DNA from: a virus
Length of the DNA stretch: 64,000 nt
Virus record (IMG/VR): IMGVR_UViG_3300027861_000011
Coordinates: 1-64,000 of that record
Direction: 5' to 3' (one strand)
Shown in pieces: positions 1 through 64,000 of the stretch; positions within the stretch are counted from its first letter, which is position 1, and each line of letters opens with the position of its first letter. The translations under genes and the position numbers were made by a program. A model generated the notes under the pieces. That model was given only the letters and a program-made list of their open reading frames with translations, was not told where the DNA came from and searched no databases.

Positions 1-105
1 CCTTTCATGTTCGTTATCTTCTTCTAAATATAATAAAACGGCAGCTTCTTGTTCGGGACCAAAGTATAAATCATTTTTCCTCTTACGACCTCTCTTCTTT
101 GCCAT
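1..105 (-). CDS. Partial ORF (N-terminus only), possibly a late-transcription sigma factor (gp55-like)
   Basis: Not in ORF track. Manual translation from ATG at 105: MAKKRGRKRKNDLYFGPEQEAAVLLYLEEDNEHER, open to the window edge. The basic tail plus YF..E.E.A..Y pattern recalls phage late sigma factors (inference from 35 aa). Confidence 0.4.
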   Translation of the reverse strand, partial: MAKKRGRKRKNDLYFGPEQEAAVLLYLEEDNEHER

Positions 106-106
106 T

Positions 107-922
107 TTAGATTGTTGTTTCCTCGTATGTTATTTCTCTTTCATTAGGGAAGTAATACTCTTTCTTAGCTTGGGCTAACCACCAATTAGCTTCAACTGGA
201 TTCATCTCACCTTTATATGATGCAAATAATGAACCTTCTCTCTGGTTAATATGTTTGTATCCGTATCTAGGAATAATCATTACTCTAGCATCATTGAATG
301 TCATTCTAAGTAAGAATTCATAAATGAATGTTAATTTAATATTTTTCTTAAACCCACCAAAATCATCAAATGTAGATTTTTTCATAGTCATTCCATCAAT
401 ATTAAAGTTTTGAAACGCTAAAAGAGCGTTATTATCTAAAACACCTAATTCATCTGAAAAGCTATTCGCCCATGCAGCTTCGTTTGTAAGACCCATAAAC
501 CCACCATCTGTAGCATTAACATCTACAATAATCGGTAGGAATATATCAACATCATCATGTGCTGTTTTATATTCCATGACATTCTTGAACCATTTGTTTG
601 AATATTCGTCATCAAATTCTAGAAAGCTAAACCATTCTGTCTTAACATTCTCAACCCCAAAGTTTATTTGAGTTTGGAAGTCACTTCCATTTGGGTTACT
701 TATTATACGAACTATACTCTTAGCGTCACCAAAATCAAAATCTTTAAGAGTTTTTTCCACCTCTGAACCAGTTGGTACTACAATAAGTAATTCATCTGGT
801 TTAACTATTTGTTCTGTTACGCTAGTAATAGCGCCTTTGAATAGCGTTGTATCATTATCAGTTACTAATTCGTGAACTGGAAGTACTACGGTAATATCTG
901 TTGTTAATTTTTTCTTAGCCAT
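107..922 (-). CDS. Glycosyltransferase, GT-A fold (GT2-like)
   Basis: ITVVLPVH start, 'NFGVENVKTEWFSFLEFDD' DxD-type motif, 'YEFLLR' late motif. Confidence 0.8.
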   Translation of the reverse strand: MAKKKLTTDITVVLPVHELVTDNDTTLFKGAITSVTEQIVKPDELLIVVPTGSEVEKTLKDFDFGDAKSIVRIISNPNGSDFQTQINFGVENVKTEWFSFLEFDDEYSNKWFKNVMEYKTAHDDVDIFLPIIVDVNATDGGFMGLTNEAAWANSFSDELGVLDNNALLAFQNFNIDGMTMKKSTFDDFGGFKKNIKLTFIYEFLLRMTFNDARVMIIPRYGYKHINQREGSLFASYKGEMNPVEANWWLAQAKKEYYFPNEREITYEETTI

Positions 923-928
923 ATCTAT

Positions 929-2056
929 TTATTTTTCTGAAGTTTCGACTTGTGCTGAAACTTTTGTAATTATATTATTAAATTCGGCTTTTCTAGCCTC
1001 AACCAATCCACCATAAATTTTAGCAATCTCTGTTTTTTGATTTTCCATAGTATAAGCACCTTTAGAAGCTTCAATACCTTCCATTAAATCTGTAGGTAGG
1101 TTATCTTCTAACCATACTTTCATATAAGTGTTAATTAGTTCTGGAATATTTAAATGTGTGTTAGTCCACACACCGTTATTTTTAATTTTACTATTTCCAG
1201 CTTCATCTATTTCTTCCATCCATTCTGGAATCATATTAGGCATCTTACCAATAACTGGTGTATTACACTCAATGGCTTCTAGCGGGAACGTACCAAATCC
1301 AGAAGTATCATCAAGCCATATCGCTAAACAAGACTTACCTAATTCATCGGCAAATTGTTTTCTAGGTAATCCTCTTAATTCCTTAAATGTAACCCATTTA
1401 TAAAGTGGAAATTGCAGATAAAACATCTTAGCAATTTTAGCTGCAACACCTTGTTCTCTAGTCATAATAGAAATTACTGGAATCTTAGGTTTATCAGAAT
1501 TAACGAAGTAATCTGGGATACCAACTGGTACTACATGTGTATTAATTGAAGGAAAAAGACTTTTAATAAAATTACCTTGTTTTTTACTTGTAGTAATTAC
1601 ATCGTTAAATCCATAATCACTCCATCTTCTACCGAGTGGTAATAACTCTAATAAGTAATCGTAACTTTGAGAGAAAACAATTTTCTTACAAGGGAATTTC
1701 TTAACTTGGTCCATTACATTTGAGAATATCTCTGGAATAATGATAAAATCTTGTGGTCCAACATTTAATTGTTGACCTTCAATAGATACGTGTGGTAATT
1801 CAGCGTATTCTTCACCTAGCCAATCAGCTAGACCAATACCTTCTTGGTCACCCCTTAGTTTATAATCATTTTTTTCGTGTAGGATATGTGCGTTATAACC
1901 TAAATCAATTAATGTTTTTACGTGCTCATAAATATTTGCTATACCAGCAGTTGGATTTCCTTTTGTGTCCAACGTAAAAAAGTATAAGCCAAAATCTTTA
2001 TTATCTAATTTAGATATAATTTCTTCGACTTGTTGTTTTTGTACTTGTTCTTCCAT
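929..2056 (-). CDS. Glycosyltransferase, GT-B fold-like
   Basis: 'AGIANIYEHVKTLIDLGYNAHIL', 'DFIIIPE', C-terminal 'GFGTFPLEAIECNTPVIG' donor-binding motif. Confidence 0.7.
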   Translation of the reverse strand: MEEQVQKQQVEEIISKLDNKDFGLYFFTLDTKGNPTAGIANIYEHVKTLIDLGYNAHILHEKNDYKLRGDQEGIGLADWLGEEYAELPHVSIEGQQLNVGPQDFIIIPEIFSNVMDQVKKFPCKKIVFSQSYDYLLELLPLGRRWSDYGFNDVITTSKKQGNFIKSLFPSINTHVVPVGIPDYFVNSDKPKIPVISIMTREQGVAAKIAKMFYLQFPLYKWVTFKELRGLPRKQFADELGKSCLAIWLDDTSGFGTFPLEAIECNTPVIGKMPNMIPEWMEEIDEAGNSKIKNNGVWTNTHLNIPELINTYMKVWLEDNLPTDLMEGIEASKGAYTMENQKTEIAKIYGGLVEARKAEFNNIITKVSAQVETSEK

Positions 2057-2078
2057 TTTATTTTTATTTTTATTTTTA

Positions 2079-2447
2079 TTATATTTCTTTTATTATTCCG
2101 TAATTTATAAGTGTATTATAACTTAATTTAAACGGTAATGTTGTTTTACTTAAACCTCTCTCAACCCCCAATGAATCGTCAATATCTTCATTATATGTTA
2201 AAACTACTTCAAAAAGCAGTCTAACCATTTCATATCTTGTCATATCGATTTCTCTACCCTTAGTAAATGTTTTAGTGTAAACCTCTTTACCAACGCATTC
2301 ATCACCTTCGTAAATTTCTTTAACATCAACTTCGGTTACTTCACCATAAGCAAGACTTTTATCTGAATTTAACATTGTATGCATAGCTTCAAAATCTATT
2401 ACATATTCAACCCCACCAATATCTAGTAAATTATCCATATTAATCAT
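2079..2447 (-). CDS. Hypothetical phage protein
   Basis: 122-aa acidic ORF coupled to neighbours; no motif recognised. Confidence 0.7.
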   Translation of the reverse strand: MINMDNLLDIGGVEYVIDFEAMHTMLNSDKSLAYGEVTEVDVKEIYEGDECVGKEVYTKTFTKGREIDMTRYEMVRLLFEVVLTYNEDIDDSLGVERGLSKTTLPFKLSYNTLINYGIIKEI

Positions 2448-3051
2448 CTATTTCTTCGTATGTCGTTATTTTAGTGTTAAGTATTTTTTCTCTAAGGTCC
2501 TCGTCAGCCATGAACTCAAGAATTGAGTCTAATTCAAAATCAGATTTTGAATCTTTATTGTAAGATGTGTTTATTTTGATTGATAATTTACCTTCTGGTT
2601 TTGATTCTAAAGCCATTGGGTTGGCTGTGATTAAAACATCCACACCATCCCAATATTCATTGTAGTTCTTTACAAATCGAATATTTTCTGCTCTACAAGA
2701 TAATTTAGATAGAAAGAATAATGTGGATGGGATGCTTTTATTAACTTCTCTTGAAACAATTTCAATTTCATGCTCCTCTTCATCCTTAATGTCCATATGG
2801 AACATATTGAATTTATTCATTAGGTTATTGTCAGTCTGGTCAGCATGACCAAATATCTCTAACGCTGCTTCATCATAAATAAACTTATTCATTTCATCAA
2901 CAGATTCGAAGTTAAAATACTTCATCAAATCAAATTCAGTTATGGTATCTTCTTCTATATCAGTTTCTCTAATATATTTTTCATATGTATAAGTTAATTG
3001 ACCTAAAAAGTCCCTTAACACTTCATTTAACGTTACCCCAATTCGAGCCAT
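2440..3051 (-). CDS. HAD-fold 5'(3')-deoxyribonucleotidase-like protein with degenerate motif I
   Basis: 'RIGVTLNEVLRDF' aligns by eye to HAD motif I (IxxDxDGVLxDF) with both Asp replaced; 'IEIVSRE' motif II; 'DVLITANP' where IDD is expected. Confidence 0.6.
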   Translation of the reverse strand: MARIGVTLNEVLRDFLGQLTYTYEKYIRETDIEEDTITEFDLMKYFNFESVDEMNKFIYDEAALEIFGHADQTDNNLMNKFNMFHMDIKDEEEHEIEIVSREVNKSIPSTLFFLSKLSCRAENIRFVKNYNEYWDGVDVLITANPMALESKPEGKLSIKINTSYNKDSKSDFELDSILEFMADEDLREKILNTKITTYEEIDD

Positions 3052-3087
3052 ACCTATTTATTTTTTATTATTTTAATAATAATATTA

Positions 3088-3116
3088 ATAGTAAGTAGGT
3101 ATAGCTATAAAGTAAA
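3088..3116 (-). promoter_or_regulatory. Putative sigma70-like promoter TTTACT-N17-TACTAT
   Basis: Hexamers with 17-nt spacing in the intergenic gap upstream of 3051. Confidence 0.45.
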
Positions 3117-3118
3117 CC

Positions 3119-3982
3119 TTAACCTTTAAATTTTCTTTTAAAAAATATTCTTAATCTTCTGAATAATTTGTTTTTTTTCTTAGGTTTTTTATCTTTTAAA
3201 TAAACTGGTTTTAGAACTGGCCTAGATTGTTTGATTTTAGTTGGTCTATTATTAATTACTGTTTCGTAATTATCTAATATCTTACTAATAATTTTATTTC
3301 TTACTATATCATCATTAGTGAATTCAAAGAAACCAATCTCTGTAATATTTCTATGTCTATTCATTACGTCATATAACCCACTGTCATTTACATATTTATA
3401 TTTATCTGATTGGTCTAAATCCCCAGAAAGAACATATTTAGAATTTGTACCGATTCTAGTTAGAAGTGTTTTAACTTGTTCTGGTGACATATTTTGTACC
3501 TCTTCAACAATCACTATAGAATTATCGATTGTCTTACCTCTAAGGAACCCTAATGGCTCAACTTTTATTATTTCAGCATCTTCTAATTGAGTCCTTGCTG
3601 ATTTACCAATTATCTTATCAATAATATCTAAAGACGATGCAACGTGTGGTTCCATCTTTTCTCTCATATCTCCAGGTATGAAACCTAATTTCTCCCCAGC
3701 CTCAACTGCTGGTTTAACAATAACAAGTGTTTCATGTTGATTTGTTTTGTTTTGTATTAATTCAATTGCTCTAGCAATAGCTACAAATGACTTACCTACA
3801 CCAGCTGGTCCAGACGAGATAATAATTTCTTTATCCGTTATTAAATTTGCGAATTCTTTTTGTTTTACATTCTTACACTTAAGTCTACGCTTTGTTTTTA
3901 AAACTTTATTTATAAAACTTACGTCTTGTTCTGGTTCTTGATTTGTCGTTTTAGTGGTATTCTTTCTGGTGCCTTTAGTCAT
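3119..3982 (-). CDS. phoH: PhoH-family ATPase
   Basis: Walker A 'SGPAGVGKS', 'EKLGFIPGDMREKMEP', 'FLRGKT', 'VEEVQN', 'LSGDLDQSD', 'IVRN'. Confidence 0.95.
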   Translation of the reverse strand: MTKGTRKNTTKTTNQEPEQDVSFINKVLKTKRRLKCKNVKQKEFANLITDKEIIISSGPAGVGKSFVAIARAIELIQNKTNQHETLVIVKPAVEAGEKLGFIPGDMREKMEPHVASSLDIIDKIIGKSARTQLEDAEIIKVEPLGFLRGKTIDNSIVIVEEVQNMSPEQVKTLLTRIGTNSKYVLSGDLDQSDKYKYVNDSGLYDVMNRHRNITEIGFFEFTNDDIVRNKIISKILDNYETVINNRPTKIKQSRPVLKPVYLKDKKPKKKNKLFRRLRIFFKRKFKG

Positions 3983-3985
3983 ATA

Positions 3986-4957
3986 TTAATTTTTAGCTTC
4001 TTTGTTTTTATATTTATTATCTAATTCTCCCATTCTGTACTTCTCTAATAAATATTCACCATTTACTATAACTTCAGCTTTAAATTTAATTACATAAAAA
4101 CCATTGTATTCAATTATCTTATCAAAACTAGTAATCATATATTGGAATTGACGGAAGTCTTTAGCACCTACAGTTTTATATGAAGTGAAACCCACTCCTA
4201 CAATATCAAGTATGTCAGAAACCTTTGGCTTCTTTATAGCTCTTTTAATTTCAGATATAAGGAGTCTAGTCTTTCTGTCATATTCATCTGGGTATTTACT
4301 AATGTAAAATTCAAGTAATCTATCGGAATCATTAATCTTTCTAACGTTAAGCTTCTTGGAATATTTTTCTATTTCAAACTTAGGTCTTAAATCTCTAACA
4401 ACTTTAATTGGTCTTTCGGCTTTAATGAAGGATTGATAATCGTCACTACTTATTTCACCTAGTGTTGCTGATTCAGAACCATCGTCATGATTAATTGACT
4501 CTTTCTGTTCTTCCTCATTATAGGCATTAATATTATCATTATTCATAATATCACTACCACTCATTGTTATCTCGTTATTATCAACAACTAATTCAAGAGG
4601 GTAATCGTCATGTGTATCCATTTTTACTTTACCTAGTAGAATCTTTTGACTAACAGAGTCTGGTGCTTTAGTATCTAGAATAGGGAAACCATCTTCATCA
4701 ACACCTAAGTCTTTGATTATGTAATCATTTGAAGCGTCAAGTATCTTAAGTATTCTCCATCTTAGGAGTTTAACTTCCTCAGTTATTTCACCTTGAACTA
4801 GGGAGTCAGCTAGAGTACCTTGATTGTATCTTTGGTGGTTACCTGTGTCATTTCCTAAATCCACAGATTCTTGACCTAATGCATTCTTCTCAACACTAGC
4901 CATTGCTATTGCTATTGCACTTATTTGTCTTTTAAGCCATTTCATAATTTTTTTCAT
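3986..4957 (-). CDS. Hypothetical phage protein
   Basis: 323-aa ORF with amphipathic N-terminus; no catalytic motif recognised. Confidence 0.7.
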   Translation of the reverse strand: MKKIMKWLKRQISAIAIAMASVEKNALGQESVDLGNDTGNHQRYNQGTLADSLVQGEITEEVKLLRWRILKILDASNDYIIKDLGVDEDGFPILDTKAPDSVSQKILLGKVKMDTHDDYPLELVVDNNEITMSGSDIMNNDNINAYNEEEQKESINHDDGSESATLGEISSDDYQSFIKAERPIKVVRDLRPKFEIEKYSKKLNVRKINDSDRLLEFYISKYPDEYDRKTRLLISEIKRAIKKPKVSDILDIVGVGFTSYKTVGAKDFRQFQYMITSFDKIIEYNGFYVIKFKAEVIVNGEYLLEKYRMGELDNKYKNKEAKN

Positions 4958-5927
4958 AATATTCTAACCAATATTTAACCATTTCATCTAACATTGTTTC
5001 AAACGTATATTTAGGTTTCCAATCTAATTCATTTCTAATTTTACTTGAATCTCCTTTAAGGTCTCTTAACTCTTCTGGTCTTAAGTGTTTTGAATCCATT
5101 ATAATATAATCCTCATAATTTAAATCTAAAACGTTAAATGTGTATTCACATAACTCTTTAACTGAGTGAGAGATTCCAGTAGCACAAACATAATCATCAG
5201 GTTTATCTGTTTGTAACATAAGCCACATTGCTTCTACATAATCCTTAGCATGTCCCCAGTCTCTAGTAGCGTCTAAATTACCTAATGATAATTTATCTTG
5301 TAACCCTAATTTAATTCTAACTGCGGCCTTAACAACCTTATTGGTTACGAAGTTCGTGCCTCTTCTTGGTGATTCGTGATTAAAAAGAATTCCATTCCAT
5401 ATTTTCATATTATATGAATTTCTATAATTCCTACAAATATTATAAGAGAAAACCTTTGCACATCCATAGGGACTTACAGGGTCTAACTTTGTACTTTCTC
5501 TTTGGTATCCATCGCAATCAATATTATTACCAAACATTTCTGAAGAACTAGCTTGGTATATTTTTGATTTAGGTGATACCATTCTTACGGCTTCTAAAAG
5601 GTTAAGTGTGCCAACTCCTGTAACATTAGCGGTATAAATTGGTTGGTCGAAACTAACCCTTACGTGTGATTGAGCTGCTAGATTATAAATTTCATCTGGT
5701 TGTACTTTGGTTAGAACTCTAACTAGTGATGCCATGTCTGTAAGGTCAGAATATTCTAAATTAATTGACTCATTTCTAACTAAATGTTCAATTCTGGTAG
5801 TTTGTGTTTCTGATACTGAATTTCTTTTTACAGTCCCCCATACTTCGTAATTCTTATTTAATAGGAACTCAGCAAGATATGAGCCATCTTGGCCGTTAAT
5901 ACCTGTGATTAAAGCTTTTTTACTCAT
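4932..5927 (-). CDS. gmd: GDP-mannose 4,6-dehydratase
   Basis: 'KKALITGINGQDGSYLAEFLL', 'YNLAAQSHVRVSF', 'YQASSSEMFG', 'SPYGCAK', 'NHESPRRG', 'RDWGHAKDYV'. Confidence 0.97.
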   Translation of the reverse strand: MSKKALITGINGQDGSYLAEFLLNKNYEVWGTVKRNSVSETQTTRIEHLVRNESINLEYSDLTDMASLVRVLTKVQPDEIYNLAAQSHVRVSFDQPIYTANVTGVGTLNLLEAVRMVSPKSKIYQASSSEMFGNNIDCDGYQRESTKLDPVSPYGCAKVFSYNICRNYRNSYNMKIWNGILFNHESPRRGTNFVTNKVVKAAVRIKLGLQDKLSLGNLDATRDWGHAKDYVEAMWLMLQTDKPDDYVCATGISHSVKELCEYTFNVLDLNYEDYIIMDSKHLRPEELRDLKGDSSKIRNELDWKPKYTFETMLDEMVKYWLEYYEKNYEMA

Positions 5928-5964
5928 ATGTTAAAGGTACTGCATATAAATAAAAAAATAAATA

Positions 5965-6579
5965 CTAAATCTTATAAAATAAGTCAAAATCTTTTTTAAA
6001 TGTTTTATAAATCTTATCCCTTACTTCGTCACTTAATACAGAATCATTCTTACTACTATTTAAGTGTTTTAAATCATTATTAAAACCGTACTTCTCAGCA
6101 ACAACCGAAAAGTCTTCAGCTAATGTCTCTTGTTTCATTACATGGTCAACAATTAAATTACCATCATTATCCGTTACCCATTTGTGTTGGTGGAGTGGAT
6201 TTGAACCATCCCAGAACGGATTATGTTTTTTATGTGACGGCCATTCCCAATGTGTAGGAAAATCTTTGTTCGCCCATTCTTCAATAGTATCTGGGTAGAA
6301 GTCTTTAACATCTTGACCTATATTTTTATGAGTCTTATGAAAATCATACCAAGATTTAATTAAATCATAGGGATTTCTAACACAAGCGAAACTATATCTA
6401 TTATCCCATTCATAAGTACTAATTTGATTCTTAATCGTAATTGCTTTATTATGTTGAAATGGATAGAAATTTTTAACCTTAAGTATTTTATCCCATATTG
6501 TATTTGTTCCCGTTTTAGGTATGGCAACAAATATGTAATCATTTTTCTTTATCTCTACAATATGTTTATTTAATCCCAT
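5965..6579 (-). CDS. Sulfotransferase (Sulfotransfer_2-like)
   Basis: 5'-PSB-like 'FVAIPKTGTNTI' and 3'-PB-like 'VRNPYDLIKSWY'. Confidence 0.8.
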   Translation of the reverse strand: MGLNKHIVEIKKNDYIFVAIPKTGTNTIWDKILKVKNFYPFQHNKAITIKNQISTYEWDNRYSFACVRNPYDLIKSWYDFHKTHKNIGQDVKDFYPDTIEEWANKDFPTHWEWPSHKKHNPFWDGSNPLHQHKWVTDNDGNLIVDHVMKQETLAEDFSVVAEKYGFNNDLKHLNSSKNDSVLSDEVRDKIYKTFKKDFDLFYKI

Positions 6580-7175
6580 TTAAAAACTTTTACATTTTTA
6601 CCCCTAATAGTATTTAATAAATCTTGTGTTGTTTTAACATTTTCACCATTAACAAATCTCTCATGTGTTTCCACATATAATTCATCCATGATAGATACAG
6701 TACCCTCTTTCATTAAGTGTCTTAACACATCATATTCAGCACCTTCAATATCCATCTTAACAATTACTTGGTCGTACTCACTAAATTGTTCTAAAAACTT
6801 TGAGAAGTTTATTGCTTCGATTGGGACGATATTATCAAGTCTTTTTCCATGGCCATCAATGTTCTCAATCTTATCATTTTTAATTCTACATCCAACACTA
6901 GTTAATTCACCAGGTTCTCCGCTACCACCCATACCATTGGGTGCATCATATTTCTTAGACCTAACACCCCTAGCAAATTCAAGAGTAGATTCTTCAATCC
7001 AAATCGCTTTCTGATATCCAGTAGCGTTTTTAATATTAGTATAATTTAATTCAATATCTGGGTTTGGTTCGAATGAATGTATTTCCCATTCATCATTATT
7101 AAAGAATTTAAACTTCTTGTTAAATTCTTGTAATCCTTGTCCTAGGTTTGCACCACAATCTATAAAAACTTTCAT
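6570..7175 (-). CDS. FkbM-family methyltransferase
   Basis: 'FIDCGANLGQ', 'SFEPNP', 'VKMDIEGAEYDVL', 'LYVETH'. Confidence 0.88.
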   Translation of the reverse strand: MKVFIDCGANLGQGLQEFNKKFKFFNNDEWEIHSFEPNPDIELNYTNIKNATGYQKAIWIEESTLEFARGVRSKKYDAPNGMGGSGEPGELTSVGCRIKNDKIENIDGHGKRLDNIVPIEAINFSKFLEQFSEYDQVIVKMDIEGAEYDVLRHLMKEGTVSIMDELYVETHERFVNGENVKTTQDLLNTIRGKNVKVFKWD

Positions 7176-7199
7176 TATCGTTAATTTATTAATCTTATT

Positions 7200-7829
7200 T
7201 TATAAATGACACCTTTTCAAGTGTTTTTTAACTAATTCATTAAATTCAACTTTCTCAATGAATTTAGAATCTTTAGTTTTAATATAAGCGCCAGATGAAT
7301 AATAACACATTGGGTACTTTACTGCTGGATTTCTAACTTCAGTAGTTGCTGTAATCAATTCGTAATTACAAGCCTTAGCTAGTTCACTCCAAAACTCTGT
7401 ATTATATTCCCAGAAACCATGTTTTGGCCACGGCCTATTAAGTAGTGTTTTATGTTGTTCAGAATCCATTGGAACTGCGTGACCATATACACATCCTTCA
7501 GCACCCCAGTCATGTAATTGTTTAAAGACACTATATTGGTCTATAACATGTTCACTGGTTCCGTGATTAGTTACAATATGAAACTTACCATTAAACTCAG
7601 CTCTAGGTTTGGTTAGGTCATGTCTAACCGCACCATTCTTTCCATTCATATCAACAGATGTATGAATGTAACCCAAACTTGTGTAGTAAGGTTTTGCAAC
7701 ATTAAATTTTATTTTCTCAGCGTACCATGGATTAATTACCTGGTCACCTAATTCTAACATCTCTTTACCTTCTGCATTAGCTATAACGTATTTTTGGATG
7801 AATTTTGATTGATATTCGCAAATTGCCAT
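7200..7829 (-). CDS. Class I SAM-dependent methyltransferase-like protein
   Basis: 'MLELGDQ', 'TSVDMNG', 'DLTKP', 'IVTNHGTSEHV' match motifs I/II/IV of glycan-cluster methyltransferases. Confidence 0.7.
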   Translation of the reverse strand: MAICEYQSKFIQKYVIANAEGKEMLELGDQVINPWYAEKIKFNVAKPYYTSLGYIHTSVDMNGKNGAVRHDLTKPRAEFNGKFHIVTNHGTSEHVIDQYSVFKQLHDWGAEGCVYGHAVPMDSEQHKTLLNRPWPKHGFWEYNTEFWSELAKACNYELITATTEVRNPAVKYPMCYYSSGAYIKTKDSKFIEKVEFNELVKKHLKRCHL

Positions 7830-7830
7830 A

Positions 7831-8403
7831 TTATTTTTCGTATTTAAATGTTATAAAGTCTTCCTTAAAATAATTATAAATCTTATTTAGTAAAGAGTCA
7901 TCTATATCTTTTTTGTTTGAAGGATTATTAATAGTTAATTCTTTATTACTATTCACAATCTCCTTTATTTCTTTAAACTCGTTATTTATTTCTTCTATCT
8001 TGATAACCTTATTAACTAATAAGTTATCACCATTATAAAGCCATTGTTTTTGTTTAAGTGGGTTTGTTGGCCACTTATGTGTTTTAGTCCAGTGTGTAGG
8101 AAATCCTTTATCTACCCATTCCTCGAATGTATCTGGATAAAAATCCTTAACTTCTTTAGTAATCTTAGGTGTGTGTTTATGGTGGAAATACCATGACCTA
8201 CATAACTCATAAGGATTTCTAACAATACCAAAACTAAATGTGTCATTCCACTTAGGTAATCTACCTTTCATGTTCTTAGACAACATGTGATACATCGGCT
8301 TACTTCCATTTACCTTGTCATCCCACTCGTACAAGTAATTGAATACTGAAGTGGAAGCACATCTAGGTTTGGATACGAATATTATCTTTTGATACGGTTT
8401 CAT
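7831..8403 (-). CDS. Sulfotransferase (Sulfotransfer_2-like), paralogue of 5965..6579
   Basis: 'FVSKPRCASTSV', 'VRNPYELCRSWY'; shares 'VKDFYPDTxEEWxxKxFPTHW' with 5965..6579. Confidence 0.78.
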   Translation of the reverse strand: MKPYQKIIFVSKPRCASTSVFNYLYEWDDKVNGSKPMYHMLSKNMKGRLPKWNDTFSFGIVRNPYELCRSWYFHHKHTPKITKEVKDFYPDTFEEWVDKGFPTHWTKTHKWPTNPLKQKQWLYNGDNLLVNKVIKIEEINNEFKEIKEIVNSNKELTINNPSNKKDIDDSLLNKIYNYFKEDFITFKYEK

Positions 8404-9032
8404 TACTTGTTAGACCCTTTACTATAAAATTTTGTATTATTTTTTAATATCTCATTGAACTCATCTTTATCCATAAATTCAGAATCATCTATTTTCTTAT
8501 AAATTGAATTACAAAAATGATTATCTGGCCATGTACCAATATTTGTGTTGATATCTATTACTTCATAACCACATTTTTCACATAATAATTCAAAAAAGTT
8601 TGTATTATATTCATACAATCCATGTGGGTTAGTTTTCCTATCATATAATTTTTGGTTTTGGGTGGTATCTAATGGTAATGAATTAACGTAAATACAACCA
8701 ACTTTACCCATATTGTGTAAATTTTTAAAACTCATATATTGATTTCTAATATGTTCAGTAGTACCAGCGTTAGTTACAATCTCAAATTTATTATGTAATC
8801 CATCTTCAACATCTTTAGTTAAATCAATTTTTAATGCACCGTCTTCACCATTCCAATCAATTGATGTATGGTTTAAACCTAAACTAGTGAAGTAGTTTTT
8901 ACCTAAACTTTCTTTAGCATTAAATTCCTTATTATTAATTACTTGATTACCTAACTCTAACATTTCTTTAATATTAGGGTTAATCTCTAGGGCAACAAGT
9001 ATCATATTTAAATTAAATTTATTATATCCCAT
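8403..9032 (-). CDS. Class I SAM-dependent methyltransferase-like protein, paralogue of 7200..7829
   Basis: 'MLELGNQVIN', 'TSIDWNG', 'IVTNAGTTEHI'. Confidence 0.7.
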   Translation of the reverse strand: MGYNKFNLNMILVALEINPNIKEMLELGNQVINNKEFNAKESLGKNYFTSLGLNHTSIDWNGEDGALKIDLTKDVEDGLHNKFEIVTNAGTTEHIRNQYMSFKNLHNMGKVGCIYVNSLPLDTTQNQKLYDRKTNPHGLYEYNTNFFELLCEKCGYEVIDINTNIGTWPDNHFCNSIYKKIDDSEFMDKDEFNEILKNNTKFYSKGSNK

Positions 9033-9870
9033 TAGTTATTTTTTTGTGAAAATTTAAAAAGTCATTATAAAGTCTTTGATTATTTCTCTCATGGAAGAAT
9101 AAGTGGTTGAACATAATTGGTTTATTGCACTTAACCCAAGTATTTCTTTTAAGACCGTTTATTGTGTGAAAATGACATGGTAAACCAACTTCAAATGGAA
9201 GGTTAAAACTTACGACTGGATATTCTACATAATCCATTGGTGTAATATTATTCTTAGCCATTGCTATTGCAAATATTACTTCATCCGTCATACCACCTCT
9301 AAATTGTGTTAAACAACCGTAATCTGCGTAATTATCTAAAGCGTCAAAACAATCATCTCTAAATTTTTTGTAATTCTCATGTCCCTTATTAAAACATAAT
9401 AAACCACCATGTATTGCTGGTATCTTTTTACCAACCTTTTTATCTACCTGTGCAACCTTACCCCAGTGCCATGAAGCTAAATAATCATAACCACAACAAA
9501 CAAACGGTTCATTCTTTTCATTAATATAATCCCACATCCTATTTGGATTTGCTATACAAGCTATATCAGAATCTATAGCTAACGTTTTTTCGTATGGTAT
9601 TATATCTGACATTAGGATTCTTGGTATCACACAATAAAGATTATGTGAGTTCTTTTCGTCCTTCAAATATTTCTCAGTTTCATAATCCAAAACAATTATA
9701 TCATCAAAAACCTCTTTAGTCTTTGCGTATTCGTAATCAGCTTTGTTTGTAAGTATTGCTTTGGGTCTGTCCTTATCGTAGGCATCAATCATTTCGGCAC
9801 ATAGTTGACATTCATCAACATACTTCTTACCGAATCCCATAAATATGTAACCTTCTTTTATATTTTCCAT
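9022..9870 (-). CDS. GT-A fold glycosyltransferase (GT8-like)
   Basis: 'PYEKTLAIDSD' DxD, 'HGGLLCF', 'TDEVIFAIAM'. Confidence 0.7.
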   Translation of the reverse strand: MENIKEGYIFMGFGKKYVDECQLCAEMIDAYDKDRPKAILTNKADYEYAKTKEVFDDIIVLDYETEKYLKDEKNSHNLYCVIPRILMSDIIPYEKTLAIDSDIACIANPNRMWDYINEKNEPFVCCGYDYLASWHWGKVAQVDKKVGKKIPAIHGGLLCFNKGHENYKKFRDDCFDALDNYADYGCLTQFRGGMTDEVIFAIAMAKNNITPMDYVEYPVVSFNLPFEVGLPCHFHTINGLKRNTWVKCNKPIMFNHLFFHERNNQRLYNDFLNFHKKITNGI

Positions 9871-10649
9871 AACGTTGTAACTTTGTTTCTTATTTCACCG
9901 TTAAAATCTAACCCTAATAACTGTCTATCGGTAGTACCGTGTAATATAAATACCTCTTCAAACTCTTCATCGAAAATATTTTTACCAATTAATTTACCGT
10001 CTTTAATTTTTAATGGCATGTGGTTCATAGAGCAATGATTAAATGAGCCACCCAATACCTTGTGTTTATTACTACCAACAACCAATGATAAGAATGTTTC
10101 ATCATACATCCCAGTATTAATTGTTATATTATATTTATTATGAACTTCAAATATTTGACTTAGTATCAACATATTAACTTCATTATTGTGAAACATAAAA
10201 ACTCCACCAGTATAAAATAAATTTTTATCAGTTAAATTATATTCACTAACAAATTTACCAGCGTCTGGGTGTCTGAATATTTGTTTAAACTTAGAGAAGT
10301 TTTTAACGTGAAAGTGATTAACAACCCCAAAATTATCTCCAAGCTTTTTACTTATATCTTCCAATCTATCTGAACAAACTACGGTATCACAATCTAAATA
10401 TATTCCATACTCAGTATCTATTTGTTGACACAAATAAAATTTATATTTCCAGAATAATTCTTTAGTATCAATCTTTTCATTTGTATAAATAACTTCTATG
10501 TTGTCATGTGATTTTAATTTTCCACCAACATCAAGTATTTTAACTTTATGTGGTGTTTTGATTCTACTTAAACTATTTAACGATTTTTGTAATTGTTTAT
10601 AGTAAACATCACCACCACCAACTATATAAAATATTGTATATTTCTCCAT
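9858..10649 (-). CDS. GT-A fold glycosyltransferase (GT8-like)
   Basis: 'GIYLDCDTVV' DxD, 'YTGGVFMF', 'YDETFLS'. Confidence 0.72.
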   Translation of the reverse strand: MEKYTIFYIVGGGDVYYKQLQKSLNSLSRIKTPHKVKILDVGGKLKSHDNIEVIYTNEKIDTKELFWKYKFYLCQQIDTEYGIYLDCDTVVCSDRLEDISKKLGDNFGVVNHFHVKNFSKFKQIFRHPDAGKFVSEYNLTDKNLFYTGGVFMFHNNEVNMLILSQIFEVHNKYNITINTGMYDETFLSLVVGSNKHKVLGGSFNHCSMNHMPLKIKDGKLIGKNIFDEEFEEVFILHGTTDRQLLGLDFNGEIRNKVTTLWKI

Positions 10650-11296
10650 TATTTTTTAATTACAATAATACTATTATCAACCTCATTTTTACCTGGGTTT
10701 GGTAAATCTATCATTTCGATATACTCATAATTATTTTTATTCTCTTTAACAAATTGTTTAGCCTCATTATAATGTTTGGTCTTCATGTTTATATCTTCAA
10801 TAATATAATAACCACCACTTTTTAATGAGTGAATTGAGTTATCTAAGAATATTTTATTAGCGTGGAATTCATGTAACCCATCGTCAATAATGATATCAAA
10901 ATCCTTATTAATATTACTGATTAATTCCTTGACTGCGACTCCATCTGTTTGGTCGCAAAGAAATGTTTTAATTTTATCAGTTTTAACCAAACAATCAGTA
11001 TCAATATCACAAGAATAAATATCACAATTCTTAAAGTATTTTTCCCACCCATATAGTGATGCTGCAATAGTACCATCTGGTCCCATGCCGTGGGTAAATC
11101 CAGGATTGGTACTACCGATACCAACCTCGAATATATTCTTTACATCATCTTTTATATCAACCCATAAAAAATTGTATAGTGTTGTGTAATTATGATGACC
11201 ATTACCTTTATCACTACCACATTCATTCATAATCTTACAAAGTTTCGTTGGTTTTGTGTAACTCTCCTCTTCAATAAATTTATTTATATTTTTCAT
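10649..11296 (-). CDS. Sugar O-methyltransferase-like protein (MycE/TylE-type class I SAM MT)
   Basis: 'GSDKG..HNYT..Y', 'IFEVGIG', 'SLYGWEKYF', 'DQ', 'DIIIDDGLH', 'GGYYIIEDI'. Confidence 0.78.
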   Translation of the reverse strand: MKNINKFIEEESYTKPTKLCKIMNECGSDKGNGHHNYTTLYNFLWVDIKDDVKNIFEVGIGSTNPGFTHGMGPDGTIAASLYGWEKYFKNCDIYSCDIDTDCLVKTDKIKTFLCDQTDGVAVKELISNINKDFDIIIDDGLHEFHANKIFLDNSIHSLKSGGYYIIEDINMKTKHYNEAKQFVKENKNNYEYIEMIDLPNPGKNEVDNSIIVIKK

Positions 11297-12228
11297 TACT
11301 TAATTATTTTTTCTATATTAGGTATGTAATATTTCTCAATGATTATTTCCCAATCAAAATTATCTTTTACATATTGTCTTATTTCTTTTCTACGTTCTCT
11401 AGATACAACTCTATTCCTTTCAATAATACTTTTAACGTATTCAATATCATTCATCTTGTTCTTTGGGATAACATCGATGAACGGTAATGATGTATCTAAG
11501 TTTGCTGTGGAGTATTCAGATATAACAATACCTAACCCAGCAGACATCGCTTCCATACATACAAGTGGATGAGCTTCACCATCACTAAGAAGAACCAGAT
11601 TACTATAGTTTGTTAATTCCTTATATAATGTATCCTTAGTCCATTCTCCAAGATAATTATTTTTATTAAATTTATTATCGACAATATTACCAGCAAAGTA
11701 TAAGTTTTCAATATTATGATATTTATATTGACCCTTTCTATCATCAACCTTAGCTAGATATATGGACTTATCTTCTGGTGTTTCCGTAAAATCAAATAAA
11801 TCGTATCTAACTCCATTTGGAACCACTAACACTTTATCTTCAGCTTTACCATGATTAACATAAGTATCCTTTATTCCTTGAGACAATGCAAATATGTGTG
11901 CATTAACACCTATAAATTGTCTAAATAAATTAACATAACCACCATGTCTATTTGGTTGCTCTAAATAAGCATAGTGTGATGTTAGAATAACTGGTTGTTT
12001 AATTTTATTAGTTAAACCAACCCAATTATCATATTGTATGTGCACAACATCTGGGTTGAATTGATTTATTTCGTTTAGTATTGTATTAGCTTCTCTAATG
12101 TTTATTATTTTAACTTCATGACCCAACTTAGTTAATACCACTTTATAATCCCATATAAGACTTTCCACAGCACCCCATCCTTTTGGTGGTATTGCCATTA
12201 ATCCAGGTCCTATTATCGCAATTTTCAT
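11296..12228 (-). CDS. Glycosyltransferase, GT4 family
   Basis: 'MKIAIIGPGLMAIPPKGWGAVE', 'VVPNGV', 'EAHPLVCMEAMSAGLGIV'. Confidence 0.88.
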   Translation of the reverse strand: MKIAIIGPGLMAIPPKGWGAVESLIWDYKVVLTKLGHEVKIINIREANTILNEINQFNPDVVHIQYDNWVGLTNKIKQPVILTSHYAYLEQPNRHGGYVNLFRQFIGVNAHIFALSQGIKDTYVNHGKAEDKVLVVPNGVRYDLFDFTETPEDKSIYLAKVDDRKGQYKYHNIENLYFAGNIVDNKFNKNNYLGEWTKDTLYKELTNYSNLVLLSDGEAHPLVCMEAMSAGLGIVISEYSTANLDTSLPFIDVIPKNKMNDIEYVKSIIERNRVVSRERRKEIRQYVKDNFDWEIIIEKYYIPNIEKIIK

Positions 12229-12229
12229 A

Positions 12230-12937
12230 TTAACTTCTTAGGTTTTTGTGTGTTCCGTGTTTATTCTTATCTAATTGAATCATTTTCATATTACTCATGT
12301 CACCACCCCAAACTTCTGGGTAAATATATGAATAAGGTAATACTAACGGATTTTTATCCTTGTAATACCAATTAATTTCTGACTCATCATGCCATAATGG
12401 TATTATATTATTTTGTGTGTCAATGTCAATATTAACAGCTAACAATTTTGACATTTCTAACCATTCTTTAGTTCTACCACCATTAAAACATCCTTGGACA
12501 TAAACACTACCCTCACCTTTTGGGATGTAGCAACTAGATTTCGTATTTCTATCATATGGGAAAACTAGATTACCTTTACCGAAAAATCCAGGATGATGAA
12601 CGCCCATGAGCCAATTATTATCTTCATGTGGAATTATTTCTTTCCCAATAGGGTTTAAAGCTTTCATATTGGCATTGAAGAAGAAAAGATAATCTTCATT
12701 TTTTAATTGTTTACTTATAGAGTTAAACATATGAAATCTCATCATTGTGTCATATGGCCAACCTAATTTTTCTTGTTGGATTCTTACGACATTATCATAT
12801 GGTGGTATCGTCCCATCACTAAAAACATAATAAGTTTTTTCGTAATCAGTCAGAAAGTTTTTTTCTAATGACTTATAAAGGGTTTCAAAAAATATCTCGT
12901 ATTTCCCAGTACATATTGTTAAAATTCCTATTTTCAT
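12230..12937 (-). CDS. GT6-family glycosyltransferase (ABO/alpha-1,3-Gal(NAc) transferase-like, bacterial NXN type)
   Basis: 'MKIGILTICTGKY', 'LGWPYDTMMRF', 'YLFFFNAN' (NXN in place of DXD), 'HHPGF', 'YDR', 'QGCFNGG', 'WHDESEIN', 'YIYPE', 'LDKNK'. Confidence 0.92.
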   Translation of the reverse strand: MKIGILTICTGKYEIFFETLYKSLEKNFLTDYEKTYYVFSDGTIPPYDNVVRIQQEKLGWPYDTMMRFHMFNSISKQLKNEDYLFFFNANMKALNPIGKEIIPHEDNNWLMGVHHPGFFGKGNLVFPYDRNTKSSCYIPKGEGSVYVQGCFNGGRTKEWLEMSKLLAVNIDIDTQNNIIPLWHDESEINWYYKDKNPLVLPYSYIYPEVWGGDMSNMKMIQLDKNKHGTHKNLRS

Positions 12938-13473
12938 TTTACTGCTTCTATATTTAAACTCATTAATTTTCCATTATCCTTGTCCATATGCGGTATATAT
13001 GATTGAGAAAAGTCATCTAATTCAGAATGTTCAGTACATCTCCAATCATATCTTAACACATCTTTAAAACCAACCTTAATTAAGTCGTTCTTGAGTGATT
13101 GGAAATCCCATGTGATGTAATGATAATTTTCTGTGTAAGTTTGACCACCGTAAAGTAGTCCTATAAGTTTGGTTACGTCACCAGTTTCGTTGTAATATTC
13201 TACAACCTTACCAAAGTCTGGTACAGATATTCTAATAGTACCACCATCTTTAAGTAATTCGAACCATCTTTCTAATATAGCCATATATTCGTGTCTTCCG
13301 AAGTGTTCTAGAGTATGACATACGTAGATTAAATCTACACTATTATTTTCAATTGATTCTAATTTACCAATATCATCGATTAAATCTGGGTTAACTTCTT
13401 CTCGTATGTCTATATTGATAAAACCATCTATATGTTTATTACCACTTCCTAAGTGTAATTTTATTTTTTCCAT
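12934..13473 (-). CDS. Methyltransferase (Methyltransf_11-like)
   Basis: 'KLHLGSG', 'INIDI', 'CHTLEHF', 'LLKDGGTIRISVPD'. Confidence 0.85.
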   Translation of the reverse strand: MEKIKLHLGSGNKHIDGFINIDIREEVNPDLIDDIGKLESIENNSVDLIYVCHTLEHFGRHEYMAILERWFELLKDGGTIRISVPDFGKVVEYYNETGDVTKLIGLLYGGQTYTENYHYITWDFQSLKNDLIKVGFKDVLRYDWRCTEHSELDDFSQSYIPHMDKDNGKLMSLNIEAVK

Positions 13474-13479
13474 AAAATA

Positions 13480-14277
13480 TCAAATTTGTGTCCAACCCTC
13501 ACAATATAAATCGTTAATGTGAAGGTTGGTTTGTTTGCCCCCGAACCATGTTTTCGGAGCTATTACTTTCTTATTGTCATTTTGGTTTAACCAGGCACCC
13601 CACCAACTAAAACTTGAGTTTGCTATAATGTTATTATCGCACATACTCATCAAGTATAAATCAAGGATGTCGATGTTATTGGTAATGTAATAAATATTAG
13701 CATTTTCAATAACCAAATTTTCTTTACACCACTTAATGTCATCCGAAAATACTAAAATATTAACTTCTGTAAGGTCATTTCCGTATATTTCATTTAATGC
13801 GTTCTTATAATAATCCAAACTAACTAGTGGGTGATAATCTTGCTTATTTATATAATCTCCACGTCTTATATGAAGTGAACATGAATTAACTAGAACATCA
13901 TAATACTTACTTTTTAATACTTTTTTAAAGTCTTCAGATAATCTGAACGTTTCTAATATTAAGTCTCTATGGTCTTTAAAATACTTTTCGGATTGAAAAT
14001 ATCCCTTAAGACCATAATTAAGTGTTGTGTTTAATTCTATTTTATTATAACCAAAACCTGGTTCTTGATAATTAACCTCTATCTTTCCTGTTGGATTATT
14101 ACTTAATTTATTTTCCATGAACTCATTGAAATCAGAATGAGTATAACTACACTTCCAATGATTAAAATAATAGTTTAACCCATTATCCATTCCAGTAGCA
14201 ATGGTTGTAGCTATTTGGAACATTTGATTCCCAAGTCTACCCATGGAACCTAATCCGTTATAAGTTACACTACCCAT
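13480..14277 (-). CDS. Alpha-1,2-fucosyltransferase, GT11 family
   Basis: 'GRLGNQMFQ', 'GYFQSEKYF', 'SLHIRRGDY', 'FSDDIKWC', 'IIANSSFSWWGAWL'. Confidence 0.93.
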   Translation of the reverse strand: MGSVTYNGLGSMGRLGNQMFQIATTIATGMDNGLNYYFNHWKCSYTHSDFNEFMENKLSNNPTGKIEVNYQEPGFGYNKIELNTTLNYGLKGYFQSEKYFKDHRDLILETFRLSEDFKKVLKSKYYDVLVNSCSLHIRRGDYINKQDYHPLVSLDYYKNALNEIYGNDLTEVNILVFSDDIKWCKENLVIENANIYYITNNIDILDLYLMSMCDNNIIANSSFSWWGAWLNQNDNKKVIAPKTWFGGKQTNLHINDLYCEGWTQI

Positions 14278-15011
14278 TCTAATTTTTTATACGGTTCCAT
14301 ATTTCTTATCTTCACAGCAATATCAGTAACCAAAGTCATGTCAACCTTATGGTCATTAAGTGGATTCTGTTCATTGTAAATGTAATTAACTTCATTCATA
14401 AATCTATAATGTTCTTGTCCCGACATTTCAAGCATCGGATACATGAATGCTAAATCACCAGTTACTTTCCAAAATATTCCATTCTCGTCCTTCAAGTCAT
14501 CTTGCTTAATAGCTCTCCATAAGAAAGCTCTCCACGTTCTTATATGTGAAGCTGTAAATCTAGATGTTCTAAGATTGTCAGTAATGGCTTGTTCAGAAGC
14601 AAAACCAGGTTGACCATTAGAGTATCTAAAACTACCATTGGCAATCCATACATTATCATCAGAGTAAACTTCTGCAATTCTAGAAAGTGTTTTAGAATCT
14701 GGTAACCAATCATCACCATCAACTTCAACAATAACTTCATTATCATCTATATTGTCATTCCCTCTAATAACTTGGTCGTAATTCCCAGGTTGGTAGAACT
14801 TATCCTTATTTTCTATTAGGATGAACCTTTCATCACCCTTTATCATCGATTTTACTTTCTCTACTGACCCGTCAGTACTGATATCATCAGTTATGTAACA
14901 TTTAAAATCTCTAAATTTTTGCCCCATTAAAGAGCCAATACATCTCTCAACATATTCTTCCGCATTATATAGTGTTGTAACTATTATCATAATTCTAAAA
15001 CTTTTAACCAT
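14265..15011 (-). CDS. Glycosyltransferase, GT2 family
   Basis: 'IIVTTLYNAEEYVERCIGSL', 'TDDISTD', 'EVDGDDWL'. Start probably a few codons downstream of the track start. Confidence 0.85.
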   Translation of the reverse strand: MVKSFRIMIIVTTLYNAEEYVERCIGSLMGQKFRDFKCYITDDISTDGSVEKVKSMIKGDERFILIENKDKFYQPGNYDQVIRGNDNIDDNEVIVEVDGDDWLPDSKTLSRIAEVYSDDNVWIANGSFRYSNGQPGFASEQAITDNLRTSRFTASHIRTWRAFLWRAIKQDDLKDENGIFWKVTGDLAFMYPMLEMSGQEHYRFMNEVNYIYNEQNPLNDHKVDMTLVTDIAVKIRNMEPYKKLEWVV

Positions 15012-15781
15012 TTAGATATAACTTCTTCATTAGTAATATCTATAGTATCATTATTTGTTGCATGATTACCTTTAAATTCAGTACCAGTACTATAACACTC
15101 ATCCTTTACTAATGAAGCTACTTCACTTTTTGAGGATAAGTAAGCAGTACCTATCATGTCATACATTTCTTGTTTATTCGAAATAAACCCATATTCTGAA
15201 ACGTTGTCATACTTGTCTATAAGTGGTTTAACGAACTCATTATAATAATTCTGGTTAGATACCGCTCCGAAGAGTAAAACCTTCTTAAAACCATCATTAA
15301 CTGCTCTCTCGATTGATATGTGTGTTTGTTTATTAATATCGAATGAACCAATTATCCCAGCAGTATTTTTTGCTTCTTCAGATTTGGGTTTATTTTCAAA
15401 TAAAACCTTTACGTTAGGTATTATCTCATAATTACCGAAATAATTCTTGTGATATTTTCTTTGTTTATCATTAAGGAAAACAACTGTATCCCAGAATGGT
15501 CTTACATTACCCACTTCAAATATATCCTTCTCGTGACAAGCTAAAATTATCTTCTTAGGTTTTGGAATTCCACTAGGTAACTCAATAAAATGAGCAATAA
15601 TTATATCGTCTTGATTTATAGTGAAATCCTTATGCATTGCACCATTACATTTATCTAAATGCCATTCATGAGGGCCATAAAGTATTGAGTCGTAACCAGC
15701 TTCCTTTAACTCTTTCATTAGGTTAATAAAAGCAAATGTAGAACCACCTTTATTGCTCCATCCAGTTATTATCTTTATCAT
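14987..15781 (-). CDS. Glycosyltransferase, GT-B fold-like
   Basis: 'GWSNKGGSTFAFINLMKELKEAGYD', 'SEYGF', 'SKSEVASLVKDEC'. Confidence 0.6.
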   Translation of the reverse strand: MIKIITGWSNKGGSTFAFINLMKELKEAGYDSILYGPHEWHLDKCNGAMHKDFTINQDDIIIAHFIELPSGIPKPKKIILACHEKDIFEVGNVRPFWDTVVFLNDKQRKYHKNYFGNYEIIPNVKVLFENKPKSEEAKNTAGIIGSFDINKQTHISIERAVNDGFKKVLLFGAVSNQNYYNEFVKPLIDKYDNVSEYGFISNKQEMYDMIGTAYLSSKSEVASLVKDECYSTGTEFKGNHATNNDTIDITNEEVISKWLKVLEL

Positions 15782-16869
15782 GCTAACGTAATTTGGTATT
15801 TACCGATTATCTCTTCAATTGTTGATTCATTTTTAAGTGTTACTGTTGGTAACTCTGGATAAAGTTTAGCCAAATGTGTAGCCATTTCTGTATTATCGGC
15901 ATGTATTATATCAAAATCAGCTTCACTTATTCTATATAACTTATTTGGTTCAGATGTTACCGTACCATTAGGGCTATTTAACCCCCATTTACCATCACCT
16001 ACTTTATAACCTGGTGGTTGGTTTAATGGGGCAAACTTACCACCTTTAGCCATAAGCCTTTTAAAATTGGGTTCATCATCAGTTAATACTGGTGAAACCA
16101 CAGTAATGTTATGGTTCATACTTTTTAACTTACCAACCAAATCTAAAGATTCTGAAATATTTAGACTACCAATTAATATCTTAAACCTTTCATTACCCTT
16201 GAAAACTCTATCTATTTTAATTGGTAAATTAGTTTTATACTTCTCAGCAAATTCTTTTCTATTATCTTCCCATTCTTGGTTAGTTTCACCTATCGATTGG
16301 TGATTGACTCTTACGTTAGTATGAACACCAACCTTAACACCAGCTAAGTAATTTCTGAAACAAAAATCAACATCATAGAAATGAAAACCTTTAACGTCTA
16401 AATTAAATTGTTCTTTAATTCTACCCCTATGTACAGAGAATAAAACACCATCAACTATTATAGCTTCCTCAACATCATTCCCTAAATCATCACTGTATTT
16501 AGAAAGCCATGTTTTACCCTCGTGAGTATGTGCAACTCTACCATACATCTTCTTCTTATCATCCCACCATCTACCCGTTTCACTCATATATTTAGTTCCA
16601 GCAACACCAAGAATACCGTACTCTGGGTTATTATCAAATAATTTACTTATCTTATTGGCTATTTGTTTAGTTTCGATAGTAATATCATCGTGACAAAACA
16701 CTATAATGTCATTCTTAGCTTCATCTAAAGCCTTTTGATAGAACTTAGTAAGACCCTCTCCTTTATTTATATATTCAATAATTTCTACCTTTGGATTTCC
16801 ACACGCTTTCTTTAAGTGTTTAATGTGGTCTGGGTTATGTTCTCTTGTACAATATACTATACTAATCAT
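15778..16869 (-). CDS. GT2-like glycosyltransferase with C-terminal degenerate GT-B-like segment
   Basis: 'MISIVYCT', 'IVFCHDD', 'IVDGVLFSV', 'GFHFYDVDFC'; C-terminal 'KILIG...NHNITVVS'. Confidence 0.78.
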   Translation of the reverse strand: MISIVYCTREHNPDHIKHLKKACGNPKVEIIEYINKGEGLTKFYQKALDEAKNDIIVFCHDDITIETKQIANKISKLFDNNPEYGILGVAGTKYMSETGRWWDDKKKMYGRVAHTHEGKTWLSKYSDDLGNDVEEAIIVDGVLFSVHRGRIKEQFNLDVKGFHFYDVDFCFRNYLAGVKVGVHTNVRVNHQSIGETNQEWEDNRKEFAEKYKTNLPIKIDRVFKGNERFKILIGSLNISESLDLVGKLKSMNHNITVVSPVLTDDEPNFKRLMAKGGKFAPLNQPPGYKVGDGKWGLNSPNGTVTSEPNKLYRISEADFDIIHADNTEMATHLAKLYPELPTVTLKNESTIEEIIGKYQITLA

Positions 16870-17549
16870 TTTATAAAACTTTTATATTTCTCATTATATA
16901 TTTCTACGGCTTTATCGTAGAACGCTATTTCTACCTCAAGTAGTTCTTTTAATTTTTCTTTATCCTCATTACTAATATTTTTTTTAGTCTTTGTAGTGTT
17001 AGTTATTCTATATTGTGGTTTCCATTTATTAATATCACAACATAAGTCAATAAACTCATCATACTTATTAGTAAAACCAAAAAGGAATTTATCATCCTTA
17101 ATATTTTTTAAAGCAATATCTAATTTTAATTCATATGGCGTATCTTCTGGAAGTCCACAAACATGATGTAATTGATAATATTTCTGACTTCCATTATCGT
17201 GAAACCAATCTATTATATTAACCTTATCATTAATCCAACCTCTATCATTTGCATATTTATAAGCTGATATAGTTCTTGAAATTGGTTCCCTAAACATTGT
17301 AATATATTGATAATTCTTAGTACCTAAATATGGGTGTAATCCATATTGAAAATGTTCAGAAAATAAATTAAAATGTTTGAATACTTCCATACCATTAGGT
17401 TCTGACTCTAAAAACTTTTGGGTATCTCTAACGTCAGTTAAGTACCATAACTTACTATAACCAAAATAAGCTTTAGGTATATTCGTTTGTAAAAACGACC
17501 TAAAGCTTGTTCCAGCAGTCTTACCTATATGTACAAAAATATATTTCAT
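16866..17549 (-). CDS. Sulfotransferase (Sulfotransfer_2-like)
   Basis: 'FVHIGKTAGTSF', 'FREPISRTISAY'. Confidence 0.85.
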   Translation of the reverse strand: MKYIFVHIGKTAGTSFRSFLQTNIPKAYFGYSKLWYLTDVRDTQKFLESEPNGMEVFKHFNLFSEHFQYGLHPYLGTKNYQYITMFREPISRTISAYKYANDRGWINDKVNIIDWFHDNGSQKYYQLHHVCGLPEDTPYELKLDIALKNIKDDKFLFGFTNKYDEFIDLCCDINKWKPQYRITNTTKTKKNISNEDKEKLKELLEVEIAFYDKAVEIYNEKYKSFIK

Positions 17550-18298
17550 TAAAATTCGTATTTGTAATTATAAAGTTCGATGTCCTTACCCCAAATTTGT
17601 TCTACTATCTCTCTAGTCGCTGGATTGTAGAAAAACTTATAATCTGGTATGATAGTATCATCACCTTCTCTTGTTATAATATCTTTAGCTCTCTTATCAA
17701 AAGCAATGTCACCAAAGTCTTTTATCTTCTTGGTGTAGTGGAATGATTTACCGATATCACCTTCAACACTTAAGGTTGTACCATGAGCTTTATTAATCTT
17801 ATCAATTTCATTCTTAATATTTTCAATCTTTACAATGTGGTTCCAATTATTCTCAATATCAATTGAGTCATGTTGCACCTCTTGATGGAACTCAGTTTTA
17901 CCTTTACCTACATCAATTCTTGAAACATAATTCAAGTAATCAATAAAGCTAATATTATTAGGTTCTTCTTCACCAGTCATTTGCTTTATTTGAGCAATTA
18001 CTGGATGATTCTCAGCGGTGTAAGCGTCTCTCATATAGTGAACGTAACTACTTACTGCTCTCCTATATGGGTCACGTACAACTTTGAACTTAATCATATC
18101 CTTTTTATGTAGGTAATTAGTTAATACAGGATTCTTAGGTTCATACACACGTTGTCTGTATTGGTGTATGAATGGATGAAACTCAATAGCATCCTCCAAT
18201 AGACCTAATTCGTGGAAGAACATCTTACATGCCGTTGTACACGCACACTTAGGAGTCCAACCCATCATAATATTTTTATCCTTGTTTACTAGTATCAT
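17549..18298 (-). CDS. Sulfotransferase (Sulfotransfer_2-like)
   Basis: 'WTPKCACTTA', 'VVRDPYRRAVSSY', 'SFIDYL', 'KIENI'. Confidence 0.85.
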   Translation of the reverse strand: MILVNKDKNIMMGWTPKCACTTACKMFFHELGLLEDAIEFHPFIHQYRQRVYEPKNPVLTNYLHKKDMIKFKVVRDPYRRAVSSYVHYMRDAYTAENHPVIAQIKQMTGEEEPNNISFIDYLNYVSRIDVGKGKTEFHQEVQHDSIDIENNWNHIVKIENIKNEIDKINKAHGTTLSVEGDIGKSFHYTKKIKDFGDIAFDKRAKDIITREGDDTIIPDYKFFYNPATREIVEQIWGKDIELYNYKYEF

Positions 18299-18434
18299 TT
18301 TTTAAAATGTGAATTAAACCTTTAATGTTATAATGTTTACCACTAACTAATGGTAACCTAAAAGTTAAAACACCCCTTTCATCTAAATCAGTTAAGTCAT
18401 TTATTAGATTTTTAATTAACTTTTCCTTTTTCAT
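18276..18434 (-). CDS. Possible 52-aa small ORF
   Basis: Not in track. MKKEKLIKNLINDLTDLDERGVLTFRLPLVSGKHYNIKGLIHILKNDTSKQG fills the intergenic gap and overlaps the next start. Confidence 0.4.
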   Translation of the reverse strand: MKKEKLIKNLINDLTDLDERGVLTFRLPLVSGKHYNIKGLIHILKNDTSKQG

Positions 18435-18461
18435 CCTTATTATCAATTTATCTAATATACA

Positions 18462-19511
18462 TTATTTATTAAATCTTTCATATGCGTTGTTACTAATCTT
18501 AATAAACTCTACTTTATTAACAAACTCTTCTAGATTTATAGAGTTGGAGTAGCTCATTGCTGAACGCAAGTAAGATTCAAAGTTTTCAACCCACCCTTCG
18601 ATAGTATATTCTACTTTCCTAAATCTTACAATACCTTCAGATGTTTTAAGTATTGTATTACCCCATTTCTTTTGAACTTCTTTAGTACTCATACCCCTGA
18701 ACTTCTTGTATACATTCATACCGATTTTATAGGCTTTTTCAGCACCCCCCTGGGTTATTGGCATACTTTTAAGAACATAGTTACTACCACAAGACTCAAG
18801 ACATTTATTTAATATACTACCAAGCATAACATAATCAGCACCTAAAGCCAAAGCCTTAATTATATCCGAAAAACTTTGCATGCCACCATCAGCTACAATT
18901 TTAGCTGGTTCATCTATTATACATGATGCGTAATAACATTCCCTAATCAAAGAGGCCATTGGGAAACCTACACCCGTTTGTTGGGTTGTTAGGCAACCTC
19001 CACCATTACCAATTCCAACTCTAATATAATCAGCACCAGCATCTGATAACACCTTATATGTTTCAGAATTAGCCACATTACCAACCATTAAAATCATCGT
19101 ATCACCCCATAATGATTTAGCTATTTTAATGATATCAACCATTTCTTTTAAATGACCATTGGCTGTATCGATTAATACAAATAATTTATCTTCAAGAACT
19201 ATATCAAAGTCAACATTATTTATGAATTTTTTTTTAAATTCATTTAGTGAGTATGATGCGAAAATAGAATTACTTACCCCACCTTCACCTCTAGGTAAAC
19301 ATATATTTATTCCTTGTTCTTTAAATAATTCATAATTGTGCCTATTCACAACTGTATCCATTGGAGCTGTAAATAATGGTAACCTACCATTACTATCAAG
19401 TATGTCTATTTTGGACCTAGAATTTATATCACCAGACATACTTGGTTTTATTAAAATATCATTAAAATCTAATTTAATGTCACTATGTGCTACACAATCT
19501 TTCATCATCAT
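18462..19511 (-). CDS. IMPDH/GMP-reductase family oxidoreductase (no CBS domains; GuaC-like N-terminus)
   Basis: 'KLDFNDILIKP', 'APMDTV', 'IDTANGH', 'VGNVA', catalytic loop 'VGIGNGGGCLTT', 'ADGG', 'GADYVMLG', 'FRGMST', 'SEG', 'LRSAMSY'. Confidence 0.9.
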   Translation of the reverse strand: MMMKDCVAHSDIKLDFNDILIKPSMSGDINSRSKIDILDSNGRLPLFTAPMDTVVNRHNYELFKEQGINICLPRGEGGVSNSIFASYSLNEFKKKFINNVDFDIVLEDKLFVLIDTANGHLKEMVDIIKIAKSLWGDTMILMVGNVANSETYKVLSDAGADYIRVGIGNGGGCLTTQQTGVGFPMASLIRECYYASCIIDEPAKIVADGGMQSFSDIIKALALGADYVMLGSILNKCLESCGSNYVLKSMPITQGGAEKAYKIGMNVYKKFRGMSTKEVQKKWGNTILKTSEGIVRFRKVEYTIEGWVENFESYLRSAMSYSNSINLEEFVNKVEFIKISNNAYERFNK

Positions 19512-20098
19512 TTTATACCAGTACTACCAAGTCCACCTTCATTTCTTTCCGTATTATCATTTAATTCAAATACCTTATTAAATTTAATCATTTTCTTTGA
19601 TGTAACATTAGCTATAACTGCTTGAGCTATTCTATCCCCAATCTCTATATTAAAATTAGTAGTACCTTGATTAATAAGTATTATCATTATTTCACCTCTA
19701 TAATCAGAATCGATTGTGCCAGGTGAATTTAATACGGTAATACCATACTTTGCAGCTAAACCACTTCTGGGTCTAATCTGCATTTCTAAATTAGAATGTA
19801 ACTCAAAATAAAGTCCTGTTCTAATTGTATTAAATTCACCTGGACCTAATGTAATATCCTCATTAGCTCTTAAATCAAAACCAGCCGAACCATCAGTGGC
19901 ATACTCTGGGTCTTGGTTATTAGATTTATTAACAAAATTAACTGGAAATTTAAACATGTCTAAATTACTATCATTATTATTATCGGCTGTGTGACTTACA
20001 TTACTATATTTACTATGAAATTCTTCCATTGTATAAGAATTTGATTTATCCATTGCTGATAATAATTTATTTTTTATTTCTTCAATACTATATTCCAT
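19508..20098 (-). CDS. dut: Trimeric dUTPase with N-terminal extension
   Basis: Five motifs: 'AGFDL', 'RSGLA', 'GTIDSDYRGE', 'RIAQ', 'RNEGGLGSTG'. Confidence 0.95.
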   Translation of the reverse strand: MEYSIEEIKNKLLSAMDKSNSYTMEEFHSKYSNVSHTADNNNDSNLDMFKFPVNFVNKSNNQDPEYATDGSAGFDLRANEDITLGPGEFNTIRTGLYFELHSNLEMQIRPRSGLAAKYGITVLNSPGTIDSDYRGEIMIILINQGTTNFNIEIGDRIAQAVIANVTSKKMIKFNKVFELNDNTERNEGGLGSTGIK

Positions 20099-20101
20099 AA
20101 C

Positions 20102-20656
20102 TTATTTTTCTTCAACCATCGCAATCATATTCGCAATTCTTAATAAGGCACCTAATTTCTCACCCTTACTAGTCATTGGTCTTTGTGCGAATTCACTATT
20201 ATAATTATATATTGCAAATACTTCATCTTCAGTTAAGTCAACCCCAGACTTTAGTGCGTAATATACTGAACGTTCAGAAACACTCATACTTAAAGCAGTG
20301 TTATTCCAAGTATAATTCTCACCTAAATTGTTTTTTCTCCAGTCATTAGTTTGTTCGATAAACATATTACATTTACCTATTTGGTGAAGTAACGACACTC
20401 TAATGATTGAGGCATTATCAACTTGCTTTGCTTCAGGCAAACTAGCGTTAACTGAAATAGCATGTTTAGTGGTATTGATTATGTGTTCAATTAATCCACC
20501 TTCATAGGCACCATATAACTCTTTTTTAGAAGTACATGGGGCACCTATGAAACCATCACCTAATAACTTAAGTAATTCATCATTAATAACACCGTGTTTA
20601 ATACCAGTCTCGTTAAATTTAGTTGCGTTATTTAAAACTTTTTCTTTTGTAAGCAT
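20102..20656 (-). CDS. HD-domain-like protein with degenerate HD motif
   Basis: 'AYEGGLIEH' first His; 'LLHQIGK' where LLHDLGK is expected; 'IANMIA' where AD is expected. Confidence 0.65.
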   Translation of the reverse strand: MLTKEKVLNNATKFNETGIKHGVINDELLKLLGDGFIGAPCTSKKELYGAYEGGLIEHIINTTKHAISVNASLPEAKQVDNASIIRVSLLHQIGKCNMFIEQTNDWRKNNLGENYTWNNTALSMSVSERSVYYALKSGVDLTEDEVFAIYNYNSEFAQRPMTSKGEKLGALLRIANMIAMVEEK

Positions 20657-20677
20657 AATAATATTTATTTGGTTAAT

Positions 20678-21067
20678 TTATTTTTTAAAAATATCACTTA
20701 TTTTAACATATTCTGTTAATGGTCCAACTTTTACTTCAGAAATCTTTCCAGTGTCATCAAGTGTCACACCAGTTCTTTCCTCAAATGTCTTACCTAATTC
20801 ATCAGTATTTAGTTGTTTCGTTAGGACACTACCAAAATTTTTGTTAATATTTGTGGTTTTTTTAACTTTATTAGCTGCTGCATTAACTTCGTCCATTTCG
20901 TCCATCTTTTTCATTATACTGTAAGCTCGTTTAAATACGACATCATCTTCAGTCATAGTAACTTCTTCTATTTCTTTTGAGTTAATAGTAGTCTCTTCTT
21001 CACTTAAATAGTCAGCAATAAAATCAAAGACTATTTTTAATTTTTTAGTATTTTTCATTATCATCAA
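20678..21067 (-). CDS. Hypothetical phage protein
   Basis: 129-aa ORF in operon; no motif recognised. Confidence 0.65.
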   Translation of the reverse strand: MMIMKNTKKLKIVFDFIADYLSEEETTINSKEIEEVTMTEDDVVFKRAYSIMKKMDEMDEVNAAANKVKKTTNINKNFGSVLTKQLNTDELGKTFEERTGVTLDDTGKISEVKVGPLTEYVKISDIFKK

Positions 21068-21078
21068 ATTTACGCTTT

Positions 21079-22365
21079 TTATTTAATAGTTTCAAGTTCA
21101 ATTGGAATTATTTTCATATCTTTAACTAATTTATGATATAAATCACGTCTACTAGATGTTACAGCATCAATACTGTAAGTATCTTTAACGGTGTTGTGAA
21201 GTTTTTCACTCATCTCAACCACAAGTTCTGGATTTAGAATCAACTTTTTAATATTCTTATACCAATCTTTATGGTTTTTATTAGTCTTAATAAGTAACGC
21301 ATTACCTAATTCATTCTTAATTGGACCTTCGTTTTTACCGCCCTTATCAAACATATTTTTTAAATCTATTTGGTAAGGTCCGTAATCTTGGGCAATAATG
21401 GCTTTTTTGTGAAATCCAGCTTCAATAACCTTTAACTGAGATTTAACCTTATTAAATAAATGCTCTTCAATTGGGGCTAGTGATACATCAAAAAGGTTAT
21501 AATTACTTGCATATGTACTAATTGGTTTAGTCCATACTCTTCTATATGGTTCATTTTCTACGCCTTCAAATTCTTTCTTGTTAAATGTAAGTAAATGATT
21601 CTTATATTCTTCACTAACTGTTGTATAGTCATTTGTAAAGATTTGTTCGTATTTATACCAAACACTTTCTTTAGGTCGTATTGGCCTTTGACTTTGTTTA
21701 CCAGAGGCTTCGTCAATCATTGTAATAACACCTCTAAGGTCAAACCCGCAAACAACAAATTGAACCTTATCTATAAGGCCATCATTTTTAAGTCTACCTA
21801 CAATACCTTTAAGAATCTCCAAATCTTTTAAATGAGATGAACCTCCTAACCATCCAATTCTAAGTCTTTCAGACGGTTCTGGGTTAGGGATATATTGTTT
21901 TTCATTTGGGTCTATTGCATTAGGTAAAATATGAACATTATTAATATCATTAAACTTACCAATCTCTTCAGCAAATATTGTGGTGGTAGTGGTAATATTT
22001 CTAGCAAGTTTAATATTATTATGAATCATCTTATCCATACCAGAATTCTTAATCATAAGATGGGCTGGGTGATGGTGTCCTGGAGCCCAGTGGTCATCAA
22101 TATCCATAATAGTTGTTATTCCTAATTTTTCTATTCTATTAAGAGTTTCTTCTACTTTATCGTATGGTCCAAGTGTTCTGTGATAATGAATTAAATCGTA
22201 TTGTTTAAGCCAATTATCATCATTTAATTTTGGTTCGTAATCAATATCAATATGAAATTCATCTGGGAAATTCTTCTCTAGTGTAATGTGTGGTTTGGTA
22301 GAACGAAAATAACCAACACCTGTACGGTCACTAGGTACCACAAGTACTTTAATTTTTTTACTCAT
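21079..22365 (-). CDS. Glycosyltransferase, GT-B fold (GT4-like)
   Basis: 'GVGYFRSTKPH', 'MDIDDHW', 'LPNAID', 'RIGWLGGSSHLKDL', 'FNKVKSQLKVIEAG'. Confidence 0.85.
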   Translation of the reverse strand: MSKKIKVLVVPSDRTGVGYFRSTKPHITLEKNFPDEFHIDIDYEPKLNDDNWLKQYDLIHYHRTLGPYDKVEETLNRIEKLGITTIMDIDDHWAPGHHHPAHLMIKNSGMDKMIHNNIKLARNITTTTTIFAEEIGKFNDINNVHILPNAIDPNEKQYIPNPEPSERLRIGWLGGSSHLKDLEILKGIVGRLKNDGLIDKVQFVVCGFDLRGVITMIDEASGKQSQRPIRPKESVWYKYEQIFTNDYTTVSEEYKNHLLTFNKKEFEGVENEPYRRVWTKPISTYASNYNLFDVSLAPIEEHLFNKVKSQLKVIEAGFHKKAIIAQDYGPYQIDLKNMFDKGGKNEGPIKNELGNALLIKTNKNHKDWYKNIKKLILNPELVVEMSEKLHNTVKDTYSIDAVTSSRRDLYHKLVKDMKIIPIELETIK

Positions 22366-22398
22366 TTTCTTTTTAATTAATTTTATTATTTATACTCA

Positions 22399-22427
22399 AG
22401 TATAATGAATATATTAATTAATGTAAA
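22399..22427 (-). promoter_or_regulatory. Putative sigma70-like promoter TTTACA-N17-TATACT
   Basis: Close-to-consensus hexamers with 17-nt spacer upstream of 22365; could drive the glycan/nucleotide operon. Confidence 0.55.
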
Positions 22428-22431
22428 TAAT

Positions 22432-22464
22432 AAAGGCCCATGAAATAAATTATGAGCCTTTTTA
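22432..22464 (-). terminator. Putative intrinsic terminator
   Basis: Minus strand AAAGGCTCAT-N10-ATGGGCCTTT stem (one G-U pair) downstream of 22484. Confidence 0.5.
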
Positions 22465-22483
22465 TCTGAAAATAAATTATTAA

Positions 22484-23077
22484 TTATTTTTTTGTTTTGA
22501 TTTTACCTTCCTTTATTAGTGTGTTTATTGTTTTTTTAATTACACCTTCAGTAAGATTTTTAGAGTAATCAGCAGAAAGGTATTCAATAAGAACATCTTT
22601 GATTATTCCTCTTAATGATGACTCACTAACTGTGAATGTGTCATTATTGTTTTGTACCATTGATTCATTCATACCTTTCCTAGATTGTGTTCTAGGTGTA
22701 GATGGAAGTGGTAGTGGTTTATTGTCAATTAAATCAGAAACATCATCTATATTAAATGTGTGATTCATTGTTGGTTGAGATATTGGGTTTTCCATCATTG
22801 CTTTCTTAATAGCCTCTGGCATATTAGAGTTAGCGATTGCCGCTTGATTAATATTCCCCATTTGTCTAGCTGGGTCCCCTAATGTTTGATGTTGTCCTTG
22901 GTTTTGTGTTGGTGTTGAACCTTGGTCAACATAACCACTTGTATCTTGTCGTAACGCTGAAGCATCTACATTACCTGTTTCAAAATCATTATTATTGACC
23001 TTATTCATTATAGCTTTTGCGTTACCTAAGATTCCTTTTAGTTTACTTAAATCCGCTGCTGGTGGAATTGCATTCAT
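22484..23077 (-). CDS. Hypothetical protein, candidate internal head/scaffold-type protein
   Basis: Low-complexity Gln/Asn/Pro middle; several (I/L)xE sites (LTE-G, IKE-G). Confidence 0.6.
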   Translation of the reverse strand: MNAIPPAADLSKLKGILGNAKAIMNKVNNNDFETGNVDASALRQDTSGYVDQGSTPTQNQGQHQTLGDPARQMGNINQAAIANSNMPEAIKKAMMENPISQPTMNHTFNIDDVSDLIDNKPLPLPSTPRTQSRKGMNESMVQNNNDTFTVSESSLRGIIKDVLIEYLSADYSKNLTEGVIKKTINTLIKEGKIKTKK

Positions 23078-23106
23078 ATTTTTTTATTTATTTATTCTTT
23101 TTATTT

Positions 23107-23544
23107 TTAAAATTTAATGTAATGTGTTAACATATCATTTTTGAAACTTCTATCTCTAGGACCAACGTAGTCTGGAATACCTCCACCACCACTAACATCA
23201 CTAGGTTCCATGTAGAATTTAAAATCTTTAACCTCTACTATCTTAGTTATATTATTAACTAATAATGTTTTCCAGCTTGAATTAACGGTTTGAGTATCAC
23301 CAAAAGCTTGGAATACTCTAATAGCGTCATTACCATTCCCATCCTTACTTTTTAAAATACCTCTACCATATATCATTATTTGTCTGGTAGACTTCTCTTC
23401 ACCACTCTTCTTACTACGATATATAATTTCAACTGGATTCCAGTATTTTCTACCATTATCCGCAACGTGTCCAGTAATAATATCATTAATATCATTACCA
23501 ATACTTTCTAATATAAGTTGTTCATATAGATTGTAAAGCTTCAT
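23107..23544 (-). CDS. WYL-like domain protein with MKL..EQLILE leader
   Basis: 'VEIIY...STRQIMIYGRG...AIRVFQ...SWKTLLVNNITKI' fits the WYL pattern (V.I.Y..R.I.P..G..L.A...W..F..DRI). Confidence 0.55.
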   Translation of the reverse strand: MKLYNLYEQLILESIGNDINDIITGHVADNGRKYWNPVEIIYRSKKSGEEKSTRQIMIYGRGILKSKDGNGNDAIRVFQAFGDTQTVNSSWKTLLVNNITKIVEVKDFKFYMEPSDVSGGGGIPDYVGPRDRSFKNDMLTHYIKF

Positions 23545-23558
23545 TAATTATTTTATTT

Positions 23559-23894
23559 TTAGCTGAAAGAAAATTGTCCAACGTTACCAGAAGTATCTGG
23601 GTGCTCGTAATAGGCATCTGGAGTATAACCCCAAGTACTACCATTATTAGCAAAAGCTGCTAATCTACCAGAACCACCATAAGTTGGGTTACCGTTGATA
23701 TCTAAATCTCCACCACCATTGTAAGTATCTAAAAATATGCCAGTACCTTTACCCTTAACTGGGGTTGTTTGGTCTGATATAGCTTTAGTATGTGTTGCGC
23801 TATAGTTGTTATCATCACTTGCGTTATCAAATGCGTTAATAGCTAATAGTGCGTTTCTTGTTGCAATTGCTGCTTCTTCTAATTTATTACTCAT
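23559..23894 (-). CDS. Hypothetical protein (Gly/Asn-rich, likely virion)
   Basis: 111-aa ORF, coupled in late-motif operon. Confidence 0.65.
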   Translation of the reverse strand: MSNKLEEAAIATRNALLAINAFDNASDDNNYSATHTKAISDQTTPVKGKGTGIFLDTYNGGGDLDINGNPTYGGSGRLAAFANNGSTWGYTPDAYYEHPDTSGNVGQFSFS

Positions 23895-23896
23895 AA

Positions 23897-24343
23897 TTAT
23901 TTTATTATTTTATTATTGTTATTCATGTACTCTATTAAATATCTCATAGAATCAATTTCTGCGTCAATTGATTCAAAAACTTGGATGCCAATTCGCTTAT
24001 TTTTTTTGTTAAGATTAGTTGTTTTACCTTTATTTGGTTCTATCTCAGTACCTGTATTATGAATACTATCGAACCCATTTTTATTGTGGGGTTTTAGGAA
24101 TGAATTATTCTTTCCAGCATCCATTTGGGTCTTTTTACGACTATGTATTACTTTTTGCTTACTATTCTTAACATCCTCAAGATTACTTAAGATAATTTCT
24201 TCTTCATCAGATAACCCTTCGTTATCTTTCTTTTGTGAAAGTCTAGTGACTCTAGTGGCTACAGCGTTACCCTTAACGGTTTCACCATCAATCTTTAAAT
24301 TAGACTTATCGAACTCATCACTATTTTCTTCTAAGTTATTCAT
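23897..24343 (-). CDS. Hypothetical protein (charged, candidate internal head protein)
   Basis: 148-aa Lys/Asn-rich ORF abutting neighbours. Confidence 0.6.
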   Translation of the reverse strand: MNNLEENSDEFDKSNLKIDGETVKGNAVATRVTRLSQKKDNEGLSDEEEIILSNLEDVKNSKQKVIHSRKKTQMDAGKNNSFLKPHNKNGFDSIHNTGTEIEPNKGKTTNLNKKNKRIGIQVFESIDAEIDSMRYLIEYMNNNNKIIK

Positions 24344-24928
24344 TTATATGCCAATATTAATTTTTAAATGATTTAATACTATTTCAGCATCGTCATTTTC
24401 TGCATTTGATAATACTTTTAAAAATTCCTCTGTTTTAAGTATAAGGTTTATATCATTAACTTCTCCTAAGTCTGGTTGGTTATTAGAATTAGTGTCATTA
24501 TATTGGTCTGAAGTTACGATATCATTTTCCTTAGTTCTTTGTTTAAGTAACTCTTGAACCATAGCTTTCATTTTATTTCTTGATTCTTCATCTATTGCTT
24601 CTATACTCTCGTTGTTAACACCAAATCTAACACCCATATTACCACCTCTAGCCATATCTGCACCTTTATTCATTACGTTAGTTGCTTTCTTATTTGTTGT
24701 AATAGGGATATCAATTGTAAAATAAGAACTAGTATCATTAGGTAATTCTTGTGTATCAGTATAAACTTGATTATGAGTAATTGGTGTATTACCAGGTCTT
24801 AAACCATAATCAGACTCATCAACATCTTCTTCGGAAACATCCTTTGGTTTAGAATTAGCCTTGTTAACCTTTGAGGTAGCCTTCTTACTATTATATTTTT
24901 TCTTAAAGTCTTTTTTAGTAAATTTCAT
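24344..24928 (-). CDS. Hypothetical protein (candidate internal head protein)
   Basis: 194-aa ORF after the ATATTTATA motif; 'NNE-S', 'IDE-E' sites. Confidence 0.6.
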   Translation of the reverse strand: MKFTKKDFKKKYNSKKATSKVNKANSKPKDVSEEDVDESDYGLRPGNTPITHNQVYTDTQELPNDTSSYFTIDIPITTNKKATNVMNKGADMARGGNMGVRFGVNNESIEAIDEESRNKMKAMVQELLKQRTKENDIVTSDQYNDTNSNNQPDLGEVNDINLILKTEEFLKVLSNAENDDAEIVLNHLKINIGI

Positions 24929-24943
24929 AAATATACTTTTAAT

Positions 24944-24975
24944 TATAAATATAACGAAATATGGTAATATTTATA
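24944..24975. promoter_or_regulatory. Back-to-back late-type motifs (ATATTTATA on each strand) at the strand switch
   Basis: TATAAATAT at 24944-24952 (minus-sense ATATTTATA) and ATATTTATA at 24967-24975 between divergent genes. Confidence 0.55.
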
Positions 24976-24991
24976 TTAAAAGATATTAATT

Positions 24992-27900
24992 ATGGCTTTT
25001 AGAACAAAATTAGATTACTCAGATAATAGACAAATAAATCAAAGGCAAAGAACATTCACTAATTTAGAGGGTGGTAGTGTCTTTGGAGTGGCTTATAGTG
25101 CTATGACTACAGGGGTTGACCCTACTTGTATAGCTTCTACTGAAGAATATGTATTTACTGGTAGTACGTTCTCTGGTAATGGTACAACAACAATGTACAC
25201 TTGGTTCGACCAAAGAATGGAAATAGCTGCATACACACTTTCAGCATTAACATCATCAAATAGTGGTGAAACACAAAATACTGGGAATGTATTCGTTATA
25301 GATACTACAGCAACAACTGTTGATGGTTACACTTATACACTTACCTATACTGGTACTAGTTTTGATGTGTTTGTTGATACGATGTATAGTGGTGCTGGTC
25401 CAGTTTTTACTGGTACTGTATCACATGATTTTGTAGAATTCTTAAGTGCTTGTTCATTAGATTATAGTGGAACTACACTTTGGTTCGATAATCCAGAAAA
25501 AACTAGAACTAAAAGACTTGTCATAACTGAAAACGCTACACCTAATTATGTTTGGACTTGTGTTAATGCTGATGGATTAGGTGGGTGGTTACCTTCTAGT
25601 GGTGGAACAACTGGTTCAACGGATACTTTTGTAACTGGTGGTACATTAAATGGAACGAATTTAGATTTAACTTGGAATACTGGAGGTAGTGTACCTTCTA
25701 TAGACCTTTCTTCTTTATCGGCTGGTGGTGGCGCATTTACCTCAACAACAGCTAATAATAGAATAGTCCCAACTAACACATTATCTAATTCAGTATCTAG
25801 CGACAACTCTTCAATTTTAGGTGGTGATAGTAATACTATAAACACAAATAGTGGAAGGTCAATAATAGTTGGTGGTCGTGGTAATGGTGTTGAAGGGGAG
25901 TATTCATTTATTGGGAATGGTTTGGGTAATTCTATAAGTGGTAGGGGTTTTTGGAATACAGTAATAAATGGTAATAATAATGATTTATCATTAGACCCAT
26001 CCAGTAATTATAATACAGTTGTTGGTAATAGTCATTCTATAACTGGGACTTCATTAGTCGCCAATTCTATATTAGGTGGTCAAAATAATAGTATACACAC
26101 TAGAGGTGGTTCAAACCCAATTAACTCATCTATTATGGGGGGTAGTAATAATACTGTTTATGGTCCCGATAATGTTGTAATAATAGGTGGTGAAGGAAAT
26201 CTAATTGACATTATACCAGATAGAGCTGTCATAGCTGGTGGTGAAAATAATAATATAAGTGGTGAATCTGATGATTCATTTATTGGTGGTGGTGTCGGAA
26301 ATATAATTGATACTAGTGGGTTTAGAAATAGTATCGTTGGGGGTCAAAACAATAGTATAGAAGGTAGTATTTCTAATTCAGTTATTCTTGGTGGTCAAAA
26401 TATCACAGGAACAACTGATGATACGGTTTATGTTCCAAATCTTAATATTGATACGTTAGGGGTCGGTACATCAGTTAATAACTTAGGTATAGATTCAAGT
26501 GGTAATGTTGTAACAGGAACCACTGGCCCATGGACTGCTGGAACTGCAAATAACACCGCAGCATTAATTGGTTACACTGGATTAACTAATAACCCAGATA
26601 CCGCATACTTTGAACATGGTGTTACAGATATGATTAGTGGTAGTACTTTTAGTGGGAATACTATTGATATGAATGATGGTCTTAATAGTCCATTAACATT
26701 ATCACATGATGACCAATTTGGTGGGACTGAGTTTCTAAAATTAGATTCGACAATATTATTACAAAGAAACGTTTCAAATTATTTAAGTGTTGCTAATGGA
26801 GTTGTTTTTCTAAAATCTAGTAACCAAAGTTCTGTACAAGCAGCAAATACTAAATTAGAAGTTAAAACTTCATTTGGGATTTTCACAAGTACTAATAATC
26901 CTGGTGGGGATGCTTCCATACACGCATTTAAAAGTAATGCTAGTTCTGGTTCAGTTGATTCTGGTGGATTACAAAATGGGGAATTAAGTGCTGAAATTGT
27001 ATTTGGTGGTCCTAGAAATGGTGTTTTCGATTATGATGGTGTAATGGGTACTGGATTAGGTGTGGCAGCAACTGGTACCACTGGTAGAGAATTTATGCCT
27101 GTATTTATTTCAGCACCTAGAGCTCAAGCTAGAGATAATACATCTTATAGTTCTATAGTTAATTCAGTCTTTTTAGGTGGTTCAGATAACACAATGCTTA
27201 CTGGTGTTACTGGCTCTGCCATTGTAGGTGGTACTGGCCATACAATTGACACTGGTGTAATTCGTACAGTTGTGTTAGGTGGTATTGATATCAGTGCTAC
27301 CACTAGTGATATGGTTTATGTACCAGACCTTGTTATAGATGGTCTTAATTCAACTGACCCATTGGCTACCGATGCAAATGGTAAGATAATAGCTGGTGCT
27401 TCGGATGCTAGACTTAAAACAAATATTAATAATTTAGAATCAGCATTAGATAAGGTATTAAACCTTAGAGGTGTATCTTATGAATGGACTGAAGAATCTA
27501 ATATGGGTGCTGGTATAACTAAGTATGGTCTTATAGCTCAAGAGGTTCAAAAAGTAATTCCAGATATGGTTAGACTTAGAGCTAAGGCTGATGATACACT
27601 AACACTTAGTTATACTGAAATAGTTCCATGGCTTATTGAAGCTATTAAGGAACTAGCTTCAGATGATAGTCCATTAATTAAAAGAGAAGAGTTAATTTTT
27701 GAAACTCAAACAATTGTTTCGGAAGATAACAATATAGAACTTAATTTTAATGGTAGTCATGATTCAGCACTTAATGGTGGAATGAAAGTGATTAAAGGAA
27801 TTAATGATACTACTGATTCAGAATTTAAGATTAATTCTGATGGTGATTGGGTTACTAATAATTACATAAAACCATTCGGTTTAACACTACCAAGATTCAC

Positions 27901-28015
27901 TCCAGAATCCACAAATGATATAAAAGGAAAATTAGGTGAGGTGACTAGGGATAATGACTATATTTATATTAAGAGCGAGAGCGGTTGGAAGAGGTCTAAC
28001 TTAGAAACATTTTAA
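24992..28015 (+). CDS. Tail fibre/spike with GGxxN repeats and peptidase S74 intramolecular chaperone
   Basis: 'ILGGxxN' repeats; 'ASDARLKTNINNLESALDKVLNLRGVSYEW...GLIAQEV' S74 signature; extra C-terminal domain. Confidence 0.85.
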   Translation: MAFRTKLDYSDNRQINQRQRTFTNLEGGSVFGVAYSAMTTGVDPTCIASTEEYVFTGSTFSGNGTTTMYTWFDQRMEIAAYTLSALTSSNSGETQNTGNVFVIDTTATTVDGYTYTLTYTGTSFDVFVDTMYSGAGPVFTGTVSHDFVEFLSACSLDYSGTTLWFDNPEKTRTKRLVITENATPNYVWTCVNADGLGGWLPSSGGTTGSTDTFVTGGTLNGTNLDLTWNTGGSVPSIDLSSLSAGGGAFTSTTANNRIVPTNTLSNSVSSDNSSILGGDSNTINTNSGRSIIVGGRGNGVEGEYSFIGNGLGNSISGRGFWNTVINGNNNDLSLDPSSNYNTVVGNSHSITGTSLVANSILGGQNNSIHTRGGSNPINSSIMGGSNNTVYGPDNVVIIGGEGNLIDIIPDRAVIAGGENNNISGESDDSFIGGGVGNIIDTSGFRNSIVGGQNNSIEGSISNSVILGGQNITGTTDDTVYVPNLNIDTLGVGTSVNNLGIDSSGNVVTGTTGPWTAGTANNTAALIGYTGLTNNPDTAYFEHGVTDMISGSTFSGNTIDMNDGLNSPLTLSHDDQFGGTEFLKLDSTILLQRNVSNYLSVANGVVFLKSSNQSSVQAANTKLEVKTSFGIFTSTNNPGGDASIHAFKSNASSGSVDSGGLQNGELSAEIVFGGPRNGVFDYDGVMGTGLGVAATGTTGREFMPVFISAPRAQARDNTSYSSIVNSVFLGGSDNTMLTGVTGSAIVGGTGHTIDTGVIRTVVLGGIDISATTSDMVYVPDLVIDGLNSTDPLATDANGKIIAGASDARLKTNINNLESALDKVLNLRGVSYEWTEESNMGAGITKYGLIAQEVQKVIPDMVRLRAKADDTLTLSYTEIVPWLIEAIKELASDDSPLIKREELIFETQTIVSEDNNIELNFNGSHDSALNGGMKVIKGINDTTDSEFKINSDGDWVTNNYIKPFGLTLPRFTPESTNDIKGKLGEVTRDNDYIYIKSESGWKRSNLETF

Positions 28016-28017
28016 GT

Positions 28018-30177
28018 ATGGGTAATTTAAAGAATTATAATTTTAATAAGATTGATGCTTTTTTAAGTAATAGTGCATACTATGACTTTTATTTAGCACA
28101 GGATGGTTATGCTACCCATACAATGTATGATGGTATTATAACTGATTGTTTAATTGCACACTTCGATTTTAATGATAGTAACACATTTGGTTCTGGTACA
28201 ACATCCGCTAATACAATATATAGTCTTGTTACATGGACTGGTGCCACTAATACTGGATATACATTTCAAACATTCGGGCTTACTGGAATTGATAATGGTT
28301 ATATTCCGTTAGAAAATAATCAAACGTTATTATCTGCTTTAACTGGAACTACAATAATAATTGCTTCTGGTGATACAAGACTAACTCTTAATAGGGTTAG
28401 TGGTGTGACTGGTAATTATGTTTATCCGTTAGAATATTCTTTAGATTTAGAAATAGAAGAAAACTATATGGGGTTCTGTGGTGGATTCTATCAAGGTTAT
28501 TATAAGCTTGATGGTTATTCATATGAAGTGTTACCAACTAGAGTACCTAAAGCTTGGGTTGCTGAATTTATACTTAAGAAAGATGAAACACTTTGTTCTA
28601 CTGGAACAACTGGAACAACACTTAATGATACTTACCCAGACAATAAAGGATTCTTCTTTTATATGGGTACAAGAGCTGAAAATAAGTATTGGAATATATT
28701 TGAAGGTAATAACACTGGTTGTACTAGTGGTTGTACATCTGATAGTGGTTGTACTGGTACAGTTACAACTTTCTGTACAGTACCAAAAGAAACACAAATA
28801 GCAATAAGTGGTGATAGTGGTTATCCAATTAGACTTAGCCCACCACCACTAATTGTAGATGTAATAACTAACCCCTTCTTAATATATGGTAGAGCTAATG
28901 ATAATAATAGATGTGGTACATGTGGAGCTAGTACTGGATTGGGTGATAAAACAGCTTGCAATTATAGTGGTGGTGGTGTAACTATTACGGGTTATACTCA
29001 ACAAGTTACTAACACTGAAAACCCCTTCTTAATATATGGTAGAGCTAATGATAATAATAGATGTGGTACATGTGGAGCTAGTACTGGATTTGGTAATGAA
29101 ACAGTGTGTTCGTTTAGTGGTTTTACATCACCTTTACTTGAATTAGATAGGGATGCTGATATAATTGATAATGCAATTGGTTTTAGAATTAAAGATGATG
29201 GTAGTATTGGTTATAGGGCTCTTAAATTAACTGGTTATTGTATTGATGACGTATACACAACTGGTGTAACTGTAGAGGAACAATATTCTGAACCTGGAAT
29301 AATTACTGATGGTGAATGGGAACAAGTTGCTATTAGATTTGTAATGCCAGAATATGATGAGTGTGATTTAAAGGATGGTAAACCTAGAAAGGGTAAGCTT
29401 ATGTTTTATGTTGGGTGTTTATTAAAGTTCGTTGTTGAGGAAGTCGATGAATTTATAGCTAGAAGACTCAATGAATATAAGGATAAGCAATTAGGTGTTC
29501 CATTTAATATTAGTCTCGGTGGTGGTTCACAAGGTCTTTTAGAGTCAATGACGTTTGATGGTCAAGACCCAGATGATTTAGGTTTATCAATCCAAGAAAA
29601 CTTCGCTGGAACATTTATTGGTGGAATATCACAATTCAGATTCTATGATTGCGATTTGAATTGGTGCGATTTGAAAAATAATTGTGCTGATGACTGTAAA
29701 AGATATGATATATGTGCTGGGTGTAAGTCTGAATTGACCATTCCGTTGGAGTCACTATTAGCACCAGGAACAGCACCAGCACCAGCGCCAGCACCAGCGC
29801 CAGCACCAGCGCCAGCACCAGCACCAGCACCAGCGCCAGCGCCTCAGAGTAATAGCACGATATATTATGGTAAAATAAATAAAACAACAATACTTAGTGG
29901 TGACACAAGTTCGTTGTTAAGTGATGTTAGGGTACAGTTAGTTGGTAGTCATGTGGAATTACCTAGTGGACCAGGTTATGGTTATATTTTAATACCAGAT
30001 ACAATGGATAGCCCATCTGTATTTAGGAATAGTACTAGTGGATGTGCTGGATTCTCAATACCTTTTATGTTACAAAATGATATAGTATTAACTTTATCGG
30101 GTAACCAATATATTTATAAAGTATACAGAACATTTGTCTCAACTCAATCATTAATTAACGTTTGGGCTTGTGTTTAA
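28018..30177 (+). CDS. Cys-rich structural protein (LamG-like core) with (Ala-Pro)12 linker and appended domain
   Basis: 'FIGGISQFRFY' LamG-like ending, duplicated CxxC segment, AP repeat. Confidence 0.65.
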   Translation: MGNLKNYNFNKIDAFLSNSAYYDFYLAQDGYATHTMYDGIITDCLIAHFDFNDSNTFGSGTTSANTIYSLVTWTGATNTGYTFQTFGLTGIDNGYIPLENNQTLLSALTGTTIIIASGDTRLTLNRVSGVTGNYVYPLEYSLDLEIEENYMGFCGGFYQGYYKLDGYSYEVLPTRVPKAWVAEFILKKDETLCSTGTTGTTLNDTYPDNKGFFFYMGTRAENKYWNIFEGNNTGCTSGCTSDSGCTGTVTTFCTVPKETQIAISGDSGYPIRLSPPPLIVDVITNPFLIYGRANDNNRCGTCGASTGLGDKTACNYSGGGVTITGYTQQVTNTENPFLIYGRANDNNRCGTCGASTGFGNETVCSFSGFTSPLLELDRDADIIDNAIGFRIKDDGSIGYRALKLTGYCIDDVYTTGVTVEEQYSEPGIITDGEWEQVAIRFVMPEYDECDLKDGKPRKGKLMFYVGCLLKFVVEEVDEFIARRLNEYKDKQLGVPFNISLGGGSQGLLESMTFDGQDPDDLGLSIQENFAGTFIGGISQFRFYDCDLNWCDLKNNCADDCKRYDICAGCKSELTIPLESLLAPGTAPAPAPAPAPAPAPAPAPAPAPAPQSNSTIYYGKINKTTILSGDTSSLLSDVRVQLVGSHVELPSGPGYGYILIPDTMDSPSVFRNSTSGCAGFSIPFMLQNDIVLTLSGNQYIYKVYRTFVSTQSLINVWACV
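28870..29090 (+). repeat. Identical 71-bp direct repeat, 150 bp apart
   Basis: 28870-28940 = 29020-29090, encoding NPFLIYGRANDNNRCGTCGASTG. Confidence 0.95.
29773..29844 (+). repeat. Hexanucleotide tandem repeat (GCACCA/GCGCCA)x12 encoding (Ala-Pro)12
   Basis: Directly visible. Confidence 0.95.
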
Positions 30178-30200
30178 TAAAAAATAAAATAGTTATATAG

Positions 30201-30689
30201 ATGTCAGATTTTAATTTGAACGGTGGTATTGGTGTGATGGGATTCATTAGCCCCATGAACACCGAAGATACGTATTCAGTTATTGACCCAATATATGGTA
30301 TTGATGGACTGAGGAATGTAGATGGAGTTTCAGACCTTAATAATATAACAATCGAGAGGCGTAGAGCTGGGATGTTGGTAGGTGTTGGTGGTGGAGAATC
30401 TTATTATAAATTAAAAAACATAATATGGGACTTAACTATAAATGATTGGGAGCCATTCACATTAACTAATGAAGTTAATTACGCTGATAAAGAGACACCA
30501 TTAGGTGATATAGATGATGTTAATAAAAACTTTACATTACAAAATACACCAACATTATATAGTGAACATATTTACATAAACGGAATACTACAGGAAGAGT
30601 TATATGATTATACTATGAGTGCTAACACTATTTCGTTTATTGAATCTCCGTGGATAGGGGCAAGGATTAAATGTTCATACAGATATTAA
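30201..30689 (+). CDS. Small structural protein with phage beta-sandwich domain
   Basis: C-terminal 'G.ID.VNKNFTL...E.IYINGILQ...DYT.S.NTISF..SP..G..I...Y' module typical of baseplate/fibre proteins. Confidence 0.6.
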   Translation: MSDFNLNGGIGVMGFISPMNTEDTYSVIDPIYGIDGLRNVDGVSDLNNITIERRRAGMLVGVGGGESYYKLKNIIWDLTINDWEPFTLTNEVNYADKETPLGDIDDVNKNFTLQNTPTLYSEHIYINGILQEELYDYTMSANTISFIESPWIGARIKCSYRY

Positions 30690-30770
30690 GATAATAAATT
30701 ACCTAAAGGGTGTTTCTTAATATATATAAGAAATATTACTGAGTTTAAAATTAAAAAATAGATAAAAAAA

Positions 30771-30808
30771 GGGGTATTAAACATTACGTTTAATACCCCC
30801 ATTTTTTT
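30771..30808. terminator. Bidirectional intrinsic terminator
   Basis: GGGGTATTAAAC-attac-GTTTAATACCCC 12-bp stem flanked by A7 and T8 between convergent genes. Confidence 0.85.
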
Positions 30809-30865
30809 TGTGAAATAATATATATTATATATTATTTACTATGATGGTTTATCACCTTCAGGTAT

Positions 30866-32776
30866 TTATGCCCTAGGAGCTATCTTATCTCCATCACCTA
30901 ATGGGGGCTCTCCACCTTCAGCATTAGGGTCAACGATTCCAGATTCTACTTGTGAAATATTACCAGCTGGGTTGCCTGGAGTTTGAGCACCAAAGGTTGG
31001 TATTCCATACTCAACCATAATACCACCCTCAGCAGCCAACATTTTAGATTCACCATTTAGAGTTATAGACACCAAAGATTTGTCTTCTCCTATAGTAGCA
31101 GTATAATCTCCTAGTTCTTCGTCTAACAACAAACCATTCATATAGAACATAAACGAACTAGCCATATATTCTTCTCCCAAATAAACTATACCTGTTTTAT
31201 CATCATAATTACCAGGGTCAACAGTAGTTCTTCTAGGGGCGAATGATATAACGTTTTCCAACATTGCTCTATTAACTCCAGTTATTATTTCATCCATTGA
31301 ATTAATACCTGGTGTAGTGTTAAATATCGCTTCATTTACTCTAACATCTAAAGCTTCATCGCCACTAATTCTAGCAATTGCTTCAGCATCAATAGCAGCT
31401 TGTAGTTCCGTTTTAGAATTCTGTGCGCTTTTAGATAAAGCATCTAAATTTTTGGCTAATCCATCTTCTGCTGCTAAAGCTCTTTCTTCTTCAGCAAAAA
31501 TAGCATTTTCGATTTCAGCTTCAGCATCCTCTGCTCTTTTAGTTTCAGCATCTAAATTATCTTGAAGGTTAACAATTTCAGCATCAGCAACAACTTTTGC
31601 AGCAGCAATTTCAGCATCAGAAGTAGCTTTTGCAGCAACTATTGCAGCGTCAGCAGCAGCTTTATCAGAAGCATGTAAAGCTTCTAAAGCATCTGTGTAT
31701 TCCTTAGCAGAAGCTAAAGTCGCAGAATCTCCAGAAATTCTAGCAGCTATTTCACCAGCTAATTCAGAAGTGTGAGTTCCTAATGCAGCAGTAATAGCAG
31801 CAGAAAGGTCACTATCGGCAGCTTGAAATGCTCCAACAACTTCAGTTAAAGAATCCAAGGCAGATGGGTCAACATTAGAAATGATATCAGCGATTTGGTT
31901 ACTCAATTCTAATTCAGCAGCATCAGAAGCAGCTTGATTAGCATCAACCTCAGCTTGTAAAGCAGCAATTGAAGAATCAGAATCAACTTTTGCAGCAGCA
32001 TCAGCAGCTTTATAAGCCAAATCCATAGCAGCAAATGCAGCATCAGCATCAGCTTCGTTTTGGTTAACGTCAACTTGTAAAGCAGCAGTAGCAGCATCAG
32101 CAACAACTTTTGCAGCAACTATTGCAGCGTCAGCAGCATCTTTTGCAGCAGCAATTTCACCATCAGAAGTAGCTTTTGCAGCAACTATTGCAGCGTCAGC
32201 AGCATCTTTTGCAGCAGCAATTTCACCATCAGAAGTAGCTTTTGCAGCAACTATTGCAGCGTCAGCAGCAGCTTTTGCAGCAACTATTGCAGCGTCAGCA
32301 GCAGCTTTATCAGAAGCATGTAAAGCTTCTAAAGCATCTGTGTATACCTTAGCAGAAGCTAAAGTCGCAGCATCTCCAGAAATTCTAGCTTCAATTTCAG
32401 CACCTAATTCAGAAGTGTGAGTTCCTAATGCAGCAGTAATAGCAGCAGAAAGGTCACCATCAGCAGCTTGAAATGCTCCAACAACTTCAGTTAAAGAATC
32501 CAAGGCAGATGGGTCAACATTAGAAATGATATCAGCGATTTGGTTACTCAATTCTAATTCAGCAGCTCTTGCAGCAGCAGCTTCAGTAGATATAGCCTCA
32601 GCGTTTACCGCTTCAGCAGCTCCAGCTCTTTTTGACTCAGCATCTAAATTATCAGTTAATAAGGTTAGGTCACCTTCTAATCCAGGTAAATCACTTTTCT
32701 CTATACCTATCGGTTCGTTGATAATTGCATTATCTAATCGTTTTAACGATTGTTTATTTAAATCTATTTTAGACAT
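30866..32776 (-). CDS. Ala-rich coiled-coil fibre-like virion protein with internal duplications
   Basis: Heptad-like Ala/Asp/Glu repeats; 'SNVDPSALDSLTEVVGAFQAAD' twice; C-terminal beta module 'FYMNGLLLDE..GDYT'. Confidence 0.7.
   Translation of the reverse strand: MSKIDLNKQSLKRLDNAIINEPIGIEKSDLPGLEGDLTLLTDNLDAESKRAGAAEAVNAEAISTEAAAARAAELELSNQIADIISNVDPSALDSLTEVVGAFQAADGDLSAAITAALGTHTSELGAEIEARISGDAATLASAKVYTDALEALHASDKAAADAAIVAAKAAADAAIVAAKATSDGEIAAAKDAADAAIVAAKATSDGEIAAAKDAADAAIVAAKVVADAATAALQVDVNQNEADADAAFAAMDLAYKAADAAAKVDSDSSIAALQAEVDANQAASDAAELELSNQIADIISNVDPSALDSLTEVVGAFQAADSDLSAAITAALGTHTSELAGEIAARISGDSATLASAKEYTDALEALHASDKAAADAAIVAAKATSDAEIAAAKVVADAEIVNLQDNLDAETKRAEDAEAEIENAIFAEEERALAAEDGLAKNLDALSKSAQNSKTELQAAIDAEAIARISGDEALDVRVNEAIFNTTPGINSMDEIITGVNRAMLENVISFAPRRTTVDPGNYDDKTGIVYLGEEYMASSFMFYMNGLLLDEELGDYTATIGEDKSLVSITLNGESKMLAAEGGIMVEYGIPTFGAQTPGNPAGNISQVESGIVDPNAEGGEPPLGDGDKIAPRA
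31626..32565 (-). repeat. About 295-bp near-identical direct repeat (31626-31920 vs 32271-32565) plus 66-bp tandem units near 32108-32270
   Basis: 645-bp offset copies read directly; 22-aa unit AKATSDGEIAAAKDAADAAIVA. Confidence 0.9.
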
Positions 32777-33057
32777 AATTTTTGTTTTTTATTTTATTTT
32801 ATTATTATTATTATTATTATAACGTGTTCGTTTACACAAGAAAATTAATTTTCTTTTGGGGATGAATAAAAATATGAATATGAATTTTAGATTAACCTGG
32901 AATATGATGTGAGGAGATTCCTCTATATTCCACTTGATAGTAATTTAAATAAGATGTAAATTTTAATATAAATAAGAATACACATTGTGCATTCACGTAT
33001 TATAAATATGTGTTAATTTTTAAAAAGACTATTTTTTTTTTAATTAAAATTAAAAAC

Positions 33058-33291
33058 TTAAATATTGTAAATTAGATTTTTTAAGTTTTTGATTGCATTC
33101 GTGTATGATAAAGGGGTGCAGCTACCTTCTTCTGTTAGATATAGATTAACTAAATCTAATAGTTCGTCATTAGATTTAAATGAAAAATTAGTTTTACCCT
33201 TAACTTTTTCAGCCTTTAGTTTTTGATTGTTTAGCTTTAAAAAAGCGGCTAGGTATAAATCTGTTGTTTTGTAGTTTTTAGTTTCTTTCAT
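33058..33291 (-). CDS. Small phage protein (DUF5659-like)
   Basis: 'YKTTDLYLAAFL', 'F.F...ELLDLV..Y...G...P..Y.NAIKNLK..IY' pattern. Confidence 0.6.
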   Translation of the reverse strand: MKETKNYKTTDLYLAAFLKLNNQKLKAEKVKGKTNFSFKSNDELLDLVNLYLTEEGSCTPLSYTNAIKNLKNLIYNI

Positions 33292-33339
33292 GGTTATGTT
33301 TAGTTCCTACATATAAATATAATAAAATAGATTAAAGAT

Positions 33340-33900
33340 TTATTTTTTATTTATTTTATTAACATATAATTGTATTATTTTATCTTTATCCTCATCCGAT
33401 TTAGTGTGGACCCATAACCATAAATAAGACTTTTCAAAGTCAATGAATTTTTGTTTTTCCATATTTAATAACAACCTTAATGTGCTAACATGTTCTTCCT
33501 TAAGGTTAACCTCAACATTTAATTCATTACCTATTACAGATAAACCAATTAAATCATTTGTATCATAAGCTAATTTAGCTGAATTATATAACCCCAAAAA
33601 CTCATCTGTCTTTATTGAATCAGGGTGGGTTTTTTTCATCACATCTCTAAAAATCTTTTTCATTAATTTTTTAGTTTCTGGTGTTAATTCTTCGTCAGCT
33701 ATTTTTTTAATAACTTTAATATCTTTATTTATTGGTTTTACCTCACTATCCACGTCTGGTTGTTTAACACCACAATTCACCTCTTCAATAAATTTTGATG
33801 TGTATTTATCTATAACCTCTTTTTTATATTCTTCATCTAACTTAAGTAAGTCATATTCCTTAAGTAATTTTTGTATTTCTAATTTCTTTAAAGTGTCCAT
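33340..33900 (-). CDS. J-domain (DnaJ-like) co-chaperone
   Basis: 'KKIFRDVMKKTHPD...LYNSAKLAY' helix II-HPD-helix III. Confidence 0.65.
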   Translation of the reverse strand: MDTLKKLEIQKLLKEYDLLKLDEEYKKEVIDKYTSKFIEEVNCGVKQPDVDSEVKPINKDIKVIKKIADEELTPETKKLMKKIFRDVMKKTHPDSIKTDEFLGLYNSAKLAYDTNDLIGLSVIGNELNVEVNLKEEHVSTLRLLLNMEKQKFIDFEKSYLWLWVHTKSDEDKDKIIQLYVNKINKK

Positions 33901-34066
33901 ATTCTATAAATATTACAATTAAGACTATATAAGTTAGTTTTTAGAAATAATTGTGATAATGACTTTGAAAAATATTATATGTGTTGGGTGTAGGCTATTA
34001 TATATTGATACTTAATTAATGTGGAACCTTACTTATATTATAGAATTAGTTAAAATACTATAGTAA

Positions 34067-34092
34067 TAATTTTAACTTATAAGTTAAAATTA
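34067..34092. repeat. Perfect 26-bp palindrome TAATTTTAACTTATAAGTTAAAATTA
   Basis: Verified as its own reverse complement; abuts ATATTTATA at 34094. Confidence 0.9.
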
Positions 34093-34296
34093 CATATTTA
34101 TATAATAAACATTTACTGTAGTAAATTTAAACATGTTGTAATTAACTTAAGATAGTTTTTATGTTTCGGTAAAATTAAAAAATTATACTAGTAGTAAGGT
34201 AATAGAAAATGTAATAAATAATTACACAATAAAAGATGTTGTGTTGGTGTTTCAACTGGAACATATAAGATAATAATAAGATAAAGATATAAAATA

Positions 34297-37200
34297 ATGG
34301 CTAATAATAAATTAATACTTAGAACCCTTAATAGTCCATGGGTTTATCCTACAACAGATATAACTAAAAATTCAGTTTTAACTCATTCCGATGTAGATAA
34401 TAACTTCATTTATCTTAAGGGTGAAGTAGTGTATACTGCTCAAACTTCTGGTACAGATTTAATACTTAATAAGGTTAATAATTCCAATATGGTAGTTGAC
34501 TTAAGTAGTGTTGGTGCATTCACACATGTATCCGCTGGAACTATCACGCCAACAAACGCTTATGGTAATACAAATCCATCTAATTACTCATCAATACTTG
34601 GTGGGTCTGGTAATACTATGAACGTAACAGGTTATTATGGGGGTGTAATGACATCAATGGTTATTGGTGGTGGTAAAGGAAATACTAATGGTAGTATATA
34701 TTCAAATATTGGTGGTGGTTCAAATAACAATATTGGTGTTGGGATGAATTATGTTTATGGTAATTATACTTATATATACGGTAATTGTGTTATCGGTGGT
34801 GGTTCAAATAATAATATAGATGACCTTGCTATAAATTCTGTAATAGGTGGTGGAGGAAATAACAATATTTCGTTCTTGGGGTCCTATTCTGTAATAGGTG
34901 GTGGTATAAATAATAATATTACTAGTGCTTCTAGTAGTTCATCAATCCTTGGTGGTGAAAATAATAATAATAATCATAAAAATTCACATATAATAGGTTC
35001 TGATATTACATCTGTAAGTACTGATACAACTCACGTTGAAAAGCTTAATATTAAAACGCTTAATGGAACAACAGCAGTTACAGCATTAGGACTTGATGTA
35101 AACGGAATGGTTGTGGATGGGTCTACTTTAGGTGGTGGAGCTGCATTCACACATGTTTCAAGTGGTATAATTACACCAACAAACGCTTATGGTAATGTAA
35201 ATTATTCTGACTACTCATCAATCCTTGGTGGGTATGGTAATTCTATTAGTGGTAGTGGTAACAATAATGGTTCTGTAATTAGTGGTGGTTTTTTAAATAC
35301 TATCTCTTTATTAGGTGGGAATGCTATTATAGGTGGCGGTGTATATAATACAATTAATTCAAGTGGTTCTATAATTGCTGGTGGTCAAAATAACGAAATA
35401 AAAACAAATTCAAGTTTTGTATCAAATATTAGTGGTGGTAAATTCAATTTGATTTATAGTTCTGGAAGTGTTATTGGTGGTGGTGGAAATAATGTTATTG
35501 GGACAAGTTGTTCTTATTCAACAATAGCTGGTGGTTCAAATAATAATATTACTGGTGGTAATAAATGTGTTATAGTTGGTGGTTCAAATAATAATACAAT
35601 TAATTCTTTACAATCTTTTGTCGGTGGTGGTATAAATAATACAGTTAGTGGTTCTTCTTCTTCAATAATAGTTGGTGGTGAAAATAATACTATAGAACCC
35701 CTTTCTTTCAAATCTATAATAGGTGGTGGTGAATTAAATGTTATTACTAGTGCTAGAAAATCTTTTATTGGTGCTGGTGAAAATAATAGTATTAGTGGTG
35801 GTGGTAGTGATGTTTCTCACGTAATTGTTGGTGGTTATGAGAATAAAATTTTATCTTCATCACCTTTCAGTAAAGAAAATAATATTATTGGTGGTAGATT
35901 AAATTTGATTGAAGGTGTTTCTTCTTCTTCAACAATAGTTGGTGGTTCAAATAATAATATTACTGGTGGTACAAGTTCTATCATAGGTGGTGGTCAAACA
36001 AATATAATTAATAGTAGTTTCTCAACAGTTGGTGGTGGGCGTGATAATGTTATTGATGCGTATCATGGATTCATCGGTGGTGGTGATGATAATCATATTG
36101 TTGATGGTGTAAAATCTATTATCGGTGGTGGTGAAAGAAATGAGATTCACGAACCTCACTCATTTATCGGTGGTGGATTATATAATAGAATTCAAACCTC
36201 TAATAGTGGTAATAATAATAGTATCGTTGGTGGCACTGCTAATATTGTTAGTGGTACCTTCTCAACAGTAGGTGGTGGTAAACAAAATAATATAGTAACT
36301 GGATGGTATAATACTATCGCTGGTGGGTTTAATAACACAACTAATCTTGGTGGTAAAAATATCATTGGTGGTGGTGAAAATAATAGTATTAATTATTATT
36401 ATTCATCAATCCTTGGTGGTAAAGATAATACCGTTAGTAGTAGCTATTCAATAATAGGTGGTGGTTATAATAATACTATTACTGGTACTACTGGTACTTC
36501 ATTATACATTACTCATAACTTTATTGGTGGTGGTAGTGATAACATTATAAGTGGTGTTAATTACTCTACTATTGGTGGTGGTTATAATAATGCAAATAAT
36601 GGGCCATATAGTGTTATCGGTGGTGGGCAAAATAATACAATTAATTATTATGGTAGTTACTCATCAATCCTTGGTAGTGATAATACTATAAATCATTCAA
36701 GTTCACATATAATAGGTTCTGAGATTACATCTGTAAGTGCTAATACAACTCACGTTGAAAAGCTTAATATTAAAACGCTTAATGGAACAGCGTTTAATGT
36801 TGGTTTAGGTTTGGATGTTAATGGAATGGTTGTTAGCGGTTCTACTGGTGGTGGTGGTCTTACCATTGACCCTTATTATGATGAGGGTAACGTTAATTCC
36901 GTTACTTGGGATGTGTCAGGTACCTCAACAAATTATGAAGCAACACTTACAGGTGTCACAACACTTAATATATCTAATGTAAGAAATGGTGATTATGGTA
37001 CAATAATAGTATCACAAGATGGGGTTGGTTCACGCACATTGTCTTTTGGGACTGTTAATGGTGGTGGTGGTTTACATAAAGTTATAAATGGTGGAGGTGG
37101 TGTACCGACACTAACAACAAACGCAAACGCAATAGATATACTTTCATTTACGTATAATGGTGTTACGATGTATTGGACAGTAGGTAATGATTATACTTAA
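34297..37200 (+). CDS. Tail fibre/adhesin with long GGxxN (YadA-head-like beta-roll) repeats
   Basis: Dozens of 'IGGGxNNxI' units in two tandem blocks; C-terminal 'N..NGDYGTIIVSQDG.G.R.L...DILSF.Y.G..Y' tip domain. Confidence 0.85.
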   Translation: MANNKLILRTLNSPWVYPTTDITKNSVLTHSDVDNNFIYLKGEVVYTAQTSGTDLILNKVNNSNMVVDLSSVGAFTHVSAGTITPTNAYGNTNPSNYSSILGGSGNTMNVTGYYGGVMTSMVIGGGKGNTNGSIYSNIGGGSNNNIGVGMNYVYGNYTYIYGNCVIGGGSNNNIDDLAINSVIGGGGNNNISFLGSYSVIGGGINNNITSASSSSSILGGENNNNNHKNSHIIGSDITSVSTDTTHVEKLNIKTLNGTTAVTALGLDVNGMVVDGSTLGGGAAFTHVSSGIITPTNAYGNVNYSDYSSILGGYGNSISGSGNNNGSVISGGFLNTISLLGGNAIIGGGVYNTINSSGSIIAGGQNNEIKTNSSFVSNISGGKFNLIYSSGSVIGGGGNNVIGTSCSYSTIAGGSNNNITGGNKCVIVGGSNNNTINSLQSFVGGGINNTVSGSSSSIIVGGENNTIEPLSFKSIIGGGELNVITSARKSFIGAGENNSISGGGSDVSHVIVGGYENKILSSSPFSKENNIIGGRLNLIEGVSSSSTIVGGSNNNITGGTSSIIGGGQTNIINSSFSTVGGGRDNVIDAYHGFIGGGDDNHIVDGVKSIIGGGERNEIHEPHSFIGGGLYNRIQTSNSGNNNSIVGGTANIVSGTFSTVGGGKQNNIVTGWYNTIAGGFNNTTNLGGKNIIGGGENNSINYYYSSILGGKDNTVSSSYSIIGGGYNNTITGTTGTSLYITHNFIGGGSDNIISGVNYSTIGGGYNNANNGPYSVIGGGQNNTINYYGSYSSILGSDNTINHSSSHIIGSEITSVSANTTHVEKLNIKTLNGTAFNVGLGLDVNGMVVSGSTGGGGLTIDPYYDEGNVNSVTWDVSGTSTNYEATLTGVTTLNISNVRNGDYGTIIVSQDGVGSRTLSFGTVNGGGGLHKVINGGGGVPTLTTNANAIDILSFTYNGVTMYWTVGNDYT

Positions 37201-37211
37201 AATTAGTAATT

Positions 37212-39398
37212 ATGAGTAGAGGACAATTTAGGTCAAGAAATAGGGTAGGGGAAACAATGTCGTTCCAAACTAATTCTAGTAGTACATTAAACCCAACGGT
37301 ATTTTTTTTACCTGGTCTTTCTGATAGGGTTTCTTGGGATTTAGGTGAAGGTGGTGAAGGTGGTAGATATGTTGCGGATAATAGTTTATCTTATACCTAT
37401 CCAGATGGTACAACAAAAACCGTTGTATTACGAACAAATAAATTAAGTAATTTGAACTATTTCTCATCAGTTAGTGATAATTTAGTTGGTAATTTAGATA
37501 TGTCTGGATGGGATAATTTAGGTTATTTTAGGGTTACTTATAGCCCATTATTAACTAGTATTACCCATACCACATCAACAGGGGGTAATTATCAAGCTAA
37601 TAATTGTGGTTTAACAGGAAATCATGATGTATCAATGTTATCTGGATTAGGTGGTCTTTTTTATATTAACAATAATTCATCATTAACTAGTATTACTCAT
37701 GGGGCATCAACACAGACATTTGGTAATTATCGAGCTCAGAGTTGTAATTTAACAGGGAACCATGATATGTCAATGGTAACTGGATTAAGTGGGACTTTTT
37801 ATGTTTATTCAAATTCATCATTAACTAGTATTACCCATGGGGCATCAACACAGACACTTAATAATTATAGAGCTAGTTCTTGTAATTTAACAGGGAACCA
37901 TGATATGTCCATGTTACCTGGATTAAGTGGGACTTTTCTTATTGGTGATAACCGAAATTTAACCAGTATTACCCATGCAGCAATAAGTGTATTAGGAATA
38001 CCTACTGGAGCTTTTGGAACACCAATACCAGGACCACCACCACCATCACCACCAACACCATCATTACCACCATGGTCTAGCACGGGAACAACAGATGGAA
38101 CTTCAGTCAGTGGTCTTACGATGACTGGTTTAATAAGCAGTGCTACTGCTGATGTGAGTGTGTGGATTTTATTTGGTATAATTACAGTAACTGTGGACTC
38201 AGTAAATTCTCAAACCTTTGTTGTAGGTGAAACAGTAACAATTCCCTCATATGATTGCGGAGGTTGTGGTGATTCTGAATGGACAGAACCACTCACATAT
38301 GTTCTTGTGGATGCTGATTTTAGTTGGGTTGTCGATACAATACCAGTGTTTAATAATTATAAAGCTAATAATTGTAATTTAACAGGGAACCATGATATGT
38401 CCATGTTATCTGGATTAGGTGGTCTTTTTTATATTAACAATAATTCATCATTAACCAGTATTACCCATACAGCATCAACAGAAGTGTTTAGTGAATATAT
38501 CGCCAATAATTGTGATTTAACAGGAAATCATGATATGTCAATGTTACCTGGTTTAGGTGGGAAGTTTTACATTTATTCTAACCCGTTATTAACTGGTATT
38601 ACCCATACAACATCAACAGAAGTGTTTAGTGAATATTACGCTCATTCTTGTAATTTAACAGGTAATCATGATATTTCCATGTTACCTGGATTAAGTGGGA
38701 GGTTTAGAATACACAGTAATCCATTATTAACTAGTATTACCCATGGGGCATCAACAGAAGTGTTTATTGAATATCAAGCTCAGAGTTGTAATTTAATAGG
38801 AAATCATGATGTATCAATGTTATCTGGATTAGGTGGTTCTTTTTATGTTTATTCTAACCCGTTATTAACTGGTATTACCCATACAACATCAACAGAAGTG
38901 TTTACTGGATATCAAGCTTATGATTGTGATTTAACAGGAAATCATGATATGTCCATGTTACTTGGATTAAGGAACTGGGTACAGCTATACGGTAATTCAG
39001 CATTAACGGGGATAACGTTCCCACTTAGTTTACAAACATTTAGAAATCATTCGGTGGGAGGTAGTATATACAGGGATTACGCATTTAGTTTAAGTGATTG
39101 TGATATGGGTTATTCTAGTTTTTTACCATTATCTGGTGCAACATTAGATGTTAATTATTTTCAAGGGGCGTATATTGATTTAAGTGGTAATAATATGTTA
39201 GCATCAGAAGTTAACCATTATTTATTTGATTTTAATAATTTATCAACAAACCTAAACCCAACTGGGTGGTCTGGTGTTACATTATTTATTGATGGAACTA
39301 ACGCAGCACCAGACTCATTTAGTGGTGGGTATGATGGTATTGCCGCTTTAAGTAGTTTAACGGGTGGGACAAATAATTGGATAATAACAACAAGTTAA
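37212..39398 (+). CDS. Leucine-rich-repeat virion/surface protein with inserted domain
   Basis: 49-aa repeats 'YxAxxCxLTGNHDxSMLxGLxGxFxIxxNxxLTxITH'; about 120-aa insert at 37982-38344. Confidence 0.8.
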   Translation: MSRGQFRSRNRVGETMSFQTNSSSTLNPTVFFLPGLSDRVSWDLGEGGEGGRYVADNSLSYTYPDGTTKTVVLRTNKLSNLNYFSSVSDNLVGNLDMSGWDNLGYFRVTYSPLLTSITHTTSTGGNYQANNCGLTGNHDVSMLSGLGGLFYINNNSSLTSITHGASTQTFGNYRAQSCNLTGNHDMSMVTGLSGTFYVYSNSSLTSITHGASTQTLNNYRASSCNLTGNHDMSMLPGLSGTFLIGDNRNLTSITHAAISVLGIPTGAFGTPIPGPPPPSPPTPSLPPWSSTGTTDGTSVSGLTMTGLISSATADVSVWILFGIITVTVDSVNSQTFVVGETVTIPSYDCGGCGDSEWTEPLTYVLVDADFSWVVDTIPVFNNYKANNCNLTGNHDMSMLSGLGGLFYINNNSSLTSITHTASTEVFSEYIANNCDLTGNHDMSMLPGLGGKFYIYSNPLLTGITHTTSTEVFSEYYAHSCNLTGNHDISMLPGLSGRFRIHSNPLLTSITHGASTEVFIEYQAQSCNLIGNHDVSMLSGLGGSFYVYSNPLLTGITHTTSTEVFTGYQAYDCDLTGNHDMSMLLGLRNWVQLYGNSALTGITFPLSLQTFRNHSVGGSIYRDYAFSLSDCDMGYSSFLPLSGATLDVNYFQGAYIDLSGNNMLASEVNHYLFDFNNLSTNLNPTGWSGVTLFIDGTNAAPDSFSGGYDGIAALSSLTGGTNNWIITTS

Positions 39399-39462
39399 TA
39401 TATATAACATTATCAATATTATGTATATTTATATAATAAATAATAAATAAAAAAATAATAAT

Positions 39463-39684
39463 ATGAAAATTTTATTTAAATACAGGGCAGAAGGTGGTAG
39501 GGTTATCACAACAAATAACGGTGATGAAAAAATAATGGTAATAAGAACAGGTCCAAGAGGTATTGTTGCTAGAGTTTATGAGAGTCGTCTGATAGTTATT
39601 TGGAGTAAAGAAGATGCTGATAGCCATATCGATGATTCAGAAGATGATTTGATTCAAAAAATAATTGAAGTGTTAAACGTTTAA
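39463..39684 (+). CDS. Small hypothetical protein (possible fibre-associated factor)
   Basis: 73-aa ORF preceded by ATATTTATA at 39425. Confidence 0.65.
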   Translation: MKILFKYRAEGGRVITTNNGDEKIMVIRTGPRGIVARVYESRLIVIWSKEDADSHIDDSEDDLIQKIIEVLNV

Positions 39685-39721
39685 TACTTTATATTTTGGT
39701 TTAAAGAGTTATATTTAATAC

Positions 39722-40537
39722 ATGAAAAAAATTAATTTAATAGCTGGAATGCCACGTAGTGGTTCAACATTGTTGTGTAATTTACTTAACATGAATCCAA
39801 AGTTTCACGCAACACCAACGTCCCCAGTAATAGATGTATTACAGAATATTAGAAGTAGTTACTCACATAACATTACTTTTAAGACTCAAGATAGACTCGA
39901 ATTATTTGAGAATATGAGTAAGGGACTTAAAGGATTTATGGATGGTTATTACTTTGATAAAGATATAATCTTCGATAAGAGTAGAGGTTGGGCTAATAAT
40001 CTACCATTACTTGATACTATATTGGAACACACAGATACCAAGATAATATGGACTTATAGAGACCCAGTTGAGGTTGTTAGTAGTATTGAGAAACATTATC
40101 AGAAAACAATTCTCTTAGAAAATTCTGATGAAAATGGTGGTGGAAATTTCTCAACACTTGGTAGTAGAGTGGATAACTTCATTAATGATGGTGGAATTAT
40201 TGCTAGACCAGTATGGCTTTTAAATGATGCTTTTGAAATGGGTTATTCTAATAGAATACTTATTGTACCTTATAATCAATTGACTATTAACACACAAGAG
40301 GTTATGGATAAAATACATGATTTTGTGGGGGAAGAAAGATATCAATACGATAAGAATAATTTTAGTGATTTAAAACAAACTACTAAAGAATTTGATGGGC
40401 TTTATAATTTTAAATTTCCACACTCTATTAAAGAGGGTGAAGTTAAATATGTAAAACATAATATTAATTTACCAGAACATATTATAGAAAAGATTAATCA
40501 TAGGTTCACTTGGATTAACGATTTACTAAAAAGATGA
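39722..40537 (+). CDS. Sulfotransferase (Sulfotransfer_3 / tyrosylprotein-sulfotransferase-like)
   Basis: 'IAGMPRSGSTLLCNLL', 'IFDKSRGW', 'WTYRDPVEVVSS', 'IVPYNQL'. Confidence 0.88.
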   Translation: MKKINLIAGMPRSGSTLLCNLLNMNPKFHATPTSPVIDVLQNIRSSYSHNITFKTQDRLELFENMSKGLKGFMDGYYFDKDIIFDKSRGWANNLPLLDTILEHTDTKIIWTYRDPVEVVSSIEKHYQKTILLENSDENGGGNFSTLGSRVDNFINDGGIIARPVWLLNDAFEMGYSNRILIVPYNQLTINTQEVMDKIHDFVGEERYQYDKNNFSDLKQTTKEFDGLYNFKFPHSIKEGEVKYVKHNINLPEHIIEKINHRFTWINDLLKR

Positions 40538-40558
40538 TATTTATTAATAAATAGACTT

Positions 40559-40933
40559 ATGGATTTCAGCATTAATAAAGGTTCAACTTTACCCATTTTA
40601 AAAATGGAGCTAATAAAAGATGGTAGATATACTTATCATGAATTTAATAATATGTTACAGAATAGTAAGGTCTATTTTAGTATGGCTAATATCACCACTG
40701 GAGTTAAGAAGATTGGTAAAAAGTCAGCTATTTGTATTCTTAAGGATGAATATGATGGGTGTAAAGATGAAGAATATTATATAGCTTATCAATTCACATC
40801 TAAAGACACCGCAAAGCCTGGTAGTTACGTTGGTAACTTCACAATTGAATTTCAAGATGGTTCTGGAACACTTGTGGTTCCAATTAGAGAAGAATTATAT
40901 ATTCACGTTCTGGATGGTTCAATAAAAAAATAA
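40559..40933 (+). CDS. BppU-N-like baseplate/fibre-attachment protein
   Basis: 'F.I.KG.TLP.L', 'YQF...DT..PG.Y.G.F.I.F.DG...VP' pattern. Confidence 0.6.
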   Translation: MDFSINKGSTLPILKMELIKDGRYTYHEFNNMLQNSKVYFSMANITTGVKKIGKKSAICILKDEYDGCKDEEYYIAYQFTSKDTAKPGSYVGNFTIEFQDGSGTLVVPIREELYIHVLDGSIKK

Positions 40934-41020
40934 TTGTATTTTTATACGTCATTATATGTAATAAAATTACTAAATATGGGTGACAATTAGAATATAAATT
41001 AAATTAAATGAGAATAAAAG

Positions 41021-41051
41021 TTGCATCTTTAATTTTAAAATGGTATTTTTG
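41021..41051 (+). promoter_or_regulatory. Putative host-RNAP promoter for polB (TTGCAT-N17-TATTTTTG; contains Bacteroidota -7 TAnnTTTG)
   Basis: Seen in the intergenic region upstream of 41146. Confidence 0.55.
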
Positions 41052-41075
41052 TTAAGCAATTTGCAAATTGCTTAA
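41052..41075. repeat. Perfect 24-bp palindrome TTAAGCAATTTGCAAATTGCTTAA
   Basis: Verified as its own reverse complement; immediately downstream of the putative polB promoter. Confidence 0.9.
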
Positions 41076-41145
41076 AACACCTATTTTCACCTTACCCCTT
41101 GATTTATAACTTTATTAACAATACTTTTACTAAAAATGTAATAAC

Positions 41146-44100
41146 ATGGAAAAGGAGAAAGTTAGTTTTGAAGTAATTGAGAAGTTCTTAGAGGGTAGAG
41201 ACCCACAGAAGTATATTGTGAGTATTGAAGCATCATACCATGAACAATTCGTATCACTTATTATTAATGACCCAGATAAGGGTAAATTTATAGAGAAGCA
41301 CTCTTATAATCCATTTATATGGATGAAGCACAGTGTTGCTGATATAATGTATAATGGTAAGCGAGGTGATATAAAAGCGGCCATGACAAAATATGGTGTA
41401 AAGATAAAAGCTTTAACTATAGAGGATAGTGATGGTAATATTCCAGAAAGATTAGAGGATGGTTATAAATTTATGGCTAGTTGTAAAACTAGTTATTCAA
41501 ATCTTATTCAATTCTTTAGAGATGGTGGTGTAGATATCTTTGATGAGAAATATAAAAAGATGTTTGTTGCATTCGCACCAGCAGAACAATTCTTTATTCA
41601 AACTGGTAAAAGACTTTTTAAAGGGATGGATGAGTATAATGATGTTCATAGATTTCAGTTTGATTTAGAAACAATGGGTCTTGATGGTTCAGTTAGTCCA
41701 ATATTCCAAATAGGTATTAGAGATAATAGAGGGTTTGAATTAATTCTTGAAACAAAAGGAGATACTGATGCTGAAAAAAGAGATTCTGAAAGAGAAAATA
41801 TTTATACATTCTTTGAGGCTATAGAAAGAATATGTCCAGATATTATCACTGGATATAATTCAGAAAACTTTGATTGGCCTTATTTAAAGAAAAGGTGTAA
41901 TAGGCTTGGTATTGATATAACTAGTATCGCTAAAACACTTAATAAGAAACATAAGATTAGATGGAAAGATTCTATGATTAAGTTAGGTGGTGAATCAGAA
42001 TATTATCAACAAACAATGATGTGGGGTTTTAATATACTTGATATATCTCATTCCGTTCGTAGAGCTCAAGCAATTAATTCAAATATTAAATCTTGGTCAC
42101 TTAAATATATTACAGAATATTCTGGTGTAGCTAAACCTAATAGAGTTTATGTTCCAGGTGATATGATTTATACCACATGGGCTGATGAGAGAGATTATTG
42201 GTATAATGATAGTAATGGTACTTATGGTTTAATGGAGACTCTTATTGAAGAGAAACAAAAAGAATTATCAAATGAAACTGTTGACAAATTACTTGAAATG
42301 GGTGGTCTTACTAGGGTTAGTGGTGCTTATATAGTTCAAAGATATCTTAAGGATGATTTATGGGAAACAGAACAAGTGGATGGTATATATAACCAAGCAG
42401 CTTATTTGATTGCTAAGTTATTACCTACATCTTATATGAGAAGTTCTACAATGGGCACAGCTGGACAATGGAAACTTATTATGGCTTCTTGGTCTTATGA
42501 ACAAGGGTTAGCTATACCAGCATTAGAGCCAAAAAGAAGTTTTACTGGTGGTCTATCTAGACTTTTAGAAGTAGGGTACGCTAGAGATGTTATTAAGTTA
42601 GATTTCGCTGCACTATATCCAAAGACTCAGTTAACTCATGGTATATTCCCAGAGCTTGATATATCTGGAGTTATGGAAGGTTTATTGACTTATGTTGTTG
42701 ATAAGAGAGATGAATTTAAATTCCTTACAAGTGAACATAAAGATAAAGCTAGGAAGTTAAAGGGTCAATTAGATGATAATATAGATAAACTTACACCAGA
42801 TAGAATAGCTAAGGCTAAAGAGATGATATCTAAAGATAAGAAGATAGCTTCTGATTACGATAAGAAACAGTTACCACTTAAGATTCTTGCTAACTCATTC
42901 TTCGGTGCATATGGTGCTCCCTATATATTTAACTGGGGCGATACTGATTGTGCTGAAGAAACAACTTGTAGAGGAAGACAATACTTGAGGCTTATGGTTA
43001 AGCATTTTTATGAGAAGTATGATTTCAGACCACTAGTTGGAGATACTGATGGTTTTAACTTTGCTATTCCAGAATCAGCTAAAGACATTAAATACACTTG
43101 TAAGGCTAATCATTGGAAAACTAATCATTATACACCAGGAACTAAGTTGGATGGCTTAGATGCAGTATTAGCAGAGTTTAATGAAGTACATATGATAGGT
43201 AGAATGGGGTTAGATGTAGATGATATATGTTCTTCAACAATAAACTTCGCTAGAAAGAATTATGCAAATGATATAGATGGTAAGGTTAAATTAGTGGGTA
43301 ACTCTATTAAGAGTAAGGCAATGCCAGTTTATATCGAAGAGTTTTTAGCTAAAGGTATTAGGTTTCTATTAGATGGTAAAGGATATGAATTTATAGAATG
43401 GTATTACTCATATGTGGATGACATTTATAATTATAGAATTCCAGTTGCAAAGATTGCATCTAAATCTAAGGTTAAAATGACTGTTAAGAATTATAAGAGT
43501 GTTTATACAAAACAAACTAATAAGGCTGGAAATCTTAAAGCAAGACAAGCTCATATGGAGTTAATAATTGCTAATGATTTAGATGTTAATTTAGGTGATG
43601 TAATTTATTATGTTAATACTGGTTCTGCTAAATCACATAGTGACGTTAAAGCTATAAAGGATAAAGAAACTAAACAAGTTATAGAGATTAAATTTAATTC
43701 TAAGATTATTTCATCTGAACAATTAGAAAAGAATCCAAACTTAACTAATGATGAATATAATGTCTCTAAATACTTAGATGCTTTTAATAAAAGAATTAAA
43801 CCTCTATTGGTTTGTTTTGACCCAGAGATGAGAAGTGAAATCATTATAGATGTTTATAAAGATAAAAAGACTAAGGTTCTTAAATTAAAAGAAAGAAGTG
43901 TATTTACTGAAAAGCAATGCGTAATGATGGCTGGTAAACCATTTGAAGATAGTGACCAGGACACTTATGATGCACTTATGACAATGGAAGATAAAGAAAT
44001 TAAATTCTGGGATTCTGTTGATAAGCTTCCAAATAATATGGAGCAAAAAGAATGGGATATAGTTAGGGGTGATTATCTTGAAAGAATGAGGGTTGAGAGA

Positions 44101-44415
44101 ATATCGGGTATTTCAAGTGAAAAGGCTTTATTAACTGATATCTGTATGAGATGTGAAATTTCTCAATTAGAATCTATTAGAGAAAGTGGTGAATGGCCAA
44201 AAGAAATAATGGTGTTCAGTGAAGTAGTTAAAGATGAAGATGGTGTATGGTATTTTAAATCTAAGAAATGGGAAGTTAAATTACATGATGCTGACGAATT
44301 ATTTAAGTATTATGAAGAAGCTATGCGAAGAGCAAGTTATTATAATACTATAGATGATGTAGAAGATAGATATGAGATGTGGTTAGATTATAAATCATCG
44401 CAAGAACATACATAA
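41146..44415 (+). CDS. polB: DNA polymerase, family B
   Basis: ExoI 'FDLET', ExoII 'GYNSENFDWPYL', ExoIII 'YLKDDLWET', motif A 'LDFAALYP', motif B 'KILANSFFG', motif C 'GDTDG'. Confidence 0.95.
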   Translation: MEKEKVSFEVIEKFLEGRDPQKYIVSIEASYHEQFVSLIINDPDKGKFIEKHSYNPFIWMKHSVADIMYNGKRGDIKAAMTKYGVKIKALTIEDSDGNIPERLEDGYKFMASCKTSYSNLIQFFRDGGVDIFDEKYKKMFVAFAPAEQFFIQTGKRLFKGMDEYNDVHRFQFDLETMGLDGSVSPIFQIGIRDNRGFELILETKGDTDAEKRDSERENIYTFFEAIERICPDIITGYNSENFDWPYLKKRCNRLGIDITSIAKTLNKKHKIRWKDSMIKLGGESEYYQQTMMWGFNILDISHSVRRAQAINSNIKSWSLKYITEYSGVAKPNRVYVPGDMIYTTWADERDYWYNDSNGTYGLMETLIEEKQKELSNETVDKLLEMGGLTRVSGAYIVQRYLKDDLWETEQVDGIYNQAAYLIAKLLPTSYMRSSTMGTAGQWKLIMASWSYEQGLAIPALEPKRSFTGGLSRLLEVGYARDVIKLDFAALYPKTQLTHGIFPELDISGVMEGLLTYVVDKRDEFKFLTSEHKDKARKLKGQLDDNIDKLTPDRIAKAKEMISKDKKIASDYDKKQLPLKILANSFFGAYGAPYIFNWGDTDCAEETTCRGRQYLRLMVKHFYEKYDFRPLVGDTDGFNFAIPESAKDIKYTCKANHWKTNHYTPGTKLDGLDAVLAEFNEVHMIGRMGLDVDDICSSTINFARKNYANDIDGKVKLVGNSIKSKAMPVYIEEFLAKGIRFLLDGKGYEFIEWYYSYVDDIYNYRIPVAKIASKSKVKMTVKNYKSVYTKQTNKAGNLKARQAHMELIIANDLDVNLGDVIYYVNTGSAKSHSDVKAIKDKETKQVIEIKFNSKIISSEQLEKNPNLTNDEYNVSKYLDAFNKRIKPLLVCFDPEMRSEIIIDVYKDKKTKVLKLKERSVFTEKQCVMMAGKPFEDSDQDTYDALMTMEDKEIKFWDSVDKLPNNMEQKEWDIVRGDYLERMRVERISGISSEKALLTDICMRCEISQLESIRESGEWPKEIMVFSEVVKDEDGVWYFKSKKWEVKLHDADELFKYYEEAMRRASYYNTIDDVEDRYEMWLDYKSSQEHT

Positions 44416-44418
44416 ACA

Positions 44419-44450
44419 AGAAAGGAGCTAATTAAAGCTCCTTTTTTTAT
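44419..44450. terminator. Bidirectional intrinsic terminator
   Basis: AAAGGAGCT-aattaa-AGCTCCTTT followed by a T tract, between convergent polB and neck gene. Confidence 0.85.
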
Positions 44451-45598
44451 TTTACCCAGAATCCTAGTGGTCTGAATTTTAAGTGTTTATTTAAGTATTC
44501 AGCTTCGACAGCCCCTCTTTCTAATTGTTTTGTAGTAGAAAGTCTATCAAGTCTAGTATCAAGTCTTTCAAGAATTGCTTTTCTTTCTTCATTACCTTCT
44601 GATAGTAGTGATTCATAATCCATAGTTCTTTCAGCTTCTGGTGGTCCAATAACCCCACCGAACTTACCTCTTGTTCTACCCAATGCTCTTTTAGATTCAG
44701 CAATAAATAAATTTCTAACAAGAACTTTAGTAGGTTCATTAAAGTCAGCAAAGTCTAATTTAGCTAAAGGAACATCATTAGGTAATTTAATAATATCTGG
44801 ATTATCTTTTCTACATTCATCTACATTTTCAGCTGTTGTGTCATAATAATGATACCATACTTGACACCCAGTAAGATTAACTGAACTTAATTGACCACCA
44901 CCAACTCCATGACCAAATGACATCTTAGAACCTGGAACACTCATTAAGTGTAAAAGTCTTGTTCCATCTGGACCAGCAGTTACCTTATATGTTAAATCAC
45001 TTCTAAGTATTCTATTTTTAAGATTTAAATCTTGTGCAGTAAGAAGAATATCGTAAGCTGGTGCAATATAATATCCACCATTTCCACCCATTCCATAACC
45101 ACTTCCACCGCCACCACCAGTACCTAACTGACCAAATCCACCACCATATCCGTAATCGATTCCACCGTAATTAGCGAAAAGTGCCATTTGTGTTGTGGGA
45201 GGTGTAATCCAGAGTACTTCATTAATTTCTCTACCAGCTGGTATTTGATAAACTTGTCTACCAGCTTCTATTGTTACGTAATCCTTTTTTAATTCCCATG
45301 GACCTCTTGATTGAAGGCCAACTTGTTTTGAATAAGCGTAAGTATATTGACTCATGAAATCAAAATCTCTAACACTTAATGCAAATGCCATATCTGTTGT
45401 ATTTATATTCTCACCTAATAATGATTGCCATTGATGTTCTATAAGCCATTCTTGTACATATTGTGCGTAATCTTCCGTTGCTATTTCTAATAACGTACAT
45501 AACATATCATCAGTTAATTCAATCTGACGAAGAGGTGCACCCATTGATACACGAAATTGTTGGAATATTCTTTCCTTGTCTGTTATACTTATTCCCAT
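44447..45598 (-). CDS. Neck protein (T4 gp13-like)
   Basis: 'FRVSMGAPLRQIELTDDML' matches the gp13 N-terminal LGAP.I.VE motif; 'KRALGRTRGKF' C-terminal motif. Confidence 0.75.
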   Translation of the reverse strand: MGISITDKERIFQQFRVSMGAPLRQIELTDDMLCTLLEIATEDYAQYVQEWLIEHQWQSLLGENINTTDMAFALSVRDFDFMSQYTYAYSKQVGLQSRGPWELKKDYVTIEAGRQVYQIPAGREINEVLWITPPTTQMALFANYGGIDYGYGGGFGQLGTGGGGGSGYGMGGNGGYYIAPAYDILLTAQDLNLKNRILRSDLTYKVTAGPDGTRLLHLMSVPGSKMSFGHGVGGGQLSSVNLTGCQVWYHYYDTTAENVDECRKDNPDIIKLPNDVPLAKLDFADFNEPTKVLVRNLFIAESKRALGRTRGKFGGVIGPPEAERTMDYESLLSEGNEERKAILERLDTRLDRLSTTKQLERGAVEAEYLNKHLKFRPLGFWVK

Positions 45599-45638
45599 AA
45601 TATTGTTTTATTATAAATATTATGAAATAAGGTAATAT

Positions 45639-45908
45639 TTAATCATTTAAGAATTTCTTTGTTAATTCTAGTGCTTCCTTAATACTTTTAAAACTAATTT
45701 GTGGGGAAAGTATTGTTTTATTGACCAGTATAATTGGTACACTCTCACTTTTACCTATCTCCATAATCTTTTTAGTTTCTTCTTTATTTTCATCTAATTC
45801 AATATCTACATAAATAAAATCAATGTTATTATTTTCATAAAATTCTTTTAATTCTTGGCAGTAAGGGCATTCTTCAAAACCATAAAGTCTAACTTTCTTC
45901 ATATTCAT
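45639..45908 (-). CDS. Glutaredoxin/NrdH-like redoxin
   Basis: 'CPYC' active site, 'SVPIILV'. Confidence 0.9.
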   Translation of the reverse strand: MNMKKVRLYGFEECPYCQELKEFYENNNIDFIYVDIELDENKEETKKIMEIGKSESVPIILVNKTILSPQISFKSIKEALELTKKFLND

Positions 45909-47754
45909 CTATTATTTCTTCAAGCATTATTTCTATTGTTTCTTCTTCATTAATATGTTTTTGACCCATTATTATGTTAATGATATCTTGTTTTCTTTGA
46001 AGTGTTTCCCACATTCTTACTGAAACTGTTTTTTCAAACAACTGATAATAAACCGTTACATTATTCATTTGTCCTATTCTGTATGCTCTATCTTCAGCTT
46101 GTTCGTTGTTCCCAGGTACCCAATCAAAAGAATTAAAAATAACATGAGTAGCTTCAGTTAGGGTAATACCAACACCAGCAGATATTATATTACCAATAAA
46201 TACTTCAACCTTATCATTTTGTTGAAACTTATCTATTGATAATTGTTTTTCTTTATCACTCATTTTACCATAATGTATAACACATTTATTACCAAAGTGT
46301 TTTTGTAGGGCTAATAGTTCATCAGTAAAATTTGTAAATATAATAACCTTGTTATCTTGTTCTATTATATCTTCTGCCATAGCTATACTCTCTGGTATTG
46401 CTTCCATAGCAACAAACTTTCTAAGAAGACCTAGTTCAACTAAATCTCTTTCTGGTTCACCTCTTTTCTTTTTCTTTTTTCTTTCTACTAAATATTCTTC
46501 CCAAAGGTCATTATATTCACCCCATTGTTTATCGGTAAACTTATGATATGTTGGGACCATTAACTTATCTGGCATATCCTTTATTTCAGTCTTAAGTCTT
46601 CGCTTATATATATGTTTAGTCTTAATTGCAAGTTCTTCTAAGTTTGAAGCGCCATTAGTGAGCCATATCTTCTTCCTTTGACCATTTTTAAGCGTTGTGG
46701 TGATTTGTTTACCTTCACAATACCTCAGAACATAGAATTTAAAGTTATCCACTAAGGGACTCTTAATAAGCCTTAAAAGATTATAATAATCCATAGGTCT
46801 ATTTGCAACTGGTGTTCCACTTAAAAGCCATACCTTTTCGATATTATGATTAACACAAAGGTCTTTCATGATACTACCTCTATTACTTTTAGGATTCTTT
46901 AACTTATGTGCTTCGTCTATAATAACTAAATCAAAATTACCTTGTACTAAGTGTTGATTATCCCAACATATATCTTCTTCTTTAATATTCTTTCCAGGTA
47001 CTTCATGGAAGTTTTTAAGTATATCATAATTAATGATAGTAAATTTAGCTTGGTCCCATTTCTTTCCACTTATAATGGTAGTATCAAAGTTCTGGAAGTA
47101 ATTGATTTCTCTTTCCCAGTTTATCTTTACGGCTGAAGGACAAATAATAAGAATCCTTTCAGCGCCACACTCAAGTGCCGCAACTATTGATTGTAAACTT
47201 TTACCTAATCCCATATCATCAGCTAAAAGACAACCGTTATTAGTTAAAAGGAATTTTATACCATCTTTTTGGTGGTCATAGAATTTTCTACCGATACTAC
47301 CATCCTTAAGAATAAATGTATCTAATTCCTCGTACTTTTCAAAATCAACATCAATATCCACTTCTTCATGATAAAGGTCATCAAGTATTTGAGTCTTAGG
47401 GATGAAATACATTCTAGACTTTTCTTGATTTCTTTTTAGTTTACCGTAAATATGGTATGTCTTTTCGTTATCAGCAAGTAGGTATTCAACAAGTATTCTT
47501 TCTGGTTTAAAAGAAAGTCTTTCGTTTCGTTGTAACTCTTCACCTAAATAATCGGTAATCCCAATTACCTTATTAATATGTAACGGTATAAAATCATAAT
47601 TATGAATTATATATTTTGTTTGGTTGGTTGTTAATTTTAACTTACCGTCTTTAGCTAAATCACTCTTAAGTTTTTTAATGTAGGGGTTCTTACCTTCATA
47701 TTTTCTTAGTAGTTCAATCGCATCTCTACCTTTTATATCATCTAAATTTATCAA
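45889..47754 (-). CDS. SNF2-family helicase (TTG start)
   Basis: 'LADDMGLGKS', 'IICPSAVKINWEREI', 'IIDEAH', 'LSGTPVANRP', 'GVGITLT', 'QAEDRAYRIGQ'. Confidence 0.93.
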   Translation of the reverse strand: MINLDDIKGRDAIELLRKYEGKNPYIKKLKSDLAKDGKLKLTTNQTKYIIHNYDFIPLHINKVIGITDYLGEELQRNERLSFKPERILVEYLLADNEKTYHIYGKLKRNQEKSRMYFIPKTQILDDLYHEEVDIDVDFEKYEELDTFILKDGSIGRKFYDHQKDGIKFLLTNNGCLLADDMGLGKSLQSIVAALECGAERILIICPSAVKINWEREINYFQNFDTTIISGKKWDQAKFTIINYDILKNFHEVPGKNIKEEDICWDNQHLVQGNFDLVIIDEAHKLKNPKSNRGSIMKDLCVNHNIEKVWLLSGTPVANRPMDYYNLLRLIKSPLVDNFKFYVLRYCEGKQITTTLKNGQRKKIWLTNGASNLEELAIKTKHIYKRRLKTEIKDMPDKLMVPTYHKFTDKQWGEYNDLWEEYLVERKKKKKRGEPERDLVELGLLRKFVAMEAIPESIAMAEDIIEQDNKVIIFTNFTDELLALQKHFGNKCVIHYGKMSDKEKQLSIDKFQQNDKVEVFIGNIISAGVGITLTEATHVIFNSFDWVPGNNEQAEDRAYRIGQMNNVTVYYQLFEKTVSVRMWETLQRKQDIINIIMGQKHINEEETIEIMLEEIIDEYEES

Positions 47755-47789
47755 GTTAATTTAATTAATGTTATTCGTTATAAAGATTT

Positions 47790-47818
47790 AATATAATGAA
47801 TTTTATTAAAAAAATCAA
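47790..47818 (-). promoter_or_regulatory. Putative sigma70-like promoter TTGATT-N17-TATATT
   Basis: Upstream of helicase start 47754. Confidence 0.5.
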
Positions 47819-47866
47819 GTCTTTTAGAATTATTACTTATTTCTAAATATTTATCTAATAAAGACA

Positions 47867-48391
47867 ATGGCAACACCAAGAAGAATACCTATAAATCGTA
47901 ATAACAAGTTTTTTTCACAGGAGGATTTTGAGTTGGATGTGAATATGGGTAGGGAAGCAATTGAAGGTGATGGTAATTTTGTAGTAATACTTTATAGGGT
48001 TGATAGGGAAATGACCGCATCTGATGACTTATATGGTGAAGCTGGTAAAGATGATATTAGATTCTTTCCACCAGTTGAATTAAGGGTGGCGTTAACATTT
48101 AATGAGGCAGAAAATAAAGCTTATAATAGTGGTTCTGGTAGTCTTAGATATTTACAAGATGGTCAATTATCTTTTGGGGTATATGAAGCTCAATTAGCAG
48201 AATTAGATGTTCAATTAAATTATGGTGATTATATTGGTTATGCCGTTAGCGAAACAGATGTTAGGTATTTTTCAGTTGTTAATGATGGAATTAAGAATTA
48301 TGATAATAAACATACCATTATGGGGTATAAAGGTGCATTTAGAACTGTAGTTTGTGCTAGTGTAGATGAAAACGAATTCAGAGGATTTTAG
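47867..48391 (+). CDS. Neck protein (T4 gp14-like)
   Basis: 'REAIE..G...ILYR....DDLYGE' pattern of gp14-like head-closure proteins; adjacent gp15-like gene. Confidence 0.65.
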   Translation: MATPRRIPINRNNKFFSQEDFELDVNMGREAIEGDGNFVVILYRVDREMTASDDLYGEAGKDDIRFFPPVELRVALTFNEAENKAYNSGSGSLRYLQDGQLSFGVYEAQLAELDVQLNYGDYIGYAVSETDVRYFSVVNDGIKNYDNKHTIMGYKGAFRTVVCASVDENEFRGF

Positions 48392-48412
48392 AAGATTTAA
48401 AAATAGGAAATT

Positions 48413-49468
48413 ATGTGTGCACTTCCAAAGGGATTTAAAAAAAATATAAAGATACTGAAAGATAAGGTTGGTTTCGATAGAAGGCAAGGTATTCTTGACG
48501 ATATAGCTGATAATGGTACATTCCTTCCTAGAGGGGTTATGTATGAAGATATGGATAAATCTTTTATCGAATTCGTTGATAAGGATTTACAATTAGTTAT
48601 TGATGGTGAAACTGTACCTGTTATTTTTCTAACACTTCAAAGATGGTCGGAGTTTTCTAAGACTTGGCAACATGCTGATAAATATAAGGATATTAAGATG
48701 CCGTTTATTACGATTGTTAGACAACCTAATCCACAAGTGGGGAATAACCAAGCTGGGTTATTTAATATTCCAGGTAGAAGAACTTATACATATATGAAAG
48801 TACCCACTTTTGAGGGTGGTAGAAAGGGTATTGATGTCTATAAGATTCCACAACCAACTTCAGTAGATATCACTTATGAGGTAAGACTTTTCTGTAATAG
48901 AATGAGAGACCTTAATAAACTTAATATAAAGGTAGTTCAAGCGTTTAACGCAATTCAATATTACATAAGGGTTAATGGTCACCCTATGCCATTACTTCTA
49001 GAAAGTATTGGAGATGAGAGTAATATAGATGATTTTGAAAATAGAAGATTCTATGTTCAACCATATGAAATAAAGTTAGAGGGATATGTTCTAGATGAGG
49101 ACCAGTTTGAAGTTATACCAGCTATTAATAGAGCGTTAGTTATGGGTGAGATTTCTGAAACGCCAATAGTACCCAGGTTTACAGCTAGTACTAATAAAAC
49201 TGAAGGTACATTCTCATATAATGTTATATTTAAACCTCAATCAGAACCATCATTTAGTTATATAGTTGACTACGATAGTAAGTATACTAATATCGTTAAT
49301 ATTGAAGGTGCTACAAACATTGAGATTAGGGTAAATGGAGTGCAAGTATTTAATGGTATAGATTTTACCACTTCTTTTGTCGTAAATGCTGGTAGCGAGA
49401 TATATATTAAAGTAAGTAGAAATATATATTCTACTGCTAAATTTACACTAATAGGAAACATAATATAA
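48413..49468 (+). CDS. Tail terminator/completion protein (T4 gp15-like) with C-terminal extension
   Basis: 'VPVIF...RW', 'MPFITI.R', 'P..VDITYEV' pattern. Confidence 0.65.
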   Translation: MCALPKGFKKNIKILKDKVGFDRRQGILDDIADNGTFLPRGVMYEDMDKSFIEFVDKDLQLVIDGETVPVIFLTLQRWSEFSKTWQHADKYKDIKMPFITIVRQPNPQVGNNQAGLFNIPGRRTYTYMKVPTFEGGRKGIDVYKIPQPTSVDITYEVRLFCNRMRDLNKLNIKVVQAFNAIQYYIRVNGHPMPLLLESIGDESNIDDFENRRFYVQPYEIKLEGYVLDEDQFEVIPAINRALVMGEISETPIVPRFTASTNKTEGTFSYNVIFKPQSEPSFSYIVDYDSKYTNIVNIEGATNIEIRVNGVQVFNGIDFTTSFVVNAGSEIYIKVSRNIYSTAKFTLIGNII

Positions 49469-49472
49469 AAAA

Positions 49473-52400
49473 ATGAGCTGTAATAGTAACACACCAAATG
49501 TAAATAAAACATTTATTATAGAGCCTCAATCACTGACTGGGGGTACACCAGTATTATCCGCATGTACGTCTTTATATACTAACTTAATACAGGCTTGTTC
49601 TGGTGGAACTGTTAACTTCAGTGATAATATAAATATTAGTGGTGCTATTAGTGGTGTAACATATTATGGTGATGGTTCAAAACTTACTGGTATATCAACT
49701 GTAGATAATTTTGTAAGTGGTGGTACGTATAATAGTGGTTCTACAGTTTTAGAATTTGTTGGTAATAGTTCAGCTACAACATTTAATGTGGATGTATCTG
49801 AATTATTAGATAATACTAACTATTATGTTACTAATGCACAATTTAGTGGTTCAACACTTATCCTTACAAGAAATGGTGGGTTATCAGCACTTACATCTGA
49901 ATTCACAGCTACAACAGTAGATACATTTGTTAGTGCTGGTACATTTAATCAAGCAACTGCTGCAATCGATTTCAGTGGAAATAGTTCTGGAACAACATTT
50001 AGTGTTCAGTTAAATTCTTTAACCGCTAATACGTATACAAATAATAGTGAATTAGTAAATAATACGATATTCTTTGATACTAACTTGGCTCTTTCAGCTT
50101 ATTCAGTTGATTTAACCCCATTAGTGTTTACTGGTAATACATCTGGTGATTGTATTACTGACTTACATATAAGTAATCTTTATGGATGTTCACCAATAAC
50201 TACACATGATAAGTTAATATTATTAAGTGGTTTAACTTTTTCTTCCATAACTAAAGATAATTCTTTAATCCAAATATTAGGTAGAAATTCTACTACTGGT
50301 GATGTTGAATACAGAGATGTAAGTAGCATTATTACAGGGGCAACATCTACAATAACTGCGTCAAACGGACTTACAAAGACGGGTGATAATATAACCCTTG
50401 GTGGTGTATTAACTGGTGATACAACAATAAATATTGATAATAACACATTCGCACTTTCTGGTGGTAGCGTCTCAATGGATGACGGTACAGGGATTAATAT
50501 CGGCACAAATATAATTGATGGTGGGTCTGGTTTCTTTGGTTCATCAAACTACATACAATTGAGAACTAAGTCTGATTATAGTGAACCTTGGTTCTATATG
50601 AATGGTAGCCAATCTACAAGCTCTATCGGTAAATTCTTTCAGTGGAATCTTGGTGACCAAAGTCTTGACATTGCATTCACATTTGCAAAACCTTCAGCTA
50701 ACCATTACCAATTCAACAATAACCAATTTGCCCTTTATGATAATAGTGGGTCATATAAAATTTGGAACTACTTTAACAGAGAAAGTGTTGTAGGATTTAT
50801 CGCTGCACAAGGTATTGTTAATTCTAATGTTAATGGGTCTGTTGCAATAGCAACAAGTGCAGTTACAATGACTGCTAACTATACACTTTATACTGATAAG
50901 TTAAATCTAGTCGATACCCCAACGAACAATGACCTTAATACTAACATACTTACAAGGAATACAAGTACTGGTAACGTAGAGTATAGAGATGTAAGTTCTA
51001 TTATCAATGCTGCAAGTGCTGATACATATACAACTTCTGCTAATCTTTCTGGTGATAGTATTACCTTTGATAATAACTTAGGTGGAGTTAATGTTTATAA
51101 TGTAGACTTACTTCCATTACTTAGTGGTAAAACAAACAATACACATTTTGATAGTTATACATCTGCAACCGAAACAATTTTAAATACTAAGGTTGAAGAT
51201 GGTAATAATGTCGGTGGAGCAACTGAAATATTCTCTGGTAAATCTGGAACAATACTTAACTTTAGAACACTTTCGGGTGGTTCTAACACAACATTAACAA
51301 CTGTTGGTGATGTTGTTAAAATAGATGTTTCTATCCCAACTGACCAAGATACTCAAGTAACCGCATTTACTTGGAACCAAACAACTTTTGATTTAACAAT
51401 AAAACAAAATGGTTTATCAGATGAGACAGTTAACTTAGCTGTACTCGCTACTGACATTTATGTGGTTAGTGGTTCTTATAGTGCTAATACAGGTATTGTA
51501 AGATACACAAACTCTACGGGTGGTACATTTGATGTGAGTGGGTTCACGACTGGTATGACTGACACTTATACAACTGATGCTAATCTTTCTGGTAATAGTA
51601 TAACATTCGATAGAAATATAGGTGGTGGAAATGTTTATAATGTAGACTTACTTCCGTTACTTAGTGGTAAAACAAATAATACAGATTTCAACACTTATAC
51701 AGCTGCAACTGAGGTAATTATAGACTCTAAAGCTGACCAATCTGCATTTACAGCTCATACTGGTGATACAAGTAATCCGCATTTAACTGCATTTAGTTCA
51801 CTTACAACAACAGCACATACACATACGCTTAACGATATAACTGATTTTGATGCTTATAGTGGTAACGTACAAACAATATTAGATAGTAAAACTGACCAAA
51901 CACTTTTCGATTCTTATTCAGCTACAACTGATGCGGCAATAGCAAGTAAAGTAGACCAAACACTTTTCGATTCTTATAGTGCTGCTACAGAGATTACATT
52001 AGCTACTAAGGTTGATGGTGGTATTAATATTGGTAACGGTGCGGAGATATTCTCTGGTAAGTCTGGTACAACTCTTGTATTCAGAACACTTAGTGGTGGA
52101 ACAAATACAACGGTAACAACTATTGGTGGTCTTAATGTAATAGACGTTGTAATACCAACTGACCAAGATACTCAAGTAACTGCATTTACCTGGAACCCAA
52201 CAACATTTGATTTAACAATAGAACAAAATGGATTATCGGATGAGACAGTTAACTTATCTATACTTGCTACTGATATTTATGTTGTTAGTGGTGTTTATGA
52301 CCCACTAACTGGTATCGTAACTTATACTAACTCAACTGGTGGTACATTCCCAGTTTCTGGTTTCACAACTGGAATGACTGATTCATATACTACATCTGCT

Positions 52401-54638
52401 AGTCTTAGTGGAGATAGTATTACTTTTGATAATAATATACAAGGTTCAAATATTTATAATGTTAGTCTTCTTCCATTACTTAGTGGAAAGACTGATGTAA
52501 GTGTGTTTAATACTTATACTGGAGATACGGAAGCAGTTTTACTTACTAAAGTTGAAGATGGTAATAATGTCGGCAGTGGTGCTGGTGAGATATTCTCTGG
52601 TAAATCTGGAACAACACTTAACTTTAGAACACTTTCGGGTGGTTCTAACACAACATTAACAACTGTTGGTGATGTTGTTAAAATAGATGTAGCAGTACCA
52701 TCTGGAGATAATTTCTTCTCAACCGCTGGTACCGTCACACAATCAGCCACAACTGGTAGTACTGAAATATCATTACAAATAGTAGGTACTAGTGGGTTTA
52801 CACCTTACACAATAACAGGACTTACAGATACTTTTGTAAATGATTTCACATTTAGTTCGAATACGTTTACAATAACTCAAAATGATGGTAGTAGTTTCGA
52901 TAGTAGTGTTGAAACCATTGAGTTGGGTAATATACTAAGTGCGGTTACCTTTGATATAGGAACCTCTGGTAGTATATCCGCAACAACATTTAACGGTGAT
53001 ACGTTTAGTGGTGGTACTTTTTATGGTGATGGTACTAATTTAAGTGGTATAGATAATTTATATGTCACAGGTGGTACTGTAACTGGTGAAACAACAATTG
53101 TTCTTACAAGGAATGATAATGTTAATATCCCAGTAACTGGAATCACAAGTACAGGTTTATTCGGTCAACATACTGGAGATACTAATAACCCACATGTCGT
53201 AACAATAAGTCAACTTAGTGGTGTTAGTGAAACTTTATTCAACACATATACTGGAGATACGGAAACAGTTTTACTTACTAAAGTTGAGGATGGTAATAAT
53301 GTCGGTGGGGCTACTGAAATATTTAGAGATAAAACAGGTACAACACTTAACTTTAGAACACTTTCGGGTGGAACTAATACAACGGTTACAACTATTGGTG
53401 ATATTAATAGAATTGACGTATCAATACCAACCGATTTAAACACTTTTGTCACTGGGTTTACATACAACGATAATAATACTTTTACAATATTTGATAATGT
53501 AGGTTCAGCGTTTACAGCAACAATTAATCAAGTTAGTGGACTTACAGTTAACGGCACATTATCGGCAACAACATTAGATGGTAGTATACTATTAAGTGGT
53601 GGTACAAATTTATTAACTATTATAGACGATAGAGATACATTCGTAACTGGAACAACATTTACAGGTAATCAATCTATATTGTCAAGAAATGATGGTAGTG
53701 ATGTGTTAAAAATTAGTGGTGGTACAAATGTTACAATTACTAGTGGTGGTACAAATTTAACCGTTATCGATGTATCAATACCATTATATAATAATACATT
53801 TGTTAGTGGTGGAACATACAGTGACTCAACAGACATTATTACGTTTACAAATACAACTGGTGGTACTTTTAATGTTACAGGAATTACAGATACCTTTGTA
53901 ACTGGTGGGACATATAGTAGTGGTACAACATCGTTAGATTTTAGTGGTAACACTGGGTTTATACCATTCAGTGTAAATGTTTCTGAATTAATAGACGACA
54001 CAAATACATTTGTCACTGGTTTTACTTATAACGATGCTAACACATTCACAATAAGTAATAATAATGGAACTAACTATTCTGCTTCTATTGATGTGATGTC
54101 AGGATTAACAGTTAATGGGGAATCGGTATTTAGTGGTACAGGTACAGATGTTGTTCAAATATATGGTTCTGGTTCAACAACACCGATTTTTAGGGTAGAA
54201 GGTTCATCTGGTGAATTGTTTAGTATCTCAGATAGTTTGATAGGTGATTTATTCACCGTTAACAATATTTCAGGATTACCTATTTTAGTGGTAAATTCAG
54301 ATAACACCATATTATGGGGTGATAATACGGTACCTTCACTTAACACAACAGTTAAAAAATCTATAAATTCAGGGTTAACAGAAATATATTCAGTACCTGT
54401 AAGTGCTTACACAGGTGTATTCTTTGATTATACGGTAACTGGTGCTGGGGCTAGGGCTGGTTCTATATCCTCAATATTTAGTGGAACATCAGTTCAATTT
54501 AACGAAACAACAACAAACGATATAGGAGATACAAGTGGAATTACTTTTGATATGAATATATCTGGTGGTACCGCTAACTTAACTGTTTCAGCTACAACAA
54601 ACAGTTGGGAAATAAGAACGATTGTAAGAAGTATATAA
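49473..54638 (+). CDS. Very large Ser/Thr/Gly-rich tail fibre-like protein with internal repeats
   Basis: 1721 aa; repeated 'IFSGKSGT.LNFRTLSGG.NT' and 'DTFV.GGTY' modules; no catalytic motifs. Confidence 0.8.
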   Translation: MSCNSNTPNVNKTFIIEPQSLTGGTPVLSACTSLYTNLIQACSGGTVNFSDNINISGAISGVTYYGDGSKLTGISTVDNFVSGGTYNSGSTVLEFVGNSSATTFNVDVSELLDNTNYYVTNAQFSGSTLILTRNGGLSALTSEFTATTVDTFVSAGTFNQATAAIDFSGNSSGTTFSVQLNSLTANTYTNNSELVNNTIFFDTNLALSAYSVDLTPLVFTGNTSGDCITDLHISNLYGCSPITTHDKLILLSGLTFSSITKDNSLIQILGRNSTTGDVEYRDVSSIITGATSTITASNGLTKTGDNITLGGVLTGDTTINIDNNTFALSGGSVSMDDGTGINIGTNIIDGGSGFFGSSNYIQLRTKSDYSEPWFYMNGSQSTSSIGKFFQWNLGDQSLDIAFTFAKPSANHYQFNNNQFALYDNSGSYKIWNYFNRESVVGFIAAQGIVNSNVNGSVAIATSAVTMTANYTLYTDKLNLVDTPTNNDLNTNILTRNTSTGNVEYRDVSSIINAASADTYTTSANLSGDSITFDNNLGGVNVYNVDLLPLLSGKTNNTHFDSYTSATETILNTKVEDGNNVGGATEIFSGKSGTILNFRTLSGGSNTTLTTVGDVVKIDVSIPTDQDTQVTAFTWNQTTFDLTIKQNGLSDETVNLAVLATDIYVVSGSYSANTGIVRYTNSTGGTFDVSGFTTGMTDTYTTDANLSGNSITFDRNIGGGNVYNVDLLPLLSGKTNNTDFNTYTAATEVIIDSKADQSAFTAHTGDTSNPHLTAFSSLTTTAHTHTLNDITDFDAYSGNVQTILDSKTDQTLFDSYSATTDAAIASKVDQTLFDSYSAATEITLATKVDGGINIGNGAEIFSGKSGTTLVFRTLSGGTNTTVTTIGGLNVIDVVIPTDQDTQVTAFTWNPTTFDLTIEQNGLSDETVNLSILATDIYVVSGVYDPLTGIVTYTNSTGGTFPVSGFTTGMTDSYTTSASLSGDSITFDNNIQGSNIYNVSLLPLLSGKTDVSVFNTYTGDTEAVLLTKVEDGNNVGSGAGEIFSGKSGTTLNFRTLSGGSNTTLTTVGDVVKIDVAVPSGDNFFSTAGTVTQSATTGSTEISLQIVGTSGFTPYTITGLTDTFVNDFTFSSNTFTITQNDGSSFDSSVETIELGNILSAVTFDIGTSGSISATTFNGDTFSGGTFYGDGTNLSGIDNLYVTGGTVTGETTIVLTRNDNVNIPVTGITSTGLFGQHTGDTNNPHVVTISQLSGVSETLFNTYTGDTETVLLTKVEDGNNVGGATEIFRDKTGTTLNFRTLSGGTNTTVTTIGDINRIDVSIPTDLNTFVTGFTYNDNNTFTIFDNVGSAFTATINQVSGLTVNGTLSATTLDGSILLSGGTNLLTIIDDRDTFVTGTTFTGNQSILSRNDGSDVLKISGGTNVTITSGGTNLTVIDVSIPLYNNTFVSGGTYSDSTDIITFTNTTGGTFNVTGITDTFVTGGTYSSGTTSLDFSGNTGFIPFSVNVSELIDDTNTFVTGFTYNDANTFTISNNNGTNYSASIDVMSGLTVNGESVFSGTGTDVVQIYGSGSTTPIFRVEGSSGELFSISDSLIGDLFTVNNISGLPILVVNSDNTILWGDNTVPSLNTTVKKSINSGLTEIYSVPVSAYTGVFFDYTVTGAGARAGSISSIFSGTSVQFNETTTNDIGDTSGITFDMNISGGTANLTVSATTNSWEIRTIVRSI

Positions 54639-54639
54639 A

Positions 54640-55356
54640 ATGAGTTTTTCATATGGTGCCAAAATAGTGACTGATGGTTTAGTATTCTATGTGGATGCTG
54701 CTAACCCTAATTCATACGTAAGTGGAAGTACAACAGTTGATAGTTTAGTAAGTAATGTAACAGGGTCATTAAGTAATGATACTGATTTTTCTACAGATAA
54801 TCAAGGGGTTTGGGTGTTCGATGGTGTGGATGATAATATAACAACCCCATATAATGATATTTTAGATATAACATCAATCACTATACAGTGTTGGTTAAAT
54901 CTTACTGGTGCCCAACAATTGTATCCCACAGTATTTGGAAGAGCGGGTGGGGGTAGTGCTGCTTATAAGATTAGAACTTACGGGGGGGTGGGTTCAGATA
55001 TAGGGTTACAAATTTATGATTCTACATATAGACAAGGACCTAAATTAACAACAGGGGTAAGCGGTAAAGACTTAAATTATGGGGAATGGAACTTTTTAAG
55101 TTTTTCATATGATTATAATTCAATTGACGGTCAAAGATTTAAAGTATATCTTAATGGTGTATTAGATTCACAATCTACAACAGGTGTGGGGACAATAGTA
55201 AATACTTCACAAACAATGGAGTTTATGGAAAGTGATTTTGATAGTAATTCCAATTTAGCGGGTTCTTTAGGTCCATGTAATATATATAACAGAGAACTCA
55301 CATCAACAGAAGTATTACAAAATTACAACGCTTTAAAGGGGAGGTTTGGGTTATGA
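54640..55356 (+). CDS. LamG/concanavalin A-like lectin domain protein
   Basis: 'IVTDGLVFYVDAANP.SY', 'FDGVDD', 'ITIQCW', 'W....F.Y', 'YLNG', 'IYNRELT..EV.QNY'. Confidence 0.88.
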   Translation: MSFSYGAKIVTDGLVFYVDAANPNSYVSGSTTVDSLVSNVTGSLSNDTDFSTDNQGVWVFDGVDDNITTPYNDILDITSITIQCWLNLTGAQQLYPTVFGRAGGGSAAYKIRTYGGVGSDIGLQIYDSTYRQGPKLTTGVSGKDLNYGEWNFLSFSYDYNSIDGQRFKVYLNGVLDSQSTTGVGTIVNTSQTMEFMESDFDSNSNLAGSLGPCNIYNRELTSTEVLQNYNALKGRFGL

Positions 55357-56801
55357 GTACAATAGGAGGTCCAAGATTATCGACAATACCAACATTTCAA
55401 AACACTTATTCAATGGATTTTGATGGGGTGGATGACGTACTTAGTTTAGGAGAAAATTCAACTGTTGGTACAGGTGGTACTAATACTCTTTCGTTTTGGG
55501 TAAAAGGAGGTGCTCAATCAGTTGTAACAATTTCAGATTATCTCTTTAGTAGTTACGGTACTTATAATTGGTGGAAGTATTTTCATGGTCATGATACTAA
55601 TTTATATTGGAGAAATATTAATGGTGTAGCGTTTAATGTAGCTCCAAATGTGTTTGACGGGGATTGGCATAATATAGTGATAATTAGAAATCCTTCTGAT
55701 TTAGTTGATGGGTCATTAAGAATCTACGTAGACAACGGTACACCTTTAGATAGAACTTTAGATTATCGTTATGGTGTTGCTGGGTTTTACAATGGACCTC
55801 TAGGAACAATAGGTAATAATATCACTGCTTCTAGTGGTTTTAATGGTAAGATTGATGAGGTTTCGGTTTGGGACTCTGAAATAACTCCTTCTGATGTATC
55901 TACCATATATAATGGTGGTGCACCTAATGATTTAACTGACCTTTCACCAGACTATTGGTTAAGAAATGGAGATAACGGTTCTTGGAAATCTCCACAATGG
56001 TTACTACCTTCAAATGAGAATAAGGACAAAGTAAGTAATTATAGTTTTCAATTAGATGGAATAAATGACTATATCGATTTAGGGGATAGTGATGATTTTA
56101 GCTTTGGTGATGGTGCAACAGATTCTCCTTTTAGCATTTCTGCTTGGATAAAAATGGATAGTACTTCAGGCTTTAGAATTTTTAATAAGTATTCTGGTTC
56201 AATAAATGAATATCAATTTGGAACTGGTGGTGCTCAAAAATTACAAATGTATATATTTGATAATACAAGCAGTTTTAAATATAGAGCAAGAGTATATAAC
56301 ACAATTTTAAACACAGGACAATGGTATCACGTAGCTACTACATACAGCGGAGTTGGTGGAAGTAATGCTCAGGATGGAATAAAAATATATGTTAATGGAG
56401 TTAGAGTTGATGACTCATCTGTAAGTGGTGGTGCTTATGTTGCTATGGGTAATAAAACAACTCCCGTTTACATAGGGAAATTAGACTCAAGCTACGCTAA
56501 TGGCAATATAGATGAAGTTTCGCTTTTCAATTCAGAACTATCTGCAAGTGATATTACAGATATCTACAACGGTGGAGAACCTACAACACTACCAAGCGGA
56601 GCAGTAGTACATTATAGATTAGGTGAAGAAGCTACTTTTAGCGGTGGAGTTTGGACAGTGCCCGACCAAGTAGGAACTAACGATGGAACCTCTGCAAATA
56701 TGACAATAGAAGACAGAGTAGGAAGCGCTCCTAGCATCTCAAACAACGCTGTAAGTTTCAACATGGATTTAATTGACAGAACTACTGATGTTCCAACATG
56801 A
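55353..56801 (+). CDS. Tandem LamG-domain protein (2 domains)
   Basis: Two 'YS..(F/L)DG.(D/N)D ... G.IDEVS ... IYNGG.P' units. Confidence 0.85.
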   Translation: MSTIGGPRLSTIPTFQNTYSMDFDGVDDVLSLGENSTVGTGGTNTLSFWVKGGAQSVVTISDYLFSSYGTYNWWKYFHGHDTNLYWRNINGVAFNVAPNVFDGDWHNIVIIRNPSDLVDGSLRIYVDNGTPLDRTLDYRYGVAGFYNGPLGTIGNNITASSGFNGKIDEVSVWDSEITPSDVSTIYNGGAPNDLTDLSPDYWLRNGDNGSWKSPQWLLPSNENKDKVSNYSFQLDGINDYIDLGDSDDFSFGDGATDSPFSISAWIKMDSTSGFRIFNKYSGSINEYQFGTGGAQKLQMYIFDNTSSFKYRARVYNTILNTGQWYHVATTYSGVGGSNAQDGIKIYVNGVRVDDSSVSGGAYVAMGNKTTPVYIGKLDSSYANGNIDEVSLFNSELSASDITDIYNGGEPTTLPSGAVVHYRLGEEATFSGGVWTVPDQVGTNDGTSANMTIEDRVGSAPSISNNAVSFNMDLIDRTTDVPT

Positions 56802-56857
56802 TAAAAGATATGTCACATATAACAATAATAATAGAAACTGTTTAATATTTATATTAT

Positions 56858-59101
56858 ATGATAATAACACATAACAATATAATATTGAAAAATGAGGGAA
56901 TTATTTTAAATAAAATTACCACAGTACCACCAACCCCACCTTCTCCTTTCGCTAATACCTATTCGCTAGATTTTGATGGGGTGGATGACTATGTTGACGT
57001 AGGTAATGTTATAGATAAAGATAAATCAAATGCTTTCTCAATTTCTGTATGGATTAATATACCTCTTACTATTTCTAATAACATCATAATAAGTAAAGTA
57101 GAAGATAGAGATAATGGTGGTGCGCTGTCTAAAGGTGCTGTTGGTTATCAGTTATATTTTAATAATACATTGTATTTTAGGTTTCTTTTAGACAGTCATT
57201 TTTCGCATCAAATGTATGTACAAGATGCTAACTATTGGGGTCTTAGTGACGGGTTAATTAATGGGTGGCACCATATTGTAGGAACTTATGACGGTAGTGG
57301 ATTATCTTCGGGTATGACACTATATGTAGACGGATATGATGTATCTTTTAATAGAGTAGACATTGGTACAGGAGATTTTAACAATACAGGAGATTTATAT
57401 GTAGGTGGACAAAATTATAACGGAACTCCTCAATCTTCCTTTAGGGGTAAAATTGATGAACCCTGTATAATACCCACTGAGCTAACTCCAGCAGAAGTAT
57501 TAGACATATATAATGGAATAAGACCTTCTGGTGGTGGAGTAGTAGACGGTAATTGGAATGACGGAACTGGAAAACCTAAAGATATGAGCAGCTATAATTC
57601 TGATTTATGGCTAAGAAATGGAGATAACGGTTCTTGGAAATCTCCACAATGGCTGTTACCTAATAATGAGAATAAAGACAAAGTTTCTAATTATAGCTTT
57701 GATTTTGACGGAATAGATGACAAAGTAACTTTAAGCTCATCTGTTGATTTAGGAATAAACAGTACTATTTCTTTATGGGTTAATTTGGATAGTGGATTTA
57801 ATGGTGTTATAATAGGAGAGACTTCATACGCTGTCCCTTATATCTTATATGTAAGGGAGAACGTTGACTTCGTTGTTAGAATAGATAATGTTTTTAAATA
57901 TTATACACAAATGTCCAATGTTGCAAGTGGTGGATTAGCTTCGGGAAGTTGGAATAACATTGTTATTCAAAGGAGTGGTGATGTAATAGAATGTTTTTTA
58001 AATGGTGTTAGTAAAGGTACTCAAAGTGGTTTTGGAACATCCGTTAATACTTTATTTGACACGTTTGGCGGTGAACCTCCTAACTTATTATATCAAATTG
58101 AAGGCAAAATAGATGAAATAGCGGCTTGGAATACAAATACTATTGACCCAATAGACATCTACAATGGTGGAGAACCTACAACATTACCAAGCGGAGCAAT
58201 CGCACATTACAGAATGGGCGAAGAATCTAACTTCACAAGTAATTGGTTAGTTGATAATTCAGCGTTAGACAATTACAGTAAAAGGAGCTTTGCTTTTGAT
58301 GGATTGGATGACTATATAGATTTAGGTGATATATCTGCTTTAAACAATACGACTAATTTTACTTATTCGGGTTGGTATAAACAACCAATTTTAGACGTAA
58401 GAGGCACTATGTTGAGTAGTGGTTATCTTTCTTCGAATCAAGAATTTATTTTATTTTACACTTGGAATGATGGCCGTATGATTTTACAGATAGGGGACTC
58501 TGGAGTAAACCCTTATGCAAGTTTTGATTATTCATTATATGTAACTGCTGGACAATGGTTTCATTTTGCTTATGTGTACAATGGTAATGGTATTACGGAG
58601 GCTGATAAGGTTCAAATTTATATTAACGGTGCTTCTATTACCTTAACTTTTTCGGGAACTATGCACACCTCAACACCCGTAGGTGCAAATATAACAAAAA
58701 TAAGCTCCACAACGACTGATGCGTGGGGTGGCGGGGTTGACGAAGCAGCCTTTTTTGATTATTCATTAAATGCCACAGAGGTATTATCTATTTACAATGG
58801 TGATGGTGCAGCAACACCTGGAGATTTAACAAGTCTTTCACCAACTAATTGGTGGAGAATGGGCGAAGATGCTTCATTCAACGGTACTGATTGGACTGTA
58901 CCCGACCAAGTTGGGACTAACAATGGTACATCTAACGGAATGATGGTAGATTCTTTAGTAGGTGAAGCACCTAATTATAGTGGTGGTGGTATCTCAAACG
59001 GAATGACTATCGAAGATAGGGTTGGGAATGCACCAAATTCAGATAACAATGCTTTATCCATTAATATGGAGAGAGAAGATAGAGTAGAAGATACACCATA
59101 A
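56858..59101 (+). CDS. Tandem LamG-domain protein (3 domains) with Pro-rich N-terminal linker
   Basis: Three 'S..FDG.DD ... G.(I/V)DE ... IYNG' units; 'VPPTPPSP' linker. Confidence 0.85.
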   Translation: MIITHNNIILKNEGIILNKITTVPPTPPSPFANTYSLDFDGVDDYVDVGNVIDKDKSNAFSISVWINIPLTISNNIIISKVEDRDNGGALSKGAVGYQLYFNNTLYFRFLLDSHFSHQMYVQDANYWGLSDGLINGWHHIVGTYDGSGLSSGMTLYVDGYDVSFNRVDIGTGDFNNTGDLYVGGQNYNGTPQSSFRGKIDEPCIIPTELTPAEVLDIYNGIRPSGGGVVDGNWNDGTGKPKDMSSYNSDLWLRNGDNGSWKSPQWLLPNNENKDKVSNYSFDFDGIDDKVTLSSSVDLGINSTISLWVNLDSGFNGVIIGETSYAVPYILYVRENVDFVVRIDNVFKYYTQMSNVASGGLASGSWNNIVIQRSGDVIECFLNGVSKGTQSGFGTSVNTLFDTFGGEPPNLLYQIEGKIDEIAAWNTNTIDPIDIYNGGEPTTLPSGAIAHYRMGEESNFTSNWLVDNSALDNYSKRSFAFDGLDDYIDLGDISALNNTTNFTYSGWYKQPILDVRGTMLSSGYLSSNQEFILFYTWNDGRMILQIGDSGVNPYASFDYSLYVTAGQWFHFAYVYNGNGITEADKVQIYINGASITLTFSGTMHTSTPVGANITKISSTTTDAWGGGVDEAAFFDYSLNATEVLSIYNGDGAATPGDLTSLSPTNWWRMGEDASFNGTDWTVPDQVGTNNGTSNGMMVDSLVGEAPNYSGGGISNGMTIEDRVGNAPNSDNNALSINMEREDRVEDTP

Positions 59102-59149
59102 AATTACAATAAATATAAATTTTAACATATTTATAATAAAGACAAAAAA

Positions 59150-59410
59150 ATGCATAATACAAAAACATACGCAGTGATTAATTTAACAGACGTTGGATTA
59201 ATCGATTTTTCTCAAGTAGGAGAAACTTCACCATCCACAATTAGAAAGTCATTAGACGACACCCAATTTGTCATTAAATGGCAAGAAGGTTATATACCAA
59301 CATTTATAACAGATTCCTCAGTAGTTCCTGTTGGAACTTATGACCATCATGCGATTTTAGAATTAATGGCAACTTCAGCTTGGAGTTCACCTATTGAAGA
59401 GATAGTTTAA
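59150..59410 (+). CDS. Small hypothetical protein downstream of LamG fibres
   Basis: 86-aa ORF preceded by ATATTTATA at 59127. Confidence 0.7.
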   Translation: MHNTKTYAVINLTDVGLIDFSQVGETSPSTIRKSLDDTQFVIKWQEGYIPTFITDSSVVPVGTYDHHAILELMATSAWSSPIEEIV

Positions 59411-59421
59411 TATTAATAGTT

Positions 59422-60264
59422 ATGAGTGGATGTATAGGGGGTATTAATATCGCTAGTAGATTTATAATTGCACATGAATTGGCAACGGGAGTTGTTATGG
59501 ACAAACATCAACGGAATGCAATAAACGGTTATGTTGAAAGGTTGAGCGGTGTAGGTACGGTATACGGTAATAACCTACTGAATATGTTTATAAAATACGG
59601 AACAACCCTAATGCCATGTTGCCCATCAAATGATTCAACAGCATCAGCCGCTGGTTATCAAATAGATTTATTAAGTGCAACACAACAGGGTGAGTTCTTA
59701 AACTTCTTACCAGAAGATATAACAGTTATGGGTGTGAAAGGTGGGTCATCATCAGCAAAATATTTTAAAACATTTAAGGGTCCAATTGATTACCCTTTAC
59801 TATCTGGATTTGATTTCTTTTATATAAAAGAAACGTGTGCCGTTTCATCAACAGCAACCCATAGAGTATATAGAGATAATACTAATAATACATATCTTGT
59901 ACCAAGACATTTCAGTAACGGTTGGGTATATAGTGTTTTTAATGGTAATTTTGATGCTGGTATTGGTAATGGTAAGGTACACAAAGGTTTATGTGGTCTA
60001 TTAAATAGGGAAGGTGTATTAAAGTCAATGTATGTTGATGGTACTGGAACAAGATGGAGTAATTATGGTGGGTATTCATCTACACCTTACACTAATAATG
60101 GTACGTATTTTAAATTTCATGATGGTTTATGGTTAGGTGAAATTTCTCTATATTCAGTTAGAGCACCAGAATTAACAAATGAACAGATATATGACCTTAT
60201 AGAAGCAACGAATTGGTATCAAGATAACGTATTGTCAAACGCATCAAGAAAATTAGTGATATAA
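59422..60264 (+). CDS. Hypothetical structural protein (possible degenerate lectin fold)
   Basis: 280-aa ORF, aromatic/Gly-rich C-terminal half. Confidence 0.6.
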   Translation: MSGCIGGINIASRFIIAHELATGVVMDKHQRNAINGYVERLSGVGTVYGNNLLNMFIKYGTTLMPCCPSNDSTASAAGYQIDLLSATQQGEFLNFLPEDITVMGVKGGSSSAKYFKTFKGPIDYPLLSGFDFFYIKETCAVSSTATHRVYRDNTNNTYLVPRHFSNGWVYSVFNGNFDAGIGNGKVHKGLCGLLNREGVLKSMYVDGTGTRWSNYGGYSSTPYTNNGTYFKFHDGLWLGEISLYSVRAPELTNEQIYDLIEATNWYQDNVLSNASRKLVI

Positions 60265-60267
60265 ATT

Positions 60268-60453
60268 ATGGAAACAATATTAAAAGTGGATAAAGAAATA
60301 ATATTCTTAGAGAATAATATGAAGTATCAGTCAATTGGTTATTTAGATTTTTTCTACTTCCCTATGGGTATGGAACCAATGTTAGATAAAAGAGGTGTTT
60401 CATATGTTAAATTAGATTATGAGTTTCCAACTGACGACCCATTAGATGTGTAA
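60268..60453 (+). CDS. Small hypothetical protein
   Basis: 61-aa ORF coupled to the upstream gene. Confidence 0.55.
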   Translation: METILKVDKEIIFLENNMKYQSIGYLDFFYFPMGMEPMLDKRGVSYVKLDYEFPTDDPLDV

Positions 60454-60554
60454 TACATTAACTAAATAACGATATAATAGTGTCATTTTAATTAATTCTA
60501 CATATTTATAATAAAATAACATTTAATCTACTGGATAGGGAAAGTAATTAAAGA

Positions 60555-62357
60555 ATGAACGAATTTATAATTAAAAATGGATTTATCTCCAAAGGAGATT
60601 CTGTGGTTAATGGAACCATTTCTGGTGAAACATTTTACGCAACAACAATACCATCAAACGATAATTCACAAACACAAGTATTAGTTAGGAATTCTACCAG
60701 TGGTTTAATAGAATATAGAGACGCATCATCATTAAGTGGTACTCCTGGTACAAATACTTTTGTTACAGGAACCACATTCGGTTCAAATCAGTCTTTAACT
60801 AGAAGAAATGATGGGGCCGATGTTTTAATATTAACTGGTGGTACAAATGTAACTTTATCCAACCCATCTACAAATCAAATTAAAATAGATGTTACCATAC
60901 CATCAGACTCTAATACATTTGTAACAGGTTTTACATACAACGATAATAATACATTTACAATATTTGATAATGATGGTGGTTCATTTCCAGCAACAATAAA
61001 TCAAGTTAGTGGGTTAACAATTAATGGTGATTTAGATGTTACAGGTAATACAACACTTAATACGTTAACAGCTACCAGTATTACATCAAACTCAGCAATA
61101 GATGTGTTTAACGGACATATTAATTTAAGAGATAATTCTTATTTCTTACAAGGTAGAACGGTTGCTGATGATAATGTCTCCTTAATTGGTGTAGATAATC
61201 AAGACAGGGTACTTATTGGTAATGCTGGATATGATACGTATATAGATAGTGATACTATTGTAGATGGTGATACTATTGTAGATGGTATATTGTCAGCACA
61301 AACCGTATTCCTAACAACAACACCAACACTTAATAATTCTGGTACAGATATACTACTTAGAAATAGTACTACTGGTGAAATAGAATATAGACCAGTTAGT
61401 GGTATCACACCAGATTTAAACACATTTGTAACTGGATTTACATATAACGATAATAACACATTCACAATCTCTGATAACGCTGGTTCATCGTTTCCAGCAA
61501 CAATTAATCAAGTTAGTGGGTTAACAGTTAATGGAACATTATCAGCAACCACATTAGATGGTAGTATACTATTAAGTGGTGGAACTAATCTAACCACTAT
61601 AATTGAAAGTTTAGATACTAACACATTTGTTAGTGGTGGTACGTATAATGATACAACAAATAATATTAACTTTAGTGGTAATTCTTTAGAAACTACTTTT
61701 GATGTAGATTTAACTGATTTGGTTAGTTCGGTTAGTGGGGATACTTTTGTTGTTGGGGGAACTTATGTAGATTCTACAAATACTATTGCCTTACTAAGAA
61801 ATGATGGGAACTTTGTAAATGTAACAGGAGTTACTAACACATATGTTACAGGAGGAACTGTTTCTCCAGCAACAGATAACAGTAATGCTGGTTCTATAGG
61901 GTTGTTCTATAAAGATTCTGATGGTATACCTAGAACTCTCCCTTTTGAAGATACATATACATCTGGAACAACATTCGGTAGTAATGAAGCCACATTAACA
62001 AGAAATGATGGAACAGAAATATTTAAATTATCTGGTGGTACAAACGTAACCTTATCTAACCCATCAACAAATCAGATTAAAATAGATGTCACCTCAATAA
62101 GAGAAGTTACTGGTACAACTACCTTCGCAACGGCTAATGAAACTGTAAACTGTACATCTGGGACTTTTATAGTAAATCTACCAACAGCGGTAGGTATTCA
62201 AGGAACTACTTACACATTAGTTAATAGTGGGACTGGAATAATAACATTAGACCCATCTGGGTCAGAAACAATAAATGGGTCATTAACAATTGACTTAAAA
62301 CGACAATACATAAGTAGAACTGTACAATCAAATGGTTCTAACTGGATAGTCATATAA
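60555..62357 (+). CDS. Ser/Thr/Gly-rich fibre-like protein sharing modules with 49473..54638
   Basis: 'MNEFIIKNG' start; 'NTFVTGFTYNDNNTFTI' and 'TLDGSILLSGGTNL' modules; C-terminal 'LPTAVG..G..Y..VN.G...ITL.P.G.ETI.G' domain. Confidence 0.8.
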   Translation: MNEFIIKNGFISKGDSVVNGTISGETFYATTIPSNDNSQTQVLVRNSTSGLIEYRDASSLSGTPGTNTFVTGTTFGSNQSLTRRNDGADVLILTGGTNVTLSNPSTNQIKIDVTIPSDSNTFVTGFTYNDNNTFTIFDNDGGSFPATINQVSGLTINGDLDVTGNTTLNTLTATSITSNSAIDVFNGHINLRDNSYFLQGRTVADDNVSLIGVDNQDRVLIGNAGYDTYIDSDTIVDGDTIVDGILSAQTVFLTTTPTLNNSGTDILLRNSTTGEIEYRPVSGITPDLNTFVTGFTYNDNNTFTISDNAGSSFPATINQVSGLTVNGTLSATTLDGSILLSGGTNLTTIIESLDTNTFVSGGTYNDTTNNINFSGNSLETTFDVDLTDLVSSVSGDTFVVGGTYVDSTNTIALLRNDGNFVNVTGVTNTYVTGGTVSPATDNSNAGSIGLFYKDSDGIPRTLPFEDTYTSGTTFGSNEATLTRNDGTEIFKLSGGTNVTLSNPSTNQIKIDVTSIREVTGTTTFATANETVNCTSGTFIVNLPTAVGIQGTTYTLVNSGTGIITLDPSGSETINGSLTIDLKRQYISRTVQSNGSNWIVI

Positions 62358-62383
62358 TAAAAAGAAATTAAAAATTAAATAAT

Positions 62384-64000
62384 ATGAGTTATACACCACC
62401 ATTAGACGCTGAAGTAACAGCATTCAAAACAACAGCACTGTTAGCAAGTGGGGCAACTTACACCTCATCCGTAGATTGGGATGGGAATGTAGATGGGTAT
62501 TCACAAGTTCAAACAGAAATATTGTCGTCACACGATGGGACAATTGCTATTGATTTTTGTGAAGATGCGGCATTTACTGATGTAGTTAGAAGTTTATCAA
62601 TACCCTATGTAGGTGCAAATGGTTATCAGTTTTTTGCAGCACCCGCTTTTGGAAATTATATAAAGTATGAGTTTACTAGTACAACAACTGGTATGACTGA
62701 TTTTTATTACACAACAAAACTTTTAACAACATCGATAAGTCCTCAATTACTTACAACGGATGCTTTTATTGCACCATCAATGGTAACTACTTTAGGTAGA
62801 AATATACAGGTTGGTACTAACCCTAGCGGCACATTCTCTAATGCAAAGGTTGATGGTGTTGGTTTTCAAACAACAGATAATTTAGTAACTGGTGCCACTT
62901 TTAGTTCTGATGTTATAGACGCACAAGGATATACGCAAGTACAAACACATATTGTAGCCGACCAAGATGGTACGTTAGGGTTTAAATTTTGTTCTACATC
63001 AGATTGTAGTGGAACTACTGTTGGTGTCGATGGGGTAGAAAGATATCTTTCCGTTCCATATACTTCTACCAACGGATTTCAACTCTTTGCAGCACCAGCA
63101 TTTACACCTTACGTTCAATACACTTTTGAAAATACAGGTACAGGGACAACAACACAATTATTTTATGAAACCAAATTATTAACTAAGGCTTTAAGTGGTC
63201 AATTATTGGGTCTTGATGCGTTCATATCTCCAGCGATGGTTGCTAACTTAGGTAGAAATGTTATTGTAGGAGAAAATGACGCTGGTAGTTTTAATAATGT
63301 TACATTAGATAATCAAAATCATTTGAAGGTTAATGTATCTAGCCCGAAAACATCGTATGAGGAATTGGTTATTGCAAATCTTACCCCACTTGCCCAAGTT
63401 ACGTTTCCATACAACATTAATTCTGATATTATTGAAACAACTTTATTAGGTTCGGGTACTGCAACACAGGACGATAATATGGCGGCTATCTCTACAAGTT
63501 CAGCAACAACTGCCACAGAGGGTGCCGCTATTGAAAGTATAAAAACCCTTACATTCAGAGCAGGTCAAGGTACATTAGTAAGGTTCTCATGTTTATTCAC
63601 AGATTTATCACCAAATGGCGCAACAAGTGTTCAAGGTGTTGGTGTTGGTGATTCTTCGGATGGTTATGGGTTTGCTTTTACAGGAGATTCGTTTGGAATC
63701 GATTATAGAACAAATGGGGTACAAACTCATATCCCACAAACGTCTTGGAATACAGATGTACTGGATGGAAGTGGTGGTTCGAACAACCCTTCGGGAATGT
63801 TATTAGACCCAACACAAGGAAATGTATACCAAATCTCTTATGGTAGTGGTTTTGGGTGTATTAATTTCTCAGTTGAATCACAAACAACTGGTGATATGGT
63901 GTTAGTACATATATTACGCTACGCTAATTTAAATATAGTGCCGTCAGCATATAACCCTACATTTCCTATGAGGGCAGAGGTTTTTAAAGATGGTACATCC
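62384..64000 (+). CDS. Partial structural protein (open to window end) with two tandem N-terminal repeats
   Basis: Not in track because no stop falls inside the window. Starts MSYTPPLDAEVTAFK, ends ...PTFPMRAEVFKDGTS in the same frame. Repeat '(Y/F)Q.FAAPAF...Y.TKLLT..S.QLL..DAFI.P.MV..LGRN' occurs twice. Confidence 0.8.
   Translation, partial: MSYTPPLDAEVTAFKTTALLASGATYTSSVDWDGNVDGYSQVQTEILSSHDGTIAIDFCEDAAFTDVVRSLSIPYVGANGYQFFAAPAFGNYIKYEFTSTTTGMTDFYYTTKLLTTSISPQLLTTDAFIAPSMVTTLGRNIQVGTNPSGTFSNAKVDGVGFQTTDNLVTGATFSSDVIDAQGYTQVQTHIVADQDGTLGFKFCSTSDCSGTTVGVDGVERYLSVPYTSTNGFQLFAAPAFTPYVQYTFENTGTGTTTQLFYETKLLTKALSGQLLGLDAFISPAMVANLGRNVIVGENDAGSFNNVTLDNQNHLKVNVSSPKTSYEELVIANLTPLAQVTFPYNINSDIIETTLLGSGTATQDDNMAAISTSSATTATEGAAIESIKTLTFRAGQGTLVRFSCLFTDLSPNGATSVQGVGVGDSSDGYGFAFTGDSFGIDYRTNGVQTHIPQTSWNTDVLDGSGGSNNPSGMLLDPTQGNVYQISYGSGFGCINFSVESQTTGDMVLVHILRYANLNIVPSAYNPTFPMRAEVFKDGTS

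Follow-up and report, generated by a model that had tools for sequence, protein, structure and literature searches.

A block of soluble glycan enzymes with a conserved core and a swappable cassette in a jumbo phage

Main finding and genomic context

In this study, we identified a phage gene block encoding approximately 20 soluble enzymes of glycan synthesis and tailoring, which would assemble a tailor-made glycan within the infected cell, either on the phage particle or on the host surface; sequence cannot decide between these two destinations. Cytoplasmic glycosylation of the proteins of the phage particle is our leading, though tentative, reading. The window (the whole 64-kb stretch of DNA that was analysed) starts at the left end of a 194-kb contig, where the operon is truncated; the contig is ~55% complete, with ~45% of the genome missing. 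Its source is a large uncultured aquatic phage, a jumbo myophage with a probable Bacteroidota host. Related contigs reach 368 kb (306-368 kb at the large end), and they include G001, with a CheckV completeness of 100%, as well as more distant relatives (identities of 36-44%), among them L089 (248-kb contig). Among GenBank phages, the tail-fibre-like protein at 34297-37200 and two core transferases had no match, and PolB matched only Salinibacter and cyanobacterial phages at ~25% identity.

The ORFs from 107 to 24928 form an unbroken minus-strand series, with 1-nt overlaps at 8403, 10649, 11296 and 17549 and 4-nt overlaps at 12934-12937, 15778-15781 and 16866-16869, just as a preliminary description had it (co-oriented genes with overlaps of 1-4 nt). 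The inventory given there (about 11 glycosyltransferases, Gmd, four sulfotransferases and five methyltransferases) was also confirmed: 10 glycosyltransferases are firm and an eleventh is a weak candidate, and Gmd, four Sulfotransfer_2 proteins and five methyltransferase-like proteins accompany them. No membrane segment was detected in any ORF of 1-24928 (19-residue windows, Kyte-Doolittle mean >= 1.6), in agreement with the earlier remark that none is obviously polytopic. The description of a 22-kb glycan island was correct in enzyme content, but the block is a composite, in which a hypervariable cassette (3986-18298) is flanked by two modules that are shared with at least 127 related contigs, and it had been missed that the window starts at a contig end. 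Genes for PhoH, an IMPDH/GMP-reductase-family protein and dUTPase also lie inside the block. The cassette is absent in L089, where dUTPase directly adjoins PhoH. Across 11 relatives, it always encodes glycan chemistry of a kind that differs each time (Gmd/Fcl, GT10, GT11, GT17, GT25, DegT, FdtA, Glf, WecB, FkbM).

Conserved modules and the neighbouring fibre genes

Three core transferases are located in the conserved modules, all on the minus strand. The last gene before the contig end (107-922) encodes a GT2-family glycosyltransferase (Pfam Glycos_transf_2, E 1.6e-8), for which IMG/VR contains 127 or more relatives (57-74% identity) and which is syntenic in all examined. Its neighbour (929-2056) encodes a retaining GT4-type GT-B glycosyltransferase assigned as Agt/AmGGT-like by profile, AF2 model and Foldseek. 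Homologs of this protein fall into 663 representative clusters, 156 with E<1e-30, and identity in relatives is ~70%. Its profile (A2) matched AmGGT (PDB 8xsg) with an E of 1.3e-27, and Foldseek ranked 8xsg ahead of GtfA (4pqg) and SdgB (7vfo), both cytoplasmic protein O-glycosyltransferases, for the AF2 model (pLDDT 96.3). The third transferase (21079-22365; PHROG 7162 glycosyltransferase, E 8.5e-39; 65% identity in G001 and 43% in L089) belongs to the conserved operon head at 20102-24928, together with seven small ORFs that matched no family. All three are kept at 43-73% identity in every relative examined, L089 included. Conservation of these enzymes as a set points to an acceptor that is conserved too, and phage proteins offer one across differing hosts.

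The core module also contains two conserved proteins without assigned function (2079-2447 and 2440-3051, minus strand; no Pfam or PHROG match), kept at 30-65% in each relative examined, except that the 122-aa gene is missing in L075. The cassette is anchored on its right-hand side by a PhoH-like ATPase (3119-3982, minus strand; Pfam PhoH, 207 bits), which is conserved in all relatives, and on its left-hand side by the IMPDH/GMP-reductase-family enzyme and dUTPase (18462-20098, minus strand; both by Pfam).

A divergent promoter region (24929-24991) separates the operon from a tail-fibre gene (24992-28015) encoding a Peptidase_S74 chaperone domain. The motif ATATTTATA(A/T)...AAAAG was found 23-24 nt upstream of both start codons, and the divergent arrangement is retained in G001. 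This phage-type promoter is found ahead of a DnaB-like helicase gene as well, and thus late timing is not proven by it. In the fibre-like proteins, [ST]-G-x-T occurs far above composition expectation (e.g. 54 observed versus 8.7 expected in 49473-54638), although this motif resembles the structural fibre repeat FVTGGTYN.

The variable cassette

The cassette genes, all on the minus strand, begin with a 323-aa protein without assigned function (3986-4957). It is found in about half of the relatives (41-48% identity in L011, L013, L008, L018, L065 and L075) and has no match to any family, PDB or atlas entry. GDP-mannose 4,6-dehydratase (Gmd, 4932-5927; Pfam GDP_Man_Dehyd, 413 bits) follows. The preliminary description had proposed a search for fcl; Gmd proved to be the sole SDR on this contig, whereas an Fcl-like SDR adjoins it in several relatives.

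Seven of the firm glycosyltransferases fall in the cassette: a GT8-like protein (9022-9870; PHROG 1903, with homologs at 60-63% identity that carry PF01501), GT4 (11296-12228), GT6 (12230-12937), GT11 (13480-14277), GT2 (14265-15011), all four by Pfam, a GT-B protein of GT4-type fold (14987-15781; AF2 pLDDT 91, fold matches to BshA, TarM and PimA) and a Glyco_tranf_2_5 protein (15778-16869; Pfam), which is ~48% identical to fused GT2_5-GT4 proteins of relatives. The weak GT2-like candidate lies at 9858-10649 (E 0.065). The GT6 protein matched Bacteroides ovatus BoGT6a (4ayj) with 212 bits and retains the metal-independent FFNAN motif.

The region 5965-9032 is a partly duplicated tailoring unit, with a sulfotransferase (5965-6579), an FkbM methyltransferase (6570-7175; Pfam), a methyltransferase-like protein (7200-7829), another sulfotransferase (7831-8403) and a second methyltransferase-like protein (8403-9032) that is a paralog of the one at 7200-7829; identities within the paralog pairs are 36% and 41%. 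In the protein atlas, both methyltransferase-like proteins group with class I SAM methyltransferases (TM 0.72-0.82 for 7200-7829). The remaining members of this class are a weak candidate (10649-11296; Methyltransf_31, under its cut-off) and a Methyltransf_11 protein (12934-13473). Two more sulfotransferases occur at 16866-17549 (31.0 bits) and 17549-18298 (47.1 bits), for which no counterparts were found in the 11 related contigs or in IMG/VR; their closest named cellular homolog, from Roseibacillus, is 32% identical. Scores of the other two are 22.7 and 23.8 bits, against a Sulfotransfer_2 cut-off of 22 bits, and all four retain both PAPS motifs, namely the PK-type 5'-phosphosulfate loop and the R-D/N/E-P...S 3'-phosphate motif.

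Genes for initiation, polymerization and export

The preliminary description had noted the lack of Wzx/Wzy, exporter and initiating phosphoglycosyltransferase genes, which held up and extends to the relatives: Bac_transf, Wzx (PF01943) and Wzy_C were absent in G001 (rated 100% complete) and in G002-G004, and the lone clear ABC system of G001 is an importer (BPD_transp_1 plus nucleotide-binding domain). A lipid-carrier-related gene was not found in the complete 368-kb relative. A recognisable protein-initiating transferase was not found either, with GT41/NGT absent from this contig and from four relatives. From the lack of polytopic proteins, a cytoplasmic acceptor had been deduced earlier, and this step fails. 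In bacterial O-antigen loci, soluble glycosyltransferases are the rule and their acceptors are lipid-linked intermediates, so the lack of polytopic proteins is no sign of a cytoplasmic acceptor.

Proposed pathway

The sequences show the enzyme families and their solubility, the architecture of core and cassette, and the lack of export genes in a relative rated complete. From these we infer which acceptor is used, in what order the enzymes act and what glycan results, in the following scheme of a fully soluble glycosylation system of two layers. The GT2 (107-922), GT-B (929-2056) and operon-head (21079-22365) transferases would begin and lengthen an inner glycan, itself conserved, in the cytoplasm and without lipid carrier; the acceptor would be a conserved phage product, most probably proteins exposed on the particle, for instance the neighbouring fibre-like proteins. 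The cassette, swapped among related phages, would attach an outer glycan with fucose or 6-deoxyhexose residues, possibly ending in a blood-group-like GT11 plus GT6 structure. Capping would then fall to the four PAPS-dependent sulfotransferases and the five methyltransferases, with the host as the source of GDP-mannose, UDP-sugars, PAPS and SAM.

Comparison with known systems

Chloroviruses (PBCV-1 capsid glycans) and Megavirinae (Mimivirus fibril glycans) use virus-encoded Gmd, soluble glycosyltransferases and methyltransferases to make virion glycans without host membrane pathways. Glycan clusters of these giant viruses are clade-specific, much as the cassette varies among the phage relatives; the likeness is one of gene content, and the hosts there are eukaryotic. 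To our knowledge, sulfation is not a described feature of their glycans. Mycobacteriophage clusters reportedly contain methyltransferases too, and mass spectrometry is said to have located the targets at capsid and tail-tube C-termini. As in the block described here, the glycosyltransferases of mycobacteriophages are soluble and phage-encoded, and there they modify proteins of the phage's own particle while still in the cytoplasm; this O-glycosylation (Che8, Corndog, Myrna; Freeman et al. 2023) is cited in a passage of PMC12619734. Those clusters are small (few genes), in contrast to the ~20 enzymes, predicted sulfation and swappable cassette here. In the NGT/Agt system of Actinobacillus/Haemophilus, AmGGT/Agt is a soluble retaining GT4 enzyme, and its acceptor is glucose on a protein or an oligosaccharide, which it elongates; AmGGT is >50% identical to A. 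pleuropneumoniae Agt, a cytoplasmic elongator of Asn-linked glucose on adhesins (PMC12159676). The core GT-B (929-2056) is a relative by profile and fold, at only ~16% identity in structural alignment, and no equivalent of that system's NGT (GT41) partner was found here or in four relatives.

Aquatic T4-like myophages (pelagimyophages and cyanomyophages such as P-SSM2) have hypervariable islands of LPS type that are, like this one, non-syntenic, occupy a constant position flanked by conserved modules and adjoin tail-fibre genes; LPS-type glycosyltransferases and enzymes of sugar-nucleotide synthesis abound in them, and export machinery is absent. By comparison with GenBank phages, the present phage belongs to another lineage, and its cassette lies between dUTPase and PhoH, bracketed by clade-wide core transferases; it has four sulfotransferases, which are unmentioned in PMC7029224. 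The phage may be a member or near kin of the moraphages, aquatic jumbo phages of Flavobacteriia (PMC12619734). As described there, they share the size range of its relatives, aquatic metagenomes, Bacteroidota-type host signal and core PhoH, dUTPase, PolB and sigma factors. Their core genome includes four orthogroups of putative glycosyltransferases, and they have variable genomic islands, whose content that paper does not analyse.

Weighing the alternatives

That the glycan sits on virion proteins, as first proposed, gained some indirect support from the clade-wide transferases, the Agt/AmGGT-like core enzyme with GtfA and SdgB as further fold neighbours, and the promoter region common with the tail fibre. 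The lack of export genes, the resemblance of the variable cassette to clade-specific giant-virus clusters and the [ST]-G-x-T enrichment of the fibre-like proteins also speak for it. Against this reading count the negative search for a protein-initiating transferase (Agt-type enzymes extend and do not initiate), the repeat-like nature of the fibre motif and the ~45% of the genome that is missing. Nearly as probable is remodelling of the host surface, in which soluble phage enzymes would modify undecaprenyl-linked O-antigen, capsule or O-glycan intermediates at the inner membrane face, and the altered glycan would leave through the host's flippase, ligase and oligosaccharyltransferase. LPS and O-antigen synthesis is the classic setting of the families GT6, GT8, GT11 and GT25, whose bacterial members are soluble and act on undecaprenyl-linked acceptors; initiation, flipping and ligation could thus come from the host, and the absence of such genes from the phage would be expected. 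The GT6, GT8-like, GT11, GT2, GT4 and FkbM genes are usual in bacterial O-antigen/capsule loci, the GT6 protein is a close homolog of a Bacteroides enzyme, and the hypervariable cassette parallels host glycotype diversity. Published accounts take this view of P-SSM2 (PMC1079782) and of the host recognition cluster in pelagimyophages, where host O-chain modification is likewise a proposal (PMC7029224). However, core transferases conserved down to distant phages, one of them lacking the cassette, are less expected with variable host acceptors; the characterised nearest kin of the core GT-B use proteins or small molecules rather than lipid-linked sugars, and the lack of a lipid-carrier-related gene in the 368-kb relative also argues against it.

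That the enzymes yield something soluble or secreted appears unlikely; it would be a free oligosaccharide, a glycolipid or a small molecule with sugar attached, serving for example as decoy, osmolyte or storage sink. Fold neighbours of both GT-B proteins are often small-molecule enzymes (BshA, MshA, sucrose-phosphate synthase, tetrahydrobiopterin glucosyltransferase), and AmGGT favours free oligosaccharides (PMC12159676), but strain-level hypervariability is the mark of surface structures under diversifying selection, and an exporter for such a product was not found. Even less probable is DNA hypermodification, with the core transferases adding sugar to a modified phage base and the cassette lengthening it. 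The genes for dUTPase, the IMPDH/GMP-reductase-family enzyme and PhoH are interleaved in the block as nucleotide-pool genes, relatives have a thymidylate-synthase-family gene, and PMC12619734 cites hypermodification of phage DNA with glycans. However, that gene matches the whole ThyA model with 310 bits, as ordinary ThyA does, no DNA glucosyltransferase was among the matches listed in the core GT-B fold search, and the blood-group-type GT11/GT6 pair with its sulfotransferases and methyltransferases implies a large branched glycan, of which we found none described on DNA.

Virion protein glycosylation thus remains our tentative first choice. If it is the host surface that is remodelled, superinfection by competitors would be blocked, or progeny would be kept off infected cells and debris.

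Phage, contig and probable host

The studied contig is a single IMG/VR viral record of 193,838 bp with 31% GC, classed as linear and estimated by CheckV to be about 55% complete; the window is its first 64 kb. It encodes a family-B DNA polymerase (PolB), an SNF2 helicase, PhoH, fibre proteins with an endosialidase chaperone domain and virion structural proteins, which identifies it as a fragment of a jumbo tailed phage. Judging from sequence features, the host probably belongs to Bacteroidota, because Bacteroidota-type -7 boxes (GTATATTTG) precede many start codons, the GT6 of the glycan block is a close homolog of a Bacteroides ovatus enzyme, and MAG bins of Flavobacteriaceae and Chitinophagaceae contain related contigs.

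Megablast of window positions 1-22400 and tblastn of the fibre-like protein 34297-37200 found no match among GenBank phages, and PolB is only about 25% identical to that of Salinibacter phages; by these searches the phage lies outside the pelagimyophage and cyanomyophage groups. By shared traits alone, it resembles the moraphages (PMC12619734): its relatives reach 306-368 kb, have PhoH, dUTPase, PolB and sigma factors in their core, and conserve glycosyltransferases, comparable to the four core glycosyltransferase orthogroups described there.

Core modules of the same lineage (GT-B, GT2, sigma-like gene and others, 53-63% identity) were also seen under two unrelated organisms, on a 103-kb contig of a Methanobacterium MAG and a 64-kb contig of the Prochlorococcus sp. 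AG-409-L21 single-cell assembly. These are probably co-sorted or mis-binned phages; the single-cell case could hint at another host.

Gene content of the glycan block

The preliminary description of a co-oriented, overlapping run of glycan genes was borne out: gap-poor minus-strand ORFs fill 107-24928, with 1-nt and 4-nt overlaps where it had placed them. Its count of about 11 glycosyltransferases essentially held, with ten firm and one weak in the block, where 9858-10649 (minus strand) is a weak candidate. The GT8-like gene is 9022-9870, whose homologs carry PF01501, and two GT-B enzymes (929-2056 and 14987-15781) are invisible to Pfam. The Gmd is unambiguous, five methyltransferase-like proteins were counted as claimed, and the statement that no ORF is polytopic agrees with the lack of any hydrophobic 19-residue segment in the ORFs of 1-24928.

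The four sulfotransferases likewise stood, all scoring above the 22-bit Sulfotransfer_2 cut-off and keeping both PAPS-binding motifs, with the 5'-PSB/3'-PB pairs IPKTGTNT/VRNPY..S, KPRCASTS/VRNPY..S, GKTAGTS/FREP..S and TPKCACTT/VRDPY..S. Among the 12 contigs compared they are confined to the studied one, and two IMG/VR scans returned no relatives; the contigs that carry close homologs are short metagenome ones, and among named cellular organisms the nearest homolog, in Roseibacillus, is 32% identical. An APS kinase (PF01583) was not found on the contig, which is about 55% complete, and PAPS may be supplied by the host. Two of the sulfotransferases (5965-6579 and 7831-8403) form one paralog pair and two methyltransferase-like proteins (7200-7829 and 8403-9032) another, so this stretch is the product of a partial duplication of a sulfotransferase-methyltransferase unit.

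Four ORFs of the block (2079-2447, 2440-3051, 3986-4957 and 9858-10649) received no class or a weak one. Single-sequence PDB searches gave no useful match for 3986-4957, 9022-9870, 14987-15781, 7200-7829 and 17549-18298, nor did profile searches for 14987-15781 and 9022-9870. An atlas model of 3986-4957 (pLDDT 0.34) matched nothing, and the profile of the core GT2 gave a single weak match, to the N-terminal part of TagF (E 2e-5).

Several details of gene layout were also recorded. The only sizeable gap of the block (18298-18462) separates the last sulfotransferase from the GMP-reductase-like gene and is mostly filled by a 56-aa ORF (18276-18446, minus strand). The Glyco_tranf_2_5 enzyme 15778-16869 (363 aa, Pfam match at residues 15-211) adjoins the separate compact GT-B 14987-15781; its counterparts in the relatives G001 (L011:1147-2823) and L018 are fusion proteins of 549-558 aa that also contain a GT4 domain, and in a third relative, G002, the homolog of 14987-15781 lies within a 678-aa open frame.

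From this enzyme set we infer a possible glycan structure. Gmd would produce GDP-4-keto-6-deoxymannose, to be converted to GDP-fucose by Fcl, either from the host or from the missing part of the genome; GT11 would add alpha-1,2-fucose to a galactoside, after which the GT6, which is metal-independent and resembles BoGT6a, would attach alpha-1,3-GalNAc or Gal to give a blood-group-like tip. The remaining transferases would build the scaffold, and the capping of hydroxyls would fall to the four sulfotransferases and five methyltransferases. A search for fcl elsewhere in the genome failed on the contig itself, where Gmd is the sole SDR, and succeeded in several relatives, where an Fcl-like SDR lies beside Gmd. 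Without Fcl, the sugar could be a 6-deoxyhexose other than fucose.

A conserved core and an exchangeable cassette

Synteny maps of 16 viral and three genome-derived loci revealed a conserved backbone interrupted at one fixed site. Its order is plus-strand fibre genes, the divergent promoter region, small ORFs, the core transferase 21079-22365, gene 20102-20656 and dUTPase, then the cassette (3986-18298 in the studied contig), PhoH, genes 2079-2447 and 2440-3051, the core GT-B 929-2056, the core GT2 107-922 and a sigma-like gene. The cassette is non-syntenic, is flanked by these conserved modules and differs in content in every relative. Its length between the anchors is about 14.5 kb in the studied contig and about 6 kb in G001; in G002, it must be at least 12 kb, the distance by which a homolog of 14987-15781 precedes PhoH on the upstream side. 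It falls to 0 kb in L089, a more distant 248-kb contig binned as Flavobacteriaceae: dUTPase abuts PhoH there, the GMP-reductase-like gene is also missing, and all three core transferases are kept.

A Pfam tally of 88 cassette ORFs from 11 relatives returned glycan chemistry throughout, of a different kind each time, comprising Gmd/Fcl-type SDRs, FkbM, GT2, GT4, GT10, GT11, GT17, GT25, DegT, FdtA, hexapeptide acyltransferases, UDP-galactopyranose mutase and UDP-GlcNAc 2-epimerase. The core itself is widespread: the GT2 has at least 127 IMG/VR relatives (57-74% identity), and the GT-B family comprises 663 representative clusters, with all ten sampled coming from metagenome contigs. The GT2 of every relative is followed by the sigma-factor-like gene and a further set of about eight conserved genes without counterpart on the studied contig, whose end cuts the operon. 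Thus, absence of a gene from the window alone tells little.

Export, polymerase and initiation genes

The reported absence of Wzx/Wzy, an ABC exporter and an initiating phosphoglycosyltransferase was confirmed and extended to relatives up to G001, a genome of 368,549 bp rated 100% complete. The search for initiating enzymes covered the Bac_transf type (PF02397); it found none in G001 or in G002-G005, and in the island of the studied contig neither Pfam scans nor membrane segments indicated one. A Wzx-type flippase (PF01943) was not found in 11 relatives, and neither Wzy_C (PF04932) nor the GT41 of the HMW1C/NGT type (PF13844) in the studied, incomplete contig and G001-G004. A phage ABC exporter was rejected: the only clear ABC system among the long relatives is an importer, in which the G001 ATPase pairs with an importer-type permease, and the studied contig has no ABC ATPase. 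The contig does encode a 274-aa ABC_membrane_3 protein (175362-176186, L001:1362-2186; 61 bits), at a place where G001 has the importer-type permease and ATPase.

By these searches the system differs from Wzx/Wzy- or ABC-dependent O-antigen and capsule loci, as they found no Bac_transf, flippase, polymerase or ABC exporter. Nor does it match the seroconverting Gtr-type phage clusters, which combine the membrane proteins GtrA and GtrB with a polytopic serotype-specific transferase, given that the ORFs of 1-24928 have no hydrophobic 19-residue segment.

Promoters and fibre neighbourhood

The operon head and the fibre gene 24992-28015 (Peptidase_S74) point away from each other, and the promoter region common to both is kept in a relative whose proteins are 40-65% identical.

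Two promoter-like classes occur over the whole contig (for example at window 24951, 24968, 40538, 45619, 56846 and 59128), a phage type (ATATTTATA) and the Bacteroidota type (GTATATTTG), the latter concentrated at contig 156-192 kb. The phage type, ATATTTATA(A/T)..AAAA, sits 12-25 nt before many starts and precedes a fibre gene, a tail-related protein and an endolysin. It was rejected as proof of late expression, since it also precedes a DnaB-like replicative helicase. A terminator-like hairpin, AGGCTCAT...ATGGGCCT with a T-rich tail, follows gene 22484-23077 (22395-22450, minus strand); downstream of it, before the core transferase 21079-22365, lies TATAAATAATAAAA in the orientation opposite to the usual phage motif.

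Large fibre-like proteins (window 24992-30177, 49473-54638 and 60555-62357; contig 114880-122975) are enriched 4- to 12-fold in [ST]-G-x-T relative to composition-matched shuffles, with 54 occurrences against 8.7 expected in a 1721-aa protein. The motif often takes the form [ST]GGTYN preceded by a hydrophobic residue, as in FVTGGTYN repeats. We kept it as a lead and not as a sequon, since the enrichment is real and the repeat context fits a structural fibre repeat; it could mark a structural repeat, serve for modification, or do both.

The acceptor of the glycan

Since the enzymes are soluble and depend on nucleotide sugars, PAPS and SAM, the glycan is assembled inside the cell, either in the cytoplasm or on the cytoplasmic side of the membrane. 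We tentatively favor the cytoplasmic glycosylation of phage particle proteins, at somewhat below even odds. Several observations point to an acceptor that the phage itself makes. The core transferases are kept by phages whose hosts must differ, and are present even where the cassette is not. Among characterised enzymes, the core GT-B is closest to AmGGT/Agt, whose family elongates glucose on cytoplasmically N-glycosylated adhesins: the AmGGT structure 8xsg was matched by its profile (E 1.3e-27 over 298 profile positions) and was the top Foldseek hit (TM 0.68/0.74), and the next fold neighbours, GtfA and SdgB, act in cytoplasmic O-glycosylation of serine-rich proteins. The divergent promoter region shared with the fibre gene and the [ST]-G-x-T motifs packed into the neighbouring fibre-like proteins point the same way. 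Against this acceptor, or for the host surface, count the failure to recognise a protein-initiating enzyme, the occurrence of the promoter class before a replicative helicase and the resemblance of [ST]-G-x-T to a structural repeat.

Remodelling of host glycans ranks only slightly lower in our estimate. GT6, GT8, GT11 and GT25 are O-antigen-type families; their members are soluble and normally work on lipid-linked acceptors. In the literature, comparable islands are interpreted as modifying host O-chains and preventing co-infection (PMC7029224, PMC1079782). That the same enzymes make a soluble product seems unlikely to us, and glycosylation of phage DNA very unlikely. Relatives carry a ThyA-family gene (310 bits), and no DNA glucosyltransferase was among the matches listed in the fold search with the core GT-B. 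Within the preferred reading of glycosylated particle proteins, it is a long shot that a fucose-type glycan made wholly in the cytoplasm, sulfated, methylated and specific to the strain, decorates the fibre-like proteins and mimics algal or host sulfated polysaccharides, so that flavobacterial SusC/D-type capture machinery binds the virion as food. If so, the swappable cassette would be a host-range determinant written in sugar, not protein.

Relation to known systems and implications

Virion glycosylation has been proven for some mycobacteriophages and giant viruses. No homology to the transferases of mycobacteriophages Che8, Corndog and Myrna was found, as two core transferases (107-922 and 929-2056) had no tblastn match at E <= 1e-5 among 50,697 GenBank phage records. 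With NGT/Agt cytoplasmic N-glycosylation the present system shares the Agt-type GT4 elongating enzyme, the core GT-B; the initiating GT41 was not found in the studied contig or in G001-G004. Hypervariable islands of LPS-type genes adjoining fibre genes are known in pelagimyophages and cyanomyophages (PMC7029224, PMC1079782), and the present system resembles the host recognition clusters of aquatic myophages in its fixed-site, non-syntenic cassette, adjoining tail-fibre genes and LPS-type glycosyltransferases, which in this phage group include GT8-like, GT11, GT25 and other families. Moraphages have core glycosyltransferases and variable islands, whose content was not examined there (PMC12619734). 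What is new here is the explicit core-plus-cassette architecture at the dUTPase/PhoH slot of this jumbo-phage group, the cassette-free relative, the kinship of the core GT-B with Agt/AmGGT and a cassette with four sulfotransferases.

On either reading, the dUTPase/PhoH slot, the three core transferases and the Agt-like enzyme offer clonable experimental handles, and the cassette provides sulfo-, methyl- and glycosyltransferases that are compact and soluble. Should the enzymes act on the host surface, the glycotype of the host would be rewritten by a lytic jumbo phage in the course of infection, which would be relevant to superinfection exclusion and to constant-diversity dynamics in marine bacteria. 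If the glycan is on the virion, particle glycosylation would no longer be limited to mycobacteriophages among phages but would also occur in a widespread aquatic jumbo-phage group, with sulfation added, in a modular design in which conserved inner machinery is combined with an exchangeable outer cassette, comparable to LPS core and O-antigen.

Follow-up and report, generated by a model that had tools for sequence, protein, structure and literature searches.

Described systems pairing GT11 and GT6 enzymes

In Escherichia coli O86, the enzymes WbnH (GT4), WbnJ (GT2), WbnK (GT11) and WbnI (GT6) build a B-antigen-like pentasaccharide on Und-PP, with WbnI (AAV80756/Q5JBG6; PMC4202792) being an alpha1,3-Gal transferase that requires an H-type acceptor (PMC4506291, PMC12723683). 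A second point of reference is BoGT6a of Bacteroides ovatus (PDB 4AYJ, 4AYL, 4CJ8), a metal-independent blood-group-A synthase specific for GalNAc. GT6 enzymes have been grouped into phage/Parachlamydia versions with a DXD motif (clade 1), the vertebrate enzymes, and bacterial versions with an NXN motif and a basic-hydrophobic-basic tail that is thought to hold them at the membrane (clade 3) (Thiyagarajan et al. 2012, PMC3516806), a scheme on which arguments about the transfer of ABO-type enzymes from one kingdom to another have been based.

Among phages, the “LPS” cluster of the Prochlorococcus phage P-SSM2 combines gmd (PSSM2_257), an fcl-like gene (PSSM2_258), GT11 (PSSM2_265), a methyltransferase (PSSM2_267) and GT6 (PSSM2_268). 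Similar clusters are found in the Synechococcus phages DSL-LC03, where GT11 adjoins GT6, B3/B23 and S-CAM9. The pairing of GT11 with GT6 is thus not new for phages (P-SSM2, DSL-LC03). An earlier note on the DNA considered here had mentioned the GT6 gene of P-SSM2 and saw novelty in a complete pathway acting on a virion; the pairing in a phage as such has its precedent in the P-SSM2 cluster.

A sugar-building island in a large aquatic phage

The present locus is a sugar-building gene island of about 22 kb in the genome of a large uncultured aquatic phage (IMGVR_UViG_3300027861_000011). The window, i.e., the whole stretch analysed, comprises the first 64,000 nucleotides of this 194-kb record, which is 55% complete. 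The minus strand encodes GT11, a small methyltransferase and GT6 one after another in the same orientation, and gmd follows at a distance of 7 kb downstream (Table 1); Pfam/NCBIfam matches and motif positions reproduced all of these elements as the earlier note had listed them, including the NAN motif of GT6 and the single methyltransferase that separates it from GT11. The genes are tightly packed, with a 4-nt overlap between the methyltransferase and GT6, a 1-nt gap between GT6 and GT4, and a 13-nt overlap between GT2 and GT11. A scan of positions 9000-25200 for promoters and terminators gave counts equal to those in shuffles and is therefore uninformative on operon limits.

Table 1. Genes of the island, with positions in the window
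Feature	Position	Strand	Family match
GT11 alpha-1,2-fucosyltransferase-type gene, 265 aa	13480..14277	-	Pfam PF01531 Glyco_transf_11, E 1.4e-29
Small class-I SAM methyltransferase (MT), 179 aa	12934..13473	-	Pfam Methyltransf_11/12/25/23, weak, E 1e-4 to 9e-4
GT6 ABO-type retaining glycosyltransferase, 235 aa	12230..12937	-	Pfam PF03414 Glyco_transf_6, E 2.2e-27, residues 2-226
GT4-type GT-B glycosyltransferase, 310 aa	11296..12228	-	Pfam Glyco_transf_4, E 4e-11
GT2 glycosyltransferase directly upstream of GT11	14265..15011	-	PF00535, E 1.5e-15
Two glycosyltransferase-like genes (264 aa GT-B-like; 363 aa GT2_5)	14987..16869	-	PF13712, E 7.7e-29, for 15778-16869
Two Sulfotransfer_2 genes, head of island	16866..18298	-	PF03567, E 3.5e-7 and 4.4e-12
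gmd, GDP-mannose 4,6-dehydratase	4932..5927	-	PF16363, E 1.2e-123; TIGR01472, E 4.6e-122
Tailoring block: two more Sulfotransfer_2, FkbM methyltransferase, methyltransferase-like gene, four ORFs without family assignment	5965..11296	-	

Parts of this layout recur in related loci: the GT2 gene occupies the same position in L096 (E 1e-136), the two glycosyltransferase-like genes are syntenic in L096 and L087, and orf9858, orf9022 and orf8403 have syntenic homologues in L096, L100 and L104. With P-SSM2 the island shares its co-oriented arrangement and the presence of gmd, of GT11, of a methyltransferase immediately preceding GT6, and of additional GT2/GT4 genes. The two GT11 proteins are 34% identical (E 8e-44) and the two GT6 proteins 36%; DSL-LC03 additionally carries a 53%-identical copy of the GT4. 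It differs from P-SSM2 in that its methyltransferase (12934..13473) is not homologous to that of the cyanophage, no fcl is present and the record encodes five sulfotransferases. Nor is the record a T4-like cyanophage: neither gp23 nor psbA was found in it, and no DNA-level relatives were found among isolates. The closest isolates by DNA polymerase are Salinibacter phages, at 24-26% identity, and the module is common to the record and the 348-kb phage G001, whereas the polymerase is not.

Our favored reading, to which we give about an even chance, is that these genes constitute one co-oriented, tightly packed assembly line of soluble cytoplasmic enzymes making Hex-alpha1,3-(Fuc-alpha1,2)-Gal, with the hexose most likely being galactose. 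We infer the linkages, donor sugars, order of steps and carrier as follows. The GT2 directly upstream of GT11 is a candidate maker of the beta-galactoside acceptor. To this galactose GT11 would transfer L-fucose in alpha-1,2 linkage, and GT6 would then add an alpha-1,3-linked hexose to the same residue, yielding most probably a blood-group-B-like rather than a GalNAc-bearing product. The adjacent GT4, methyltransferases and sulfotransferases may extend or tailor it, and the B-like trisaccharide may hence be internal or masked instead of a free epitope.

The predicted GT11 is an intact member of its family: beyond its PF01531 match, it contains the donor-binding HxRRxD motif as HIRRGD (residues 136-141) and the conserved C-terminal motifs FSDD (at 177) and NSSFSWWGAWL (at 220). 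The 194-kb record has no second GT11, and sequence comparisons of this one with solved structures gave only chance-level matches; its motifs point to a putative alpha-1,2-fucosyltransferase. The methyltransferase that follows it is an optional insert between GT11 and GT6: of the close relatives listed for the phage clade, L100 alone has it (E 5e-107).

The supply of GDP-fucose is less straightforward. With 407.5 bits, gmd falls just under the 415-bit equivalog cutoff of TIGR01472, and it is the sole Epimerase-family gene in the 194-kb record. No fcl (GDP-L-fucose synthase) gene was found in this record, which is incomplete and whose start the island touches; GDP-fucose would accordingly need a host enzyme or a gene in the missing 45% of the genome. 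We considered ORF 3986-4957, beside gmd, as a hidden fcl and rejected it, as it has no family match and its composition is not enzyme-like. In other IMG/VR phage records with the GT6 module (G001, G002, G003), gmd adjoins a second Epimerase-family gene, whose best NCBIfam match in G001 and G003 is GDP-L-fucose synthase (E 4e-68 to 5e-75). By itself, gmd could also feed other 6-deoxyhexoses.

Possible carriers of the glycan

As to where such a glycan would be built, we slightly favor an acceptor that is soluble in the cytoplasm (virion proteins, for example) over lipid-linked glycans of the host, while regarding both as tentative. Virions glycosylated in the cytoplasm by virus enzymes are known from the capsid and tail of mycobacteriophages and from the capsid glycans of chlorovirus PBCV-1, the chlorovirus glycans containing fucose and methylated sugars. 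As in the present island, these systems combine soluble virus-encoded glycosyltransferases with sugar-nucleotide enzymes and, so far as is known, have no export machinery. Their enzyme families differ from those of the island, which is known here from its genes, and to our knowledge sulfotransferases are not part of them.

A credible alternative, to which we give somewhat less weight than to the cytoplasmic assembly line, is that the island serves to alter a polysaccharide of the host envelope during infection, be it O-antigen, capsule or S-layer glycan, by way of host lipid-linked intermediates and host flippases. Among large cyanophages, this is the standing interpretation for P-SSM2, S-SCSM1 and S-SCSM2R, whose homologous clusters are described as “LPS / cell-wall synthesis and modification” (PMC9602691, PMC12801897); in phages it has the status of a proposal. 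The four families that build the O86 O-unit on Und-PP (PMC4506291) do neighbor each other in the phage, as GT2-GT11-(MT)-GT6-GT4; the likeness is at the family level only, with the GT4 weakly matching WbnH (profile E 0.006, Foldseek rank 46). Unlike in O86, however, equivalents of WecA, Wzx and Wzy are absent from the island: no initiating phosphoglycosyltransferase, Wzx, Wzy, ABC exporter or any other membrane protein was found there, and no transmembrane segment was predicted in any island ORF. The GT6 clade to which the phage enzyme belongs likewise lacks the basic-hydrophobic-basic tail. A complete pathway, as the earlier note had envisaged, is thus not borne out, neither fcl in the record nor an initiating transferase or exporter in the island having been recovered.

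The GT6 active site and its donor sugar

The phage GT6 scores 272.7 bits against NCBIfam NF041524 (cutoff 250), and a phmmer comparison with 72 GT6 sequences from the PDB identified BoGT6a (4AYJ) at 50% identity (E 5e-62), aligned over the full length. In the alignment with BoGT6a and human GTA/GTB, a comparison named in the earlier note, the catalytic residues and most of those of the fucose pocket are kept. The NXN motif takes the form FFFNANM (N88-A-N90), and the catalytic segment W182-H183-D184-E185 aligns with W189-H190-D191-E192 of BoGT6a, of which E192, equivalent to E303 of GTA/GTB, is the catalytic Glu of the family. Specifically, N95/N97, D191/E192, K231 and R243 of BoGT6a correspond to N88/N90, D184/E185, K224 and R234 in the phage protein, all of which are invariant in our alignment A1. 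Also kept are the equivalents of H122 (H115), G124 (G117), F125 (F118), Y153 (Y146), W189 (W182), W218 (W210) and I228 (I220), these BoGT6a residues being catalytic or substrate binding (PMC3516806, PMC3961637). The enzyme alpha3GalT does not use fucosylated acceptors, and it has other residues at the positions of H122, G124 and I228 (PMC3516806). Room for the 2'-fucose therefore appears to be preserved through H115, G117 and I220, yet T134, which in BoGT6a hydrogen-bonds the acceptor galactose, is replaced by P127. Taken together, the alignment suggests that the phage GT6 retains the catalytic residues and most of the pocket for 2'-fucosyl-galactose, and from its NXN motif we predict that it is probably a retaining enzyme of the metal-independent type.

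The choice between GalNAc and Gal is set by four donor-loop residues, as demonstrated by mutagenesis (PMC3516806). In the phage enzyme these are Q148-G-C-F151 (in the context YVQGCFNGG), against AGGL in BoGT6a and LGGF in GTA, both GalNAc users, MGAF in the Gal-specific GTB, and HAAI in alpha3GT; the P-SSM2 GT6, which has a DXD motif (DVD) and falls below the NF041524 cutoff, has AGGF. The claim of the earlier note that the QGCF loop is bulkier than AGGL holds at precisely these four residues, and the loop is likewise bulkier than the GalNAc-type loops compared. The B-like epitope that had been proposed is favored by an intact GT11 and GT6, the fucose pocket and a loop not of the GalNAc type, with galactose itself being our inference. 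Counting against it, the QGC-loop subfamily is known from sequence alone, which does not separate Gal, Glc or another donor.

A variant in which the same GT11-then-GT6 logic applies and GT6 uses GalNAc (giving an A-like product) or glucose deserves mention, although we consider it unlikely. In its favor, every characterized prokaryotic GT6 with an inspected sequence is a GalNAc transferase (BoGT6a, and PaGT6 per PMC3516806), the matching model NF041524 is named “family 6 glucosyltransferase,” and the third loop position is occupied by Cys, a larger residue than the Ala found there in GTB, which could change the shape of the pocket around O3/O4. However, in GalNAc users that third position is Gly and the first is taken by a residue that is small or flexible, and the phage enzyme retains D184, the counterpart of BoGT6a D191, the residue that binds the axial O4' of Gal/GalNAc. 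A literature search gave no paper behind the “glucosyltransferase” name, and we therefore do not take it as evidence for a glucose donor.

A phage clade of GT6 enzymes and its gene neighborhoods

The phage GT6 is a minimal catalytic domain of 235 residues with neither tail nor fusion, ending one residue past R234; beyond that point most bacterial homologues extend by 19-47 residues, as against 1-8 in members of the phage clade. This clade, gathered by a metagenome scan with alignment A1, comprises 56 sequences, all from viral or metagenome contigs, and combines the NXN motif with the absence of a membrane-binding tail. In a tree rooted on two cyanophage DXD sequences, it branches as the sister group of the bacterial sequences and the other metagenome sequences rather than nested among them. 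In the terms of the published scheme (PMC3516806), the phage GT6 has the NXN motif of clade 3 (as NAN) without the basic-hydrophobic-basic tail, and the minimal catalytic domain of clade 1 without its Asp-X-Asp, which is DVD in P-SSM2, DAD in DSL-LC03, DSD in LR745206 and DVD in AG-345-E02. A blastn search of all complete E. coli genomes with the GT6 gene of the window and those of Psychromonas and Helicobacter gave no usable match.

For 34 of the 56 clade members, the locus of GT6 also contains a homologue of the GT4 (E 1e-54 to 1e-169), which adjoins GT6 in the loci inspected; of 80 bacterial loci, none contains one. Among these bacterial genome loci, 64 of the 80 have a GT11 homologue no more than 8 kb from GT6, and in 31 of these the distance is at most 100 bp, a pairing far above chance. 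This association makes Fuc-alpha1,2-Gal capped by an alpha1,3-hexose the best reading of the phage pair as well, and GT11 directly adjoins GT6 in the closest relatives of the present locus (L095, L096, L105, L106, L108, L110).

That GT11 and GT6 act on different acceptors, their adjacency in the phage being incidental, strikes us as improbable in light of this linkage. Such a separation would fit the replacement of T134 by Pro, and also the observation that GT6-GT4 occurs without GT11, in flanks of up to 10 kb, in over half of those phage-clade loci whose flanks are long enough; a phage GT11 is thus not indispensable to GT6 in every case. Contrary to expectation, G117 alone is not associated with the presence of GT11 in the phage clade (p 1.0). 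The pocket triad G117/F118/W210, on the other hand, does go with GT11 in the locus (8/10 versus 5/28; Fisher p 0.0009, post hoc and uncorrected for phylogeny).

Least probable of all is hypermodification of phage DNA, in which a pyrimidine bearing a hydroxyl or hydroxymethyl group would receive an oligosaccharide: GT-B enzymes are able to build saccharides of one to three units on phage DNA, the proposed DNA glucosyltransferase of Rhizobium phage RL38J1 shares its best structural match (7FG9/8X3Q) with our GT4 (PMC13326640), and a dUTPase and an IMPDH/GMP-reductase-like gene flank the island, but no thymidylate-synthase-family hydroxymethylase was found in the 194-kb record, GT11 and GT6 are known solely on beta-galactoside glycans, the five sulfotransferases and several methyltransferases are without precedent on DNA glycans, and the match of the GT4 model (AlphaFold2, pLDDT 91) to 7FG9, with the alpha-1,2-glucosyltransferase Tll1591 as best Foldseek hit, reflects a generic GT4 fold at 18% identity.

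Implications

The novelty of the system is modest, lying in the form of the GT6 clade and its conserved GT4 neighbor and not in a new kind of system. Judged by its motifs, the 56-sequence clade (NXN, tailless, with a distinct donor loop) adds a fourth form to the GT6 scheme, and its phage representative is predicted to be a small, soluble, probably metal-independent enzyme that should be easy to express. Extending the assembly-line reading, one might envisage that the tailless NXN GT6, together with GT11, GT4, the methyltransferases and the sulfotransferases, builds a B-type fucoglycan bearing sulfate and methyl groups directly on virion proteins within the cytoplasm of the host. We hold this full scenario to be doubtful; if true, a sulfated B-type fucoglycan on the virion would constitute a coat that mimics or resists the recognition of marine sulfated fucans. 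The island would add one more well-delimited case of large aquatic phages with whole fucoglycan assembly lines.

Layout of the sugar-building island

The island comprises co-oriented minus-strand genes, which overlap or are separated by gaps of a few bases and extend for about 22.4 kb to the start of the record. The elements singled out in the earlier note are all present (see the table): a GT11 gene with its family motifs, a GT6 gene with a NAN motif and a QGCFNGG donor loop, one methyltransferase between them, and gmd in the same island. Four GT2-type genes, one GT4, one GT-B-like gene, five Sulfotransfer_2 genes, and several methyltransferases are also found. A perfect sigma-70 consensus lies inside the GT6 coding region; it could be a promoter within the island that drives GT4 and the tailoring genes beyond it, or may be a chance occurrence, given that promoter-like sequences overall are as numerous as in shuffles.

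Features of the island and of repeat-rich regions (window positions unless marked as genome)
Feature	Position	Strand	Remarks
ORF beside gmd	3986-4957	-	323 aa; between gmd and phoH; overlaps gmd by 26 nt
gmd	4932-5927	-	
Sulfotransfer_2 genes	5965-6579, 7831-8403, 16866-17549, 17549-18298	-	weak extra matches elsewhere; four to five in island
GT4	11296-12228	-	
GT6	12230-12937	-	PF03414, E 2.2e-27; N88-A-N90, Y-V-Q-G-C-F-N-G-G
Sigma-70 consensus	12402-12429	-	TTGACA, 16 nt, TATAAT; 12/12; ~170 nt upstream of GT4 start
Small class-I methyltransferase	12934-13473	-	
GT11	13480-14277	-	PF01531, E 1.4e-29; HIRRGD and C-terminal family motifs
[ST]-G-x-T-rich regions	24992-30177, 49473-54638, 60555-62357; genome 114880-125192		

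The window corresponds to the first 64 kb of an IMG/VR virus record (193,838 bp, 55% complete by CheckV). G+C is ~31%. The record codes for a tail fibre with an endosialidase-chaperone domain, tail-terminator-like proteins, a family-B DNA polymerase, a helicase, PhoH, and a dUTPase; searches of it for T4 gp23 and psbA found neither. As its DNA polymerase shares just 24-26% identity with the enzyme of any phage isolate, with Salinibacter phages nearest, the record represents a large uncultured phage distant from any isolate.

The GT6 enzyme and its predicted donor

The GT6 protein aligns end to end with BoGT6a, the structurally solved GalNAc-specific enzyme of Bacteroides ovatus (~50% identity, E 5e-62), and scores above the curated NCBIfam NF041524 cut-off, unlike the GT6 of cyanophage P-SSM2, to which its identity is far lower, at 36%. 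When the residues named in the structural papers (PMC3516806, PMC3961637) were mapped onto it, every catalytic and UDP-binding residue was found to be kept (N88, N90, D184, E185, K224, and R234), as were the acceptor residues H115, G117, F118, Y146, W182, W210, and I220, the sole acceptor change being T134 of BoGT6a to Pro127. The positions at which the Gln, Trp, and Trp of alpha3GalT exclude the 2'-fucose are His, Gly, and Ile, like those of BoGT6a and the human A enzyme GTA.

Mutagenesis has established that a four-residue donor loop sets the choice between GalNAc and Gal (PMC3516806, PMC3961637). In the alignment this loop is Q148-G-C-F, against A155-G-G-L in BoGT6a, L-G-G-F in GTA, M-G-A-F in the human B enzyme GTB, and H-A-A-I in alpha3GT, bearing out the earlier claim that it is bulkier than the AGG of BoGT6a. 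Gal-using enzymes combine a bulky first residue with a non-glycine third one, and since QGCF conforms to this pattern, we infer that GalNAc is unlikely to be the donor.

A distinct clade of phage GT6 enzymes

A search of a 5.8-billion-protein collection with the GT6 sequence recovered 341 matches; the 120 listed are mostly 233-237 aa long, and the large majority of them have NXN and QGC. A bacterial-genome scan, taking one genome per species, yielded 80 GT6 loci (≤49% identity) from Bacteroidota, Alphaproteobacteria, Firmicutes, CPR, and others, with varied loops (AGGL, MGGF, MGGL, QGCL, and others) and, in most, a C-terminal tail of 19-47 residues. Scans of viral and metagenome contigs added 89 loci. 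In a tree rooted on two cyanophage DXD sequences, the GT6 falls within a clade of 56 sequences (support 0.96) that includes 8/9 IMG/VR matches. All 79 bacterial-genome sequences lie outside it, in its sister group (support 0.92), along with the remaining metagenome sequences. Members of the clade have NXN, nearly all have QGC[F/L], and they end 1-8 residues past the conserved Arg.

A published three-clade scheme assigns phage enzymes to a DXD group and those with NXN to a bacterial group that bears a membrane tail (PMC3516806); the 56-sequence clade is outside both. Among the GenBank entries inspected, the GT6s of P-SSM2, DSL-LC03, a 635-kb uncultured phage, and a marine single-cell virus have DXD, and NAN occurs only in an unverified 7.7-kb faecal scaffold. 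One related phage contig (IMGVR_UViG_3300043466_003461) has, immediately upstream of a GT6 of the normal 235-aa type, a second, fused copy in the form of a 744-aa open frame (5096-7330) with a GT6-like domain (E 1e-22).

Linkage to GT11 and GT4

GT11 homologues flank GT6 in 64 of the 80 bacterial loci, at ≤100 bp in 31, which agrees with the biochemistry, because BoGT6a, PaGT6, BgtA, and WbnI all require Fuc-alpha1,2-Gal (PMC3516806, PMC12723683). Linkage is looser in the phage clade, where GT6-GT4 is unaccompanied by GT11 at many loci, in flanks of up to 10 kb. The planned test of G117 against GT11 presence in this clade gave no association (p 1.0). The BoGT6a-like pocket triad G117, F118, and W210, which the GT6 studied here possesses, did go with GT11 presence (8/10 vs 5/28, p 0.0009), but this is only a hint, given the post hoc comparison and the relatedness of the sequences.

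A homologue of the GT4 is found at the same locus as GT6 in 34 clade loci (E 1e-54 to 1e-169), directly adjoining it in those inspected, and in 0/80 bacterial GT6 loci. In the nearest relatives, the order is GT11-GT6-GT4 in one locus (L095) and follows that of the window in another (L096: GT2_5, GT-B, GT2, GT11, GT6, GT4, orf9858, orf9022). The methyltransferase that separates GT11 from GT6 has a counterpart in just one (L100) of the close phage-clade relatives listed. The predicted GT4 structure is a GT-B enzyme (pLDDT 91) best matching the cyanobacterial alpha-1,2-glucosyltransferase Tll1591, and E. coli O86 WbnH ranks far lower; this places it among the retaining GT4 enzymes but does not reveal its role. 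DSL-LC03 carries a copy with 53% identity. At the DNA level, a 5-kb query (11000-16000) matched isolated cyanophages, namely Synechococcus phages DSL-LC02/03, B3, B23, S-CAM9, and S-PRM1, over the GT4 part alone (11438-12228, 64-70%). The sequence data suggest that GT4 is widely shared among aquatic phages of unrelated lineages.

Supply of fucose and sulfate donors

As it stands, the pathway is incomplete here: the 193,838-bp record contains gmd and no second Epimerase-family gene. The ORF overlapping gmd was rejected as a candidate fcl, being non-enzyme-like in appearance and matching nothing in Pfam, NCBIfam, or PHROG. In three other IMG/VR phage records with the module (G001, G002, and G003), a second Epimerase-family gene adjoins gmd, its best match in G001 and G003 being GDP-L-fucose synthase. 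The fcl gene may be absent simply for want of sequence, because the island reaches the start of a record covering about half a genome. No APS kinase was found in the 194-kb record, so PAPS for the sulfotransferases would need to be host supplied.

Target of the glycan

None of the island proteins has a predicted transmembrane helix, and the island shows no recognisable initiating transferase, flippase, polymerase, or exporter. Together with the tail-less GT6, this fits enzymes acting on a soluble acceptor, but it is just as compatible with activity on lipid-linked intermediates of the host, as is usually proposed for the clusters of cyanophages (PMC9602691, PMC12801897). Across the genome, the tetrapeptide [ST]-G-x-T was counted 195 times, 3.4-fold more than the 57 expected when the composition of each protein is shuffled; its occurrences are concentrated in a dozen or so large fibre-like proteins, with 54 in one 1721-aa ORF. 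This excess does not decide the target, since it may reflect a structural repeat of fibre folds, which would yield the same signal, rather than modification sites. DNA glycosylation, known in phages (PMC13326640), is a live alternative in general. However, no hydroxymethylase-type gene was seen in the record sequence searched. Further, we know of no precedent for GT11 or GT6 acting on DNA.

Known systems and novelty

Among known systems, the P-SSM2 cluster comes closest; we confirmed the previously noted GT6 there, together with gmd (539 bits), an fcl-like gene (462 bits), a GT11 that shares 34% identity with that of the window, and a methyltransferase immediately preceding GT6. In DSL-LC03, an annotated alpha-1,2-fucosyltransferase abuts its own GT6. 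As both carry GT11 and GT6, the phage gene set for an ABH-type glycan route, putative in all cases, is not new. What is new is the NXN, tail-less, QGCF-loop GT6 clade, found only in viral and metagenome contigs, along with its frequent GT4 partner and an unusually heavy load of sulfotransferases. G001 (IMGVR_UViG_3300027770_000025, 348,582 bp, rated complete) has GT6-GT4, gmd, and fcl-like genes and no close relative of the window's DNA polymerase. Such sharing suggests that the glycan module moves between different lineages of large phages.
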